A stretch of 54,619 nt of DNA. Origin: a virus. Lineage: Duplodnaviria > Caudoviricetes. The notes below the pieces were generated by a model. That model was given only the letters and a program-made list of their open reading frames with translations, was not told where the DNA came from and searched no databases. This document shows positions 1-54,619 of this stretch, one piece after another. How positions within the stretch are numbered: position 1 is the first letter of the stretch; the number at the start of each line of letters is the position of its first letter. The translations under genes and the position numbers were made by a program. The DNA lies in IMG/VR virus record IMGVR_UViG_3300044634_004299, positions 1-54,619 of that record; one strand, written 5' to 3'.

Positions 1-28
1 TAATATTAGCATTTTATTCCAATATGTT

Positions 29-57
29 AAAAAGTTATACCTGATATAACTTTTTTT
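29..57 (+). terminator. probable intrinsic terminator
   Basis: AAAAAGTTATA-cctga-TATAACTTTTT stem running into T7. Confidence 0.45.
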
Positions 58-63
58 AATATC

Positions 64-300
64 TAAAGTAATACATTAAGATTAACCTTTTATTAACCTT
101 TATTAATAAAAGGTTAATAAAGTTATCCACAGTTTATTAACAACTTTATCAACAACTTACCAACATGTTAATAAACTGTGGATAACTTGTTAATATCCTG
201 TTTATAAAATGTTAATGAATGTTAATAACTTTATTAATGATTTATTAATAAAGGTTAATAATATGTTAATCTTAATGTATTACTTTAAAAGTAATACATT
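64..300. repeat. nested inverted-repeat (branched cruciform) element, candidate replication origin
   Basis: 64-110 vs 241-287 inverted (45/47); inner perfect 23-bp IR 120-142/166-188; further palindromes at 91-119 and 274-300. Confidence 0.85.
123..185. promoter_or_regulatory. pair of inverted consensus DnaA boxes
   Basis: TTATCCACA at 123-131 and TGTGGATAA at 177-185. Confidence 0.7.
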
Positions 301-836
301 ACAAATTGTATTGTTAATATTTTACTTTAAGAGTTGAGTTTTAAGAGCTTTACATTAAAAGCAATACATTTTGTATTGTATTAATGATTTATAAACAATA
401 CAAAATGTATTGTTTTATTGATTAAAAGGGTTAATTTTAATGTTATTTTAATGAATGTTTTAATCATTTTAAGAGCCTTCTAAGAGCTGAAACCCCAGCA
501 ATTCCCAAACCTATTTAATCATTTCTCATAATTCTACAATATTTTTACTATGCATTTTTGTTAAAAAAAACAATACAAAATGTATCATACATAAATGCAT
601 AATTTTATTGAATTATGTATTTTTTATTGCAATAAAATTATGTGTTTATGTATGATTTTATACACAATTTTTTTATACTTACAATAAAATTTTTTACCCT
701 TTTTTATTACAATAAAATTATTTATTGTATGTTAAAATATTACAGTGCAATAAATAATTTATACATATTATTATATATAAAAAATTTTTTAAAGGTTGAG
801 AATATATTGAGAGTGTTTTGAGAAACAAAAGAAAAC

Positions 837-945
837 GGGGGGGGTGTTAAAAATTTTTAAAAAGGATGTTTTAAAAAATGGGGGGTGGGAGGGGGTATAA
901 GACCCACTTAAATTAAAAATTTAAAATTAAAATTATCCCACCGCC
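837..945. other. isolated G-rich tract and GC-rich hairpin
   Basis: G8 (837-844), G6-T-G3-A-G5 (880-895); 881-890 pairs 9/10 with 936-945; inner GGGT-ataag-ACCC. Confidence 0.6.
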
Positions 946-1327
946 GATTTTAAAATTTTTGATAGTTTTTAATAAAAAAGAAAATGTATGATAAAAACAT
1001 AGCAAAATTTTTTGATATTTTAACTTTTGAGATGGTTTACAGTAATTTTATATATAACCATAGCTAAAAATATTCAAAACTCGTTGTAGCTATAAAATAA
1101 TCCAAAATTTAACTATATTACTTTTTTGATATCTAAAACAGTCCCAAATTGTTTTTGGGACTAGGGAAAGTGGTTATTTTTAAGTTATTTTAGTAAAAAA
1201 ACCTTGTAAGTCCCAACTGTTAGTTGGTTTTTTTACTAGGGAAAAGGGTGTATAATTCCTTAAAAGTCTTGTAATTTATTAGGTTTTTTACTAAAGAAAG
1301 GGTGATTTACACCTTTGATTTTATTTT

Positions 1328-1788
1328 AAACCCTTGTATTTCCTTGGTAAAAAGTTCTAGTGAAAGGGGATTTGACAGTAAAATATCCAAAAAAAGGGTA
1401 GGAAATGTAGGAATTTCCTAGAAAGGGATATAGTTAAGCTATCTAATTGGTGCTTTTTTTTACTATATCTTTTTTCAGTCACTTTTCACCAGAATTTTTT
1501 TTCCAAAATTTTTTTTACTACTCCTCTTATATAGGGACTTGTTTTTTGGATTCTAGGGATTTACAGGGTTCTTCACTTTCCACTCTAGGAAAAATAAGGG
1601 TTCGTTTTAGGGTGTTTTTTGGAAAAGTCAAAAATCTACTCTAGGGATTTCCAATACTTTACATTTTCAAAAAAGGGTGTTTTTGGAAAAAAGACTGGAA
1701 AATGAACCCAGTAAAAATCAGGGTTCATTTTTTATCTAAAGTGTGGTTTGTGGAAAATGAACCCTTATTTTTCCTAGAGTTGATTTTT
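1328..1788 (+). repeat. long inverted repeat, copy A (partner 44459-44952)
   Basis: reverse complement of 44459-44952 with long identical blocks; internal 22-bp IR 1582-1603/1759-1780; recurring C(T/C)AG(G/T)-N7-AGGGTT motif. Confidence 0.95.
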
Positions 1789-2011
1789 AGAATTTTTAGG
1801 GTATTTTTTTAGGATATTTTTTAGTAAATTTTTTATATTTCCAACAAAATTTTTTAGCATTTTTCATTCCAACAAAATTATTTTTATATTACATAAATGT
1901 ATAAAAATAGTATGCAATAATGTTAAATGGTTTTTTAATACAATGTATAACAATAAAATATAATTTGGTGATTTAAAATCAAACAAAACAATCTTTTAGC
2001 ACATAATTTTC

Positions 2012-2040
2012 TTGATTTTAAATCATTCTTAGGTTATAGT
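2012..2040 (+). promoter_or_regulatory. sigma70-like promoter
   Basis: TTGATT-17-TATAGT upstream of ORF 2075. Confidence 0.5.
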
Positions 2041-2074
2041 TATTTTATCTTAAGTATTTTTTATAGTTTAGAAA

Positions 2075-2482
2075 ATGAGGAAAGTTGATATGAGTAGTCT
2101 AAAGGAACTCACAGTTGGAGACCTTAGAAGTAAGATAGACAAAGACAAAACATATGATGAAGATGGTTTTGTAGTTGAAAAACAAGAAAATAACCATAAC
2201 AATGTTGATTTGGAAGAATTAAAAAAATTATCTAAGATTGATAATTCTAATTATGAGTTAGAAAAATTTAGCGAATCGGTTTTACACATAGAACAAAAAA
2301 AGGTAGAACAATACGAATGCTTGCTATCACTAACAGAATTGTTAATGATAGACTTAAAAGAAGAAATTGATTGTTGTAAAGCTAGTAATTTACCAGTTCC
2401 AAAATCAGTTTATGAAAAAGCTAAGAGATTAGCTGATATATTAACACCAAGACAATTAGGAGGAAATAAAAAAAATGGATAA
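2075..2482 (+). CDS. hypothetical protein
   Basis: 135-aa ORF heading the early operon; no recognised motif. Confidence 0.75.
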   Translation: MRKVDMSSLKELTVGDLRSKIDKDKTYDEDGFVVEKQENNHNNVDLEELKKLSKIDNSNYELEKFSESVLHIEQKKVEQYECLLSLTELLMIDLKEEIDCCKASNLPVPKSVYEKAKRLADILTPRQLGGNKKNG

Positions 2483-3284
2483 AAATAAGTTTAAAGTTGC
2501 TATAAGCAATAATGAGGGATATTACCTTATTAACTTTTGTTATGAAAAATTAACAGAAGAACAAAAAGATACAGCATTTGATAATGCAATAAATAATAAC
2601 AAAGGACACTACCTTTTAGAATATTGTTATGAAAATTTAACAGAAAAACAAAAAGATATAGCATTTGTTAATGCTATAAATAATAATAATGGATGTTACC
2701 TTATTAAATTTTGTTATGACAATTTAACAGAAGAACAAATAAAAATAGCATTTGATAATGCTATAAATAATAATATGGGATATTCCATATTAGGGTATTG
2801 TTATGACAATTTAACAGAAGAACACAAAAATAGAGCATTTGATGATGCTATAAATAATAATATGGGAAATTTACTTTTAAGATTTTATTATGAAAAATTA
2901 ACAGAACAACAAAGAAAGATAGCATTTGATGATGCTATAAATAGTAATGAGGAACATCAACTTTTAAATTATTGTTATGACAATTTAACAGAAGAACAAA
3001 TAAAAATAGCATTTGATAATGCTATAAATAATAACAAAGGACACTACCTTTTAGAATATTGTTATGAAAATTTAACAGAAAAACAAAAAGATAAAGCATT
3101 TGATAATGCTATAAATAATAATTGGGGATATTACCTTTTTAAATTTTGTTATGAAAATTTAACAGAAGAACAAAGAAATAGAGCATTTGATAATGCTATA
3201 AATAATAATATGGGATATTCCATATTAGGGTATTGTTATGACAATTTAACAGAAGAACAAATAAAAATAGCAAAAGACAATTAG
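2475..3284 (+). CDS. 29-aa tandem-repeat protein (9 repeats)
   Basis: 5 aa + 9x29 aa + KDN = 269 aa; consensus FDNAINNNxGxxLLxxCYxNLTEEQxxIA; AGGAGG RBS. Confidence 0.92.
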   Translation: MDKNKFKVAISNNEGYYLINFCYEKLTEEQKDTAFDNAINNNKGHYLLEYCYENLTEKQKDIAFVNAINNNNGCYLIKFCYDNLTEEQIKIAFDNAINNNMGYSILGYCYDNLTEEHKNRAFDDAINNNMGNLLLRFYYEKLTEQQRKIAFDDAINSNEEHQLLNYCYDNLTEEQIKIAFDNAINNNKGHYLLEYCYENLTEKQKDKAFDNAINNNWGYYLFKFCYENLTEEQRNRAFDNAINNNMGYSILGYCYDNLTEEQIKIAKDN

Positions 3285-3297
3285 GAGGAAACAAAAA

Positions 3298-3759
3298 ATG
3301 GATAACATAGAATTTGAAAATGCTATAAATAATAACAAGGGTTATTATTTATTAAAAGATTGTTTTTCAAAATTAACAAAAAAACAAATAAAAATAGCAT
3401 TTGATAATGCTATAAATTATAACGATGGGGTTTATTTATTAGTTCATTGTTATAATAATTTAACAAAAAAACAAATAAAGATAGCTTTTGATAATGCTAT
3501 AAATTATAACGAAGGTCACTATTTATTAGTTCATTGTTATAATAATTTAACAAAAAAACAAATAAAGATAGCATTTGATAATGCTATAAATAATGAAAGA
3601 GGTTGTTATTTATTATGTAATTTTTATGAAAATTCAACAGAAGAACAAAAAAAGATAGCATTTGATAATGCTATAAATAATAACAACGGTAGTTTTTTAT
3701 TAAAATATTTTTATAGCAATTTAACAGAAGAACAAATAAAAATAGCAAAAGATAATTAG
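3298..3759 (+). CDS. 29-aa tandem-repeat protein (5 repeats), paralogue of 2475
   Basis: 5 aa + 5x29 aa + KDN = 153 aa; same consensus; AGGAGG RBS. Confidence 0.92.
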   Translation: MDNIEFENAINNNKGYYLLKDCFSKLTKKQIKIAFDNAINYNDGVYLLVHCYNNLTKKQIKIAFDNAINYNEGHYLLVHCYNNLTKKQIKIAFDNAINNERGCYLLCNFYENSTEEQKKIAFDNAINNNNGSFLLKYFYSNLTEEQIKIAKDN

Positions 3760-3769
3760 GATAAAGAAA

Positions 3770-4087
3770 ATGTATAACAGAATAATAACAAAATTTGATT
3801 TTCAAAATCATGATGAAACTATATTAAATGTTAACAATATTAAGAATTTGAAATTTATAAAAAACAAAGATGATACTTACAATATGTATATAGAAGATGA
3901 TTTGTTTTTAGAAAATGTAAGTTTGGATAACAAAAATCACATAAAAAGTTTCATAAAAACAGGTCACAAATGCGATGGTTTTAAAGGCTCTATGTTTTCT
4001 AACGGTTATGAATATGTAGAAATGTTAATACAAACTAATTTTTTAAAATTAGCGGCTCTTTATTTTATAGATAGGGTTGATGAATAA
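3770..4087 (+). CDS. hypothetical protein, distant paralogue of 4510/4899
   Basis: shared NRII..N..N..KF..YI(E/D)D.F pattern. Confidence 0.75.
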   Translation: MYNRIITKFDFQNHDETILNVNNIKNLKFIKNKDDTYNMYIEDDLFLENVSLDNKNHIKSFIKTGHKCDGFKGSMFSNGYEYVEMLIQTNFLKLAALYFIDRVDE

Positions 4088-4316
4088 AATGTTTAAAGAT
4101 AAATTAGAAAAAATTAAAGAAAGTTTAGGAAATAGTATTTACAACATGTTTGAATGGATATTTAAAAATTTTCCATTCATAGTTATTGTATTGTTTGGTT
4201 CTAGTATTATGATTATTGGTATTCAAGGTTGCGAAGATGAAGAAAAGCGGTTGAAGAAAATAGAAAATAGAATAGAAAATTTAGAAAATAAAAATGATAA
4301 AATTAGGAGAATGTAA
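4077..4316 (+). CDS. small membrane protein with C-terminal coiled coil
   Basis: one hydrophobic segment then KRLKKIENRIENLENK. Confidence 0.75.
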   Translation: MMNKMFKDKLEKIKESLGNSIYNMFEWIFKNFPFIVIVLFGSSIMIIGIQGCEDEEKRLKKIENRIENLENKNDKIRRM

Positions 4317-4317
4317 A

Positions 4318-4506
4318 ATGTTTAAAAAATTATTGAAGAACTTATTTTTATGGTTACTGGTTATACTAACACCTGCTATATTTTTATTTATTGTAGCTTT
4401 TATATGTGTAATTACAGGATATGAAACTCCAGAAGATTTATTAGAAAAGAGATTAAATAAAATAGAAAATAGAATAGAAAAATTAGAAAATAAGAAAGGT
4501 TTATAG
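4318..4506 (+). CDS. small membrane protein, paralogue of 4077
   Basis: start moved to 4318 (AGGAG RBS); TM segment then KRLNKIENRIEKLENK. Confidence 0.75.
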   Translation: MFKKLLKNLFLWLLVILTPAIFLFIVAFICVITGYETPEDLLEKRLNKIENRIEKLENKKGL

Positions 4507-4509
4507 AAA

Positions 4510-4902
4510 ATGTGTGATTATAATTCCTTAATGATATTAGGTTTAGCTTGTTTTATGGTATTAGCTTGGTTGTTTTTATTGGTAGATAATAAGGATAATT
4601 TGGATAAAACGAATAGAATTATAAAAATAAAGTATGGTTTAAAAGTTTCAAAAACACTAATGATAAATACTAGTAATGTGGGAGTTTTTAAATTCATAGA
4701 AAATAATGGTTCTTATGAATTTTACATAGATGATATTTTCTATTTAAGTTGTATAGAAAAAGAAAAAAAACAACAAATAGAATGTTTTTTACAATATGGA
4801 GAAACTAGCGACAGAAACTATACAAAATATGAAACTATTGTTTTGTGGGTTATAAATGAAAAATTAGCAAGTTTAACTTATACAGGTATTATAAAAAAAT
4901 GA
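4510..4902 (+). CDS. TM segment fused to a 4899-family domain
   Basis: N-terminal hydrophobic helix; C-terminal part shares IECFLQYGET..TKYETI..YTGIIKK with 4899. Confidence 0.8.
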   Translation: MCDYNSLMILGLACFMVLAWLFLLVDNKDNLDKTNRIIKIKYGLKVSKTLMINTSNVGVFKFIENNGSYEFYIDDIFYLSCIEKEKKQQIECFLQYGETSDRNYTKYETIVLWVINEKLASLTYTGIIKK

Positions 4903-5198
4903 ATAGAATTATAAAAATAAATTATACAGAAGAGTCAGAGATAATATTTGTAAATACTAGCAATGTTAAATTTTTTAAAATCATAAAAGATACTACTTTT
5001 CATGACCTTTATCAATTTTACATAGATGATGTTTTTAGGATTAGTTTTATATCAGAATCAATAAAAGAAAAAATAGAATGTTTTTTACAATATGGAGAAA
5101 CTAGAGAACATCCTCACACAAAATATGAAACTATTATTTTGAAGATTATAGATAAAAAAATAGCGAGTGTAAGTTATACAGGTATTATAAAAAAATGA
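4899..5198 (+). CDS. hypothetical protein, paralogue of 4510
   Basis: clear similarity to the 4510 C-terminal domain. Confidence 0.8.
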   Translation: MNRIIKINYTEESEIIFVNTSNVKFFKIIKDTTFHDLYQFYIDDVFRISFISESIKEKIECFLQYGETREHPHTKYETIILKIIDKKIASVSYTGIIKK

Positions 5199-5776
5199 TT
5201 AAAATATTAGCAGGGTCACACGGTGTAGGTAAAACCACACAATTACAAAAAATAAAAACACATTTTGAGAAATCAAAAAAAGTAATATTTATAGAGGAAA
5301 TTAATACAGCACTAGCTAATTTAGGGTTAGCAATAGATGGTAAGGGTAAAGACTTTGATTTTGTTATGCAGACACAGTTAATAGCACTTAATCTTGGTAT
5401 TGAGGTTTTAAGCTTATTAAAAGAAAGAAAAGAAAATGTTTATATGGATAGATGTTTCTTAGATACTTTTGTTTATACAATGTATTTCTTCTTTAAACAA
5501 AAAGAAAATAGCGAATCATCTTCTTTGATTTTTAATATTATAAAAAATATTATTGAAGAAAAGATTTATTTATTAAAAAATGGTGTTAATATTTACATCT
5601 TAGAACCAAGCAAAGAGTTTTTTGACAGTAACGGTAGGATGGATAGAGATTCTCAGTTAGCAATACACGGTATTTACTTAGAAACAATAAAAAAAATGGG
5701 TGTTCCACATACAATAATAAAAACAACTAATGAAAATTTTAATAATATATCTAATTTTATAATATGTGATAAATGA
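5195..5776 (+). CDS. P-loop nucleotide-kinase-like protein (NadR/Ttd14 AAA_28 type)
   Basis: N-terminal ILAGSHGVGKTT Walker A, FIEE, YMDRCFLD. Confidence 0.75.
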   Translation: MIKILAGSHGVGKTTQLQKIKTHFEKSKKVIFIEEINTALANLGLAIDGKGKDFDFVMQTQLIALNLGIEVLSLLKERKENVYMDRCFLDTFVYTMYFFFKQKENSESSSLIFNIIKNIIEEKIYLLKNGVNIYILEPSKEFFDSNGRMDRDSQLAIHGIYLETIKKMGVPHTIIKTTNENFNNISNFIICDK

Positions 5777-5849
5777 TTTGTTTTGACAAAAATTGTAAAT
5801 GGTTTTAATATTAGGTATTGATTAATTTTTAATTAGGAGAAAATAGGAA

Positions 5850-6320
5850 ATGGTAAAGGTTGAATTTTGTTTAGTTAGCTTGTTTGAAGAAATTAAAAAA
5901 GTTTGTATAAAAAAATGGGTTGTTGAAAATTTTGAAGAATTAGAAAAATGTAATAGTTTCTTTGAGGCTAAGGAATATTACCAAAATGAATTGATTAATA
6001 TTAAAAATGATATTGTTAGATATTTTGTTTTATATAATAATCTTTGGGAAAATAGTTATGAAAATTTTTTAAAAAGTGAATGTTACACAGGGGTTGTAAC
6101 ATTTTTATCACAGTTTGGTATAGAATTAGATGTGAGAATGAACGATGACGGAACTAATTATGAATATAATACAGAAACTGACGAAGAAAATGTAAAATTT
6201 TTAGAATTATTAAAAACCATTTCAACTGAAATATCTTTAGTGATTTTTCATAATACATCTTTGTTAAAAAAATTAGAAGGAGAAACAGAATCTAATTTGA
6301 AATCTCATATAAAAATATAA
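5850..6320 (+). CDS. hypothetical protein
   Basis: AGGAGAAAATAGGAAATG leader; TTGACA promoter near 5783; YENFLKSECY resembles YDNFVKSCKY of 6336. Confidence 0.8.
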   Translation: MVKVEFCLVSLFEEIKKVCIKKWVVENFEELEKCNSFFEAKEYYQNELINIKNDIVRYFVLYNNLWENSYENFLKSECYTGVVTFLSQFGIELDVRMNDDGTNYEYNTETDEENVKFLELLKTISTEISLVIFHNTSLLKKLEGETESNLKSHIKI

Positions 6321-6335
6321 AGGAGAAAATAGGAA

Positions 6336-6821
6336 ATGGAAAAGTTTTTTGAAGATTTTTTAAAAAATAATATAAAAAAAATGTATAACAAAGAAATTTT
6401 AAGTCGTTTTAAACTTTACATGAGTGAAAAAAGACTAAGTAATATTTTTACAAAAGAAACTTTTATATCATATATTAAAAATATTGATTATCACACAAGA
6501 GTTATACTTTTTGAAGATATAATAAAAGACACAATTAAAGATTTGATTGATAAAGTTGTAAATGAAGAAAAAGGTTATGATAATTTTGTAAAAAGTTGTA
6601 AATATAAACAATATATTAATAATTTATTATCCTATGGATTAGGTTTAACAATACTATATTGGGGAGAACGTGATACACCATTTGGAACAGCGTATGAAAG
6701 AAAATTTATAATAGGGTATCAAAATAAAAATTATGGATTATTATTTAATAAAATTATTAAACAACTTAGTTTTTTGTTTGAAGAAACTAATAACCAAAAA
6801 AAATTAAAGGAGAAAAAATAG
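6336..6821 (+). CDS. hypothetical protein, probable paralogue of 5850
   Basis: identical leader; shared motif. Confidence 0.8.
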   Translation: MEKFFEDFLKNNIKKMYNKEILSRFKLYMSEKRLSNIFTKETFISYIKNIDYHTRVILFEDIIKDTIKDLIDKVVNEEKGYDNFVKSCKYKQYINNLLSYGLGLTILYWGERDTPFGTAYERKFIIGYQNKNYGLLFNKIIKQLSFLFEETNNQKKLKEKK

Positions 6822-6824
6822 GAA

Positions 6825-7487
6825 ATGGAAACAACTAAAATAGTTTATGACGAAAAATATACTAGAGGTATGCAAATTTTAGATTATATAAAAGAAATGA
6901 AATTTGAAAATGTAAGAGTAGACAGTTTATATGGTGCGCCTTTTTACTATGTTAATAACATTAAAAATGTTTGTAAACTTCACGGTTGTATAAGTGTGTC
7001 AATAAAAATAGAAAGTATAATTTTCAAAGATGATACTTTAACACTTATAACAAAGGGTGATATCATACAATTTCACAATGTTAAACTTATGGATGAAGTT
7101 GCCTTAAATGGAAACAAAAAAGTAAAAGTAAAAATAGAACTAGATTTATTAGTATTTGTTGATAAAAGTTTTGAGAATCACGTTATTTCTATAGAATTAC
7201 CTGATGAAAAAAACAATAGGTTTATAGCGGTTTATGATTCCATTGTAAATGTAAGAGAAATAACAAATGTAGAAAAACAACATGAAAGTTTAGTAATTTT
7301 TAGCAGAACAGTAAACGATATTGTTATAACACCTTTTAAGGAGGAGGAAGTTGAAGATACAGGTATGTTTAATTCATACAGTGTGTTTTATACTATAGAA
7401 GATGATAGTTTAATAGATACCTTCTATAATAAAATAATAGAATTTCTAGGTAACAAAGAACAAATATTGAAGATAGGTGATTATTAA
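6825..7487 (+). CDS. hypothetical protein
   Basis: 220-aa ORF with the same leader type. Confidence 0.8.
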   Translation: METTKIVYDEKYTRGMQILDYIKEMKFENVRVDSLYGAPFYYVNNIKNVCKLHGCISVSIKIESIIFKDDTLTLITKGDIIQFHNVKLMDEVALNGNKKVKVKIELDLLVFVDKSFENHVISIELPDEKNNRFIAVYDSIVNVREITNVEKQHESLVIFSRTVNDIVITPFKEEEVEDTGMFNSYSVFYTIEDDSLIDTFYNKIIEFLGNKEQILKIGDY

Positions 7488-7755
7488 AATGATAAATAAA
7501 TTATTCACAAAAATATTAAGATGTAAATATTACTATTACAAGTTTGACGAATCACTATTAGAAGATAGTATTTATGATAAATTGGAAATAGAATATAAAA
7601 ATTTATTTGAAAAAAATAAAGACAAAATGAGTGATTCTGTTAGAAATAAACATCAAGGACTTTTAGATATGGTAGGTTTTGATGAAAAATATATTAAATA
7701 TTTAACTGTTGAGAAAAAACAAATGGATTTTTTTAATACTGTTGACAAAAATTAA
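7477..7755 (+). CDS. stand-alone NAD+-dependent ligase domain Ia (Nlig-Ia)-like protein
   Basis: KYYYYKFDESLLEDSIYDKLE matches the YY...(S/E)D..YD.L motif of LigA domain Ia. Confidence 0.7.
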   Translation: MIIKMINKLFTKILRCKYYYYKFDESLLEDSIYDKLEIEYKNLFEKNKDKMSDSVRNKHQGLLDMVGFDEKYIKYLTVEKKQMDFFNTVDKN

Positions 7756-7775
7756 TAAATAGTTTACAATTTATA

Positions 7776-7858
7776 TTGAATCTAATTATTACCGATACGA
7801 TAATTAGATTTACTCTTTCCTTAAACTCCAAGTAGTTAGTGCCTACTTGGAGTTTTTT
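7776..7858 (+). ncRNA. candidate small RNA 1
   Basis: TTGACA-17-TACAAT (7742-7770), 11-bp hairpin, UACUCUUUCCUU linker, strong terminator 7823-7858; no ORF. Confidence 0.55.
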
Positions 7859-7894
7859 ATTTGACAAAAATTAATAAATAGTTTATTATTTATT

Positions 7895-7990
7895 TAAGTT
7901 GGTGTTATTAGAGTTTTCTTCCTAATTTCGCTAGTAACACTAGCTAACTAAAAAAAAAGAGGGGATTGTGTAAACTTCCCCTCTTTTTTT
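7895..7990 (+). ncRNA. candidate small RNA 2
   Basis: duplicated promoter TTGACA-17-TATTAT (7861-7889); 15-bp stem with three G-U pairs; bidirectional terminator 7950-7990. Confidence 0.55.
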
Positions 7991-8050
7991 ATCATAAAAT
8001 TTTTCTGTTAATCAAGAAAAACTTATACAACCTTACCTAATCCTAGGAAT
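7950..8050 (-). ncRNA. candidate small RNA 3 (convergent)
   Basis: minus-strand TTGACA-17-TACAAT (8085-8057) firing into the bidirectional terminator. Confidence 0.4.
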
Positions 8051-8177
8051 AGTTAAATTGTAGAATAAAAAATTAAAATTGTCAAGATTTGATGTTTTTT
8101 TTGTTTGACAATTGAAAATAATATGTGGTAGTATGATTTATATTATTAACACCAAGGTAATTAGGAGAAATTGGGAA

Positions 8178-8885
8178 ATGAAAAAATTTGTAATAAGTAA
8201 TTCATTAACAGAAAAATACAAAACTAAAAAAGAGATGTTAGAAAAACTCTTTTTTAAAGGTAATGAAATTAATATCATTACGACAATATATAATGAAAAA
8301 GATATTTTAAATAAAAATGATAATTTATTTTTAAAGAAAAAACCTTTAAAAAACGAGGATGGTAAAATAACAATTGGTTTATCAAACACCGATAACAAAA
8401 ACCGTTCTTTAGAATTTAATAGAGAATGTAACTGTTACACTTATAAATTAAATGTCAATCTAAAAAAAATCAAAACAATTGAATTAGAAAATTTATCAAT
8501 AAATTCAAAATTTAATCCACAGAATCATATGGATGATAGTATAAGTGATATAGAAAGAAGTTACAATGAAAATAAAGATAAATTTTATATGAAAACCAAA
8601 GGTGGTGAAGAAATTGAATTTAAAGGTGATATTTTAATAAATGATTATGAAAATAAAACAGATGATTACAGTTTACAGCAATATCCAAATGGGTGGAATA
8701 ATTTTAGCACAAGTTATTCTTTCATATGCAGGAGTTGTAATCTTTGGTATAGTTTTAGTATGAACAACCATTGTAGATGTGGTGATAAATTTGAAGATAA
8801 TATTTTAAGAGTTAAGTATGATGAAGTTAAATCAAAAAGTTACGAAAACGAAAGATATTTTTTAACAAAATATAAAATAAATTAA
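8178..8885 (+). CDS. hypothetical protein with possible Zn ribbon
   Basis: start moved to 8178 (AGGAGAAATTGGGAAATG); CRSC..HCRC near the C-terminus. Confidence 0.8.
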   Translation: MKKFVISNSLTEKYKTKKEMLEKLFFKGNEINIITTIYNEKDILNKNDNLFLKKKPLKNEDGKITIGLSNTDNKNRSLEFNRECNCYTYKLNVNLKKIKTIELENLSINSKFNPQNHMDDSISDIERSYNENKDKFYMKTKGGEEIEFKGDILINDYENKTDDYSLQQYPNGWNNFSTSYSFICRSCNLWYSFSMNNHCRCGDKFEDNILRVKYDEVKSKSYENERYFLTKYKIN

Positions 8886-8950
8886 CCAAAAATTAAACTT
8901 ATTAAATTAATATAGTAATATATTAATTTAATAAGAAAGGAGAAATTAGG

Positions 8951-9055
8951 ATGATAGAAAGAGATGTTTACAGTGAAAACGCAGATTCTATAAATGAATT
9001 TGTAGAAGTAAGAAGATTAAACTTGTATATAGATTTTTCGCAGGAAGAAGAATAA
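8951..9055 (+). CDS. 34-aa acidic peptide (not in ORF track)
   Basis: AGGAGAAATTAGG-ATG leader; MIERDVYSENADSINEFVEVRRLNLYIDFSQEEE; stop abuts next ATG. Confidence 0.55.
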   Translation: MIERDVYSENADSINEFVEVRRLNLYIDFSQEEE

Positions 9056-9058
9056 AAA

Positions 9059-9322
9059 ATGGATTTAAAAATAGATGGTAAAAACAATAAAAACAAAACT
9101 TTCAAAGTAGATTTTTCAAAAGAAGAAATTATTTTAAAAAGCTACTTTGAGTTATATTTTTTTAATGTTAATGATGTCTCCAAACAAATAGAAGAGATAA
9201 CAAAAACAATGTTAGAAAATGGTTTTTACTTATCATCTAGTAAATTTAATATGTATAGTAAAATGAATAAATTTTATTATAGAATAGTTTACAGGATGGT
9301 TGTAAATGTTGAAAATAACTAA
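9059..9322 (+). CDS. hypothetical protein
   Basis: operonic ORF. Confidence 0.7.
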   Translation: MDLKIDGKNNKNKTFKVDFSKEEIILKSYFELYFFNVNDVSKQIEEITKTMLENGFYLSSSKFNMYSKMNKFYYRIVYRMVVNVENN

Positions 9323-9587
9323 AGAAACAAAAATATACAGTGAAAAAAAAATGAAACTGAGATTAAAATACAAAATAAATTATTTTGTAACAAGAAATTT
9401 TAAATTGTTATTAGATAGTATTGATGTTTTTGAAAAAACACATGATATACTAATAAATTTAAAGAATAAGAGTTCAATTTGGGTTATATCCAATTTTGAT
9501 AATGAGATTTACCAGAAAGAACTTTTTAAAGGGTTTTTAGAATTTATAAAAACCCAAGATATTAAAATAAACTACAAGGAGAAATAG
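9306..9587 (+). CDS. hypothetical protein
   Basis: operonic ORF; start uncertain. Confidence 0.65.
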   Translation: MLKITKETKIYSEKKMKLRLKYKINYFVTRNFKLLLDSIDVFEKTHDILINLKNKSSIWVISNFDNEIYQKELFKGFLEFIKTQDIKINYKEK

Positions 9588-9590
9588 GAA

Positions 9591-10202
9591 ATGATAGAAA
9601 ACTTAAGACTTAGTTATAAGCTAAATAACAAAATGAAACAACAAACTTCACTTAAACCAACGGAAGATTATAATGTAATAAAAATAATTGAAAAAAGAGT
9701 GGAAAAATTTAAAACATTTTTGTTTCACTTTATAAATGAAAAAATGGGTAAATTTATTTTACCTGACTATAATTTAAAAAAAGAAATTCAAGAGTTTTTT
9801 GTAGAAACAGATGCTAAATATTGCTATATTAATAACACAAAAGAAACTTTAAAAGATATATTTGATGAAATATTTGATGAATTAGTTAAAAATAGTGCCG
9901 TTTCTGTAACAGGTTTCATTGAATATATCATAGCAAGTAATCAAGATTTGGATTTTCATGATTGCGAGGTAGAACCTCAAATTTCAGAAGACGGTAGAAT
10001 AATTTGGTCTTATGAGTTTATTTTTGGAGATAGACAATATGCTTTATTTTCTGATATAACTAAAAAAGCCAAAAACGATATGCAATCTATTATTGATAAA
10101 ATAGTAGAAAATGAAGAATTGTTTAAAGGTGAAGTTATATCTTTAATAGATGAAACTGATAATAAATTAAATGCAATCATTAACAATTTTATAAACAAAT
10201 AA
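9591..10202 (+). CDS. hypothetical protein
   Basis: AGGAGAAATAGGAAATG leader. Confidence 0.8.
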   Translation: MIENLRLSYKLNNKMKQQTSLKPTEDYNVIKIIEKRVEKFKTFLFHFINEKMGKFILPDYNLKKEIQEFFVETDAKYCYINNTKETLKDIFDEIFDELVKNSAVSVTGFIEYIIASNQDLDFHDCEVEPQISEDGRIIWSYEFIFGDRQYALFSDITKKAKNDMQSIIDKIVENEELFKGEVISLIDETDNKLNAIINNFINK

Positions 10203-10213
10203 TATACATATAT

Positions 10214-10255
10214 ATTCCACCCAATTTAACTAAAAAAGATTGGGTGGAATTTTTT
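10214..10255 (+). terminator. terminator, part of direct repeat unit 1
   Basis: ATTCCACCCAAT/ATTGGGTGGAAT stem plus T run; near copy at 10895-10930. Confidence 0.7.
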
Positions 10256-10281
10256 AATAAATTTAAATAGGATAAATATAA

Positions 10282-10749
10282 ATGGAAAAATATTATAATA
10301 TAAAAGATGAATTACAAACTACTTTAACTAGTATTCTACTTAGTCAATTTGAAGAAAGTAGGGGGTTTGATATAGAACTACCTGAACCACCTTATCATCC
10401 AGTTTATTATCATAGTGAAAAAATATACAAAACAAATCATTATTATTTAGTTAGAGCTTTCAGGTTAATAAATATACCTGAAAAAGATAATTATATAAAA
10501 TTAACAGTTAAAACACCTTTTGTTTTTTCTTCATTAGATGATGAAGAAAAAGAAATATTATTAAATTATATTTGTGATAACCTGCAATTAGATTTAAATA
10601 AATATGATAGTGAAGTTAGTATATCTAATTTCGTAACAAAATGTATTATTCATTTAATAGATGAGTTAAAAAAAATTTTTGAAGAAAAACTAAAAAAATG
10701 GGAAAATAAAATCTTAAACCAAGAAACAAATTTTGAAATAAACATGTAG
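10282..10749 (+). CDS. hypothetical protein
   Basis: 155-aa ORF with RBS. Confidence 0.75.
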   Translation: MEKYYNIKDELQTTLTSILLSQFEESRGFDIELPEPPYHPVYYHSEKIYKTNHYYLVRAFRLINIPEKDNYIKLTVKTPFVFSSLDDEEKEILLNYICDNLQLDLNKYDSEVSISNFVTKCIIHLIDELKKIFEEKLKKWENKILNQETNFEINM

Positions 10750-10894
10750 TTATTAATAAAAAAAATTCAAGAACTAGAAATTGAGTTAAACAAATTACAA
10801 AAAAATAAATAATTTTATAAACAAATAATATAATTTGTGCTATTATATATTAGCACAAGTAAAAGCTTTGAAAGAGTAGCTTAACCAAACTCTA

Positions 10895-10930
10895 CCACCC
10901 AACTTCACCAAAAATGATTGGGTGGAATTT
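10895..10930 (+). terminator. terminator, part of direct repeat unit 2
   Basis: CCACCCAA/TTGGGTGG stem. Confidence 0.6.
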
Positions 10931-10958
10931 ATTAATAATTTTAAATAGGAGATGAACG

Positions 10959-11274
10959 ATGAGAAATATATTTTTAATGATAGCTGTATTTTTTTGTTTT
11001 ATCAACTATAAAAATAATATTTACTATAACTAATATTATAGATGGTATATATTGGATATGTGGATACAATAAAGTAGAATTACCCAGTGGAACATTCCAA
11101 AGATATCCAAGATACATTTACCTAACAAATAATGAGTTGAAAATATATAAAAAACAAAAATTAGAAGAAGAGGAAAGGAAAAAGAAAACACCACCTCCTC
11201 CACCAAGAAACTTAAATGCAACTATAAGTAAAAAAATTATAATAACAGATATATATAATATAAAAGGAGAATAA
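10959..11274 (+). pseudogene. frameshifted 104-aa membrane-anchored protein with poly-Pro (not in ORF track)
   Basis: AGGAG RBS and ATG at 10959; frame stops at 11031-11033 but the +1 frame is open to 11274; T7 run at 10989-10995. Confidence 0.7.
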
Positions 11275-11276
11275 AA

Positions 11277-11846
11277 ATGAGACAAGACAAAGATAATGGA
11301 TGTTATTTTGTAATAAACGAAATAGAAGATTACAAAATAAACATAAATGATTATAAAGGTGATGATATAACTACTTATATCAAAAATTGTATAGAAGAAT
11401 TTTATAAAAAACATGATGAAGACTTTGAAGAACATAAATCATGGTCTTACTGGAATGATTTAGTTTATAATTTAACTGATATTAAAAAAATGATTATATC
11501 TGCTAATAAAGATATACAATTACAGTTTGAAATAGATTTTGAATTAGATTGGTATATTACTGGTGAAGATGGTGCTTTAAAAACAGGTGACTATAAAATA
11601 ATAGATGTAAAACATTGTGATATCAAATACGATAAAGTTAATGAAAAGTGGGTTGTAACACCTTATTATCCTAAAACAAATCACATTAATTTAGATGAAT
11701 TGATTAAAAAAATAAACACTAGTTTAGAAGTCAAAAACGAAATAATAAAAAACCTATCCCAAACTATAATAAACATTACTAAAATCTACGGTATATACAA
11801 AGATTTAAACATAAAAGATTTAGAAAAACTTATAGAAACATTATAG
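11277..11846 (+). CDS. hypothetical protein
   Basis: AAGGAG RBS; 189 aa. Confidence 0.8.
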   Translation: MRQDKDNGCYFVINEIEDYKININDYKGDDITTYIKNCIEEFYKKHDEDFEEHKSWSYWNDLVYNLTDIKKMIISANKDIQLQFEIDFELDWYITGEDGALKTGDYKIIDVKHCDIKYDKVNEKWVVTPYYPKTNHINLDELIKKINTSLEVKNEIIKNLSQTIINITKIYGIYKDLNIKDLEKLIETL

Positions 11847-11862
11847 AAATATTATGAAAAAA

Positions 11863-13287
11863 CTATTGTATGTTATCTAACAAAACAACACTAACATTAC
11901 TAGATTTTATAGCTTCTGTAATCGCCCAAACTAAAGCATCTGCATTATCAGGACTTCCTACAGCTTGGTAACCATCAGTAGAAAACCTTAATAATTGCTC
12001 CTCTATTATTGTTGTGTTGCAACAATGAAAAACCCTACCCATAGCATATAAAGAAGAAACAGGTTCAGCTCTAGTTACTTTATTTTTTACAGCTTTCACT
12101 TCTTTTATATTTACAAAAATATTTCTGTTCCTAATTGTATTAGCTATCATATCTCCACCCTGATTAGTTTCAATAACCACTACAACACCATACTCTTTAT
12201 ATTTTTGGTATAATTCATCAATCTTTATACTCCATTCATCAGGAGAATAATTACCTGTTAAATCATCAATAACAAAATAGTTATAATTATCGTGACTACT
12301 AGTTATATTATTAATATCATTCCTTTTATTTTTACCAACAACAACTATTCCTGTTTTATCACTTTTTTTACTATTACTAATTGCAATATCTAACCCAATG
12401 TAAACTTTCTCAAAACTAACTGGTAAAACAGCTCGTTTAAAGTAATCTTGTTTAAACATACCAAGATACATATTGCTTTTAGGTTCACCATACCATTTAT
12501 GTTGAAACTCTGGGTCGTTAGCTAATCTTTCAGCTTCCATCGTCTGTAGTAGGTTTTTGTTTTGGAATCTTTCTTCAACATCTACAATATTTACATGTAG
12601 TATCTTACTTTCATCCTTATATAATTTAACATATTTAATAACATCGTCCTCTGGTAATTGAGGATTTAAAGTGAATATGAAACCAACATCTTTTGAGAAG
12701 TTTGTCCCTAAATCAAGATTAACTCCCATTCCCTTTAAGAAACTTAAATGTTGTTTAGTTAAAGAAACAGAAGTTGACCTAGCACTAGGTATTATGATAT
12801 CTAAAGCTCTTTTTTTTAGATATTGTGATTCTTCAAACCAAATATACCTAATATTAGTCATGGACTTAATACTGTTTAAGATAGATTCTTTATTTTCACT
12901 AGAATCCCCTTTCTCCCTTGCACCAGTAAACATTATCTCCACACCATTAGATTTATTTAATATTTTTTCATTGGTTATAGTATACATATCCTGTATCATA
13001 GCACCATTAATCAATTGCATAAACATTTCATGCAAAGAATCTTTAGTAGTTTTATTTAATTCCCTTAAACATAATATTTTACAAGGGTCTTTTAACGAGT
13101 TTGCTATACTAAGTAATATTGTTGCTGCGGATTGTGATTTACAAGAACCCCTACCACCTTTCATAACAAGGAATTTGTGACTAAGTCCTAATTCATTATC
13201 TTTATTAACAACCAAACAATCTTCAAAAACTTTTGGTATATCAAACATTAATAAAGGTAAATTTTCTTTAGTTATATTTTTTACCAT
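11863..13287 (-). CDS. terL: terminase large subunit
   Basis: KGGRGSCKS Walker A, CLRE, IWFEES Walker B, TLNP; nuclease GLD..D, ETNQGG, K.TRAEP, SPDNADALVWA. Confidence 0.95.
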   Translation of the reverse strand: MVKNITKENLPLLMFDIPKVFEDCLVVNKDNELGLSHKFLVMKGGRGSCKSQSAATILLSIANSLKDPCKILCLRELNKTTKDSLHEMFMQLINGAMIQDMYTITNEKILNKSNGVEIMFTGAREKGDSSENKESILNSIKSMTNIRYIWFEESQYLKKRALDIIIPSARSTSVSLTKQHLSFLKGMGVNLDLGTNFSKDVGFIFTLNPQLPEDDVIKYVKLYKDESKILHVNIVDVEERFQNKNLLQTMEAERLANDPEFQHKWYGEPKSNMYLGMFKQDYFKRAVLPVSFEKVYIGLDIAISNSKKSDKTGIVVVGKNKRNDINNITSSHDNYNYFVIDDLTGNYSPDEWSIKIDELYQKYKEYGVVVVIETNQGGDMIANTIRNRNIFVNIKEVKAVKNKVTRAEPVSSLYAMGRVFHCCNTTIIEEQLLRFSTDGYQAVGSPDNADALVWAITEAIKSSNVSVVLLDNIQ

Positions 13288-13818
13288 TTAGAAAGAACTC
13301 AACTTCTCAATAATTTTACTTTTTATACCCAACTCTTTTAAATCAAAAGTTTCTAATAAGTCTATTTTTATTTTATCACAAACATAGTCCTTATCATTAT
13401 CTAAAATGTGTAATAATAAATTTTCAGCTTTATCTTTATTTCTGCTAGTTATTAGTTGTAGTCTAAAATCAAAATGAGGTTTAAAACCATTTTTTACTAA
13501 ATCTTCATTAATAGAATCTTTTAATTCAACCCAATCTTCCAATATATTTACACCCTCAGGATGTAGCAATTGTTCTAAAGTATCTAATAAAATCCTTTGT
13601 TCTTGTTCGTATGAAAATTTTTTTAATCTATCAATTATATCACTAACTGTTTGTAATCTTTTCTTTTCCCTAAACTTATAAGCATTTAATTTAGAAACGT
13701 TTTTTTGTATTCTCTCATAATTCCTATCCCTTGATTCCATTGCTAAATCAATTAAAGTTTTTTGAGAGATATTCAAGTTTATATCAACTTTTTTTAAATT
13801 CAAAAAATTATATTTCAT
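13288..13818 (-). CDS. putative terminase small subunit
   Basis: position and size only: abuts the terL start. Confidence 0.4.
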   Translation of the reverse strand: MKYNFLNLKKVDINLNISQKTLIDLAMESRDRNYERIQKNVSKLNAYKFREKKRLQTVSDIIDRLKKFSYEQEQRILLDTLEQLLHPEGVNILEDWVELKDSINEDLVKNGFKPHFDFRLQLITSRNKDKAENLLLHILDNDKDYVCDKIKIDLLETFDLKELGIKSKIIEKLSSF

Positions 13819-13927
13819 TTTTTATCCTTATTTTTTATGATATTATGTATTATAACATGTAATGATAAAAAATGAAAATTTTTATTTTTATTATTGACAA
13901 TAGTAAAAATATATTTTATACTATATT

Positions 13928-14071
13928 TAGTTGGTTAGTTACGACATTCGTTGATAAAGGCGAGCTTATGCTCCGATTCCTGAGACTCACTTAATTAACC
14001 AACTACAAGTTAATTCTCATAGTTAACTTCCTTTATTAAACTGGGTCTCTTTTTGAGACCCTATTTTTTTT
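13928..14071 (+). ncRNA. structured RNA / attenuator-like leader upstream of the portal gene
   Basis: TTGACA-17-TATACT (13894-13922); 14-bp stem 13928-13941/13992-14005; second stem 14007-14029; terminator GGGTCTC-T5-GAGACCC plus T run. Confidence 0.6.
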
Positions 14072-14151
14072 AAATTCAAAAAAATTAAATATTTTCATTT
14101 TTTATTATTTTATGCTATAATACATAATATTATAACACATAAGGATAAAAA

Positions 14152-15462
14152 ATGAAAATATTTAATTTCTTTAAAAGAAAACAAGTTGAGTTTAACGAAG
14201 TTAAACAAGATAGAATAGAAGAATGTGTTGAGAAAAACAATGCTTTAGATTCGTTAATTTATGAAACATTAATACATTATAACGAAGACTACAACTTAGA
14301 CCAAAAGGATTTAAGCGAAGAATCAAATATTAAACTAGTAGCTAATACTTTATATTACTACAATAAAATAAGCAGTATTTTATCTACAGCGATGCAGTAT
14401 GTAACCGATAATATATGTAACATAGAATTTTTATCAAAAGATGGTATAACAATGAAATTTACTAAACCAATGGTTCAGGATTTCATTTTAAGCGGTAATA
14501 TGTTTTTTTTATATAAAAAAGAAAATAAAAAAATAGATTTTATAGATATTAAATTTACAGATGTTTCACTTTATTATAAAAATGAAGATTATACTACAGT
14601 TAATTATTATTACTATAAAGGTAATTTCTACAATATTTACGGTGATTTTGTAAAAAGAGAACCAAATAGCGAATTTAAACATCCAACAGGATATAGATTA
14701 ATGCTTATTAGGAATAAAACAATCTATAACAAACATTTAGGGGTTAGTGAACTCTTACCAATAGTTACAGATTTACAAGTTCAAATATTCGGTTTATTAC
14801 ATAATAAAAGTTTACTCAAAAATTCTGGTTCTAGTAGCGGTATTTTGACTATGAGTAATTTTTTACCAGAACAAACAATATTAGATATAAAGAACAACTT
14901 TAATAAAATACACAGTGGTTATTCTAATGCTGGTAAAACATTAATGTTACAGGGTGTAGAAAATATTGAATATAAACAATTATCAAAATCAAATAAGGAT
15001 ATGGATTATGGTAATTTGAATGAAAGTATCATAACAACTATTTTAAATAAGTTTAAAATTTCACCTGCAATGGTTGGGAGAAGTAATCATGATACACATA
15101 ATAATAGTTCTGTTGGTTTTTCTAACTTCTGGAGTTTTTGTTGTTTACCTATTTTGAAAGCTTTTGAAATACAATTTAACGAAAATTATTATGGTTTAGA
15201 TAAAACTTTTAAAATGAATGCTAAAACATTCCCTATAGAATCCTTAAAAACAATGATAGATACATTAAACTTAGCTGTAGAATCTAATGGTATAACAATA
15301 AACGAAGCTAGAAAATGGTTTGGTTTAGAAGAATTAGTAGGTGGTGATATTATATTTAGTAAAACTACAGGTAATCCAGTAGCATTTAAAGAGAGTGAAA
15401 AAATACCTAAAGATGCACTTTTACCAAACTATATTAAAGCTAAAGGAGTTAATAAACAATGA
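14152..15462 (+). CDS. portal protein (HK97 type)
   Basis: FILSGNMF, HLGVSEL, LKNSGSSSGIL, HSGYSNAGK..L, DMDY, FKISPAMVG, GITINEARKWFGLEELVGGD. Confidence 0.92.
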   Translation: MKIFNFFKRKQVEFNEVKQDRIEECVEKNNALDSLIYETLIHYNEDYNLDQKDLSEESNIKLVANTLYYYNKISSILSTAMQYVTDNICNIEFLSKDGITMKFTKPMVQDFILSGNMFFLYKKENKKIDFIDIKFTDVSLYYKNEDYTTVNYYYYKGNFYNIYGDFVKREPNSEFKHPTGYRLMLIRNKTIYNKHLGVSELLPIVTDLQVQIFGLLHNKSLLKNSGSSSGILTMSNFLPEQTILDIKNNFNKIHSGYSNAGKTLMLQGVENIEYKQLSKSNKDMDYGNLNESIITTILNKFKISPAMVGRSNHDTHNNSSVGFSNFWSFCCLPILKAFEIQFNENYYGLDKTFKMNAKTFPIESLKTMIDTLNLAVESNGITINEARKWFGLEELVGGDIIFSKTTGNPVAFKESEKIPKDALLPNYIKAKGVNKQ

Positions 15463-15839
15463 GGAGATTAGAAAAGAAAAGAAGTTTTGAATACAATAGG
15501 GTTTTAAAAGAAATAAACATAAATACATTGTTTTCAATTGACAGGGAATTCTTCAACAAATTAGCTATTATAATAAATGAAAATTTAAAAAAGTATAGTT
15601 TACAAATTTATAATTTAGTGGGTGGTAAAATTATTTGTAGTTTAAACCCATATGATGAGAGGAGTTTGTATTCAATTATGGTTAGAATGGGTGTTAAAAA
15701 TCCAGTAATGTTTTTAAAGGAATTGTATTTACAAAGTTTAGATACTATAGATAACAATATCTTATTAAAAAATTTATTCTTTAATAAGATTGATGATTTT
15801 AATGTAAAAAGTTGCAATAATTACTCAATTACATTATAA
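15459..15839 (+). CDS. hypothetical head-module protein
   Basis: overlaps the portal stop (ATGA); GGAG RBS. Confidence 0.65.
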   Translation: MRRLEKKRSFEYNRVLKEININTLFSIDREFFNKLAIIINENLKKYSLQIYNLVGGKIICSLNPYDERSLYSIMVRMGVKNPVMFLKELYLQSLDTIDNNILLKNLFFNKIDDFNVKSCNNYSITL

Positions 15840-15860
15840 TTATACATAAATGTATTTTTT

Positions 15861-15913
15861 GTTGACAATATTATACAAATGTGTTGACAATATTATACAA
15901 ATGTGTTTATAAT
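15861..15913 (+). promoter_or_regulatory. capsid promoter within a 22-bp tandem duplication
   Basis: GTTGACAATATTATACAAATGT twice (15861-15904); TTGACA-18-TATAAT. Confidence 0.65.
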
Positions 15914-15945
15914 TAAATATAATAAATAAAAACAGGAGTTTTGAA

Positions 15946-17997
15946 TTGGAAAAAATTGAATTTAATTCTAGGATTGAATTATCAAAAGATTTACAAGAAA
16001 ACGAAGATATATCTTTTTCTACAGTAATGATAGATACTAGCGAAGCTAAAGGGCACGATATGTCTGTTTCTTTTAATGCACTTAGGGATTTTCAGGTTAA
16101 GTTTAAAGAAAATGATAGAAAATTAAAGTTGTTAAAAGACCACAACGAAGTTGTAGACTCTGTGATAGGTTACATTGAAAAAATTGAAACCAACGAAGAA
16201 GATAAATCTTTAGTTGGATATGGTAAAATTTTAAACTTAGATTCTAACAAAGATTTATTGAAAAAAATAAAAGCTGGAGTTTTAGATTCTTTTTCAATAG
16301 GATTTGAAGTTATTGAAAGTTCTTTTAATAAAGAAAAAAGCTTTAGAACAATAGAAAAATTAGAAATTTACGAATTAAGTTTAGTAGTAGAACCTGCTAT
16401 TAAAAATGCTAAACTTATTAACATAAACCTTAACAAACAAAAGGATAAAAACATGGACGACGAAGTTAAAAAGTTGATTGATGATTTAAAACTCAGCAAT
16501 ACAAAACAATTAGAAGAATTCAAAAAAAAGAGTGAAGAGGAAAAAATTGAGTTGAAAAGTCAACTTGAAGAATCTATTTCACAATTAAGTAAAAGAAATA
16601 GTGAAAGAGAAAATGAAATTTTGGAAAACTCTACTCAATTTATGAGTAAAGAAGAACAAGAACAAGTTACAAAAGATATTGTTGACTTGGCTTTTACAAA
16701 ATTTCTCCTCACAAAACAAAACTCTAATTCTTTGAAAACTGAATTTGAATTAAACGAATCAGTTATAAAAAACATAAACGAAGATGTAACTAAAATTGTT
16801 GGTAAAAGTAAGGTTAACTACTTAGCTAAAGTTGGTGAGAAGTTAAGTTTTGGTATGGATGGAACAGCTGGTGATTTAGTGTCCTCACATGATATTAACG
16901 CACATTTAGCAAACTATATCGTAACTGTTTTAAACGGTAATGGGTTGTTAGAAAATAGAACTGTTACTAATCCTGTTTTTGGTTTAATTAATCTTAAAAG
17001 GGGACAAAAACTTAGTGCTATGCCTAAAGTTTGGAACTTTTCACACTTAAATATGGTTGCTGGTTACGTTAGTGAAAATGGTAAACCTGATATGATGTTA
17101 GGTTCTAGGAATAGAAAAGAATCTAGTGTTTCTAAAATGGGAATTGGTTATAATGTAACAAAAGAAGTTATGTTAGCAACAGATTTTAAACTTTCTTCTG
17201 TAATGACAGAAATGGAAAAATCTTTTGATAGGGGGCTTATGGAAGCTATTTTGTTCTATAGAGCGGATTTAAACGGTTTTGACAGAACTACAATGCTTCA
17301 ATCTTTATTGTTAGAAAATTATAAAGACGACACAAGTTTACAATTAAATCAAATGAATAACATTGAAACATTAGATGTTGACAAGTTGTCTGTTTTTGAT
17401 TTAAGAAAAATGTTAGCATATCAAGGTGCAGGAAATAACTTTGATTTCACATTTTTAGTAGATTCAAAAGTTTTCTATAAAATCCAACTAGACACTTTTG
17501 AAGAACTTAAAAAAAATATAAATGCTAGTATGCAAGGTGTTTATAACATAACTAATCCAATTGTCAACCCTACTACTGGGGCACACGAGTTCGGTGGTTT
17601 TACATTCTATGTAGTTGGAGAAGATTACAAAAGGTCTATTAACGAAGATTTACCTAATGACAACAACAGGAAAGTTCAAGCAGAACTAGGTAACCTTTTA
17701 CCAACAGTTCCAAAAGGAAATCCTAATAACATTTTACCACAAGGCTTAACATTAATCGCAGTTAGAGGTAGAGACTTTAAAGAGTTTAATGTTGAAACTG
17801 GAAGTGTTAGAAGTTATGTTGAGATTGACGGTTTAAGAGATGGGACAATGTATTTTACCAAGTTCAAACATGTTTCAGCAATTCACTTAGAACCTAATAG
17901 ATTGTTTAGGATATTTAATAAAGGTTTTTCTCCAGCAAGTTTAAATACTAAAATTGTTACAGAAACTCAAACATCAACAGAAAAGAAAGGTAAATAA
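15946..17997 (+). CDS. prohead protease-major capsid protein fusion (HK97 type)
   Basis: LLKDH..VIG, GVLDSFSIGF, YELSLVVEPA protease motifs; coiled-coil delta domain; AGYVSENG capsid-like motif; TTG start with AGGAG. Confidence 0.88.
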   Translation: MEKIEFNSRIELSKDLQENEDISFSTVMIDTSEAKGHDMSVSFNALRDFQVKFKENDRKLKLLKDHNEVVDSVIGYIEKIETNEEDKSLVGYGKILNLDSNKDLLKKIKAGVLDSFSIGFEVIESSFNKEKSFRTIEKLEIYELSLVVEPAIKNAKLININLNKQKDKNMDDEVKKLIDDLKLSNTKQLEEFKKKSEEEKIELKSQLEESISQLSKRNSERENEILENSTQFMSKEEQEQVTKDIVDLAFTKFLLTKQNSNSLKTEFELNESVIKNINEDVTKIVGKSKVNYLAKVGEKLSFGMDGTAGDLVSSHDINAHLANYIVTVLNGNGLLENRTVTNPVFGLINLKRGQKLSAMPKVWNFSHLNMVAGYVSENGKPDMMLGSRNRKESSVSKMGIGYNVTKEVMLATDFKLSSVMTEMEKSFDRGLMEAILFYRADLNGFDRTTMLQSLLLENYKDDTSLQLNQMNNIETLDVDKLSVFDLRKMLAYQGAGNNFDFTFLVDSKVFYKIQLDTFEELKKNINASMQGVYNITNPIVNPTTGAHEFGGFTFYVVGEDYKRSINEDLPNDNNRKVQAELGNLLPTVPKGNPNNILPQGLTLIAVRGRDFKEFNVETGSVRSYVEIDGLRDGTMYFTKFKHVSAIHLEPNRLFRIFNKGFSPASLNTKIVTETQTSTEKKGK

Positions 17998-18001
17998 TAT
18001 A

Positions 18002-18514
18002 ATGTATAATAATAATTCTTTAATTGGAAAATACAGATTTCAAAAAGCTTCATTGGGTGATTTATCAACCATCGCGATAGGAACACCTGTTTACAGCGAT
18101 GTTAAGGTGGATTACAGACCTCCTTTTATGTTTGTTTTGGATTTTACAAGTTCATACTCAGCGATGACAGTAAATGATAAAATTAAGTTTACAGGTGAGT
18201 TTCAATATGCTAAAAATCAAGCGTCTTTAAAAGCTGATGGCTGGAAAGAAATGTTAACATTTTCTAATCAAGACAACTACAATGCGGTTGTTATGACAAA
18301 AGATAAGTTAACAAGTGTTGGTAAAGACAACTTCCAATTTACAGTAGCACACGCTTACAACCCTAACCCAATGTCAGTTGATATGGTTATTTTTGTAAGA
18401 ATAAAAACTGAATTGTTAAGTGGTGTAGCACCTAGTGTAAACCCTGTAGCTTTCTTAGTTTCTAATAATGCAATGAATAAATTTGAAAACAACAACCCTG
18501 TTAACAATCAATAA
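18002..18514 (+). CDS. putative capsid decoration protein
   Basis: directly after the MCP, before a hairpin; beta-rich; start moved to ATG 18002. Confidence 0.5.
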   Translation: MYNNNSLIGKYRFQKASLGDLSTIAIGTPVYSDVKVDYRPPFMFVLDFTSSYSAMTVNDKIKFTGEFQYAKNQASLKADGWKEMLTFSNQDNYNAVVMTKDKLTSVGKDNFQFTVAHAYNPNPMSVDMVIFVRIKTELLSGVAPSVNPVAFLVSNNAMNKFENNNPVNNQ

Positions 18515-18525
18515 CAAAAAAGGAG

Positions 18526-18551
18526 ACCCTCTTGTTGAAAAACAAGGGGGT
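18526..18551 (+). terminator. hairpin after capsid genes that also covers the next RBS
   Basis: ACCCTCTTGTT-gaaa-AACAAGGGGGT. Confidence 0.6.
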
Positions 18552-18556
18552 ATTTC

Positions 18557-19051
18557 ATGTTTTTAGAAAGAACCAAATACACAGAATATGTTTTAACAGA
18601 AAAAGATAAAGAAAAAATTATAAATTATGGTAAAATTTCTTTTCCAGATAGTTTAGATTTAGATTCCGCACATGTTTTTTGTCAAGATGTTTTATTTAAC
18701 CACACAAGGTTAATATTGGGTTTTGGTTACTTTAGACTTACTAGAAATTGCAGTATCCAAGAGAATCAGTGCTTTACTAATATTCAACACAAACAAATAA
18801 TAGATGTAGATATAGAAATACCAGTTGTAAATAATGAAGTTATTGTTTTTCAAAAAATTAAAAATTTAAAAAATATTTATGATGAAAGATTGCAAAAGAT
18901 AAACTTTAATACTGTTTATACTGCTGGAATTGTAGATATAAATAATGAATTAGAATTACTAGACAACTATTTAAGAATGGTAGGTTTATATCTTAACGGA
19001 ACTTGTAATTACATACATCCAATAATAAAATACAAAGGAAGTATACTTTAA
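18557..19051 (+). CDS. head-tail adaptor
   Basis: position; V.YTAG-like motif of gp6-like adaptors. Confidence 0.55.
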   Translation: MFLERTKYTEYVLTEKDKEKIINYGKISFPDSLDLDSAHVFCQDVLFNHTRLILGFGYFRLTRNCSIQENQCFTNIQHKQIIDVDIEIPVVNNEVIVFQKIKNLKNIYDERLQKINFNTVYTAGIVDINNELELLDNYLRMVGLYLNGTCNYIHPIIKYKGSIL

Positions 19052-21510
19052 TGTTTAAGAAAATCACAAAAACACCTGTAACACCTTTACCAATTGATAG
19101 TAACAGCTTTACAGCTAGTGAATGGAATAGTTTAAATAATGAGGTTTATAATTTATTTAAAAACTATTTCCCAGAACCAGACTATTTTTTTAACACTATA
19201 CCAAGCGAAGCTGGTATAGAAGATGTAACACCGTATGCTTTACAATCATTAGATATGTTAAAAAATTTAGATAATGACGATACTTATTACATAGATGAGG
19301 ATAGTTTTGAATATGTCCCATATGGCGACTTACAACAACTTTATAAATTTAAAATATATAGTGGCAAAAAAAATAAAAACAATGTATTAAACACAAACGA
19401 TACTAATAATTTAATACAACAAAGAACACCTAATATTATCAAATTTCACAAATTTGATATACCATTTTTTTTAGATTCAAATAACGAACCTTATATTAAA
19501 AAAGATACTGACTTTGATATAACAATAGAGTCTGATGATTTTTTATTAACTGGAGTTACTTTAGGTGAGGTAAACATTAACACAAAACAATATTATGAAT
19601 CTGTTGGAGATTATGTATATGATATTACTTTAAAAAGGAGAGATAATACATCAATTTATGACTTTTTAAAAAAGGAATCTAATGGTTCTTTTGATTACAC
19701 TTTAAATGAGTATAAATACTTTGATGATAATGAAGGTATTTTTAGTTCTTTATTTAAAATTAAAAGAACAGATAATCCATATGGTTCTCAAGAATATAAC
19801 TTATTCCTTACTTCATATTGTATTGATGGTTATAGGATGATACAATTTGGAGCAGATAATAATATAAATTTTGGTTTTAGTATTGATGGTGAAAATTTTA
19901 CTAGAATAAATTATAAGTTGACAAATGATGAAATTGTTTTTTATGAAAAAGGAATTAGTGGTGATATATCATTAAAAATTGATAGTAATAGTATATTAGG
20001 TTCACCAACAACTGATATATCAAATGATTATAATTTTGTTTATAAAAAATATGTTGATGATGCTATTGCTAATAATACAGGCAGTTTTGATTATTCTTTA
20101 GAGGAATATAAATATTTTGAAGCAACTAAAGACACCGAACAAGCTTTTATGATTCAAAGATATCCACAATATATAGGAACTTATGATACTGAATATAGAT
20201 TATTTATAAGAAGTGATTACATTAGCAACAAACACGATATAATGGAACTTACTAATCAAATGCTTATATTTGGTAAAGCAGATTATCAAGATGCAGAATA
20301 TATAGATAAACAAAACCCCGATGATGTTTATTTAAGTATATCTAAAGATGCTATAAGAACTAACAGAAATTATTATTATATTGGTAATTATGGTGATGAT
20401 GATGTTTTAGTCCCAAAATGGTATGTTGACGAAGCTATTGATAATATTGGTGAACTAGTAATAACTGAAAATCTTGATATGAAAAATTTTAATATAGTGA
20501 GGTTAGCAGAACCTGTAAATCTACAGGATGCAACAACTAAACTATATGTTGACACAGTTATAGATGAAAGAAGTTTTGATTATTCTTTAAATGAATATAA
20601 ATTTACTGGTTATGACAATATCACACCTGCTGTTACAATAAGAGTTACCCAAGATGGTTTTAATTATTTTCAAAATATATACTCTTTATGTTTTTCACCA
20701 GCTACAGCTAATGGAAATGTTACAACACATTCCATATTAAACAATATGGGGTTATTTTTAGGTAAAATGTTAACCACTGATTATACTAGTCCATATGATT
20801 TTGACAAAACAAATGATTACATAAATCTTGTAAATTATGGGGAATATAATGAAAGCTATATAGAGTTATTTAATAAACCTAGTAACTCTAAAATAAAAAT
20901 ATCTGGTGATTATATATTAGGCGATGCAAACACTAAAATAACTAATGATTACAATTTTACTACTAAAAAATATGTTGATGAAAAAATAGGAGTAATTTTT
21001 TGTTCTTCTAGAAAATTAATACAACAAAACACAAATAACAAAACACTAGCAGGGCAATCTTTCTATAGACCTATTGATTTTTGTAATATTCTTGCAACTG
21101 GTGGCTATGAAAATAGTAAATCTTTCACAAAACAAGGAAATACTAATTCTGTTTTAAAAGAAACTAATATGGTTAATGGGTATCAAAGGCAATTAGTTAT
21201 AGGTATATCATTAGGGCACAATAACACCATGTCAAGTAAAAAGGTAGAGTGTTCCGTTGCTTTAAAAAGAGGTGATGGAACTTTTGTAAGGGGTGGTAAT
21301 TCTATGATTTTTTATGATACACAAACTAGATTACAAACATCAACAACACTGACTGTAACAATAGATACTGCTGATGCTTTTGTTAGTCAAGGTTGGTATT
21401 TGGAAATTCAAAACCTAAATGATGCAAATGATGGAGGAAGTGTATTAACATTTTCTACTATTGATATTTTAATCAATGTAGTTCAACTTCCTAAATTAGC
21501 AGGTGTATAA
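19051..21510 (+). CDS. modular fibre / receptor-binding protein
   Basis: repeated SFDY(S/T)L.EYK and K.YVD motifs; fibre-type N-terminus ASEWNSLNNE. Confidence 0.7.
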   Translation: MFKKITKTPVTPLPIDSNSFTASEWNSLNNEVYNLFKNYFPEPDYFFNTIPSEAGIEDVTPYALQSLDMLKNLDNDDTYYIDEDSFEYVPYGDLQQLYKFKIYSGKKNKNNVLNTNDTNNLIQQRTPNIIKFHKFDIPFFLDSNNEPYIKKDTDFDITIESDDFLLTGVTLGEVNINTKQYYESVGDYVYDITLKRRDNTSIYDFLKKESNGSFDYTLNEYKYFDDNEGIFSSLFKIKRTDNPYGSQEYNLFLTSYCIDGYRMIQFGADNNINFGFSIDGENFTRINYKLTNDEIVFYEKGISGDISLKIDSNSILGSPTTDISNDYNFVYKKYVDDAIANNTGSFDYSLEEYKYFEATKDTEQAFMIQRYPQYIGTYDTEYRLFIRSDYISNKHDIMELTNQMLIFGKADYQDAEYIDKQNPDDVYLSISKDAIRTNRNYYYIGNYGDDDVLVPKWYVDEAIDNIGELVITENLDMKNFNIVRLAEPVNLQDATTKLYVDTVIDERSFDYSLNEYKFTGYDNITPAVTIRVTQDGFNYFQNIYSLCFSPATANGNVTTHSILNNMGLFLGKMLTTDYTSPYDFDKTNDYINLVNYGEYNESYIELFNKPSNSKIKISGDYILGDANTKITNDYNFTTKKYVDEKIGVIFCSSRKLIQQNTNNKTLAGQSFYRPIDFCNILATGGYENSKSFTKQGNTNSVLKETNMVNGYQRQLVIGISLGHNNTMSSKKVECSVALKRGDGTFVRGGNSMIFYDTQTRLQTSTTLTVTIDTADAFVSQGWYLEIQNLNDANDGGSVLTFSTIDILINVVQLPKLAGV

Positions 21511-21582
21511 ATGAAAACACTAATAAAAGTAATAATTTTTATAGCTAAAATTATTATAAAAAGTAAAAATAAAAACAAATAA
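21511..21582 (+). CDS. 23-aa cationic amphipathic peptide (not in ORF track)
   Basis: AGGTG then ATG right after the fibre stop; MKTLIKVIIFIAKIIIKSKNKNK. Confidence 0.35.
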   Translation: MKTLIKVIIFIAKIIIKSKNKNK

Positions 21583-21603
21583 AATATAAGGTTAAATTAA
21601 AAA

Positions 21604-22029
21604 ATGGAAATAATACTAAAAAATAAAAAATACATATTTATCCCAACAACTTTTTTATCAATAACATCTATAATACTTGTTATTACATTTTATATTCTTG
21701 ATTATAAAATTGAATTTAATATAAAAAAAGAACAACAAATGGGTTTTTTTGAAAATAAACTTAAAGAAAATGCTTTATTAGTTTATAAAGACAGACCTAT
21801 ATATGTAATAAAAGAAGAAGATATAAATTTTTTACAGGAAAAATTAAATCAAGGTTATATTGATTATAACGGTGAAGAAAAGAAATTTATTTATATAGAC
21901 AATAGAAATAATTGTGATAAAATAGATAAAGACGGTATCTTACAATACGCAGATGCTGACGACAAAGTGTTATACAAACACTACAACTGTATACCCCAAA
22001 CTCAAAAAATAAAAAAAATGGATGCATAA
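21604..22029 (+). CDS. single-TM membrane protein
   Basis: N-terminal hydrophobic helix. Confidence 0.7.
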   Translation: MEIILKNKKYIFIPTTFLSITSIILVITFYILDYKIEFNIKKEQQMGFFENKLKENALLVYKDRPIYVIKEEDINFLQEKLNQGYIDYNGEEKKFIYIDNRNNCDKIDKDGILQYADADDKVLYKHYNCIPQTQKIKKMDA

Positions 22030-22032
22030 AAA

Positions 22033-22458
22033 ATGGTTAAAAAAGTAAAAAGTCCTTGTGAAGATGTTTCGGTAGCATCTAAAGTAACAAACTATGATGA
22101 TTATAATAAAATGCAGAAATTTCAAATGTATTCTTTAGATGAGAAAGAGGATGATATAGAAAATTTCTATGAAAAAAGAAAAACAAGTTTTGTTGGAACT
22201 GTTTTTGGTGTAATAGTAACCGTTAACCCATCATTAAATATAGGTGGTAAAAAGAAAACAATTAAAGCATATGGTGAAAAAGACTATACACACAGAGTTA
22301 AAATAAGATATAAAAAAGTTCTTGATGAAAAATATATATATTTAACTAATGAAAAATATATTTGGGAAGTTAAAAGAACAGATAGAGATGTTTTAGATGA
22401 TACTTGTTTTTTACAATTAAAACTTTTAGGGTATGAAAATTTAAATGCAAACAGGTAA
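22033..22458 (+). CDS. head closure (stopper) protein
   Basis: THRVKIRY motif typical of SPP1 gp16-like proteins; position. Confidence 0.6.
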   Translation: MVKKVKSPCEDVSVASKVTNYDDYNKMQKFQMYSLDEKEDDIENFYEKRKTSFVGTVFGVIVTVNPSLNIGGKKKTIKAYGEKDYTHRVKIRYKKVLDEKYIYLTNEKYIWEVKRTDRDVLDDTCFLQLKLLGYENLNANR

Positions 22459-22906
22459 AACAAATATTGTTTATATAAAACCACCTGTTTCACTAGAAGA
22501 AGATATAAAAAGAGAATCTAAGAAATTTTCATTAAATTTTCAAAAAAGTTTTACCAATCTTAGAAACAACATACATAAAAATTTTAAAAATGAGTATGAA
22601 AGTGGTAAAAAAACAGGTAGGTTTTATGATGTTACTTTTATATCTCCAAGTGTTAAGAAGTTACACAGGGCTAGTGCAGAGGGTGAAACACCAGCAAAAA
22701 TAACAGGTGAGTTGTTGAGAAGAACACAATATGAAATAAAAAATGACAAGGAATCTAAATCATTAACAATAATAGATGGAACAGAAAAATCTTACTCTTA
22801 TTTTTTGGAATTTGGGACTAGGAAAGTTAAACCTAGGCTAGGTTTTAAACAAGCTATAAATAAATCACAAGATAGATTTTATAAGGATTTAATAGAATAT
22901 GAATAA
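22445..22906 (+). CDS. HK97 gp10-like neck/tail completion protein
   Basis: HRASAEGETPAKITGEL and YSYFLEFGTRKVKPR motifs. Confidence 0.8.
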   Translation: MQTGKTNIVYIKPPVSLEEDIKRESKKFSLNFQKSFTNLRNNIHKNFKNEYESGKKTGRFYDVTFISPSVKKLHRASAEGETPAKITGELLRRTQYEIKNDKESKSLTIIDGTEKSYSYFLEFGTRKVKPRLGFKQAINKSQDRFYKDLIEYE

Positions 22907-23969
22907 TAAATATCTTTTAACATCTATAATACATAATTTGGGTATATTTCAACCAAAAAACTACATAAAATATCAATACAGTTATACTATTGATAAAGTT
23001 GTGGAAAATAAATTATATTTAAAACAATTGGTTAATAAAGCAAGCACAAAAATAAAACAAGGTAGTTCTTTGAAAGTTGGTAATAATTATTTATTTCAAA
23101 TTTCAAAAACATTTACCGCTACTAGTTATAATCCACATATTCAACAAGTGGTTACAACAGATTTATTTATATATCCAGATGAAAAAGATAAAAAATATTC
23201 TTTTATAGAAACAACAAAAACTTCACTAGAAAAAAACAATTTTGTAGAAAATTTTTTAAAAAACACTAGTCCATATGGTATATGCAAACTGATAATTAAT
23301 AATAAAGAAGAATTTTTTAATTATGAAAAATTTTTAACAAACAATGAAGTTAAATTAAGAATCAAACTTAACACTGAAGATAAAACTTTAAATATAGCAT
23401 ATTTAATACTAATTGATACAGCAAATTACAGTGGTGTTTATGTTATAATGAGTGATGAAAAGGGAATTTACATAGAATCTAACTCACCTTTTACAAATGT
23501 ATTAGACTACGATTTAGAAATATTCAATGCACCTTATATTTACAATAAAACAATTGAAGACGATGTTTTTAAAGATGAAAAAATTGATGATAAAGACCCA
23601 ACAATAATTCATGTTTTAGATTTTGGAATCGTAGTTTCTAGTAACGGCGATAGTAATACAACCGAATCAACAACAAAAATAACAGGTAAAGTTTCACTTT
23701 TCTTCCATATAAAAATTGATGATGATAGTTTGGATGGTGGTTTTGAGTTACAGAACTTTATACAAAAAGAGTTACCAATAGTTATAAATACAATTACAGC
23801 AATTGATACTGACGAATTAGAAGTAAATAAAATAAGAGTTGTAGATAGTAAGATTGTTTATAATAATGGTTTAAGGGTTATATATACAGTATCTTTAGAG
23901 TATGAAGAATCTATAGAAACATTAGTTTCATCACAAATAAAAGATTTTAATTATTTGGTGATAAAATAA
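22899..23969 (+). CDS. putative tail terminator / neck protein
   Basis: position between neck and sheath genes only. Confidence 0.4.
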   Translation: MNNKYLLTSIIHNLGIFQPKNYIKYQYSYTIDKVVENKLYLKQLVNKASTKIKQGSSLKVGNNYLFQISKTFTATSYNPHIQQVVTTDLFIYPDEKDKKYSFIETTKTSLEKNNFVENFLKNTSPYGICKLIINNKEEFFNYEKFLTNNEVKLRIKLNTEDKTLNIAYLILIDTANYSGVYVIMSDEKGIYIESNSPFTNVLDYDLEIFNAPYIYNKTIEDDVFKDEKIDDKDPTIIHVLDFGIVVSSNGDSNTTESTTKITGKVSLFFHIKIDDDSLDGGFELQNFIQKELPIVINTITAIDTDELEVNKIRVVDSKIVYNNGLRVIYTVSLEYEESIETLVSSQIKDFNYLVIK

Positions 23970-24029
23970 TTTGATTTTTATGTATTTATGTATTATAATA
24001 TAACAATAATGTAACAAAGGAGAATTGAA

Positions 24030-26189
24030 TTGCCTTATCCATATATAAACTCTAGTTTAACTACAAAACAAGAAACAAATAAAGATATTGAAATAAAAAC
24101 TTTATATGTGAAAAAGTGGGAATCTAACTCAACTAACCCAAAAAATAAAGTTTTTAAAGTATATGAAATTACCGACCCCTTTAACGAACTCAAACAAATT
24201 TATAGCAATTGGAAATCTAACTTTGATTCTTTTGGGTTGACAGAAACACCTGCTTTAGATTTTATTGAAATAGAACAAAAACAATTAGTTCCATCAACAG
24301 CTTTAATGTCAATACAAAAAGATTTATTCGGTAAACCAACAAAAAGAATTCAAATAAAAAAATCAAACACACCAACTGGCAGTGATTATAGATTTAGAAT
24401 AACATTTGACAATAATGCTACAATTTTGACTAAAAGCTATAAAATTTCATTAGAGGGTTTATTGTTTACAGAACCTGAAATAAATAATGTTGTTTTAACT
24501 CCTACAGATTCAATAACTAAAATCTCAGAAAAAGTTTCACAATATTTAACAGACAATAATATAGAACATGATTTAGACCCATTTGCACCTTATATTGATA
24601 TTAAAACCTACAATCTCAATAAATTAGAATTAAAATTCATAAATGTTTTTGGAGAAACAGTAGATATATTAACACCAGAAGAATTATTAGAGTTAAACAC
24701 AGTTAAAACAACTATAACAACTTATCCAGACACAACTTTAACTCTTAGTTCTACAAGTTTTACACAAGATTTAGTTTTTACATCTCCTGCAGGACAAATT
24801 CAAAGTGAGTTTAAAACAGCTTTTGAACTTTTCTTAACACAAAATAACATACAATATACAGTATCCTTTTACGATTATACATTTACAACAGATGATATAG
24901 CTAGTGAAATAAACATTACACCATCAGACCCATTTAAAATAGATGTAGACGATTTAGATATAAACCCAGTTTACAAAAATGTATCTGTTATTTTTTCTTA
25001 TACAGATGTTTACGGTGGTTATTCAATTAAAACTTTAACTGTAAATTTAGTTAAACAAACAGATAATCAAACAGACGACCAAACTTTACAACAAATTTTG
25101 ACACCAACATTTATACAAAAAATAGGTAATGGTGTTATATTAAATGGTGTCTTAACAATTACTTCAACATATGGTTTTAACAACACACCTTTAACATCTA
25201 ACAACCAAGATATATTAATAGATGGTTTTAAGGATGGTGTTAGGGATGGTTTTTCATATAATGAATATATCCCTAGTGGTGTTTATGAAAACATTGTTTT
25301 TGATTCTAATTTGTATAACAATATACTTGAACCAACTAATGATAGTGATAAACTTATAAGAGCTAATGTTTTTAAAGAGATAAACGAATACATAAAATCA
25401 AAACAAGATACAACACCAATTCAAGATTTTATCGGTTTTGTGAATTATGGTAATTTTAAAGGTGCTGTTGAAGATTTGGATAGAGAGTTAGATAGGTTCA
25501 AATTTGACAATAAAAGTTTTGTCGCACTCGTTAGTTTTAATAATTTAGGAAATGTAAGTAATTATTGGAATTTAGGAATAGAAACCGCTTTAATAAGAGT
25601 TGCTAGGTTATCAACTGGTTCATATATTAAAAATATAATGCAACCAAGTGCAGGAGAAGATAATTTTACAGGTGGTTACCACTTAATTAATGTCCCATAT
25701 CATAACACATTTTCTAATGGTTTTTACAAATTTGACAGCACTTTAATAAGTAATTCAACAGATAATTATTTAAGACAAGGTGATAGAAACCTAACAAGTG
25801 TAACTTTTGATGAAAATAACAACGTTGTATTTTTAAACGTATTTACAACTTCTTTAGAAGAAAAATATAAAAAATTAGAAGTTAGAGACTTAGAAATATA
25901 CTGGAGAAAATTTAGCGAAAGGTTAATAAGAAACAAATTAGCACAAAACAAAATTGCTTCAAAAGGTATACCATCAAAAGGGACTTACTCTTTAGAACAA
26001 GTAAAAGCTTATGTTATAGGATTGTATCAAACACTTTATAACATTGGTATTGTTGATAATCCTAATTTATTTGCTTCCACTTTAAATATAAGTTATGATG
26101 CTAAAACAGGAACTTTATATTTGAAAAATTATATGATAACAACTATTAATGGAATTGACTTTGTAAGTAATTCTGGTATTTTAATTTAA
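24030..26189 (+). CDS. tail sheath protein, enlarged
   Basis: size, position before tube/chaperone/TMP; sheath-like C-terminus (VFTT..YKKLE..YQTLYNIGIVDN); TTG start with AAGGAG. Confidence 0.7.
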   Translation: MPYPYINSSLTTKQETNKDIEIKTLYVKKWESNSTNPKNKVFKVYEITDPFNELKQIYSNWKSNFDSFGLTETPALDFIEIEQKQLVPSTALMSIQKDLFGKPTKRIQIKKSNTPTGSDYRFRITFDNNATILTKSYKISLEGLLFTEPEINNVVLTPTDSITKISEKVSQYLTDNNIEHDLDPFAPYIDIKTYNLNKLELKFINVFGETVDILTPEELLELNTVKTTITTYPDTTLTLSSTSFTQDLVFTSPAGQIQSEFKTAFELFLTQNNIQYTVSFYDYTFTTDDIASEINITPSDPFKIDVDDLDINPVYKNVSVIFSYTDVYGGYSIKTLTVNLVKQTDNQTDDQTLQQILTPTFIQKIGNGVILNGVLTITSTYGFNNTPLTSNNQDILIDGFKDGVRDGFSYNEYIPSGVYENIVFDSNLYNNILEPTNDSDKLIRANVFKEINEYIKSKQDTTPIQDFIGFVNYGNFKGAVEDLDRELDRFKFDNKSFVALVSFNNLGNVSNYWNLGIETALIRVARLSTGSYIKNIMQPSAGEDNFTGGYHLINVPYHNTFSNGFYKFDSTLISNSTDNYLRQGDRNLTSVTFDENNNVVFLNVFTTSLEEKYKKLEVRDLEIYWRKFSERLIRNKLAQNKIASKGIPSKGTYSLEQVKAYVIGLYQTLYNIGIVDNPNLFASTLNISYDAKTGTLYLKNYMITTINGIDFVSNSGILI

Positions 26190-26199
26190 GGAGTTAATT

Positions 26200-26604
26200 A
26201 TGACCGATAAAATAGCTGATGTAAAAACAATTACTGTTGATGGAGATATTGTAGCTTATGTTCCAGAATCTTTATCATACCCACCTTACATAGCATCTAC
26301 AAAAACAATAATGGATACTACTACTAATTTAACTTCTACAAAGTATGAAGTTAAAGATTTATCAGCAGAAACAGACAGCACTGTTTCTTTTCAAATGGTT
26401 TCAACATTAAACAATAAAACATTATTTGAAACTTGGAGAAAAAAACATAATGAGGGTGGTAAATTCATAATCAATCTGTTTACAGGAACTGATTTAAACG
26501 AGGGTATATCTTTTACTCTTGATGGTGCTAGTTTGGTTCAGGAAAAAACAGATATAATGAAAGAAATATTTGATGTATCATTTAAAGGAAACGAGGTAAA
26601 ATAA
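26200..26604 (+). CDS. tail tube protein
   Basis: 134 aa after the sheath; ITVDG start and VSFKG end as in Mu-like tubes. Confidence 0.7.
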   Translation: MTDKIADVKTITVDGDIVAYVPESLSYPPYIASTKTIMDTTTNLTSTKYEVKDLSAETDSTVSFQMVSTLNNKTLFETWRKKHNEGGKFIINLFTGTDLNEGISFTLDGASLVQEKTDIMKEIFDVSFKGNEVK

Positions 26605-26606
26605 TC

Positions 26607-27134
26607 ATGGAAGAACAATTAGAACACTTAAAGAAATTTGATGAAAAAAGAATTATAAACTTACCTTATAATTTAGATTATTCAAGGGGAACTAAATTAG
26701 ATAAAATAGTTCAATTTAAAATTAGTGATAAAATTAAAATAGCTTCAGTTCAATTAGAGATGATGGTTTTAAAAGCAGACTATGTGGATGCTATACAACA
26801 AGTGTTCTCTAACCTAAACTTAGATAATATAAACAACATTAAGGACAGTGTTGAAATAAAACAGGAAGAAATTAAACAAGAAAATATTGTTGATTTCAAC
26901 ACACTAGTTTCATATGGTGAAAGGTTATTACAACATTACTCAAAAAAAGAAAATCCAGTTACAACATTAGCTAAATTTAATTCAAAAATAAAGAGTTATT
27001 ATGTTTATGATAGTTGCGATGAGGAAAATGTAAAACTTAATGATGAGATTATAAGTTTGATTAACAACGATTGCACCATTGTATTAGGTTTAATAGGAGG
27101 GTTAATTAACTATTTTTTGGATTTCAAGAGGTAA
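26607..27134 (+). CDS. tail assembly chaperone (G)
   Basis: position; ends in a slippery site. Confidence 0.7.
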   Translation: MEEQLEHLKKFDEKRIINLPYNLDYSRGTKLDKIVQFKISDKIKIASVQLEMMVLKADYVDAIQQVFSNLNLDNINNIKDSVEIKQEEIKQENIVDFNTLVSYGERLLQHYSKKENPVTTLAKFNSKIKSYYVYDSCDEENVKLNDEIISLINNDCTIVLGLIGGLINYFLDFKR

Positions 27135-27331
27135 TAACAGTTAGGTTATCAAGTATAGAAAAAATAATATTAAATGAATATACTTTGGAATTTTTTATAA
27201 ATTTTATAGCAGATAATAGGTTAGATAATGTAACAAACATATATAATTTTAATGTAAGACAATTTGTAATAACATTAGCTTTTTGTATAGAAAAAAGTAG
27301 GAGATTGCAAAAAGAGGTAAAAAATGTTTAA
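27113..27331 (+). CDS. -1 frameshift extension of the tail chaperone (GT)
   Basis: T TTT TTG at 27113-27119; AGGAGG at 27095-27100; -1 frame open with no ATG to TAA 27329-27331. Confidence 0.8.
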   Translation, partial: FFGFQEVITVRLSSIEKIILNEYTLEFFINFIADNRLDNVTNIYNFNVRQFVITLAFCIEKSRRLQKEVKNV

Positions 27332-29114
27332 TGTAACTGAAAAAAAAATTCTTTATCAACTCATAGCTAATGAAAACATTGTAAAAACAATGCAAAGAAT
27401 TTCACAATCAGCACAGGGTTTAAATAATGATTTAAATAGAGTTGGTAGAAACATAACAAACAATTTCTCCAACATAAACTCTATGATAACAAAAACATCT
27501 AATAATTTTGAAAAAATGAGAAAAACAATGATGAGGTTATCATCAGTTGTATTTCTACCACTAGCTTTTATGGGTTCTAGGGAATACCTAAGAAGTGAAA
27601 AAGCTATAGCTATGTATGATGTTATACAAGATAAAGCTTTAACACTACAAGAAAAAAAGAATGTTTATAAAAATGCTACAAACATTGGTAAAATGACAGG
27701 GCAGTCTCAATCTTCAATAATTGAATTAGCAACAGAGTTAGAAAAAGGAGGTTTAAAGAGTGCTATTTTAACTGGAACTAAAGGTTCTGTTTTAGAAATG
27801 GCAACTAAAATTAAAGCTATAACAGGACAAACTTCACAAGAAGTAGGTAATATGTTATTATCTATAATTTCAGCTTATGGTTTAAAAAATTTATCAACAC
27901 AAGAATTAGAAAAGAAATTACCAGTTTTAGTTTCTAAATATATAAAAGCTGCTAATCTATCAAAATTTAACTATAGTGATATTGAATCACTTACAAGAAA
28001 ATCACCCAACGTCCTTAAAATGGCTGGTTTTGATGAAGATTATATTATTGCTATACAAAGTGTGTTATCAAACTCAACACAACCATCAGTTACTGACAGG
28101 GCTTTAGCTTCTTCAGTTCAAAGGTTATCTAATCTTCCTTATGGTGCTAAAAACTTTCTAAAAAGATATACTGGTATTGATGTAAATAAACTTAAAAAGA
28201 GTGGAACATCAATGCAAGATATATTCCAAAGTATTTTGAAGTCTGTAGATGTGATTGCTAGTTTAGATATTAAAAATTTTGACCCTAACGACACTAATTT
28301 TAGAAATTTAATGAAGTTTTCAAAAATGAGTAGGAAACAATTTAAAGAATTAGATTCTAAAGAATTTAAAAACATAAGGGACAATTTCTTAACAGAATTG
28401 CTATCACAAACTTTCGGTAAAGACTTCTCCCCTAAAATGTCAAATTTAGCAACAAATATAAAAAGTATTTTAGATGCTACAACTGAAATAAAGAAAATAA
28501 AAGACGACGAGTTATTACAAGAAACCTATAAAAGAAGTTTACCACCATTACAAAAAGCTTTTAGTAAACTTGGTGTTAGTTTTAATGAATTCTTTAATAA
28601 TTTAATGAAAGCTGGTTTAGAAGATAAAATAATAGGTTTATTAGAAAAGTTGACAAAATTTTTTGATTATTTAGCTAAGGATGATAAACTTTTGAAAAAT
28701 TTAGCTGAAATTACTGCAGGTTTTACCCAATTAATGGTTGTTTTGGGTGGTATTAGTATACTTTTTAAAACTTATGGCTTAATATCAGGTGTTGTTGGAA
28801 CAGCTGGTAAAGTTGGTAAAGCTTTAGGAAAAGGTGGTAGAAGTGCAATGAAATTCCCAGTTAAAAATCCTTTGGTAATGTTAGGTGTTGCTGGTGCGGT
28901 AACAGGTGGTGCTTTATTAAACGAATATGGTTTACTAGATAGACCAAAACAATTTATAAGTGATTTATGGGATAATTTAAGTAAAAAGTTTAGTGATGAT
29001 GCTGAAAAGAAGAAGACCGATATAAATGTTAATATACAAACAAAAGAAGTTTCTGTAACAAATAATGACAATTATAATGTTGATGTGAAGTTGGGGGAAC
29101 AAAGTGGTTTCTAA
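27324..29114 (+). CDS. tape measure protein
   Basis: helical, TP901-like core region, late Gly-rich hydrophobic segments; position. Confidence 0.85.
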   Translation: MFNVTEKKILYQLIANENIVKTMQRISQSAQGLNNDLNRVGRNITNNFSNINSMITKTSNNFEKMRKTMMRLSSVVFLPLAFMGSREYLRSEKAIAMYDVIQDKALTLQEKKNVYKNATNIGKMTGQSQSSIIELATELEKGGLKSAILTGTKGSVLEMATKIKAITGQTSQEVGNMLLSIISAYGLKNLSTQELEKKLPVLVSKYIKAANLSKFNYSDIESLTRKSPNVLKMAGFDEDYIIAIQSVLSNSTQPSVTDRALASSVQRLSNLPYGAKNFLKRYTGIDVNKLKKSGTSMQDIFQSILKSVDVIASLDIKNFDPNDTNFRNLMKFSKMSRKQFKELDSKEFKNIRDNFLTELLSQTFGKDFSPKMSNLATNIKSILDATTEIKKIKDDELLQETYKRSLPPLQKAFSKLGVSFNEFFNNLMKAGLEDKIIGLLEKLTKFFDYLAKDDKLLKNLAEITAGFTQLMVVLGGISILFKTYGLISGVVGTAGKVGKALGKGGRSAMKFPVKNPLVMLGVAGAVTGGALLNEYGLLDRPKQFISDLWDNLSKKFSDDAEKKKTDINVNIQTKEVSVTNNDNYNVDVKLGEQSGF

Positions 29115-30180
29115 AATAAAAACATACCCTTTTATTTTTGGTAGTGAATCTTACTTCTTTTGTGAAAAAGTAAAAGTAACACACGGTTATATAAGAAGTG
29201 AATACATTTATCCAACAGGTGCAAAAAATAGGTTTACACAAAACATAGCAATTTCTCCAGAAAGAGTTGAGGTTGAGGTTATGTTTGCTGGTGAAAATTT
29301 TGAAACTAAGTATAGGAACTTTTATAAAAATGTTGTTTTAAACAGTAAACCGCAATTATTAGTATTACCATTTTTAAATCTATCAATACCAGACTGTATT
29401 GTAGCAAAAGAAGTTCAAACAACAGCTAATAATAAAGAATTTGGTTTGATAAAATGTAATGTTGTTTTTATAGCTGTTTCAAAAAATATAGAAAGTTTTA
29501 ATATAATTGAGAAAATGAATAACTTAAAAAATAATATAAATGCAATTGTGGATAAAGTTTTTAATTTATATAAATATATTAATTTAGCATTAAGTTCAAC
29601 ACAGTTATTGCTAGCATATGTAAACGACTTAGTTAATATAGTTAAATCACCTGTTAAATCAGTGATTGCTATAAAAGATAAGGTAGAGACTAAGAAGCTA
29701 TTAAAAGATATAATTAATAATGGTAACGAAGATTATATTGAAATTGCTGTAAATGAAGAGGTTAAGAAAACTAATAATTTTGATGAAAAGTCTAGTGAAT
29801 TTTTTATAAACTATAAAACACTTATTGATTCAACTATTTTTTATAAATTTTGTTTAAATACACAATCAAAAGTATATTCAAAATCATCCCTTTACGATGA
29901 TTTACTCACACTTGACTACAAATACTCTAAATTGAAAAACAATATATCAATTGTTGATTTACAAGTTTTTATTGATAATATATATGAATATACCTATACC
30001 TTTATAGTAAACACATTCTCTTCAATAGTAGTTAACGAAGTTGAAATAGAAGATTTAGACTACTATTTATACACAGCAAAACTATATTTATCAACAGAAA
30101 GATTACCTGAATTATTGAGTCTTAATAAAACAACATCTTTATATAAAAAAAATGGAGTTTTAAAATACTTAAATGAGTAA
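29104..30180 (+). CDS. Mu gpN-like DNA circularisation / tube initiator protein
   Basis: position after the TMP; N-terminal EYIYP..FTQNI and LVLPF pattern. Confidence 0.6.
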   Translation: MVSKIKTYPFIFGSESYFFCEKVKVTHGYIRSEYIYPTGAKNRFTQNIAISPERVEVEVMFAGENFETKYRNFYKNVVLNSKPQLLVLPFLNLSIPDCIVAKEVQTTANNKEFGLIKCNVVFIAVSKNIESFNIIEKMNNLKNNINAIVDKVFNLYKYINLALSSTQLLLAYVNDLVNIVKSPVKSVIAIKDKVETKKLLKDIINNGNEDYIEIAVNEEVKKTNNFDEKSSEFFINYKTLIDSTIFYKFCLNTQSKVYSKSSLYDDLLTLDYKYSKLKNNISIVDLQVFIDNIYEYTYTFIVNTFSSIVVNEVEIEDLDYYLYTAKLYLSTERLPELLSLNKTTSLYKKNGVLKYLNE

Positions 30181-31870
30181 TGGCGCAAAAGTATACATTT
30201 ACATAAATAAAAACTTCTTTATAAAAGAATATTACGAAGACAAAGATAAAACTATAGATGAGGTTTTATCTATTTATGGTGATGATAATTACGATATTTA
30301 TAATACCAAATCAACTAATATGACTAAATATGAAGTTTTCTTTCAGTCTTTAAGGTATTACTCTTCTTTAAATGCTATGGCTAACACATTGTATTTAAAA
30401 TCCTGTTACATACCAGATTTAAAGAATGATATAATTAAAGAGAATAAAAATTTATATGCTGAAAAAATTGATTTACTTTATTATCAACAATTGCAAGATA
30501 TTTTACAAGACAACCACTTAATGACTTTTGAATTAAACGGAGAAAGAATGTTAACTGGTTTTATAGATAAAAGTATAATAGATGTTAAAACAGTAAATGC
30601 TAGTGGTTCTCAAAATGCTATAAATTTTGATTTAAATATATATGATTCAACTTTTGACTTAGTTAAAGATAGACTTAGCGATGAGAAAGACGCGACGACC
30701 GCAGATAACATACTTGATGTTATAAAATCTTCTTGCTATGTTAATTTAAATGATTCCGATTCTAGCGGAGAGGGTGGGATTTTCCTTTATCCACTTCCAA
30801 TAAGATTACAAAAAACTTTAAATTACGAAGATTTAAATATATCAAATAGTGAGACCAGAGGTAATATAGGTCAATCTTTAAGTGATTACCTACAATCTTT
30901 AGCTAAAATAAAAGGTTTAGTTATAAGGGGTAATGGTTTAGGTGGTATAGATATTTTCTCATTAAACATCAGTGATGATACTTATAATATAATGTTTGAT
31001 TATACAGCTGAACTTTTAACAAAACAGGAAAATAATAATAACAAAAATGTTATTTTACAAAAAATAAATGAAATAAAAGCTTCTTCAAAATCTTTTGAAG
31101 AAAAAACAGAAGAAATAAATTCACTTAGTAAAGAGTTGTTATCAATAAATGCAATAATAGATAAAGTTAAAACAAGTAACGAGGTTTATATAAGGAAGTT
31201 ACTTTATGTAAATGAAATAATATCCTTTAGAATTACAAATAATCACAACAGTAGTTATGATTATTATAGAATATTTGAGGGAACAAGTAACTTAGAAAAA
31301 GCTGTTACAATAAAAACAACCAAGTCTTTAAGGTTTAATAGAAATATAATAAATAAAAATGTTAATATAATAGATTTAATAAACAATATTAACGATGCTG
31401 ATTATAAAAAAGGTGATATTGAAATTCCTAGTGATTTTGAAGCTGGTAATAATGAATATAATGCTTACATTAGGAGAAAAAGGGGTTATTCTAAGATAAT
31501 AAAAGAGGGTGATATTTTAGACGGTTTTGATGATGAAAAATATAGTCTTGATTTAATAAACCAATCTTCAAAAATAGCTTCTATGGAAGATTCAGCAGTT
31601 GTTGTTGATGTTTTAATAGAAGTTTTTTACAAATACAAATTTAAAATAGGTGATTTTATACAAATTGTTAAAGACGAAATTTTTATACCATACGATTTTT
31701 CCTATCAGTCTTTCGTTTATAATGATGATGGGAAAAAAGTTTTAAGAAGAATAAATTACTATCTTTTATCAAAAGTTGAATTTAACTTTTCAATAACTGG
31801 TTATACAGTTAGGTTACATTTATCTTATAGGGATGCTTTTACAAAATATGCTATGAGGGAATCAAGATGA
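30173..31870 (+). CDS. baseplate hub (Mu gpP-like)
   Basis: NGERMLTGFID, D.T.DLV, GQSLSDYL, GNGLG motifs; position. Confidence 0.7.
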   Translation: MSNGAKVYIYINKNFFIKEYYEDKDKTIDEVLSIYGDDNYDIYNTKSTNMTKYEVFFQSLRYYSSLNAMANTLYLKSCYIPDLKNDIIKENKNLYAEKIDLLYYQQLQDILQDNHLMTFELNGERMLTGFIDKSIIDVKTVNASGSQNAINFDLNIYDSTFDLVKDRLSDEKDATTADNILDVIKSSCYVNLNDSDSSGEGGIFLYPLPIRLQKTLNYEDLNISNSETRGNIGQSLSDYLQSLAKIKGLVIRGNGLGGIDIFSLNISDDTYNIMFDYTAELLTKQENNNNKNVILQKINEIKASSKSFEEKTEEINSLSKELLSINAIIDKVKTSNEVYIRKLLYVNEIISFRITNNHNSSYDYYRIFEGTSNLEKAVTIKTTKSLRFNRNIINKNVNIIDLINNINDADYKKGDIEIPSDFEAGNNEYNAYIRRKRGYSKIIKEGDILDGFDDEKYSLDLINQSSKIASMEDSAVVVDVLIEVFYKYKFKIGDFIQIVKDEIFIPYDFSYQSFVYNDDGKKVLRRINYYLLSKVEFNFSITGYTVRLHLSYRDAFTKYAMRESR

Positions 31871-32283
31871 CTAGTAGAATTTTTTTTCTGGAATACACTG
31901 GAGAAGTTAGGGGTGATTATCACATATTTAAACAAAAAATAAGTGAGAATAAAAATGTATCTTATAGGGAATTTAAAATATTAAAAGGTTCTATTTTCTC
32001 CATTTTCAACTTTACATTAGATAACTACATTATAGGTGAGATATACCTAACCTTAAATATAAACACAAGTTATTTTGTTTTTCCAATGACTACTGGTTTA
32101 AAAGATATCAACAAAATTATAACAGAAGAATTTGTTTTAAATAATGGTAAGATAGATTTATTGAAAATTAATGAAAATGTGATAAAATATAAAGATAAAG
32201 ACGTTTTTGTTATTGACGATTACGAAATTGTAGATAGTCAAGGTTTACCATGTGTTATAAGGAAAAAGTTAAATGGAAATTAA
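31867..32283 (+). CDS. putative baseplate spike
   Basis: position only. Confidence 0.4.
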   Translation: MTSRIFFLEYTGEVRGDYHIFKQKISENKNVSYREFKILKGSIFSIFNFTLDNYIIGEIYLTLNINTSYFVFPMTTGLKDINKIITEEFVLNNGKIDLLKINENVIKYKDKDVFVIDDYEIVDSQGLPCVIRKKLNGN

Positions 32284-32608
32284 AGGTGTAATACCAAAAA
32301 TTACTTTAGATATTGGTTATAGTTTTTACGATGGTGATTTAGTAATAACCGATAATCCTGAAGCTTGGTTTAGAAATTATATAGAAACACAACAACCTTA
32401 TAAAAATGGTGACTTTTACGATTCTGTTGTTCCTGATTTTGATGTAGGAGTTGATATAATACGGTTATCAAAACAAAATAAAATAGATAACAAAACTATA
32501 AATAATATACAAGTTAATTTAAAAGAAAGAATCTTAAAAAATAATCCAGAAATATTAGGTATAGATGTTTCTTTAAATAATGGAGAATTTGTAATAAATG
32601 TCAAATAA
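32273..32608 (+). CDS. putative baseplate wedge / sheath initiator (gp46/gp25-like)
   Basis: DGDLV motif; size and position before baseplate J. Confidence 0.5.
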   Translation: MEIKGVIPKITLDIGYSFYDGDLVITDNPEAWFRNYIETQQPYKNGDFYDSVVPDFDVGVDIIRLSKQNKIDNKTINNIQVNLKERILKNNPEILGIDVSLNNGEFVINVK

Positions 32609-33905
32609 TATAGACTATCAACAATTACTTATAAATAAATTAAAAGTAAAACTAGGCTCACAATACATTCCTGAAAAAGGAGGTGTTTTGACTGTTTGGA
32701 GTTCTGTTTTTGGTGCAGTTCTAAACAACCTATCTACAAGAATTGATTATTTAAAATCATCAACATTTTCTTATACAAGTCTAAGTGGTGATGACTTAGA
32801 TAAAAGGGCTAATGAGTTCTACCTAAACAGAATTGAAGCTTCTAAATCATACGGAGATGTTATTGTTTATAATAATAGTTTACAAAACGATTTAACTATA
32901 ACAGATACAATAACAATAAACAATGCTTATAATTCTAATGAAAGTTTTACATTAAATCAACAATTATTTTTTTACACCATGTTTGTTTATGACTTAAACA
33001 ACATTGAACTAAAACCAAAGAATGGATACAACCTTTTACCAGTTGGTTTAGAATGTAAAATTATAATAGATGGTGTTACTAAAGATTGTCAAATTATTAG
33101 TTCTTCTCCTTATAAAATGAAAATTGCTGTAAATATTGATGAGACTAGTATAAACAATTTCTTTGATGTTACCATTTCTTTTTTTGGTTGTATAACGAAC
33201 TTTACATCTATTAATACTGGTAAATCACAAAACCAAAAACCAAACTCAGTAATGAGTATCACAGGTGATAATCCAAATAACTTAAAATTTATTTCTAGTT
33301 GTGTTGGTTTTACGGGTGGTAGTGATTTAGAAAACGACGAACACCTAAGGGAAAGAATAAGACAATCTACAAATGGTGTTATATCTTATTTTTCCAAAGA
33401 TTCAATTGTTTTAGATATATTTTCAAATTTTCAAAACATAACAAGGGTTGGTGTAAAAACACCTAGTAACGAAGCTGAAAAAGGTGTTGTTAAAGTTTAT
33501 GTTTATGATGATGGTGCTTATGGTGGTGTTGTAAACGAAGAACAAGTAAAACAAATGAAAGATTATTTATTAAGTATAAAACCTGCTTCTATTTTAGATG
33601 ATGATGTGATTGTTAGATTACCTTTTAAATGTTTTGTTAGTTATAAAATAAATAACTTCTCACCAAAAACTAACACTATGGAGAAAAGTATTATAAGGGA
33701 TTTAAAAAATTATATTAATAATATAGCTATAAATACATCTAATGATTACAATATTGATAAAAATTTATTAATAGCAAATTTAATTACTAACACTAAAGAT
33801 ATACAAAACAGTAATTTAACTTCTATTGATGTGGATATATCCTTGGATAACATAACAGATAATATTGATAATGATGGTGTTGTTTATGAGGTTATAAATG
33901 ATTAA
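32598..33905 (+). CDS. baseplate J-like wedge protein
   Basis: SGDDLD..A, A..S.G, FTGGSDLENDEHLRERI, G.VKVYV. Confidence 0.92.
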   Translation: MSNNIDYQQLLINKLKVKLGSQYIPEKGGVLTVWSSVFGAVLNNLSTRIDYLKSSTFSYTSLSGDDLDKRANEFYLNRIEASKSYGDVIVYNNSLQNDLTITDTITINNAYNSNESFTLNQQLFFYTMFVYDLNNIELKPKNGYNLLPVGLECKIIIDGVTKDCQIISSSPYKMKIAVNIDETSINNFFDVTISFFGCITNFTSINTGKSQNQKPNSVMSITGDNPNNLKFISSCVGFTGGSDLENDEHLRERIRQSTNGVISYFSKDSIVLDIFSNFQNITRVGVKTPSNEAEKGVVKVYVYDDGAYGGVVNEEQVKQMKDYLLSIKPASILDDDVIVRLPFKCFVSYKINNFSPKTNTMEKSIIRDLKNYINNIAINTSNDYNIDKNLLIANLITNTKDIQNSNLTSIDVDISLDNITDNIDNDGVVYEVIND

Positions 33906-34479
33906 TATACAAAGTTATTTCCCAATTAATTATAACTACCTTTATAAAAAACAGTATAACGGTGATAATTTTTCTAAAATGCTAGAAAGTTTCCAAGAAG
34001 TTACCGATGAATTTATAAAAAATGATTTAGGTAGATTATATGATATGGATTTAAAATCTAGTTATATGAGTGATTTTTTAAATCTAAAGCAACTGAGTTT
34101 TAACTTTTTAGAAAGTGATAATTTTAAAGAATTATTTGACAAAATTTACTTACTAAATAAGTTTTTAATAAATAAAAAAAATAACAATATAAATTCTATA
34201 AACGATTTTTTAAAACAATTTGGTATAAATTTAAAAATAATTGATGGTAAAAACGAAGTTATAGTCTCTAATCAATTACCTAAAAAAATTGATTTTGATA
34301 AGGTTTTTGATTTTTATTTTGATGAAACTTTTACGGCAAATGTAGATACAATGTTTTCTCAAGAGTTAAGTTTTGAATTTTTCCCCAAAGAAAGTTACGA
34401 AAATGTTTTGATAACTAATTTTTTATTTACATATTTAAGAAAAATAATACCAGCAACTAGTTATATAAGGATAGCTTAA
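33898..34479 (+). CDS. baseplate wedge (gp48/gpI-like)
   Basis: position; C-terminal LRKIIPA. Confidence 0.6.
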   Translation: MINIQSYFPINYNYLYKKQYNGDNFSKMLESFQEVTDEFIKNDLGRLYDMDLKSSYMSDFLNLKQLSFNFLESDNFKELFDKIYLLNKFLINKKNNNINSINDFLKQFGINLKIIDGKNEVIVSNQLPKKIDFDKVFDFYFDETFTANVDTMFSQELSFEFFPKESYENVLITNFLFTYLRKIIPATSYIRIA

Positions 34480-34480
34480 A

Positions 34481-35632
34481 ATGAGACAGATTGATAAAAA
34501 AGAAAATAATAAACAACCACCAACCGACCCATTATTGTTAAAATACTTCTTACAAGCAGACGATTTCAATGCTGTTTATCAAGAGTTAAGTAATACTTTA
34601 ATTAATTTCAATCAACCATACGAAAATGAAAACATTTCTTTATATAAACTTTTATTAGCTAACATTCCTATTGAAATTGAACCAGACGGCTACGATACAG
34701 ACACTACACAAGTAAATAAAATACTTTATACACTTAAATTCAAAGCAGATATTAAAAAAGCTTCTTTAACAACACCAAATACAAATTTGGTAACTGGTTT
34801 TAAATATGTTTGTAAAAAGAGTTATACAAATTCTTCAATTACTTATCCTGCTTTTGAAACTTTTGATGGTAAAACTGTTTATTATATTATAAAAATATAT
34901 AATAAAGACGACAATTCACAAATTTTAAATCAAACAAACGAGAAATCTACTGCAACAACAGGTATGTCAACTGCATTATTAGCTAGTTACTATAAAAATT
35001 TTGAAAATTTTGGTAAGTATATACCTAACTGGTTTGATAACATGTCTTATAAAACAATATCAAGATTAACAAATTTTGGTGTTATATTTAATTCTTTTTT
35101 AAACCCTACACAAATGCAAGAAATAAACGACAAACAATTTATTCAAGTAAAAAAAGATGTTAATAAAGCTATAAAATTCAACGAACATCCGTTAACATAC
35201 AAGTATCTTTCTCAATTGAACTTGCCTATTTTAAGACACAATACTAGTGAAAAAGAAATTTATTTTGAAGTTTTAGATTTCTATGTTAGAAACGAAGTTG
35301 GAAATATTAATAATTATCCAATTGGAACTTTTTTTGAGGGTAAAGTTGGGGTTCACAGTCACCAAACAGGTAATTTCAACATAAGTGCTAAGTCAACAAA
35401 CCCTAATGGATTTGAAAGTTTTGATGGTGGGGGTGAGGGTAACGAATATACTAATAATGTTGGCGGACCTAGAAGAAAAACAGTTGAAGTTTCAGGAACT
35501 GTTAATGGAGATTCAGTTGAAACAAATAGAATAAAGAGATTTGGTGAAACTACTTATACAGATACGACTAATAGTTATTTAGAAAACACACCAAACTCTA
35601 TACCATTTTATACATATATGTATGTTGATTAA
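34481..35632 (+). CDS. tail fibre protein
   Basis: ADDFNAVYQEL N-terminal motif; HSH and terminal E.TP collar-like motifs. Confidence 0.7.
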   Translation: MRQIDKKENNKQPPTDPLLLKYFLQADDFNAVYQELSNTLINFNQPYENENISLYKLLLANIPIEIEPDGYDTDTTQVNKILYTLKFKADIKKASLTTPNTNLVTGFKYVCKKSYTNSSITYPAFETFDGKTVYYIIKIYNKDDNSQILNQTNEKSTATTGMSTALLASYYKNFENFGKYIPNWFDNMSYKTISRLTNFGVIFNSFLNPTQMQEINDKQFIQVKKDVNKAIKFNEHPLTYKYLSQLNLPILRHNTSEKEIYFEVLDFYVRNEVGNINNYPIGTFFEGKVGVHSHQTGNFNISAKSTNPNGFESFDGGGEGNEYTNNVGGPRRKTVEVSGTVNGDSVETNRIKRFGETTYTDTTNSYLENTPNSIPFYTYMYVD

Positions 35633-37119
35633 ATACTTTTAACAAAATCATTATACATATCTATTGTTAGTTGTCTACCTTTTAGAAGTTCAAGTAATCT
35701 TTCTTCAAAGGTTTTCTTATAGATTAAATCGTAGATAAAAACTTCTTTGTGAGGGGAACCTATCCTAGTTAACCTACCCAACAACTGTATTCTTTTAGTT
35801 ATACTTGATTCTGTTTGATATATTATTAAATTATTACAAATTTTAAAATTATCTAAACCAACACCAACAGAATCAATTGTTGCTACACATATATCGTTTT
35901 CTTGCATTAAGGAATCATCACCAAGAAACCTAAAAACTTTGAAATCTGTTTCTGTTCTTATTAAATCATAAACCCTATTAGCTGATTCAACATTATAACA
36001 AGTAACTAAACATTTACCAGTTGTGAAATCTATATTATAAAGAATATCAAACATTTCTTTATCTTTATTTAAAACATCGTTAGATATTCTTTTAGCAACC
36101 CTATTTTCTTTAGAAATTTTAAAATCATTCAACAATTCTTTTATGGAGTATGTTTTTATATCAAAATATATACAACCCGCAATGGCTCTAAGTAACATTA
36201 TCTTTTCTTGAGTATTAACTACTCTTTGTGTATCAGCTATCTCCAAAACCTTATCTTTTTTGAGATTTTTTTGTATCTTTACAATACAATCATCTAATTC
36301 AATGTATATTTGTTTTTCATTTACTTTAATATCATTATCTACACCTACAACATCGTTAAAGAATGCTCTATTTGATAATTCATACAAATTATCATAGAAA
36401 ATAGACTTCATAAAATCTGTTTTAAATTCATTACTGAAACTGGTAAAATTTCCTTTATCATATCTAACTATTTGTGTTTTAAGGAAGTATGATTTAAACT
36501 CATATAAACTAAGTTCGCCACTCTTTTTTCTACCTACAGTTTCTCCTAAGTGGTCTTTAAAAAAAATACCATTTAGGTAACAAGCTATACCAATACAATT
36601 TATAGTATTAGCAATTGTTGTTGCTGATGAGAAAACACAATTACCCTTTAATCTACCTAAAACACCCATTGTTCCTTTAGTTTCTGTTTTTTTTGTTTTA
36701 GAATTAAAAGAAGTTGTTTTTTTACCTACTAAGTTATTATAAATCATAGATTTATCATTGTTTAAATATTTATGGAATTCATCAAAAATGACAAAACAAT
36801 TTTCCAATTTATCAATAACAAAATTTAAACCATATTTTGATAAACTATTAAAACTCATAACAAATATGTTGCTTTTTTCCCTATCTATATCAAAAACATC
36901 TTTTATAATATTAACATCTTCTAAAACATCTTTTAATTGTTTGATTATATTTTTAATATTAATAGCTAAGGTTATAAATATAATGTTTTTGTAACCTTGT
37001 TCTATTGCTAGATTTACAGTTCCATAAGTTTTTCCTGTTCCAGTATCCCAATACAAAAATGTTTTCTTTTCTATATTGGTTTGGTGTGGTAATAGTTTAA
37101 AAGATTCTTTGAATTTCAT
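35629..37119 (-). CDS. SNF2-like SF2 helicase
   Basis: LLPHQ, DTGTGKT, DEFH, SAT, GVGLD, QLLGRLTRIG; start moved to 37119 (GGAG RBS). Confidence 0.9.
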   Translation of the reverse strand: MKFKESFKLLPHQTNIEKKTFLYWDTGTGKTYGTVNLAIEQGYKNIIFITLAINIKNIIKQLKDVLEDVNIIKDVFDIDREKSNIFVMSFNSLSKYGLNFVIDKLENCFVIFDEFHKYLNNDKSMIYNNLVGKKTTSFNSKTKKTETKGTMGVLGRLKGNCVFSSATTIANTINCIGIACYLNGIFFKDHLGETVGRKKSGELSLYEFKSYFLKTQIVRYDKGNFTSFSNEFKTDFMKSIFYDNLYELSNRAFFNDVVGVDNDIKVNEKQIYIELDDCIVKIQKNLKKDKVLEIADTQRVVNTQEKIMLLRAIAGCIYFDIKTYSIKELLNDFKISKENRVAKRISNDVLNKDKEMFDILYNIDFTTGKCLVTCYNVESANRVYDLIRTETDFKVFRFLGDDSLMQENDICVATIDSVGVGLDNFKICNNLIIYQTESSITKRIQLLGRLTRIGSPHKEVFIYDLIYKKTFEERLLELLKGRQLTIDMYNDFVKSI

Positions 37120-37137
37120 AATTTTTCTCCAAATAAA

Positions 37138-37168
37138 AAGCACCAATATTTTATTTATATTGGTGCTT
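37138..37168. terminator. intergenic hairpin
   Basis: AAGCACCAATAT/ATATTGGTGCTT. Confidence 0.55.
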
Positions 37169-37176
37169 AATTTTTT

Positions 37177-37623
37177 TTATCTAACCATACTTTCAATAGT
37201 AACCCTGTCTTTTTTAGCTTGTTCCTCAATAGATTTTCTTGATTCTTCTGTTACTTTTATTTGCAATTGATGGTAACTAGTTAAAATATTTTCTTTTTTT
37301 AAATCAAGAGTTAAAGCATGTATTATACTCATTTGATAAATTAAATCTGTTTTAAATTCTTCAAAAGATTTAACTAAATTTTCATCCCATTTTACAGCAC
37401 AAAAACTATAGGTAATAACATTACCTAACTCTTTTTCTGTTAATTTAGAATTTTGTTCTTCATCTACATAATCCACATAAGTTTTATAAAGATTAGTTTG
37501 TGTTATTATATGTGTGTTATCGTCTTGCTCTATATCAACACAATAAACCCTTGTTTGTGAAGCATAGCTATCCAAACTCATTAATAAAAATACACCTAAA
37601 CATAATAATACTTTTTTAAACAT
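37177..37623 (-). CDS. exported protein with signal peptide
   Basis: MFKKVLLCLGVFLLMSLDSYA-S; AAGGAG RBS. Confidence 0.75.
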   Translation of the reverse strand: MFKKVLLCLGVFLLMSLDSYASQTRVYCVDIEQDDNTHIITQTNLYKTYVDYVDEEQNSKLTEKELGNVITYSFCAVKWDENLVKSFEEFKTDLIYQMSIIHALTLDLKKENILTSYHQLQIKVTEESRKSIEEQAKKDRVTIESMVR

Positions 37624-37656
37624 TTTTTTTCTCCTTTTTAAATTGTTTAAAGTTTA

Positions 37657-37977
37657 TTAACTCTTTGTTGAGTCAATTTTTAAAATTTCTTTGTAATTGT
37701 TTTGTATTATTTGCAAAAACAACTCATCTCTCTTTTTTTGTATTTGTTCTAAAAATTCAATATTTATTTCTTTAGAACAAATTGTATTTTTTTCTTTTTT
37801 GTCTTCTTTTTCTTTATATATATCACTTTGTGATATATACTTTTCATTGTATTTAAATTTAACACAATGATATTCTTTTTTGTAAAAAATTTTAATTACT
37901 ATTAGAGTTATAATATTACTTAAACTAGTTATTATAACTAAAAATAAAATAAACTTAAGAATTTGTTTCATTTTCAA
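37657..37977 (-). CDS. single-TM membrane protein, possibly related to 37177
   Basis: TM helix; YHCV...ISQSDIYK resembles VYCV...ITQTNLYK. Confidence 0.7.
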   Translation of the reverse strand: MKMKQILKFILFLVIITSLSNIITLIVIKIFYKKEYHCVKFKYNEKYISQSDIYKEKEDKKEKNTICSKEINIEFLEQIQKKRDELFLQIIQNNYKEILKIDSTKS

Positions 37978-39619
37978 CCTCTATTTTAAATGTTTTTTTA
38001 TGTATATTTATTATATTTTCTAGAACAGAATTATAAAATATATACTTTTCTTTTAATGAACCCCTATTCATTCTACCTAAAGTTTGCATAATGAACTTTA
38101 CAAATGTTTTTTTCTTTAGAGTTTCTAACGATAAGAATTTTCTATCAAAACTTCTTATTGTTGTTTGTATATATAACATTTTATTTATTTCAAGTAAAGA
38201 AAAATCGTTGTATACAATGTTATTTGGTGTATACGGTGTTATCAATTCTTCTTTTTTAAAGTCAAGAAAGTAGAAAAACTCAAACTCTGTAAAATCATTG
38301 CTACCAATTAATTTTGGAGAAGTTAAATAAAGTATCTCGTGATTCGGTGATAAACTACTACCTAATTCCTTTAAAACCTTATTCATTATAGTTTTTGTTG
38401 GTGTTATAAATAAGGTTTTGTGTTCTCTAAATTTATTAAAATCACTATAACAGCTAATTTTAAAATCTTTTATTTCATCAACATTTACATAATTGTATTC
38501 AATATTCTTCTTCATTTTATTTGAAGTAAAGAATTTATTTATTTCGTTTTCTTCAAAATCACCAAATATAGTAGCAGATAAACCAATTATTTTAGACTGA
38601 TTCGCTACTAAAACTTCATATGCTGGAAATGTTATATCTAGATAACCACCAGCTACAACTTCTTTTTCAACATCATCTACAGGAATTTTCTTAGCTAAAT
38701 CGTATTTGTAATGGAAAATATAACCGTTTATATCTAGTTCTTTTGGAAGTAAATAACAAAAATTATCATTACCTTTATTATATTTATAATCATTTATAGT
38801 TGTTATTTTTAATATGGTAACATTGCTATTTATTTCAGCTAAACTATCAAAACTATAACCCCAAACTTTAATATTACTTATATGTAAAAGGTTAGTAAAA
38901 GATTCTTTATTTCTAACTTCAACAAAACAAGAACTGTCTACTGTGTAAAATTCACCGTTTACTTGAAATATTTTATTTTCGTATTTATCTTTAAAATCCT
39001 GTTCCAATACTTCGTCGTATTCTTTATCAATCAAAACTTTCAATAACCTATCATTAGTTATAGGTTTTTTAAACATTATATCATTATTAATAAAGAAAGT
39101 TGATGCTAATATACCTAAGTTAGAGTCTAACTCGTCTATGAAGATATTATCACAGCTATTTATAAAATCTAAATAACAACTAACAACTCTTGATTTATCA
39201 ACATACGAATTCAAAACAAATCCAAGATTATATTGTGTTATTAACACTATATCTGCTATCTCAATAGGTGTGCTTAGATTTATCAAACCTAGATAGTAAT
39301 TAGCTAGTTTTTCTTCTATATTCTCTAAATCTTCTTCTTTATAAAGATTACCAATAGATAATTTTTTACAAACAGAACTAGGGATGTGAATTTTATGTTC
39401 TTTGAGAAATGGAGTTAATTTTATATCGTATAAATCAAAATCGTATCCAAAAAGTTTAACTAACTCCTTTAAAACATCATCAACATTAGATAAATTAGGA
39501 ACAATTATCATGTGTTTTTGGTTCTTATTTTCTTTTATATATTTACACATTGAATAAGTTTTACCCTCTCCTGTGTGTAAATTATTAATTACTGCTTTTA
39601 TTTTATTAAAATCAATCAT
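37955..39619 (-). CDS. SF2 helicase/ATPase paralogous to the replicase C-terminus
   Basis: TGEGKTYSMCK, IFIDELDS, LSAT, LIGSNDF, QTLGRMNRG. Confidence 0.85.
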   Translation of the reverse strand: MIDFNKIKAVINNLHTGEGKTYSMCKYIKENKNQKHMIIVPNLSNVDDVLKELVKLFGYDFDLYDIKLTPFLKEHKIHIPSSVCKKLSIGNLYKEEDLENIEEKLANYYLGLINLSTPIEIADIVLITQYNLGFVLNSYVDKSRVVSCYLDFINSCDNIFIDELDSNLGILASTFFINNDIMFKKPITNDRLLKVLIDKEYDEVLEQDFKDKYENKIFQVNGEFYTVDSSCFVEVRNKESFTNLLHISNIKVWGYSFDSLAEINSNVTILKITTINDYKYNKGNDNFCYLLPKELDINGYIFHYKYDLAKKIPVDDVEKEVVAGGYLDITFPAYEVLVANQSKIIGLSATIFGDFEENEINKFFTSNKMKKNIEYNYVNVDEIKDFKISCYSDFNKFREHKTLFITPTKTIMNKVLKELGSSLSPNHEILYLTSPKLIGSNDFTEFEFFYFLDFKKEELITPYTPNNIVYNDFSLLEINKMLYIQTTIRSFDRKFLSLETLKKKTFVKFIMQTLGRMNRGSLKEKYIFYNSVLENIINIHKKTFKIEVENETNS

Positions 39620-39620
39620 T

Positions 39621-40772
39621 TTACACCTCTAAAATCTTGGTTATTTTTGATAATGGTGTAAAATTAGATATATCACCGTTTTTCATAAGACAATTGTTGT
39701 TTAAAACGAACCAACAAACATCCAAGTTAGAATGTTTACCTTTAACAAAATTAGGTCTTTTGTTATAACCAACAAAAGATGTATTATCAAAATAATTAAA
39801 TAAATCAATTCTACCAATAGAACTAAAAGAAGAACAAGGTAATAATAACATTGATGTTATGTTAATGTTTTCTGTAAATTTATCTTCGTTTTTTTTCCAT
39901 ATATCAAATTTTCTTTTTTCAAATTCTTTATGGAACTCAACACAAAATTCTAAAAAAATATTTTTATTACTGTAAGGGGGATTCATAACAATAAGAACAT
40001 CCAACTTACTATTTATGTCTTTAATTTTTTTACTTAGTTTTGTTTTATCATAAATGAAATTAACATAATCGTTAATATTTTCTTTTTTTAATTCAAAATC
40101 AACCAAATCACTAGCAAAATATGATATTTTACTAGTATCAGCACCACCATCATTTAAACATTTTTTAAAACAATTAAATAAATTATCTTTATTTTCACCG
40201 ACACCACAACAAACATCTATGAATAAAATTTCATTTTCATATTTTTTAGTAGGTTTATTGGTATCAAACATGTAGTGCCCTATCAACTCACTATACATAT
40301 AATCAAAAAAAGCTTTAGCATGCTTTTCAGGAGTAATAAAATGTTCTCCTACAAACTCTTCTTTTTTTTCTCTCAATTTATTAAAAACATTTTCCATAAT
40401 TTTACTCTCCTCTAATTTTAAAAGTTGTATTTCACTTCCTATTTTATAATTTTTATAGAAAGATTCAGGTGTGTCAAAACCGAAATCTTGACAATTTCTA
40501 ACTATATTTTTACCATTTTTAGATAAAAATATTTTTTTATTTGGTATTATATAATCTTCATTTTCTGTGTTTATTTCATTTTCTTTAGTTATTTTATAAA
40601 CACCATATTCAACTACTTTATAACTTTCTATGAAACAATCGCTATTATTTGTAAAAATTTTTATTATAGTATTTTTTTTAATACCTTTAATATTTAAATT
40701 TTGTATTATTTCTTTTCTTTGTGATAAAAGAAAACCAGTATAAGCATTAAAACCAATTATTATATCAAGCAT
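39621..40772 (-). CDS. amino (N6-adenine) DNA methyltransferase with N-terminal extension
   Basis: FIDVCCGVG motif I preceding VMNPPYS motif IV. Confidence 0.8.
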   Translation of the reverse strand: MLDIIIGFNAYTGFLLSQRKEIIQNLNIKGIKKNTIIKIFTNNSDCFIESYKVVEYGVYKITKENEINTENEDYIIPNKKIFLSKNGKNIVRNCQDFGFDTPESFYKNYKIGSEIQLLKLEESKIMENVFNKLREKKEEFVGEHFITPEKHAKAFFDYMYSELIGHYMFDTNKPTKKYENEILFIDVCCGVGENKDNLFNCFKKCLNDGGADTSKISYFASDLVDFELKKENINDYVNFIYDKTKLSKKIKDINSKLDVLIVMNPPYSNKNIFLEFCVEFHKEFEKRKFDIWKKNEDKFTENINITSMLLLPCSSFSSIGRIDLFNYFDNTSFVGYNKRPNFVKGKHSNLDVCWFVLNNNCLMKNGDISNFTPLSKITKILEV

Positions 40773-41128
40773 ATAGGTTCTCCATTACTTTTTTCTATGT
40801 ATCTTTTGAATATTGTTCTAAAGATATCTTTATTAACGGTAAGCAGATACTCTATTTTATTATTTTGGTTGAAGTATATATCGCCTTTAATGTAACTAAG
40901 ATTTAATTTCAAAATACTTTGTAATTTATTAATCATAATATCAATAAATTTTGTTGTTATCTGTATTCTTTCTTTTTCTAATATAATAAAATAAGAATCC
41001 TCTATAATAACGAAATTTATTCTTTCTTTTTTATTTATTGTTATGGTTTTTTTTTCACCATTTAAATTTTCATATTTTATTGTAGTGTTACTTTTAAAGT
41101 TACAAACAACAAATTTTTCTTCTTCCAT
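40760..41128 (-). CDS. hypothetical protein
   Basis: start moved to 41128 (GGAGATTAGGAAAATG). Confidence 0.7.
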   Translation of the reverse strand: MEEEKFVVCNFKSNTTIKYENLNGEKKTITINKKERINFVIIEDSYFIILEKERIQITTKFIDIMINKLQSILKLNLSYIKGDIYFNQNNKIEYLLTVNKDIFRTIFKRYIEKSNGEPICLI

Positions 41129-41147
41129 TTTCCTAATCTCCAAAGTA

Positions 41148-41183
41148 ATAATCAACACCATTAATTAAAATGGTGTTGATTAT
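41148..41183. terminator. intergenic hairpin
   Basis: 15-bp stem ATAATCAACACCATT/AATGGTGTTGATTAT. Confidence 0.6.
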
Positions 41184-41196
41184 AGTTGTTTATTTT

Positions 41197-42168
41197 TTAT
41201 TTTTTATTTTTTAATATAGAAGCAACCTTGAGTATAAGTTTAACCCTCTCTTTAAACCTTTCCTCATACTCCTCTGGTGTAATTGACTTTTCTACAAAAA
41301 GTTCTTCGCCGTCAATTATATTCATTTTATCTAACATAAAAGAATAAGCTTTATAACCACCAAAATCATAGATAGTTTTTTTCATTGAAAATTCTACAGA
41401 TGCAGAAACATCTTGTAGTTTCTTCTTTTTACCACCATGAAGCAATTGTATTTCACCATTACTTAATGTAACACCAATTATATTTTCTTCGGTAACCATT
41501 TTTGCATGGTTATCACCGTTTATATAAGAGTTACCACTATAGTAATGGAAGCATACTTCATACTTTCCATTAATATTTATAAGGAAAATCCCTTTTACAC
41601 AGTTCTTAACAACAAAAGCATCTGTCTTACTTTCATCATATTCTGTTGTGTAGTTTCCGTCTAAATCTTTCTTTAGATAAGTCACAAACTCATCATAAGT
41701 TTTATTAGGAAATCTCGTTGCTTCTACAGGTATTTTGTTTGCTGTAGATTTCTTCAAATAAATTGGTAAAGAGTTTTCTTTTAATCCATCCCCAGTATCT
41801 TTATTAATCCTTTTAAATTTTTTATATTTTATAAACGTTAAAGGTGTAATTTTAAAATCATTTACTAAAATTATTTTTTCGCCAATAATTACATAAATGT
41901 CGCCAGTCTTTAAACGAACATCTTCGTTTTGAACTGCAGTTTCTAAAATTGACGAAGAACCAGCTTGTTTAACACGGATGTTGTGGAATTTCAATCCTAA
42001 ATCTTCTTCAGTATAACCATCTTCTTCATCAAAGATGATTTCTTCTTCTCCAAAAACTGATTTTTGTAAACTGTTTTCTTCAGTAGTTAAAATTGTTTTT
42101 TCTAAAACTTCTTTTTCTTTTTTTTCTTTTTTTTCTATTTCTTTTTTTATAATATTTTTTAAATTCAT
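41197..42168 (-). CDS. hypothetical protein, possibly ssDNA-binding or annealing
   Basis: context in the recombination operon only. Confidence 0.4.
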   Translation of the reverse strand: MNLKNIIKKEIEKKEKKEKEVLEKTILTTEENSLQKSVFGEEEIIFDEEDGYTEEDLGLKFHNIRVKQAGSSSILETAVQNEDVRLKTGDIYVIIGEKIILVNDFKITPLTFIKYKKFKRINKDTGDGLKENSLPIYLKKSTANKIPVEATRFPNKTYDEFVTYLKKDLDGNYTTEYDESKTDAFVVKNCVKGIFLININGKYEVCFHYYSGNSYINGDNHAKMVTEENIIGVTLSNGEIQLLHGGKKKKLQDVSASVEFSMKKTIYDFGGYKAYSFMLDKMNIIDGEELFVEKSITPEEYEERFKERVKLILKVASILKNKK

Positions 42169-42309
42169 TTTAAATTTCCTTTCTAAAAATTTTTTTTGAT
42201 ATCAGTTAATTATTTGTTTTTAACTAACTAAAATTATTATAAATCTTTTATTATTTTAAAACAAGAAAAAAAGTTTGCTTTTTATAAAATAATATTGTAT
42301 TATATAAAT

Positions 42310-42397
42310 AACAAGCACCGAGGCTGCAAGAGACTAGCACGGAGGGTCGTGGTTTATATACTAGTTAAATATAAACTTTTTTTGAAAGGCGGTGCTA
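42310..42397 (+). ncRNA. candidate pseudoknotted ncRNA
   Basis: TTGCTT-17-TATTAT promoter; GC-rich; stems 42314-20/42390-96, 42338-42/42347-51, 42352-59/42369-76; GACUAG/CUAGUU pseudoknot. Confidence 0.5.
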
Positions 42398-42724
42398 TTT
42401 TATTATTTCATTAATAATAACAAAAATATTATTTGATTTTGTTTTTTTACCACAATGTGATTCTAAAAAAAAATAATCATCCGAATCAGTTAAAATAAAA
42501 TTATTTTTATATTTATGTATTAGTGATTGATTCTTATAAATCTTATTAACTCTTTTTATTTTCAGTTCAACACCATACCTTTTACCATCTTTTAGTAAAG
42601 ATATATCTGGTTGTCCTGTATTAGATTCTTCTCTTAAAGTAAAATCAATCTCTTTTACTAATTTACAACTTTTTATAAAAAAATCTCTAAATTTCTTTTC
42701 ACTGGAAAACTTCTTCTTTACCAT
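42395..42724 (-). CDS. VRR-NUC / Holliday-junction-resolvase-like nuclease
   Basis: SEKKF..., GQPDI...GVELK PD-(D/E)xK motif. Confidence 0.8.
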   Translation of the reverse strand: MVKKKFSSEKKFRDFFIKSCKLVKEIDFTLREESNTGQPDISLLKDGKRYGVELKIKRVNKIYKNQSLIHKYKNNFILTDSDDYFFLESHCGKKTKSNNIFVIINEIIK

Positions 42725-43148
42725 ATTTTTCTACTAATCTAACTAAACTATATTTTTGTATTAACTTCTCTAGGTTTAATTTACTTTTTAAGAAGTAAAA
42801 CATTTCTGTTATGTTCTTATAACCCTCTTTAACCATAAGTTGCTCTAGGTTAAAGATTTTGTAGTTATTTTCATAATATTTCATCATTATAAAAAAAGGT
42901 AAAGTGTTTATAAGATTGTTCCTACCCCTGTATCTCATGTTATATTTTTCTTGGTTTAAAATTTTTTTTATATCAAGAAAAACAAAACCGAAATCTTCAT
43001 CTAATGTTTCAAGTTTTATGTCTTTGTAATTAGTGAAGTGTAAACAATCACTCCTTTTAAAGAAGTGATTGTTTGCTTGTATATTAGCTCTAAAAAACTC
43101 AATTGTATCTTTGTTTATTAGAGGTTTTATCCTTTTTATTAACTTCAT
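42699..43148 (-). CDS. hypothetical protein
   Basis: operonic ORF. Confidence 0.7.
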   Translation of the reverse strand: MKLIKRIKPLINKDTIEFFRANIQANNHFFKRSDCLHFTNYKDIKLETLDEDFGFVFLDIKKILNQEKYNMRYRGRNNLINTLPFFIMMKYYENNYKIFNLEQLMVKEGYKNITEMFYFLKSKLNLEKLIQKYSLVRLVEKYGKEEVFQ

Positions 43149-43150
43149 TT

Positions 43151-44164
43151 TTAAAAACCACTTGTTTTTTCTATCTCGTTTTCTTCTGCTTCAGTTAATT
43201 TTGGTTTTGTTGAAGTTAACTCTAAGTTATAAAATTTCTCCTTAAAAGTATACTTATCTTCACCCTTGTAAGAAACCATTTCCATAACATTTTGTGTAAC
43301 TTCTTCATAATTTTTTTCATAATCAGGAATCATGAATAAAACATCATTAATGTTATTTTTACCAACAGCAATATAATAGCTGTTTATTTCATAATCTTTT
43401 GCTACTTTGTGTTTACCAAAGAAGTTATTGTTATTATGAATGTAAACCATTGTTAACCATTCGTAATATATTGCTTGGTAAATATTTTTTGTTGAACCAA
43501 AACTATAATGATTACTATAATCATTAGTTGTAGCACAAGTTTTTATATCACCTATTAAAATTTCTACGACTTCGTCTTGTTCGTTTTTAATTAGGTTTAC
43601 TATATCTAATTTACCTTTTAATGTAAATTTATCATTTTTCATTATTATTTGAAATTCTGTTAATTTGTTTTTTAAAGAATCACCAATTGTTTTTTTATAA
43701 AGTTGATGGTTTTTTACAGAATCACTTAATCTTTTAACTAACTCAAATTCTTCTGTTGTTAAAAAAGTATTACCATTGAAGATAATTTCTTTTAAAACAG
43801 GTTCCATTTCTTTCATTTTTTTATTGTAATAATGGGTAGTATTCCCATCTGGTATTATTTCTTTAATGATAACATCATCAAAAAAAGATTTAGGTTCTAA
43901 TAACATTTTATGAACCGCTGTTCCAATTCTTAAACTATCACTAGGAATAGTTATTTTATCCAAATCTTTTTCTCTAAAAACATTTATATTATTTTTTAGT
44001 TTTTCATGGTTTTTTGGATTAAAACTAGTGTTTTCCCACCAAGTTTTTTTACTAAAACTACTTGATACAAAATTTTTATATTCTGTTCCAGAAGTAGCAT
44101 TTTTAATATTGTGGTATTCTAAATCTTTTAGAATTGTTTTTTTTATTTTTAAATCTTTAACCAT
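43151..44164 (-). CDS. RecE/exonuclease VIII-like PD-(D/E)xK nuclease
   Basis: YH, IGTAVHKMLLEP, E, LKGKLD, DIKT, YQAIYY. Confidence 0.85.
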   Translation of the reverse strand: MVKDLKIKKTILKDLEYHNIKNATSGTEYKNFVSSSFSKKTWWENTSFNPKNHEKLKNNINVFREKDLDKITIPSDSLRIGTAVHKMLLEPKSFFDDVIIKEIIPDGNTTHYYNKKMKEMEPVLKEIIFNGNTFLTTEEFELVKRLSDSVKNHQLYKKTIGDSLKNKLTEFQIIMKNDKFTLKGKLDIVNLIKNEQDEVVEILIGDIKTCATTNDYSNHYSFGSTKNIYQAIYYEWLTMVYIHNNNNFFGKHKVAKDYEINSYYIAVGKNNINDVLFMIPDYEKNYEEVTQNVMEMVSYKGEDKYTFKEKFYNLELTSTKPKLTEAEENEIEKTSGF

Positions 44165-44234
44165 TTTTTTCTCCTTATTTCAAAATTAAATGGTTAAAGG
44201 AATGTTAACATATGTTTTATAAAAATTCAATAGT

Positions 44235-44340
44235 AAAAAAAAAATAGGTTGTTAATAGAAAAATTAACAACCTATAGTTAAGTAGAGTAAAAAACATACG
44301 ATTTATATTAAATTTCTTTAATAAAACAATGTTAATAATA
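44235..44340 (-). ncRNA. candidate small RNA / terminated leader
   Basis: minus-strand TTGACT-17-TAGTAT (44374-44346); terminator stem 44244-44275 with T run; UUUACUCU before the terminator as in small RNA 1. Confidence 0.35.
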
Positions 44341-44458
44341 CAAATATACTAAAACTTTTTTTATTTAAAGTCAAGTGGAAAAATAATAAAAAATATTTTT
44401 TTTAAAAAATATAAATTTTTAAAAAAATCAACTCTAGGAAAAATAAGGGTTTTTATCA

Positions 44459-44952
44459 AAAAATCAACTCTAGGAAAAATAAGGGTTCATTTTCCACAAA
44501 CCACACTTTAGATAAAAAATGAACCCAGTAAAACACAGGGTTCATTTTCCAGTCTTTTTTCCAAAAACACACTTTTTTAAAATGTAAAGTATTGGAAATC
44601 CCTAGAGTAGATTTTCAATTTTTTTCAAAAAGTTTGGAAAACGAACCCTTATTTTTCCTAGAGTGGAAAGTGAAGAACCCTGTAAATCCCTAGAATCCAA
44701 AAAACAAGTCCCTATATAAGAGGAGTAGTAAAAAAATTTTGGAAAAAAATTCTGGTAAAAAATGACTGAAAAAATGACTAAAAAAATTCTAAGAAAAGTT
44801 ACTAAAAAAAGATATAGTAAAAAAAAGCACCAATTAGATAGCTTAACTATATCCCTTTCTAGGAAATTCCTACATTTCCTACCCTTTTTCTGGATATTTT
44901 ACTGTCTAATCACCTTTCACTAGAACTGTTTGCTAAGGAAATCCAAGGGTTT
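44459..44952 (-). repeat. long inverted repeat, copy B
   Basis: reverse complement of 1328-1788 with a ~33-bp insertion; extra tandem copy of the terminal ~30 bp at 44422-44451. Confidence 0.95.
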
Positions 44953-44974
44953 TTAATAAAATTATTTTTTGTTA

Positions 44975-45003
44975 GTGACAAAATTATTTTTTTTGTTTAT
45001 ACT
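44975..45003 (+). promoter_or_regulatory. promoter of the replicase operon
   Basis: GTGACA-17-TATACT. Confidence 0.5.
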
Positions 45004-45039
45004 TTATGAAAGTGTAAAAAATTAGGGTTTTTTAGTAGA

Positions 45040-48000
45040 ATGAATAAATTATTTTTTGATATTGAGATTTTAAGCAACGATAAACTGAGACTTGGTTTAT
45101 TGGATGAAAATGGTGTTTTTGAAATATTGGATTTTGATAACCTTTATTCATTCGGTCAGTATTTGGTTACTGATTTCATTTACAAATACGACAAAAACAT
45201 TCTTGTAGGTTATAACAACGAGGGGTTTGATAACAAGCTTTTACAGTATTCAATAATGATTTTAGACCCTAATAAAGCAGTTTATAAAAGGTCACCGCAG
45301 TTCATAACAGATGTTCTCATAACTGCAAATAACAATAAGAAAATGGAAGCTTTAAAGCTCCAAGATGAAAAATATTACAAATCTGTTTTATTTTACAAAA
45401 ATAGTGGTGAATTAGACAAACTTTACTACAACCAACTACCTTTCATAGACCTAATGAATTTCTTTAAAGGTGGTGCTAGTAAAGAGGGTTCTTTAAAGTT
45501 TTATACAGCTAAATTTTTAAATAAATCTTATGATGATTCGCAGGATTTTGATTCTGTAGAATATTTAAAAATGGACTTAGAAAATACAAGGGATTTGTAT
45601 AATCTAAAAAAGGATGATTTTGAAGTAATTTTCACAGCTTACAACTTGTTAAACATTGATATTAGGGGTTCTATAAAGGAACCATCTTTAGCTGGTGCTT
45701 ATCTAAATAAAAATTTAATTTTCAATGATAATTTCAAAAATAAATTTAAAAAAGATTTTGAGAATCACCCTATTTTTTACGATATGATAAATTCAGTAAA
45801 AAAGAAAGAAATTAACTATCTAGGTTACAATGTTGAAGTTAACGAGGGTGGTATCCACTTCTCAAAAACAAATGGTTTTTCTTATAAAAAAGAAGAGAAT
45901 CAGGACTACTATATTTACAACATAGATGCTACCTCATTTTACCCATACACATATATTCAAAACGGTATTTTTGAAGAATCATCTACAAAAAAAATAAAAG
46001 AGTTTCTTGAGAAAAGAAAAATTGCTAAAAAAAGCGGTGATAAAAAAACAGATTCTGCATACAAACTAGTCCTAAACAGCTTATACGGTAAAATGTTTTC
46101 TAGATGGGATGAAACAAAAACCACAGCACACGTAACATTTTATACACAATCGGCTATTCTTTCTTTTATAGAAAAAATGAATAATGACGGTTTTTTAGAT
46201 GATTTAATTGATATTAATACAGATGGTATAATAATAAAATCAAGAAAAAAAATTGAAGAATCAGTTATAGAATTTACAGACCCATTAACAAAATTAATTT
46301 ATTCTTTTGAAGTAGGGGAAGTTGATTATCTTTACTATAAAGATTCTAACAACTATATTGTAAATTTTGTTGGAGAAGATAAAACAAAATATAAAGGTTC
46401 TTGGGTTGAAAATGCTAGTTGCCACAGTTCCATAAACCTTATCTTCTTTAAAAATATTTTAGATGGTATTTTAAAAGAATCACCCATTGAAGAATTTAAA
46501 GATATTTGGTTTAAGGGTATAACCAAAGAAAAAACAAGTGATAAAACAGCAACATACCATTTTGACTATGTTGATTTTACAAGAAACGAACAATTTTCTT
46601 TTGAAAACCCAAACATTATACAAAAGACAGTTTTATATGGTAAAGATAAAGATTTACCACCTAAAAGATTCTTTAAAGGTTATATAACCGATGAGGAAAA
46701 ACTTTTTGTTATAGAATCTATAAAAAAGGATTTCTTCCAAAAAACATCCAGTGTTTTTTATGGTGCAGAATCAGATAAAAAAAATAGTAGGGCGGTTATC
46801 GCTAAAACAAACTTTGTTTTATGTGAAAAAAAATATATAAAAATATTTTCCGAATCACTTTCAAAAAATATATTCATTTTAGATTTTGATAATAAAACTG
46901 ATTCTATTGAAAATATACAAAATGCTATAGATTCTTTTAAAAGTTTCATTAAAGAAAAAAATATTTTATTTGAAGAAGAAGTATCTTCTTCTGGTAAAGG
47001 TTATCACATAATCTTATCAAACTATAAAAAAGATTTAACAGAAGAAGAAATAAAAAATAAAATAAAAGAAATAAAAACCCCAGAATGTGAAATTGAGTTA
47101 AGATATAATAACGGTGATGGGACAACTCTTTCTTGGGATGTTTCTAGATTATCTAAAGAGAGAAGAAGATTTATTCATGATTTAATAACAACTAAAGAAG
47201 ATGTTGTTATTAAAACTGTTGCTAAACAAAAAACTAAAAAGAAAGAGGGTAAAACCCTAATAAATGATAAACATTTATCAAAAATAAAAAAGATAGTTGA
47301 AAATTCTAATTTAGGTTATGTTTACGAATCAATTAAAGATAATACAGACTTAGTTTTTAAATGTCCTCACAATCATAAAAAAACAAACTCAAAAACTGAA
47401 ATATATTATTCCAAGGAAGAAGATAGATATGTAGCTAATTGCTTTGCTTGTAATTCAAACGAAGAAGAACTAACAGTGTTAAACAAATTAAGAAGTGTTA
47501 TAAACACAGTTATCATAGAGAAAGTTGAGGAACAATATAAGTTAGAAGAAAAAGCTGCAGATTGTAAATTTGTAATTGATAAGAGCGATGTAGGGACTGG
47601 TAAAACTTATGCAATGTGTAAGGATGTCAAAAATCTAATAGAATCAGGTGAAAAATGTTTTATTATTGGTAATAAAACAACAACAAGTGAAATGATTCGT
47701 AACCAACTTTTAGAATTAGGTGTTATGGACGGTGATATTTTCATATGTGCTTCACCAGATAACGCTACTGATAATTGGAGAAATTTTGTTGAGGTTTTTG
47801 AAGATAAGGGTTATAAAATAATAATAGCTATTTATAGTTATTTTCAACTTTACTATGAAAATACAAAACAATTTAAAAAATATAATAATGAAGCTGAATT
47901 AACCAACTATTTATCAAACTACACTTTATTAGCTGGTTTATCTAATTATTGCAATAACAATTCTGTTAACCTTTTTATAGATGAAGCTGACGAATCACTT

Positions 48001-49401
48001 TCAAATATTTTAACACTTAAAATAAAAAATCCTATAATTTTTGGTAAAAAAGATAAAAAAACTAATTTTTGGAATTATTCAAATAAAAGTGATTCTCAAG
48101 TTTTGGGTTTTTGTGAATTACAGAAAGATTTGTTTTTTATAAATCCTAAAAAAAATGATGATGAAAATAAAGAAACTGCAGATTTTTTAAACCCTATAGA
48201 ATTTAAAAATAAAAATAAATTATCTGTTTTCTCTTTTGAAAATAGTTTTTTATGTAGACAAAATGAGGTAGAATACCAAGGCTCTAATAAGGATATGTTA
48301 AAATTTGGTGATATAACACTAAAGGTAGAAAAACCAAAAGAATATGGTAGGTCTCATTTAAAAGTTGAATTAATTAAAGCTAAAATTAACTTAAATAAAA
48401 ATGAAGTATACCAAGAATGTTTTTACAATCTTTTAAAAAATGAACTAATATTAGAAAATAAATTTTTTACAAAATTTCTTATAAACACAAATTTTAAATC
48501 AATAAAAATATTAACAGCAACCGAATCAAGGTTACAGGACTATAAATTTTATAAAGATTTTATTGATTTAAAAAGAGTTATATATATTGAAAATAAAACA
48601 TCATTTAAGCACAATTTTAAAGCTTACAGGATGGATATAACAACTGGTGGTGCTAATACTAACGAAACATCTTATAACTGTGTTAAATCAATAGAAAAAG
48701 AGAAAAATTCAAAAAACTTACTTGTTATGGGAAATAAAGAAAATACTAAGAATAGGTTTGATAGTGGTAAAATACCTTTACCTAATAGCAGGTTTATAGA
48801 ATTAAACAAACACTATAAAAGGGGTTATGATGGTGATTTCTTCAACGACAACGGTATAAAAACAATCATATCTTATGTTAAACACTCTTCCCTTAGGGGT
48901 AATAACAATTTTGGAGAAATTAACAATGTAGTTCTTGCTTTTAGTTCATATGTTGGAGATTACAACCAAGATGGTTGTTTTGGTGACTTTAAAAGTATAT
49001 ATAATGGTAATCATGGTAAAATTCTAAAAGACTTGATAAAACAAGTATTCGGTAGACTTATGAGGGGTAATCCTGATAAAAAAATATATTATGAGTATGC
49101 TGTAAATAAAAAAGAAGAACCAACAGAATCTTCCATTTTATTAGAAAAATTAATAAAAGAGTATGATATAGAAATAGTTGATTTAGATTTGAAAGAATCA
49201 CTTAATTTTTTTAGTAATGTAAAATTAGACGATTTAGAAATAAAAAACGAATCACTTAAAAAATATGAAAAATACGAAAAAGAATTTTACGATGGAAAAG
49301 AGTTATTAAAGAAAATAAAAAAAAATCCAAGTAAAAAAAACAAAGATAATATAAAAAGTTTATATAATAGTTTAAGGAAAAAGTATAATGGTAGTATTTG
49401 A
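45040..49401 (+). CDS. fused family-B DNA polymerase / AEP primase / Zn finger / SF2 helicase
   Basis: Exo DIE, GYNNEGFD, YLKMD; pol DATSFYP, KLVLNSLYG, NTDG; primase LDFD, SSSGKGYH; CPHNH..CFAC; GTGKT, DEAD, TAT, QVFGRLMRG. Confidence 0.9.
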   Translation: MNKLFFDIEILSNDKLRLGLLDENGVFEILDFDNLYSFGQYLVTDFIYKYDKNILVGYNNEGFDNKLLQYSIMILDPNKAVYKRSPQFITDVLITANNNKKMEALKLQDEKYYKSVLFYKNSGELDKLYYNQLPFIDLMNFFKGGASKEGSLKFYTAKFLNKSYDDSQDFDSVEYLKMDLENTRDLYNLKKDDFEVIFTAYNLLNIDIRGSIKEPSLAGAYLNKNLIFNDNFKNKFKKDFENHPIFYDMINSVKKKEINYLGYNVEVNEGGIHFSKTNGFSYKKEENQDYYIYNIDATSFYPYTYIQNGIFEESSTKKIKEFLEKRKIAKKSGDKKTDSAYKLVLNSLYGKMFSRWDETKTTAHVTFYTQSAILSFIEKMNNDGFLDDLIDINTDGIIIKSRKKIEESVIEFTDPLTKLIYSFEVGEVDYLYYKDSNNYIVNFVGEDKTKYKGSWVENASCHSSINLIFFKNILDGILKESPIEEFKDIWFKGITKEKTSDKTATYHFDYVDFTRNEQFSFENPNIIQKTVLYGKDKDLPPKRFFKGYITDEEKLFVIESIKKDFFQKTSSVFYGAESDKKNSRAVIAKTNFVLCEKKYIKIFSESLSKNIFILDFDNKTDSIENIQNAIDSFKSFIKEKNILFEEEVSSSGKGYHIILSNYKKDLTEEEIKNKIKEIKTPECEIELRYNNGDGTTLSWDVSRLSKERRRFIHDLITTKEDVVIKTVAKQKTKKKEGKTLINDKHLSKIKKIVENSNLGYVYESIKDNTDLVFKCPHNHKKTNSKTEIYYSKEEDRYVANCFACNSNEEELTVLNKLRSVINTVIIEKVEEQYKLEEKAADCKFVIDKSDVGTGKTYAMCKDVKNLIESGEKCFIIGNKTTTSEMIRNQLLELGVMDGDIFICASPDNATDNWRNFVEVFEDKGYKIIIAIYSYFQLYYENTKQFKKYNNEAELTNYLSNYTLLAGLSNYCNNNSVNLFIDEADESLSNILTLKIKNPIIFGKKDKKTNFWNYSNKSDSQVLGFCELQKDLFFINPKKNDDENKETADFLNPIEFKNKNKLSVFSFENSFLCRQNEVEYQGSNKDMLKFGDITLKVEKPKEYGRSHLKVELIKAKINLNKNEVYQECFYNLLKNELILENKFFTKFLINTNFKSIKILTATESRLQDYKFYKDFIDLKRVIYIENKTSFKHNFKAYRMDITTGGANTNETSYNCVKSIEKEKNSKNLLVMGNKENTKNRFDSGKIPLPNSRFIELNKHYKRGYDGDFFNDNGIKTIISYVKHSSLRGNNNFGEINNVVLAFSSYVGDYNQDGCFGDFKSIYNGNHGKILKDLIKQVFGRLMRGNPDKKIYYEYAVNKKEEPTESSILLEKLIKEYDIEIVDLDLKESLNFFSNVKLDDLEIKNESLKKYEKYEKEFYDGKELLKKIKKNPSKKNKDNIKSLYNSLRKKYNGSI

Positions 49402-49840
49402 AAAGGAAAAAATAGGTGTTGAATACACCTTAGATTTCTTTAATAACTTAGAGGAATTTAAAAAAACTTTTAATAGAAAAGCATTTTATACTACTATGAT
49501 GTGTAATAAAACATCAGGTGAAATCATACCTACTATAAGTAAAATATGTGGTTTATACAATAGCAAAAAAGATAAACCACTTGTAATTTATTTAGATGGA
49601 ACAATAGAAGATTTTAAAAATTCAATTTTTAAAGTAACACCACAAACATTAAAATACATTGAAACAACACAAGCTTTAAAATGTAAATACATGCAAGGAT
49701 TAAATTATACTAGATTTAAAAAAAATAATTGTGTAAAATTTACTACAAGTTGGGATATCTTAATGTATAATTATTGTGATTCTCAAATTGATATAATTGA
49801 AAAAAAATATAATCAAAACTTTATAAAAATAGGAAAATAA
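49388..49840 (+). CDS. hypothetical protein
   Basis: overlaps the replicase stop; AAGGA RBS. Confidence 0.7.
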   Translation: MVVFEKEKIGVEYTLDFFNNLEEFKKTFNRKAFYTTMMCNKTSGEIIPTISKICGLYNSKKDKPLVIYLDGTIEDFKNSIFKVTPQTLKYIETTQALKCKYMQGLNYTRFKKNNCVKFTTSWDILMYNYCDSQIDIIEKKYNQNFIKIGK

Positions 49841-49844
49841 TAAA

Positions 49845-50609
49845 ATGGTTTTTTTTAAAAAAAATAATTACAACCTTGATAGAATTAGATGTTTCTGCAT
49901 TGAGGGAGACGACGGAGTAGGTAAAACAACATTTATAAAAAATATTATGAGAAATTCTGGTAACAGGAGATTCGCATACATCCACATGCCAAGTAACATA
50001 ACATACTTGGTTGATAAAGACTATGACCCATATTTAACACACTTTGATAATTTCTTAAAAAATATGAATAATTATAAAGATTTTACAACCACAATGAATC
50101 AGGAATGTCTATTACAGTCAGTAGCAGTAGGTTACAACATACTTACCACAATACTTACGACTAGCTATATAATCATACAGGACAGGGGTATTATAAGTAA
50201 TATTGTTTATAAAAATTACAAAAAAGTAAAAGATAGAATACATTATAGGAATATTGATAATAAGATTAGTCAAAGTTACGATTTTATAAAATACCATGTA
50301 ACTAACTTTGAAGATTTTATAGACAGAACCTTACATGTTATTCTAGATAGCAGGACTTTTAAAACAGACAAAGGGGATACTTTATTTTTAACTAATAAAA
50401 ACTTAATGAGATTCCATAAAAATTTCACAGTAAAAAAAGAAAGTGATAGAATTAAAAACGGTTATTTAGATTTCTTATACTATTACAAAAAGAATTCAAA
50501 AAAAGAATTTAACTTCACTAAAACAATTGTCGTTGGTAAATATTTCTACTATAATAAAAAAATGGATATAAATAAACTAAAGAAAGAATACCATAATCAA
50601 AATGTTTAA
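49845..50609 (+). CDS. thymidylate/dNMP kinase-like protein
   Basis: IEGDDGVGKTT and IIQDRGIISN. Confidence 0.8.
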   Translation: MVFFKKNNYNLDRIRCFCIEGDDGVGKTTFIKNIMRNSGNRRFAYIHMPSNITYLVDKDYDPYLTHFDNFLKNMNNYKDFTTTMNQECLLQSVAVGYNILTTILTTSYIIIQDRGIISNIVYKNYKKVKDRIHYRNIDNKISQSYDFIKYHVTNFEDFIDRTLHVILDSRTFKTDKGDTLFLTNKNLMRFHKNFTVKKESDRIKNGYLDFLYYYKKNSKKEFNFTKTIVVGKYFYYNKKMDINKLKKEYHNQNV

Positions 50610-50910
50610 GGATACTCCTGATTTTATTAGATTTAAGAAAGGTGACACTTCTTTAAACTTTAATTTTCTAGCAAAATTAGGTATAACAAGAAGTATAAAA
50701 AGAAGATTAATGTATATATCAAGTCAAAGAGTTTATGTAGTTATTATTTTGACAGATATTAAATCAATATACTTAAAAAAATCAAAAACAGGTGAAGCTT
50801 GCTATTATTTGTGTTCCCCAGCACAGGACGGAGAAAATATAGATATTGTTTTTAATTATATTTTAACTTATATTAAAGATACTAGTAAATACAATTATAT
50901 AATAATTTAG
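50602..50910 (+). CDS. hypothetical protein
   Basis: operonic ORF. Confidence 0.65.
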   Translation: MFKDTPDFIRFKKGDTSLNFNFLAKLGITRSIKRRLMYISSQRVYVVIILTDIKSIYLKKSKTGEACYYLCSPAQDGENIDIVFNYILTYIKDTSKYNYIII

Positions 50911-50931
50911 AAAATAGGAGAAATATTAGGT

Positions 50932-51327
50932 ATGGTAAAAGTTTTAATAAAAAACAGGATTTATAAAAATTATAGATGTTTAACATTTTTTGAGTATAAT
51001 TTTCAAGGTAAAAGTTTTGTAGTTCAAATTACAAAAAGAGTTAGAACTACAGCAGATAATGGACGACCTTTATATCCAATGAAACCAATAGATATTGTTT
51101 ATGAAGATAAAGAAGATATAAAAAATATATCAAAACTAACTCTTTGTTATTTAAAAGACAAAGACACTTATTTAATAAAAGTCCAATACGACGGTTACGA
51201 AATATCAATTTATTCAAATGAATTTGTTGAAAATAGTTTGAAACAAGGTAAAAAGTTACTATTTAAACATTATGAAAATGATATTGATAATACTATAGAT
51301 AAATACGATTTTGAATGTGAAATATAA
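50932..51327 (+). CDS. hypothetical protein
   Basis: AGGAG RBS. Confidence 0.7.
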   Translation: MVKVLIKNRIYKNYRCLTFFEYNFQGKSFVVQITKRVRTTADNGRPLYPMKPIDIVYEDKEDIKNISKLTLCYLKDKDTYLIKVQYDGYEISIYSNEFVENSLKQGKKLLFKHYENDIDNTIDKYDFECEI

Positions 51328-51355
51328 AACAAAATAAGTTAGGAGAAGAAATAAA

Positions 51356-51760
51356 ATGAATAAAAATATTAAATTTGAAAACAGGTTTATAGAACCTATA
51401 CAAAAAGGAACTCAAATTTACACAGTTAAAAAAAGTGTAAATTTCAATAAAGGAGAAATATTAAATTGTTTGGATAAAAGTGATAAACAATTTGGTAAAA
51501 TTGAAATTTTAGATATAGGTGAATTTGATAATTTCTTGTTTGCTGTTGATAATGCTGATATGACTTTTATGAAATTAAAAGATAAAAAAGATTTATCAAC
51601 AGGATATGATAGACAATATGCAACAAAAAAAGAGTTGGGTTTTATGAATAGGAATGCAATAGATTCGTATTTTAAAAATTATTTTGGTAAATATTATCTT
51701 CCAGATGGTGAGATAAATAATAGATTTGGTTATTTAATAAAATTTAAATACTTAGGTTAA
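51356..51760 (+). CDS. ASCH (PUA-like) domain protein
   Basis: IKF..RF.EPI.KG.Q..T(V)K, ELGF and terminal LIKF pattern. Confidence 0.7.
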   Translation: MNKNIKFENRFIEPIQKGTQIYTVKKSVNFNKGEILNCLDKSDKQFGKIEILDIGEFDNFLFAVDNADMTFMKLKDKKDLSTGYDRQYATKKELGFMNRNAIDSYFKNYFGKYYLPDGEINNRFGYLIKFKYLG

Positions 51761-51768
51761 TTAAAAGT

Positions 51769-51792
51769 GTGGTGATTCTTTAGAATCACCAC
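51769..51792. terminator. hairpin between convergent genes
   Basis: GTGGTGATTCT/AGAATCACCAC. Confidence 0.65.
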
Positions 51793-51800
51793 TAATTGTT

Positions 51801-52091
51801 TTATCTATTTATTTTTTTTATATCGTTTCCACTCAATGAAACTTTTACAATATTCATATTTTTAACATTTATTTTTTGTTTGGTTTGGAAGTCCATTCTT
51901 AAACCTCCTTTTAAAACTTTATTTTTAAAGTTTATAAAACTTTTTATTTCTATGTCTTGCCCTTTTTTGCAAGATTCCATTACGAAGTTTTTGAATTCTT
52001 CAATAACTGAAACTACATCTTTATATTGTAGATTAGTTTTTTTAGCAATGTATTTTGCTAAGTCTGTTCTATTTAAAATTTTTTTATCCAT
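51801..52091 (-). CDS. hup: HU/IHF-family DNA-binding protein
   Basis: LNRTDLAKYIAKKTNL..DV..VI..F...G.DIEI.SF..F...FQT pattern. Confidence 0.85.
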   Translation of the reverse strand: MDKKILNRTDLAKYIAKKTNLQYKDVVSVIEEFKNFVMESCKKGQDIEIKSFINFKNKVLKGGLRMDFQTKQKINVKNMNIVKVSLSGNDIKKINR

Positions 52092-52134
52092 TTGCTTTTC
52101 TCCTTGTTTGAGTTAAATATAATTACATATACAC

Positions 52135-53169
52135 TTAAAAATAAATTTTGTCAAATAACTTCCTAACCATTAAAGGTGGTATACTCTCACCTATCAATTC
52201 TCTAACAAAATGTTCTGTATAAATATCATTTACAACAATTTTATCAATAGGTATAGTATGTAATATCATCAATTCCAGCAAAGTTAAAACCCTAGCATCA
52301 CTATATAAACCATTCTCTAACAACCTACCATAATGGCAATTAGCACCAGAAGATATAGTAGTATTAGTAGTTGTTATAGTATGGTGTGGTTTATCAAAAT
52401 AAGTCCTTTTATAAGTGCTTCTAAAAGCTTTTATTCTTCTACCATTTGTTTTAGGGTAGAAATCCAAATTATCCATTGCACTTTTACCAGTTGGGGTATG
52501 TTTTATACACTCTATTAGTTGTTTGTTTGCTACATCTAGTGCTTTATGATATTTTATACCAGAATCACAACCAGCTTCTAAACTAGGTAAATGACCTATA
52601 GCTTCTCCAACAGTAACTATTTTTTCTTTGTTTGGCAATTCCCAACTCAAACCTTTTCTATAGATTCGGTAAAATAATCTTTTTCTTTTTTGTGGGACAC
52701 CATATTCACTACAATCCAAAACATCATACTCAACATTATACCCTAATTTATCAAATTCAGTTTTAAGGTGATTCGCTAAATCAACACCATTTATCATAAC
52801 CTTATTTATTTGCATTACATTTTCTATCAAAACATAATCAGGATAAACTATTTTACAATAGTCTATCACCCTTAGTGTTAAGAAATTTCTTTTATCTAAC
52901 ATGTCCCTCCTACCAATAAGACTAACACCTTGACAAGGTGGGGTAGCAATGAGAAATTTAACATCATTTCTAAGTGATTCTTTAACAACACTATCAAAAA
53001 TATCATTATCCAAGATATCACCACAAATCATATTATTTTCTGGATGGAGAACTTTATAATAATTAGACCTTTTACGAATCAGTTCGTTAGCAACAACAAT
53101 TTTTAACGAATCAGGTAGCATTAATTCTGCAATACCGCAATTAGAAAACAAACTACAACCATTAATCAT
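52135..53169 (-). CDS. C5-cytosine DNA methyltransferase
   Basis: SLFS.CG, PPCQGVS, IENV, PQKRKR, RVLTLLE, IGESIPP; start moved to 53169; recalls HgaI-type MTases (from memory, unverified). Confidence 0.93.
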   Translation of the reverse strand: MINGCSLFSNCGIAELMLPDSLKIVVANELIRKRSNYYKVLHPENNMICGDILDNDIFDSVVKESLRNDVKFLIATPPCQGVSLIGRRDMLDKRNFLTLRVIDYCKIVYPDYVLIENVMQINKVMINGVDLANHLKTEFDKLGYNVEYDVLDCSEYGVPQKRKRLFYRIYRKGLSWELPNKEKIVTVGEAIGHLPSLEAGCDSGIKYHKALDVANKQLIECIKHTPTGKSAMDNLDFYPKTNGRRIKAFRSTYKRTYFDKPHHTITTTNTTISSGANCHYGRLLENGLYSDARVLTLLELMILHTIPIDKIVVNDIYTEHFVRELIGESIPPLMVRKLFDKIYF

Positions 53170-53242
53170 TTTTTTATTCCTTTTTAAAAAATTATATTTT
53201 ATCATTATAACACAACTTAATTTTAAAAGGAGAATAGGAAAA

Positions 53243-53668
53243 ATGGATAAAGAAGATTGGGAAATAATACCTAAAGTTAAACCCGTAAAAACTAAAAAAG
53301 AAACTATAATAAGTCAATTATTATATAATGGAAATATAGATTCTTCCATAGAATATAAAAGGATTTTTGATTTATCAGGTGGTTATTTTTATTTTGATAT
53401 TGAATTGAAAAAATTACCACAACAAGCATACGGATTATTATTATGCTTATACGGTGATTCTATATATGATTTAAAAACAGAACATAAAAATACTTATAGT
53501 GGTAATTTTTTTTGTGAGGTAGATGTTATTAATGGTATAAAACATACTTTTATCAATTTTAATGTTAAACATTTAGGTAATTTCATAAAAACGAAAGCTG
53601 GTTTAGAGGTTGACGATGGTTCGTATGACTACGAAAAATTACTTATGGATGGTAAAATAAAAAAATAA
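53243..53668 (+). CDS. hypothetical protein
   Basis: AGGAGAATAGGAAAAATG leader. Confidence 0.75.
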   Translation: MDKEDWEIIPKVKPVKTKKETIISQLLYNGNIDSSIEYKRIFDLSGGYFYFDIELKKLPQQAYGLLLCLYGDSIYDLKTEHKNTYSGNFFCEVDVINGIKHTFINFNVKHLGNFIKTKAGLEVDDGSYDYEKLLMDGKIKK

Positions 53669-53794
53669 TTTATTGAATTGCATTTTTATTGTTGACAATA
53701 AAATAAATGTGTAATATATTATATTCATAAAGCAATAAAGCTTTATAAAACAATTTTATATATATAAATCAAAATTTACTAAAGGAGTTTAATA

Positions 53795-54418
53795 ATGATG
53801 CAAGATTTAATATCATTTAAAAAGGATAAAGAGTATTATTATATTACTTTATTTAACATAAAGAGTAATGTATTTAATACAACTCATTATTCTTGTTGGG
53901 ATAGTTTAGTAGTTAAATTAATTACTAATTATGAAAGTTTAAATAGCAGGCTTCAAGACTATACTAATGATAAAGCAGAAGCATATACATATAATAGGTT
54001 GTATCCTAAGTATGATGCGGTTGCAAAAACATTATCATTTAAGATAGTTAGAAGATTATCTAATGAGGGGTTAAAACAAAAATTAGATATGGAAGAATTA
54101 TCATTATCTCAAAAAATAACTCAAAAATTCGTTGATTTACAATTTTATAATAAGAGTTGTGATGATACTTGTTGTGATGATTATTGTAATCAAGATTCAT
54201 ATCATGATAAAAACGGGTGGTGTGAGGATAATAACCCAACTATTTTTTTACACGATGGAGCAGTCGCTAAATTTAACAAGGAAAAAGATAAATATCTTAA
54301 ATTGTTAGAATTTACTGATTTTGAAATATATGAATTAGATAATGATTCATATAGAAAAACATTAAATATTAAATTTAAAAGAAAAAATAAAGATACAATT
54401 AAAATTATTAAGGAATAA
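53795..54418 (+). CDS. hypothetical protein with a Cys/Asp-rich patch
   Basis: AAGGAG RBS; SCDDTCCDDYCNQDSYHDKNGWCED. Confidence 0.75.
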   Translation: MMQDLISFKKDKEYYYITLFNIKSNVFNTTHYSCWDSLVVKLITNYESLNSRLQDYTNDKAEAYTYNRLYPKYDAVAKTLSFKIVRRLSNEGLKQKLDMEELSLSQKITQKFVDLQFYNKSCDDTCCDDYCNQDSYHDKNGWCEDNNPTIFLHDGAVAKFNKEKDKYLKLLEFTDFEIYELDNDSYRKTLNIKFKRKNKDTIKIIKE

Positions 54419-54422
54419 AAAA

Positions 54423-54619
54423 ATGGATAACCTTAAATCTTTTTGGATATATGGGGATAATACTAAAAAAAGAATATTCCCAAAATGTAAAAAAAATGGA
54501 ATAGTTAATTATAATATGGGTTTTGAGTATCATAAATATACTTTAGAATCTTTAAGCAAGCAAATCAACGATATTATAAAGATAATTATATCTAACGGTT
54601 ATGAGGTAGATATTTATAA
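54423..54619 (+). CDS. ORF running off the window end
   Basis: AAGGA RBS, ATG at 54423, open to the last base. Confidence 0.65.
   Translation, partial: MDNLKSFWIYGDNTKKRIFPKCKKNGIVNYNMGFEYHKYTLESLSKQINDIIKIIISNGYEVDIY

Follow-up and report, generated by a model that had tools for sequence, protein, structure and literature searches.

Two non-coding inverted repeats of about half a kilobase bound a 42.7-kb segment in the genome of an uncultured lake-water phage, and in one close relative the surroundings of this segment are joined the opposite way round. The same genome-flipping layout is known from a recent description of freshwater cyanophages. The window analysed is the whole record of 54,619 nucleotides, and the segment occupies positions 1792–44455 between two inward-reading operons. 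The reading favoured here, to which about an even chance is given, is that the repeats are two copies of a binding array with an origin-like or regulatory function, which would also be substrates for homologous inversion.

Copy A (positions 1318–1791, plus strand, 474 bp) and copy B (44456–44962, minus strand, 507 bp) are the only two full copies returned by a search of the whole record (E 7.6e-178). An earlier sequence-only reading had proposed such an inverted pair, and the pair is real, although the copies measure 474 and 507 bp and the identical block described as about 95 bp is one of 99 bp. The copies are reverse complements of each other and ~92% identical once one 36-bp indel is set aside; in the pairwise alignment 436 of 510 columns are identical and 39 are gap columns, giving 92.6% identity outside gaps. 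An extra tandem 36-bp unit is located within copy B at about 44770–44805. The repeat search divides the pair into three collinear inverted blocks (1318–1500 with 44780–44962, 1497–1691 with 44555–44749, and 1665–1791 with 44456–44582), and the exact runs shared by the copies are 79 bp (1391–1469), 99 bp (1510–1608), 37, 33 and 68 bp (1721–1788) long. As had been claimed, both copies are non-coding and richer in GC than the genome (30.8% in copy A and 29.2% in copy B versus 24.6%); the GC content of copy A is reached by 2.9% of the 474-bp windows of the genome and that of copy B by 7.8%. The repeats contain no conserved ORF, the longest one in copy A (65 aa) being broken in copy B.

The two-copy structure is also present in independent sequencing runs. 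The 24 public runs found all consist of k=31 contigs, which are unable to link across the repeat. In two lake-water runs (X1 and X2) the contigs end at 1391 and 1788, the first and last 31-mers common to both copies, and because they break exactly there the two-copy repeat is taken as real. The depth of the repeat core relative to its flanks is 1.54–1.59 in X2 and 1.69–2.43 in X1, where 1.47 is predicted for two copies, and in X2 the outer flank of copy B (R) runs into the repeat at 1318.

Both repeats are built around short motifs. The motif CTAGG-N7-AGGGTT, with up to one mismatch, has nine matches in the record (0.23 expected; none of 100 shuffles reaches nine), eight of which lie in or abut the repeats on both strands, in agreement with the earlier description of a motif repeated in both orientations. 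Copy A contains two iterons on the plus strand (1553–1602), CTAGGGATTTACAGGGTT at 1553–1570 and CTAGGAAAAATAAGGGTT at 1585–1602, with mirror images on the minus strand of copy B at 44676–44693 and 44644–44661. A terminal inverted iteron is positioned at the inner end of copy A (1760–1777, minus; mirror image in copy B at 44470–44487, plus) and a degenerate one with one mismatch at its outer end (1329–1346, minus). Just inside the inner end of copy B, another extra tandem 36-bp unit (44416–44451, plus) carries one more iteron, and its part 44423–44451 is 100% complementary to 1760–1788. The inner half of the repeat is a ~200-bp quasi-palindrome (1579–1783), the 30-nt arms of which (1579–1608 and 1754–1783) are 93% complementary; the predicted single-stranded DNA fold of 1540–1800 has −44.1 kcal/mol, compared with −23.6 for shuffles (z = −6.1). 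It includes an 11-bp-stem hairpin, AAAATGAACCC-N11-GGGTTCATTTT (1699–1731); the loop of this hairpin is turned round in copy B with respect to the repeat register, 44516–44548 being a direct and not an inverted match (94%). The related motif CTAGnGAAAGGG forms an array (1149–1368; units at 1161, 1236, 1291 and 1357, all on the plus strand) that begins in the outer flank L and continues within copy A, and all five matches in the record fall in this array or in copy B, versus 0.25 expected.

The inner flanks of the repeats are unique and AT-rich. That of copy A (1792–2074, plus strand, 16.6% GC) contains promoter-like sites and precedes the plus-strand operon starting at 2075, and that of copy B (44165–44455, minus strand, 15.8% GC) holds TTGACT-17-TAGTAT and a terminator-like hairpin with a 13-bp stem upstream of the exonuclease operon. 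From the inner ends it is 284 bp to the ATG at 2075 and 292 bp to that at 44164, in line with the ~290 bp given before. The first gene of the operon adjoining copy B (43151–44164, minus) encodes the RecE-like nuclease (exonuclease VIII) that the sequence-only reading had placed there (phrog_412, E 3.9e-11). The 'resolvase' that it also placed beside copy B is not upheld, this ORF having no family match and a fold prediction that is unusable. The outer end of copy B lies 78 bp from the ATG of the replicase gene (45040–49401, plus, 1453 aa), with a promoter-like GTGACA-17-TATACT in between, as expected from the claim that this copy abuts the replicase promoter. The N-terminal part of the replicase is PolB-like, and the remainder has a Walker-A motif and Cys/His zinc-finger-like invariant residues. 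Copy B is located between this gene and the RecE-like exonuclease operon.

In the favoured reading the repeats would be duplicated cis-acting modules, one heading each of the two operons that read into the 42.7-kb segment from its borders, and each module would comprise 18–21-bp binding motifs in both orientations, the ~200-bp quasi-palindrome and then a stretch of 16% GC. The arrays would bind a phage-encoded DNA-binding protein; no protein that would bind the motif was found, and the ORFs adjoining the repeats are orphans. Their likeliest role would be that of modules acting like origins or controlling forks, on the model of SPP1 oriL/oriR, with transcriptional control arrays a close second. 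A function as twin origins is plausible from the iterons in both orientations, the quasi-palindrome and the 16% GC flanks, and also from the neighbourhood, which has the replicase gene and a DnaA-box palindrome. Since the modules lie in opposite directions and have exact blocks of 68–99 bp in common, homologous recombination between them would flip the intervening segment. The RecE-like exonuclease module of the phage, or else host functions, would drive this recombination, and the lineage would then exist as two genome isomers, as in the Anabaena cyanophages.

It is possible, with lower confidence, that the duplicated arrays serve transcriptional control, as enhancer- or operator-type sites for a phage regulator, and co-regulate the two inward operons and the replicase operon, inversion being incidental and rare. 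The 284–292 bp between the inner ends and the operon starts and the 78 bp between copy B and the replicase ATG would suit such a role, and the CTAGnGAAAGGG units in L and copy A are all oriented toward the operon. Other regulatory cassettes are duplicated in this genome as well: an 80-nt inverted repeat covers both start codons of the divergent genes 13818(−) and 14152(+), and intergenic cassettes are repeated at 10217 and 10895. The best sigma-70-like sites, however, lie in the unique flanks, outside the duplicated part, which is therefore not the promoters themselves, and the promoter-like counts are at shuffle level (22 versus 17.1 and 6 versus 5.7 in the two regions, no excess). Moreover, at least eight sites over ~470 bp together with a 200-bp quasi-palindrome exceed the complexity of a typical operator.

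Inversion of the segment, as the favoured reading would have it, is seen in L009, a ~94%-identical 8.3-kb short-read metagenome contig. It proceeds from the outer flank L of copy A through a repeat into the exonuclease operon, which in the record is on the side of copy B; L009 152–1532 corresponds to record 406–1788 (plus) and L009 1235–8343 to record 44753–37636 (minus). Relative to flank L, this order puts the 42.7-kb segment in the opposite orientation and marks L009 as the inverted isomer. Its identity to the record is 93.6% in L, 96.0% in the repeat and 96.3% in the exonuclease gene, and since both sides are ~94% identical to the record, the same strain accounts for both. The inner flank of copy B has 0 mismatches with L009 in 291 nt. 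Among 509 aligned repeat columns, L009 groups with copy A in 63, with copy B in 12 and apart from both in 8, while the 99-bp block, identical in A and B, differs from L009 at four sites; this mosaic reveals patchy exchange between A and B. As the copies are only ~92% identical and differ by indels, exchange is too infrequent to homogenise them. The 2-micron plasmid, plastid and HSV-1 genomes, too, have inverted repeats, which divide them into two invertible arms. The repeat copies of these genomes are virtually identical and the 2-micron ones carry the FRT site for the FLP recombinase, whereas here the copies are ~92% identical and a recombinase was not found; the comparison with such homogenised repeats argues against very frequent homologous flip-flop. 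The earlier proposal of invertible arms thus gains from the opposite orientation of L009 and loses, as far as very frequent flip-flop is concerned, from the divergence of the copies.

The opposite orientation rests on this one contig, and a reading given about the same chance as the transcriptional control arrays is that the orientation is fixed, the join in L009 being a chimera via the shared 68-bp block or one old inversion fixed in another strain, and isomerisation no longer going on. The switch from A-like repeat to B-type flank falls within the 68-bp block identical in both copies, where a chimeric assembly would also switch; in addition, the record contig passes both repeats unbroken, and the ~8% divergence of A and B indicates infrequent exchange. 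This is countered by the divergence from the record, which is alike on both sides of the join, by the mosaic site patterns and by the shared blocks, which at up to 99 bp are below the usual read length and would normally be resolved if a large-k assembler was used. The same architecture is described as bidirectional within single cyanophage cultures.

Phage DNA bounded by inverted repeats and found in two orientations is also known from the Gin/Cin/Hin-type segments of Mu and P1, which are 3–4 kb long, have 26–34-bp crossover sites and a serine invertase gene alongside, unlike this phage, where the six-frame search for the Resolvase family had no match. The earlier statement that there is no site-specific recombinase agrees with the searches performed: six-frame PF00239 and PF00589 gave no match at E≤1, with the positive controls detected, and PHROGs and Pfam yielded no serine or tyrosine recombinase. 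Neither a transposase nor an integrase was found by PHROGs and the same six-frame searches.

The sequence-only reading had viewed the repeats as twin origins or recombination sites placed asymmetrically to a theta origin on a circle, with inversion producing double rolling-circle concatemers for packaging, which is improbable. A perfect palindrome with 23-nt arms (120–188) contains two consensus DnaA boxes (TTATCCACA at 123, plus, and 177, minus); it lies 1.13 kb outside copy A and, if the record ends abut, ~9.8 kb from copy B, and this spacing favours the scheme, as does the RecE-like exonuclease beside copy B. Double rolling-circle replication has been linked to the frequent inversion of the 2-micron repeats and is proposed for plastid and HSV (PMC3147054). 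The scheme presupposes that the genome is circular and that its origin has been mapped, however, and the record shows neither: it is labelled 'linear', with no terminal overlap and no terminal repeat of at least 10 nt, its CheckV completeness of 54% means that it may be incomplete, and GC skew tracks the direction of the genes, without an origin signal of its own. The DnaA-box palindrome region (64–255) is replaced in runs X3 and X5 by sequence absent from the record, and an essential origin is not expected to be dispensable. The repeats are also not homogenised, and an FLP-like recombinase was not found.

It is very improbable that the 42.7-kb segment or the ~11-kb PolB arc is a linear protein-primed replicon or a transposon-like element, integrated or joined in silico, with the repeats as its terminal inverted repeats, for despite the PolB-like gene and the iteron exactly at each inner end, reminiscent of the subterminal binding-site arrays typical of transposon ends, the sequence continues past both repeat ends in the record, L009 and the X1 and X2 contigs, core depth fits two copies per genome and not four, and neither a transposase or integrase nor a target-site duplication at the boundaries is seen.

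The nearest known counterpart is the pair of 400–700-nt inverted repeats bounding a ~30-kb invertible segment in the Anabaena cyanophages A-1(L) and N-1. Such a segment is described for the Anabaena/Nostoc cyanophages A-1(L), N-1, Elbi, A-Lf14, A-Alj1 and A-Hlh1, where the isomers were confirmed by PCR, Sanger sequencing and read mapping (bioRxiv 10.64898/2026.02.14.705889). Like those cyanophages, the present phage is a freshwater tailed phage with contractile-tail-type genes, and has a 0.4–0.7-kb non-coding repeat pair in long intergenic gaps, bounding a segment of tens of kb that includes replication genes, with opposite orientations among close relatives and no assigned dedicated recombinase. 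The A-1(L) repeats (20503–21219 and 53130–53845; 717 bp, 98.5% identical) hold 17 of the 23 genome copies of TTGTAACG and an 18% GC core, and those of N-1 (19656–20378 and 49276–49999; 724 bp, 98.3% identical) have GTCTTGTA and AAGACGCT four times each, with none in the other 48.5 kb. From these computations, the A-1(L) and N-1 repeats resemble the present ones in being dense in short motifs that are specific to the lineage and occur in both orientations about an AT-rich core, and in having inner ends that face inward-reading operons. The motif itself differs, the copies are ~92% identical here versus 98.3–98.5% in A-1(L) and N-1, and the segment takes up 42.7 of the 54.6 kb of the record versus the reported ~30 kb of 65–68 kb; coexisting isomers are documented by PCR and reads in the cyanophages and by one related contig here. 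No kinship with the cyanophages is detectable, and of 60 record ORFs only a C5 methyltransferase matches A-1(L), at 25.7% identity.

Bacillus phage SPP1 has two origins made of iterons and an AT-rich stretch and a restart pathway with an exonuclease, an annealase and a resolvase, and its second site has been proposed to act by fork stalling, which would trigger recombination-dependent concatemer synthesis (PMC6316719; PMC3485210). As in the oriL/oriR described there, this phage has two dispersed modules with repeated (here putative) initiator-binding sites and an AT-rich stretch, one of them beside or within replication genes, and a 5'-3' exonuclease recombination module nearby. The SPP1 repeats are short boxes, unlike the 470-bp duplicated block, and these sources do not describe a role for them in genome inversion; the initiator of SPP1 has been identified as gp38, whereas in this phage neither an initiator nor homology to gp38 was found.

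In the Burkholderia jumbo phage Matilda, segments flanked by inverted repeats are reported both ways round, even within single plaques, which is attributed to homologous 'flip-flop' recombination (bioRxiv 10.64898/2026.10.21.760668). The Matilda repeats, given as 1.5 and 18 kb, cap a 267-kb linear genome, whereas those of the lake-water phage are internal, 0.5 kb long and non-coding.

The window contains a genuine pair of inverted repeats, copy A (1318-1791, 474 bp) and copy B (44456-44962, 507 bp), which are reverse complements of each other and enclose a 42.7-kb segment (1792-44455). The copies are 92.6% identical outside 39 gap columns and have exact runs of 79, 99, 37, 33 and 68 bp in common; their differences include a 36-bp indel and a 22-bp divergent block at 1609-1630. 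The pair had been described in a sequence-only reading of this genome, and that description holds. The repeats are GC-rich for the genome (30.8% in copy A and 29.2% in copy B vs 24.6% overall) and non-coding, with no conserved ORF in either copy, and they carry a repeated motif. CTAGG-N7-AGGGTT, with at most one mismatch, occurs nine times in the window, and eight of these sites, on both strands, are inside the repeats or directly next to them, where 0.23 would be expected; the iteron motif of the repeats is CTCTAGGAAAAATAAGGGTTC. A related unit, CTAGnGAAAGGG, is found five times in the window, in every case in the flank outside copy A (flank L) and copy A or in copy B.

Each copy has as its inner half a quasi-palindrome of ~200 bp, with 30-nt arms at 1579-1608 and 1754-1783 that are 93% complementary. 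Folded as single-stranded DNA, 1540-1800 reaches -44.1 kcal/mol, whereas shuffles reach -23.6 (z = -6.1), and a consensus fold of three repeat sequences gave no evidence of a structured RNA in the repeats (covariation term +0.37). As the earlier reading had noted, the inner ends are close to operon starts: each is followed by a unique stretch of 284-292 bp and then by an operon reading into the 42.7-kb segment. These inner flanks (1792-2074 and 44165-44455) are AT-rich, with 16.6% and 15.8% GC against 24.6% in the genome. The outer end of copy B is 78 bp from the ATG of the replicase. GC skew in the window follows gene orientation alone.

Parts of window 1-6000 are contained in 24 lake and freshwater metagenome runs, all as Logan k=31 contigs, and four of these public runs, X1 and X2 among them, were compared with window 1-4000; one of the runs may be the source sample. 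The X1 pieces cover 306-1420, 1391-1788 and 1759-2658, those of X2 cover 35-1420, 1391-1788 and 1759-2529, and the breaks therefore fall exactly at the first and last 31-mers common to the two copies. The depth of the core piece relative to the flanks is 1.54-1.59 in X2 and 1.69-2.43 in X1, compared with 1.47 predicted for two copies diverged as in the window. One X2 contig passes from the outer flank of copy B into the repeat at 1318, and one X3 contig spans 1319-2215 at a depth of 6. Given the breaks, the depth and the X2 join, the two copies of the repeat are not the product of a faulty assembly of the window. Since k=31 contigs break at the shared blocks and cannot join the flanks, they are silent on orientation.

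The orientation of the segment is addressed by L009, a metagenome contig of 8343 bp, which was retrieved by alignment of the exonuclease and four homologues and is the sole relative with DNA that was reached. Its positions 152-1532 correspond to window 406-1788 on the + strand (94.3% identity), while positions 1235-8343 correspond to window 44753 down to 37636 (94.1%). The order in L009 is flank L, a repeat, the inner flank of copy B and the exonuclease operon, and thus the 42.7-kb segment lies opposite to its orientation in the window relative to flank L. The earlier proposal of invertible arms is supported in this part, with the opposite arrangement found in the one relative reached (~94% identical), a single case that is possibly an assembly artefact. 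Divergence is similar on both sides of the L009 join, the identity to the window being 93.6% in flank L, 96.0% in the repeat (vs copy A) and 96.3% in the exonuclease gene.

Among the 509 aligned repeat columns of copy A, copy B and L009, 426 are invariant, 63 pair L009 with copy A (35 of them being the B-only insert), 12, mostly in the outer part, pair it with copy B, and 8 separate it from both. The 99-bp block, the same in both window copies, differs in L009 at 4 sites. This mosaic of repeat sites indicates occasional exchange between the copies. The switch in L009 from an A-like repeat to a B-type flank falls within the last 68-bp identical block, a position which fits a crossover and equally a chimeric assembly, and this is the main caveat. 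The segment may accordingly have a fixed orientation, with the L009 join being artefactual or a one-off; the similar divergence on its two sides and the mixed repeat sites speak against that explanation.

Large invertible segments bounded by inverted repeats have been described in phages in literature that, as far as it was found, is very recent (two 2026 preprints). The Anabaena cyanophages A-1(L), N-1, Elbi and new isolates have a ~30-kb segment between inverted repeats of 400-700 nt, which is found in opposite orientations among isolates, and each culture holds both orientations according to PCR, Sanger sequencing and read mapping; the available portion of that preprint assigns no recombinase, gives recombination-prone replication as an alternative and, for the repeats, mentions only “short conserved motifs” (bioRxiv 10.64898/2026.02.14.705889). 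In the jumbo phage Matilda, terminal segments flanked by inverted repeats are described to flip-flop (bioRxiv 10.64898/2026.10.21.760668), and one of the two preprints cites an earlier report for phage Elbi. The phage of the window likewise has a non-coding repeat pair of about 400-700 nt (474/507 bp) bounding a segment of tens of kb, here 42.7 kb, which is opposite in one relative. There is no detectable kinship with A-1(L), as in a tblastn search with 60 window ORFs only the C5 methyltransferase gave a match (25.7% identity, E 2e-16). This phage shares the architecture of the cyanophages and not their clade.

In A-1(L) the inverted repeats are at 20503-21219 and 53130-53845 (717 bp, 98.5%), the second being 3130-3845 of the Nostoc phage A1 sequence L011, and both lie within intergenic gaps of more than 1 kb. 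The motif TTGTAACG has 17 of its 23 genome copies inside these repeats (8.4 vs 0.09 per kb), the motifs surround a core of 18% GC, and the operons faced by the inner ends, one for the baseplate and one for primase/helicase/polymerase, are both inward-reading. The repeats of N-1 are at 19656-20378 and 49276-49999 (724 bp, 98.3%), and in them GTCTTGTA and AAGACGCT occur 4 times each vs 0 in the other 48.5 kb examined. The architecture of A-1(L) and N-1 therefore matches this phage in detail. The arrays are of the TTGTAACG type in A1 and of the AAGACGC/GTCTTGT type in N1, and they are dense, in both orientations and with an AT-rich core.

In all three lineages (this phage, A-1(L) and N-1) the repeats on either side of the segment are non-coding and form arrays of short, lineage-specific motifs in both orientations; they adjoin or surround an AT-rich stretch and head inward-reading operons. 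The repeats are not arbitrary duplications. The motif arrays in three lineages point to a functional module (an origin, a fork barrier or a regulator), and it is the duplication of such a module that appears to make inversion possible. The architecture is now extended to an unrelated, uncultured lake phage lineage of 24.6% GC; this new member and the motif-array observation are what is new here. Concrete motifs are now supplied for binding and origin assays, and as a practical warning, an assembly of such a phage from short reads settles arbitrarily on one isomer.

The closest studied functional analogue is SPP1, which has two origins, each with initiator-binding repeats and an AT-rich element. 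According to the proposed scheme, forks stall at initiator bound to the second of them, and replication is restarted by an exonuclease, an annealase and a Holliday-junction resolvase in the form of concatemer synthesis (PMC6316719; PMC3485210). As in iteron-type origins such as SPP1 oriL/oriR and P4 ori/crr, a clustered specific motif is present here (8 of 9 and 5 of 5 matches) and an AT-rich stretch adjoins (16.6%/15.8% GC). The replicase gene is adjacent to copy B. Unlike the systems of the Gin/Cin/Hin serine invertases and the FLP/Cre-type tyrosine recombinases, this phage has no recombinase gene that could be found. Six-frame searches of the window with PF00239 (Resolvase) and PF00589 (Phage_integrase) gave no match at E<=1, in agreement with the sequence-only reading, while positive controls gave matches in 13 and 14 of 14 genomes; no recombinase was recognized by PHROGs (60 ORFs) or Pfam (38 ORFs) either, in a record that may be incomplete.

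The window, a whole IMG/VR virus record of 54,619 bases, encodes a tailed phage, with a large terminase (11863-13287, - strand), a portal (14152-15462, + strand, starting at 14152), a protease/major-head fusion (15946-17997), a baseplate wedge (32598-33905), two SF2-type helicases (35629-37146 and 37955-39619, - strand) and a C5 cytosine methyltransferase (52135-53205, - strand); its GC content is 24.6%, and no tRNAs or Rfam families were found in it. Next to copy B, the RecE-like nuclease proposed earlier is supported as an exonuclease VIII (43151-44164, - strand; phrog_412, E 3.9e-11), while the proposed resolvase is not: the 149-aa ORF has no family match, and its single-sequence AlphaFold model is unusable (pLDDT 36.7). 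Neither this “resolvase” nor the putative annealase beside copy B has a Pfam or PHROG match.

The replicase of 1453 aa (45040-49401, + strand) is PolB-like in its N-terminal ~500 residues (phrog_1252, E 7.7e-30), which are 23-32% identical to phage “DNA polymerase B region” genes by tblastn. Only four homologues were found among 5.8 billion clusters, with 99, 56, 55 and 29% identity, and columns invariant in all five sequences include GxGKT (852-856), DE (981-982), a Cys/His cluster (775-804) and DxD...H (615-656). These columns suggest a PolB-like domain fused to putative primase-like and NTPase domains, an arrangement that no Pfam or PDB sequence match supports. A profile search of the replicase against PDB returned only P-loop noise (E 0.4-0.8), and language-model leads for the non-polymerase part, all below high confidence, were to SF2 helicase, Prim-Pol and Herpes_ori_bp families.

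The lineage appears isolated, judged by its sparse homologues: very few were in the databases for the replication and recombination proteins searched. The exonuclease likewise has four among protein clusters, a 323-aa ORF beside copy B has two matches in 1.84 billion representatives and none in the atlas, and the 149-aa ORF near copy B has homologues only at 98-99% identity. The protein database contains further related contigs of 8.8, 11.1, 12.9 and 47.9 kb. None of 50,697 phage records matches the repeat, viral contigs do not contain the exact iteron, searches of viral contigs with the replicase alone, the exonuclease alignment and the replicase alignment gave no related loci, and a search of genome contigs gave none either.

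The preferred reading, to which an even chance is given, is that the repeats are duplicated protein-binding modules and that homologous recombination inverted the 42.7-kb segment. For the putative modules an origin-like or fork-control role is the first choice, and transcriptional control comes second. By the presumed pathway, recombination of the homologous repeats would have inverted the 42.7-kb segment in this lineage, at a frequency that is likewise presumed, and there would therefore be two isomers in nature. The repeats might instead be pure regulatory arrays. The AT-rich flanks fit promoter regions and equally the unwinding region of an origin and do not discriminate between the two; sigma-70-like promoter counts are only at shuffle level.

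The earlier note had interpreted the repeats as twin origins or recombination sites which, if the genome is circular, lie asymmetrically around the DnaA-box palindrome, a geometry that would give double rolling-circle concatemers. Against frequent flip-flop or this double rolling-circle model, the copies are ~92% identical and not homogenised, and X3 and X5 have sequence absent from the window in place of the region around the DnaA-box palindrome (64-255). The circular form and the origin that the model needs are hypothetical: the record is classed as “linear”, its completeness by CheckV is 54%, and no terminal direct repeat >=10 nt was found in the window. In the 2-micron plasmid, plastid and HSV genomes the repeats are kept (near) identical by frequent exchange, in contrast to the 92.6% identity here, with an indel of 36 bp and a divergent block of 22 bp. 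It is also conceivable, if rather improbable, that unrelated freshwater phages, this AT-rich lake phage and the Anabaena cyanophages, converged on an iteron-rich origin module that is duplicated in inverted form and whose copies pair for a purpose. With no site-specific recombinase involved, the pairing would flip most of the genome during replication and so switch theta replication to recombination-dependent or double rolling-circle concatemers; genome isomerism would then be the visible by-product of a replication mechanism. If the repeats were the termini of a linear protein-primed replicon or a transposon, they would be at physical ends, but contigs extend past both repeat ends in the window, L009 and X1/X2 and the depth fits two copies.

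A transposon with terminal inverted repeats was rejected, as there is no transposase and no target-site duplication and the flanks continue past the repeats, and two linear molecules sharing a repeat were rejected on depth and inconsistent termini.

Within the repeats, a hairpin with an 11-bp stem, AAAATGAACCC-N11-GGGTTCATTTT, at 1699-1731 and 44516-44548, has its loop flipped between the copies, the copy B loop being inverted relative to the repeat register (1710-1720 in copy A); this looks like an ordinary hairpin-loop flip. L009 carries the A-type loop despite its B-type flank. The stretch between copy B and the exonuclease (44165-44455) has 0 mismatches in 291 nt to L009, with neighbours 94-96% identical. 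It holds TTGACT-17-TAGTAT and then a terminator-like hairpin with a 13-bp stem (44275-44244), ~80 nt before the ATG, has an RNA fold z of -4.6, and may be a leader, attenuator or small RNA.

The region 64-287 (core 120-188) contains a perfect palindrome with 23-nt arms and two consensus DnaA boxes, inside an inverted repeat with 68-nt arms (90%). Contigs from X3 and X5 depart from the window sequence at 64 and return to it at 255, with 30-mers that the window lacks, and other strains therefore carry different DNA at 64-255; the window record and L009 both end in the region of this palindrome. At 833-900 (L009 580-650), runs of 8, 6 and 5 G (GGGGGGGG, GGGGGGTGGGAGGGGG) in non-coding DNA of ~21% GC are kept in L009; they may be a G-quadruplex or serve as a signal for packaging or regulation.

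In 2394-3864 a unit of 87 bp (29 codons) is repeated in tandem at least 14 times, with 63-83% identity, and the array crosses the ORFs 2475-3284 and 3298-3759, the second and third genes of the copy-A operon, for which Pfam gave only sub-threshold repeat-like matches. A second inverted repeat (13813-13892/14078-14157, 80-nt arms, 88% complementary) covers the ribosome-binding site and the opening codons of each of two divergent genes, one starting at 13818 (-) and the other, the portal gene, at 14152 (+), which therefore share one mirrored 5' region. Repeated intergenic cassettes at 10217-10294 and 10895-10972, 79% identical, consist of a terminator-like CCACCCAAT...ATTGGGTGG and a ribosome-binding site, and two small paralogous genes, 82-86% identical, stand in tandem at 4713-4909 and 5009-5205.

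Follow-up and report, generated by a model that had tools for sequence, protein, structure and literature searches.

The stretch of DNA analysed here (the window, 54,619 nucleotides) is a metagenome-derived tailed-phage record, IMGVR_UViG_3300044634_004299, which carries terminase, portal and baseplate genes and is estimated to be 54% complete. The phage is a freshwater one. A region involved in DNA metabolism, with an exonuclease VIII-like gene, methyltransferases and nucleotide kinases, contains a single long open reading frame, P0001, which has the exonuclease VIII-like gene across the intergenic region from it. The features discussed below are as follows.

45040..49401, + strand: gene for the putative fused replicase P0001, 1453 aa (uninterrupted ORF, full-length homologues, no in-ORF indels)
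45040..45729, + strand: 3'-5' exonuclease domain of a family-B polymerase (PolB), aa 1-230 (invariant Exo residues; coverage by phrog_1252)
45730..46494, + strand: PolB palm and fingers, aa 231-485 (BLASTP to phage R7M, tblastn, motifs)
46495..46794, + strand: thumb-like C-terminal part of PolB, aa 486-585, boundary approximate (phrog_1252 in the homologue P0003; alignment)
46795..47214, + strand: AEP-like primase core, aa 586-725 (invariant motifs; sub-threshold profile matches)
47215..47334, + strand: lysine-rich linker, aa 726-765 (17-34% identity among homologues)
47335..47475, + strand: CHC2-type zinc finger, aa 766-812 (four invariant ligands; sub-threshold primase matches)
47557..49089, + strand: SF2-type helicase, aa 840-1350 (invariant motifs; sub-threshold ResIII match; hhalign with the paralogue)
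49090..49398, + strand: lysine-rich C-terminal tail, aa 1351-1453 (25-38% identity among homologues)
37955..39619, - strand: standalone helicase gene, 554 aa, paralogue of the helicase part (ResIII, hhalign)
44420..44960, no strand: iteron-rich non-coding element immediately 5' of the P0001 gene (four copies of CTAGG-N7-AGGGTT)
1310..1830, no strand: second, inverted copy of the element (long identical blocks; four pattern matches, 1329-1777)

No domain reached its curated cut-off in a Pfam search of P0001, and PDB sequence and profile searches with the protein gave no match. Conservation was read from an alignment of P0001 with the homologues P0003 (56% identity), P0004 (55%) and P0005 (29%), in which the key motif residues are invariant, except the A of DEAD.

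Sequence comparisons strongly support the N-terminal ~585 residues as a proofreading family-B polymerase of a Queuovirinae-type phage group, with all exonuclease and polymerase motifs retained. The phrog_1252 family, annotated as DNA polymerase, matched aa 2-486 (E 7.7e-30), and it also matched P0003 (E 7.2e-27, residues 2-590) and P0005 (E 9.4e-26). The PolB of Alteromonas phage R7M was found by BLASTP with 28% identity (E 1e-21), and tblastn yielded matches in 87 phage records; for the 30 matches listed of these 87, the underlying feature was a DNA polymerase in 27 rows and a "coil containing protein" in three, and one record among those listed had no annotation. Three exonuclease motifs (Exo I, FDIEIL, aa 6-11, D7/E9; Exo II, GYNNEGFDN, aa 57-65, N59/D64; Exo III, YLKMDLENT, aa 175-183, Y175/D179) precede the polymerase motifs A (DATSFYP, aa 296-302, D296xTSxYP), B (KLVLNSLYG, aa 342-350, K342..N346..G350) and C (INTDG, aa 392-396, N393-T-D-G396), as well as DxNNY (aa 435-439) and KxKG (aa 450-453). 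Exo I-III, motifs A and B and NTDG are invariant across P0001 and four standalone phage PolBs, with whose C-terminal ends aa 486-585 could be aligned. The exonuclease and PolB motifs listed in the earlier note, including the variant motif C, were thus confirmed in a protein homologous to annotated phage PolBs. Judged from these comparisons, NTDG is the normal form of motif C within the Queuovirinae-type group, and the second carboxylate is described as the only one needed for metal coordination (PMC5695915).

The C-terminal ~510 residues are supported as an SF2 helicase by their motifs, namely I (GTGKT, aa 852-856, G852-x-GKT856), II (DEAD, aa 981-984, D981-E-x-D984), III (TAT, aa 1159-1161), V (S1283..R-G-N-N1289) and VI (QVFGRLMRG, aa 1335-1343, Q1335..GR..R1342), with an insert of ~145 aa between II and III. 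The residues of all five are invariant in the four-protein alignment apart from the A of DEAD; since P0005 has DEFD, motif II is better read as DExD. ResIII scored 18.3 bits (E 0.0024) against P0001 and 20.6 bits against P0005, for a cut-off of 22.5, and the latter protein also gave weak matches to Flavi_DEAD and DEAD. A protein-atlas search matched the helicase part, at 0.95, with clusters carrying ResIII/DEAD/YonV_C. The standalone 554-aa helicase, for which four homologues were found, exceeded the ResIII cut-off with 26.1 bits, and its family aligned colinearly with the helicase part in hhalign (probability 89.4%, E 2.1e-6); the two are paralogues of common stock. The motif set, the ResIII-scoring paralogue and the atlas match together uphold the SF2 assignment that had been made from the letters alone.

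The repeat next to the gene, to which the earlier note had drawn attention, is real, and the window contains a second copy of it, inverted relative to the first. Its 18-nt pattern, CTAGG-N7-AGGGTT, has nine occurrences in the window, where 0.23 would be expected, a number reached in 0 of 100 shuffles, and an alignment of positions 1100-1900 (+) with the reverse complement of 44350-45040 revealed long identical blocks. We consider 44420..44960 a candidate origin or operator region, and P0001 might act on it as an origin-binding replicase, the link between the two being solely one of position. The same element would also fit an explanation in which the helicase part does not drive the fork, and instead serves as an initiator or accessory translocase, by origin melting like that of herpesvirus UL9, fork restart or primer hand-off, with another replicative helicase at the fork. 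The presence of two further SF2-like helicase genes in the window points in this direction, whereas the UL9 family model PF02399 had no match in the window and neither had DnaB_C, in a record that is incomplete. We regard such an accessory role as doubtful, if possible. Window scans with DNA_pol_A and DNA_pol_B (PF00136) were likewise without a match; with the record 54% complete, the missing part may contain a primase or hexameric helicase gene separate from P0001.

It is plausible, as judged by conserved motifs, that aa 586-812 comprise an AEP primase core and a CHC2 zinc finger. The core contains motif I (ILDFDNK, aa 613-619, D615xD617), motif II (SSSGKGYHII, aa 649-658, S651..G654-Y-H656) and a candidate motif III (E686..G692), and the finger contains CPHNH (aa 775-779) and CFAC (aa 801-804). 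Residues D615, D617, S651, G654, Y655, H656, E686 and G692 and the zinc ligands C775, H779, C801 and C804 are kept in all aligned homologues, including the one of 29% identity, whereas identity in the linker (aa 726-765) is 17-34%, versus 43-67% for the PolB palm. All motifs named in the earlier note are located where it had placed them, with the D615 codon at 46882 and the D981 codon of DEAD at 47980. The identification of the core as an AEP comes from sub-threshold matches: AEP-TOTE (PF22548) scored 15-16.9 bits for a cut-off of 27 and singled out the core as the sole candidate region in a scan of the window (15 bits, E 3.3e-4 for the genome; E 0.005 for the isolated piece), and the "DNA primase" family phrog_3022 gave an E of 0.013. 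For the finger region, two families of the same annotation, phrog_47 (E 3e-4) and phrog_8634 (E 0.013), and Zn_ribbon_DnaG (E 0.04, below cut-off) responded, and both parts were leads in the protein atlas, the core at 0.84. Window scans with Prim-Pol, RepB_primase and Zn_ribbon_DnaG gave no match. Aligned by hhalign with nine PrimPol cores from the HelPrimPolB group of phage enzymes, the core scored 20.9 (P 0.0065) with motifs I-III colinear, a score equalled in 1 of 150 column shuffles; the HH-suite probability was low, at 1.9% when a long piece was aligned and 5.8% with the core. Known HelPrimPolB PrimPol cores themselves reach only 13.5-17.4 bits against Pfam Prim-Pol, in four of five records, and sub-threshold scores are thus usual for such phage AEPs.

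These scores, and the absence of Prim-Pol and RepB_primase matches in the window, would also fit a reading of P0001 as a PolB-helicase fusion without a working primase in its middle, in which that part is a relic, decayed or put to a new use, that acts with the zinc finger as a linker or DNA-binding module. Typical AEP domains have at least 75 residues before motif I, and the core is unusually short, at ~140 aa with ~30 residues ahead of that motif. Primers could then come, for example, from a host primase, from recombination intermediates produced with the help of the exonuclease VIII-like gene across the intergenic region, or from a primase encoded where the genome is still unsequenced. However, all three catalytic-motif positions and all four zinc ligands have been kept at 29% identity while the linker has drifted, and the order and spacing of the motifs are as in known PrimPol cores. 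Decayed domains would usually lose exactly such residues, and we find a relic unlikely.

The single-ORF form of the gene is not an assembly accident. As the earlier note had described, one reading frame extends over 45040-49401 (+), with an ATG start, 0 internal stops and 1453 aa; chance stop codons are common at ~24% GC, so that 4.36 kb without one cannot be accidental. Full-length homologues have 1454-1459 aa and 1315 aa, and of the 25 sequences listed across four 90%-identity clusters, 17 have the full length (1315-1459 aa); of the eight shorter members, seven come from contigs that are themselves 1.3-4.2 kb long, and the eighth, P0143 (1205 aa), from one of 18.3 kb. A 3298-nt contig from sequencing run X1, possibly the source sample, is identical to 44860-48157 with 0 differences and takes in PolB and the first lobe of the helicase, with the AEP-like core and the zinc finger between them, and pieces from run X5, with 2-5% divergence, align to most of 45112-49425 without a gap. 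Contigs from four runs contained 0 indels inside the ORF, and 11 of 11 listed indels are upstream of the ATG. Among 40 listed substitution rows of 202, 16 fall in the ORF, 14 of them on third codon positions. The contig mapping listed six low-depth joints. One is upstream of the ATG (depth 39-45, sides of 97 nt); the other five, four in the ORF and one reaching into it from upstream, have depths of 2-11 and sides of 21-22 nt and were treated as other-organism or repeat sequence, because sides below 30 nt often have that origin. That the ORF is a chimaera, or several genes joined by sequencing error, as a metagenome-derived record with a few low-depth joints might suggest, is extremely improbable given 15 distinct full-length sequences of 1453-1455 aa plus the 1459- and 1315-aa forms from several sources, the lack of in-ORF indels in four runs, substitutions mainly at third codon positions and the conservation of every domain in register. 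We conclude that the ORF is genuine and conserved and that purifying selection acts on it.

We consider it probable that the gene encodes the main DNA replicase of the phage as one polypeptide. It would begin with a proofreading PolB (aa 1-~585), of a compact phage group also present in the Queuovirinae and some Vibrio phages, and continue with an AEP-type primase core, a flexible lysine-rich linker, a CHC2 finger, a two-lobed SF2 helicase and a basic tail, for which no family match was found at E <0.01 (aa 1351-1453). The helicase part may open the duplex ahead of the polymerase; most SF2 enzymes move 3'->5', and with that polarity this one would run along the polymerase's template strand. 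The AEP core and the zinc finger, a kind that primases use for holding template DNA, could lay primers on the displaced strand, and PolB could extend and proofread these, with the upstream iteron-rich element as a potential start site.

The closest known counterparts are the HelPrimPolB enzymes, such as gp55 of Lactococcus phage 1706, an SF3 helicase-PrimPol-PolB fusion (Kazlauskas 2016, PMC4889955; 2020, PMC7544198), and the proteins annotated as "DNA primase/polymerase" in many actinophages. As described there, these phage replicases unite a helicase, an AEP/PrimPol and an exonuclease-bearing PolB in one polypeptide, as in P0001, and AEP motifs I-III are colinear (LDFDxK; SxSGxGxH; IExxxYxG). 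The PrimPol segment of gp55 has matches in 253 phage records. In contrast, the domain order is helicase-PrimPol-PolB in the published descriptions and PolB-AEP-Zn-helicase in P0001, the helicase is SF3 (DUF5906 in gp55) rather than SF2-like, a CHC2 finger is missing from the corresponding position in gp55, and the PolBs belong to different clades, with no significant similarity between P0001 and gp55 (best BLASTP E 0.015, hhalign probability 6%).

The PolB part is instead homologous to standalone phage enzymes (phrog_1252; R7M, Pseudomonas phage PAJD-1, Vibrio phage 2.096.O), with which it has NTDG, DxNNY and KxKG in common. The Queuovirinae-type PolBs are 688-726 aa, stand alone and have longer N-terminal regions, whereas P0001 starts six residues ahead of Exo I and has ~870 further residues. 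The standalone genes adjoin clamp-like or helicase genes.

An AEP located N-terminally to an SF2-type helicase has also been described, in gp68 of phage PAU (PMC4889955) and in the All3500 family, with remote SF2-like C-termini (PMC5862659), and a role in mobile-element replication was predicted for these proteins. As described, they have no polymerase, which sets them apart from P0001; the YonV family of SPbeta, taken as a presumed stand-in for the uncharacterised SPbeta proteins of PMC5862659, reached an hhalign probability of 2.2%. AEPs, for which the earlier note gave SF3 helicases as the usual partners, are thus not paired with these alone, and both polymerase-primase-helicase and AEP-SF2 architectures are already in print.

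A PolB and a two-lobed helicase are joined in one chain also in polinton-like viruses (Tlr1, pPolB-SF1 helicase-GIY-YIG; OmPLV, SF1 helicase-pPolB), with an N-terminal PolB in Tlr1, as in P0001. Unlike P0001, these fusions are described as eukaryotic, with an SF1 helicase and a protein-primed PolB and neither primase nor zinc finger, and Tlr1 as lacking an exonuclease (PMC12721341). A motif-level likeness is seen in the published description of the piPolB of pipolins, in which motif C likewise has another residue for its first Asp (TTDG, versus NTDG in P0001) and K-x-(K/R)-G takes the place of KxY (KTRG in piPolB, KYKG in P0001, KTKG in R7M; PMC5695915), although the P0001 gene belongs to a tailed phage rather than to a pipolin. 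Among Pfam PolB models, the protein-primed PF03175 was the only one to respond to P0001, below its cut-off (17.9-18 bits).

Of the novelty suggested in the earlier note, the triple fusion as such is known from HelPrimPolB, and what stands is the order PolB-AEP-Zn-SF2 with this PolB clade, which was not found in the literature searched for such fusions. The best explanation is that P0001 is a counterpart of the SF3 helicase-PrimPol-PolB fusions, independent of them and with its domains in the opposite order. It is a rare, rearranged form of the fused phage replication enzyme, with the reverse domain order, another PolB clade and an SF2 helicase.

The gene for the fused replicase (P0001) lies in a linear virus record from IMG/VR (54,619 bp), with a completeness estimate of 54% and a G+C content of about 24%, alongside tailed-phage genes for the large terminase, portal, head protease/capsid and baseplate wedge. 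The earlier note had claimed a single uninterrupted ORF with polymerase, primase and helicase motifs. This description stands, and the interpretation given with it is supported in part.

45040-49401, + strand: P0001 ORF, ATG start, 1453 codons without a stop

There are no internal stops, and the gene is overlapped by only one other ORF of at least 60 aa, which encodes 63 aa and runs on the opposite strand. All motifs listed previously are present, and the two coordinates given for them are exact (D615 of the DxD motif at nt 46882 and D981 of the DEAD motif at nt 47980). Among 5.8 billion protein clusters, four relatives were identified, all of similar length.

P0002: 1453 aa, 99% identity to P0001
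P0003: 1459 aa, 56% identity to P0001
P0004: 1454 aa, 55% identity to P0001
P0005: 1315 aa, 29% identity to P0001

Full-length proteins make up 17 of the 25 sequences in the four clusters of the family; seven of the eight shorter ones are from contigs of 1.3-4.2 kb, and the eighth, P0143 (1205 aa), is from an 18.3-kb contig. Conservation extends over all parts of the protein. Against P0003 and P0005, respectively, the exonuclease part is 61% and 35% identical and the palm 67% and 43%; the AEP-like part reaches 47% and 24%, the first helicase lobe 61% and 29% and the second lobe 54% and 23%. Drift is confined to the tail and to a linker rich in lysine, at 34% and 17%.

We compared contigs from four sequencing runs with the window over positions 44400-49450; the evidence below comes from these four and leaves aside 20 further runs with small word shares. 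Contigs from X1 and X2 leave parts of the ORF uncovered. A contig of 3298 nt from run X1, which may represent the source sample, is identical to positions 44860-48157, and the pieces from run X5 diverge by 2-5% with no gaps. All 11 indels listed in the comparison are located upstream of the P0001 ATG. Five low-depth joints touch the ORF, four internally and one entering from upstream, with sides of only 21-22 nt; according to the warning of the comparison tool, joints with sides below 30 nt are frequent products of other organisms or repeats. Among the 40 substitutions listed, of 202 in total, 16 fall within the ORF and 14 of these are at codon position 3, which argues that the frame is under purifying selection. 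The P0001 gene is real, single, conserved and under selection.

The family is also very rare in current databases, with four clusters at 90% identity. A phmmer search with aa 490-1453 against 1.84 billion representatives gave three matches, none of which was a further relative: the cluster of P0001 itself and two repeat proteins aligned over the P-loop stretch only. No match was obtained with aa 560-1453 in a tblastn search against phages at E<=1, with the whole protein against Pfam, or with sequence and profile searches of the PDB. Relatives of the family represented by P0001, P0003, P0004 and P0005 were not found in viral, metagenome and genome contigs, nor were relatives found in viral contigs by means of the window terminase. 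The sequencing runs listed for the window include no RNA.

The polymerase part (aa 1 to about 585) contains the exonuclease motifs Exo I (DxE; D7/E9), Exo II (Nx3-4D; N59/D64) and Exo III (Yx3D; Y175/D179), which are invariant both within the family alignment and in an alignment of the P0001 polymerase part with four standalone phage PolBs. PolB motifs A (DxxSxYP) and B (KxxxNSxYG) and the residues D435-x-N-N-Y439 are likewise invariant across these five proteins, and both lysines and the glycine of a K-x-K-G motif are kept in the four that extend that far. Motif C reads NTDG, which the earlier note had singled out as a variant. The motif is indeed present, but it is not unusual, since all five aligned members of this phage polymerase group (phrog_1252) carry it with the second aspartate retained; we therefore regard it as the normal state of the group rather than as a defect. 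In the accessible text of PMC5695915, only the second carboxylate of motif C is needed for metal coordination.

Database comparisons place the polymerase in the same group. The phrog_1252 family (“DNA polymerase”) matched aa 2-486 of P0001 with an E-value of 7.7e-30 and residues 2-590 of P0003, and the 722-aa PolB of the Queuovirinae phage R7M of Alteromonas is 28% identical to P0001 (BLASTP, E 1e-21). In a tblastn search of 50,697 phage records, 87 matched P0001, all through aa ~245-488; among the 30 matches listed from these records, 27 lie under DNA polymerase features and three under “coil containing protein”, and one record is unannotated. The protein-primed PolB model PF03175 scored 18 bits, under its cut-off of 25.8, and the rPolB model PF00136 matched neither P0001 nor the window. 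A tblastn search of plasmids with aa 1-587 gave only two matches, both PolB-only, and a literature search on polymerases of the phrog_1252 type found nothing. P0001 carries a complete PolB. Its NTDG and KxKG motifs recall the TTDG and KTRG of piPolB, the primer-independent PolB of pipolins; set against the motif definitions in the accessible text of PMC5695915, NTDG and K-Y-K-G are present and the KH-X8 spacing is not seen. Together with the PF03175 score, these motifs hint at a link to the protein-primed/primer-independent branch, as a motif-level lead.

Some features of the standalone relatives may also be recorded here. In two loci of Queuovirinae phages, the PolB gene immediately follows a clamp-like gene (annotated “DNA polymerase III” or “putative replicative clamp”) and the genes for 7-deazaguanine synthesis. 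The related PolB of Klebsiella phage KpV79 (positions 5074-8007 of locus L007) is annotated as pieces of 507 aa and 195 aa with an 837-bp hypothetical ORF between them, an arrangement that could reflect a split gene or the insertion of a mobile element.

The catalytic motifs of AEPs are, in order, motif I (DxD/E), motif II (sGxGxH) and motif III (an acidic residue). The middle of P0001 (aa 586-835) has motifs I and II and a candidate for motif III in this order, and the groups hhhD615xD617, S651xxG654-Y-H656 and E686..G692 are invariant in the family; E686 is the candidate for motif III through its alignment with the IE(I/V)K of PrimPol cores. The lysine-rich linker is followed by a zinc-finger pattern, C775-x3-H779...C801-x2-C804. 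The family signals for this region are each below threshold and all point in one direction. A whole-window scan gave a single candidate for AEP-TOTE (PF22548), located exactly at aa 610-657 (15 bits, E 3.3e-4 at the scale of this genome), and the same family gave an E-value of 0.005 and up to 16.9 bits on the isolated middle piece, against a cut-off of 27. The “DNA primase” family phrog_3022 matched aa 608-664 (E 0.013), and the zinc finger matched the “DNA primase” families phrog_47 (E 3e-4) and phrog_8634 (E 0.013) and the Pfam family Zn_ribbon_DnaG (CHC2; E 0.04). Clusters with AEP-TOTE, CHC2 and RepB_primase were found at 0.84 in a protein atlas, which serves as a lead only, and scans of the window for Zn_ribbon_DnaG, Prim-Pol (PF09250) and RepB_primase (PF16793) gave no match.

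In a directed test, a nine-sequence alignment of PrimPol cores from HelPrimPolB, the known phage fusion of SF3 helicase, PrimPol and PolB, was compared with aa 590-725 of the P0001 family. The hhalign program paired LDFDxK, SxSGxGxH and IExxxYxG with the same motifs of the PrimPol cores at a score of 20.9 (P 0.0065), which was reached in one of 150 column shuffles of the query (mean 10.9, sd 2.2); the probability given by HH-suite itself is low, at 5.8%. Since the known PrimPol cores score only 13.5-17.4 bits on Pfam Prim-Pol, in four of five records, weak scores are the rule for such phage AEPs. The short module, with about 30 residues ahead of motif I, and the window scans without a match count against an AEP. 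On balance, we consider aa 586-725 to be probably an AEP. Of the AEP and zinc finger proposed previously, the motifs hold, with DxD, SxxGxH and the finger ligands invariant in the family, whereas the family matches all stay below threshold.

The helicase part (aa 840-1350) has a set of SF2 motifs in the expected order that is invariant in the family, consisting of motif I (G852/G854/K855/T856), motif II (D981/E982/D984), motif III (T1159-A-T), motif V (S..RGNN; R1286-G-x-N1289) and motif VI (Q1335/G1338/R1339/R1342); the DEAD tetrapeptide reads DEFD in P0005. Direct matches to helicase families are weak: ResIII scores of 18.3 bits for P0001 and 20.6 bits for P0005 compare with a cut-off of 22.5, and P0005 matches Flavi_DEAD (E 0.013) and DEAD (E 0.039). 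Indirect evidence is stronger. A feature search of the protein atlas with aa 835-1400 reached 0.95, a value that shuffled proteins attain about once in 100, and the matching clusters carry ResIII, DEAD or YonV_C. The PDB gave no match to this part. The YonV family (PF27199) was rejected as a relative, with an hhalign probability of 2.2% over the P-loop only. Two further helicase genes are encoded in the window.

37955-39619, - strand: standalone helicase, 554 aa; ResIII 26.1 bits, above the 22.5 cut-off
35629-37146, - strand: third SF2-like helicase gene, 505 aa; phrog_62 E 9.1e-28, DEAD and ResIII just below cut-offs

When the standalone helicase and its three homologs were aligned with the helicase part of the fusion, hhalign gave a probability of 82.7% (E 9.4e-6), and a more permissive run was colinear over the full length (6-549 against 5-557; probability 89.4%, E 2.1e-6) along a path through motifs I, II, III, V and VI. 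The two are therefore paralogs, and the SF2 helicase assigned to P0001 previously is supported by its ordered motif set and by its relation to a paralog that scores above the ResIII cut-off. The paralogy suggests how the fusion was built: the helicase of P0001 appears to stem from a duplicated gene of this phage that was recruited into the fusion. A simple fusion of neighboring genes is not supported, because the helicase beside a related PolB in Vibrio phage 2.096.O was rejected as a relative, with a probability of only 7%. Scans for Herpes_ori_bp, DnaB_C and DNA_pol_A gave no match in the window, in a record that is 54% complete and in which nearly half of the genome is missing. A homolog of the standalone helicase (P0131) and the replicase homolog P0003 are both found on contigs of 11,129 bp, and the two genes may therefore travel together.

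The P0001 gene opens a rightward block, and across a gap of 875 bp that contains repeats, a leftward block starts with an exonuclease VIII-like gene. The adjacent repeat on which the earlier note had proposed that the replicase acts is real and is one of two inverted copies.

1310-1830 and 44420-44960, inverted copies: iteron-rich non-coding element, ~520 bp, CTAGG-N7-AGGGTT, GGGTTCATTTTCC; 42.6 kb apart

The pattern CTAGG-N7-AGGGTT occurs nine times in the window against 0.23 expected, a count reached in none of 100 shuffles, and the matches form two clusters, at 44434-44693 and 1329-1777. In the alignment, the stretch at about 1310-1830 (+) matches that at about 44420-44960 in inverted orientation, in long identical blocks. 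The left copy is upstream of rightward genes starting at 2075. The right copy, in the same relative orientation, is found between the replicase gene and the leftward block starting at 44164, of which it is upstream. The element could be an origin, a cluster of operators or both, and the two copies could be paired origins or an early control region in common. Its sole tie to P0001 is position. Promoter-like sites upstream show no excess (six, against 5.6 in shuffles).

Several other features of the window deserve mention. Positions 1-2074 are about 2 kb without an ORF of at least 80 aa and are dense in repeats, including a 68-nt inverted repeat (64-131 / 220-287, 90% complementary), further dyads and TGTTAAT-type tandem units at 162-270. 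The adjacent genes at 2475-3284 and 3298-3759 consist almost entirely of 87-nt (29-aa) tandem repeats, in 8.9 and 5.1 copies with an 82% match. The 683-aa protein encoded at 15946-17997 (+) may be a protease-capsid fusion, as its N-terminal ~280 residues match head maturation protease and major head protein PHROGs; just upstream of this gene, at 15860-15907, a 22-nt unit (TGTTGACAATATTATACAAATG) is perfectly repeated in tandem, with 2.2 copies, and includes TTGACA-like and TATA-rich hexamers. Two genes resembling thymidylate/deoxynucleoside kinases (5195-5776 and 49845-50609) and two DNA methyltransferase genes (39621-40772 and 52135-53205, both on the - strand) hint at modification of nucleotides or DNA. 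A search of the window for tRNA genes gave none.

How might such a protein work? The helicase would unwind the duplex, the AEP core and zinc finger would prime the displaced strand, and the PolB would extend and proofread the primers, all within one chain. Extended to its full form, the proposal is that of a single, self-sufficient replisome of 168 kDa, in which a non-hexameric SF2 helicase would drive the fork, priming would fall to a minimal AEP with a CHC2 finger of the DnaG type, and synthesis with proofreading to a compact PolB whose clade has piPolB-like active-site variants (NTDG, KxKG), perhaps with strand displacement or some priming of its own. Replication would start at the two inverted iteron elements, and the protein would be an independent polymerase-primase-helicase fusion, the first with an SF2 motor. 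We put this forward as a speculative scheme, which in its entirety is rather unlikely to be correct. If primase and helicase activities were shown, P0001 would be a clean test case for single-chain replisomes. The protein would, moreover, join the few candidates for a monomeric replicative SF2 helicase. Compact and all-in-one, an enzyme of this kind from a freshwater phage of low GC content could also interest those working on isothermal DNA amplification.

The strongest evidence from nature that polymerase, primase and helicase act as a single unit is their fusion in one protein, and P0001 should be moderately surprising to a specialist. Parts of its architecture have precedents in the accessible texts of earlier studies: replicative helicases of the SF2 class joined to DnaG in N15 and PY54 or to an AEP in PAU gp68 (PMC4889955), AEPs with remote SF2-like C-termini (Kazlauskas et al., 2018; PMC5862659) and a PolB fused to an SF1 helicase in polinton-like viruses (PMC12721341). 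The primase is N-terminal to the helicase in 94% of the viral primase-helicase fusions described in the accessible text of PMC4889955, an order that P0001 follows. In the earlier note, a fusion of PolB, AEP and SF2 helicase was not known to have been characterized; HelPrimPolB and AEP-SF2 fusions are in fact published, but the order PolB-AEP-Zn-SF2 was not found in the paper listings and text passages covered on such fusions and on the name HelPrimPolB. That name was found only in Kazlauskas et al. (2020).

In HelPrimPolB, the SF3 helicase and PrimPol are N-terminal, ahead of the PolB (Kazlauskas et al., 2020; accessible text of PMC7544198), whereas P0001 is arranged as PolB-AEP-Zn-helicase with SF2-like motifs. 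The HelPrimPolB protein of Lactococcus phage 1706 (gp55) has DUF5906, to which P0001 has no match, and it was rejected as a homolog of the P0001 polymerase part (best BLASTP E 0.015, hhalign probability 6.2%). As domain order, helicase class and PolB clade all fail to agree, we place P0001 outside HelPrimPolB and view it as a convergent counterpart. The known phage cases have an N-terminal SF3 helicase. A second version, assembled independently and set apart by its reverse order, PolB clade, CHC2 finger and SF2 helicase, would demonstrate that evolution reached this solution more than once, from different parts.
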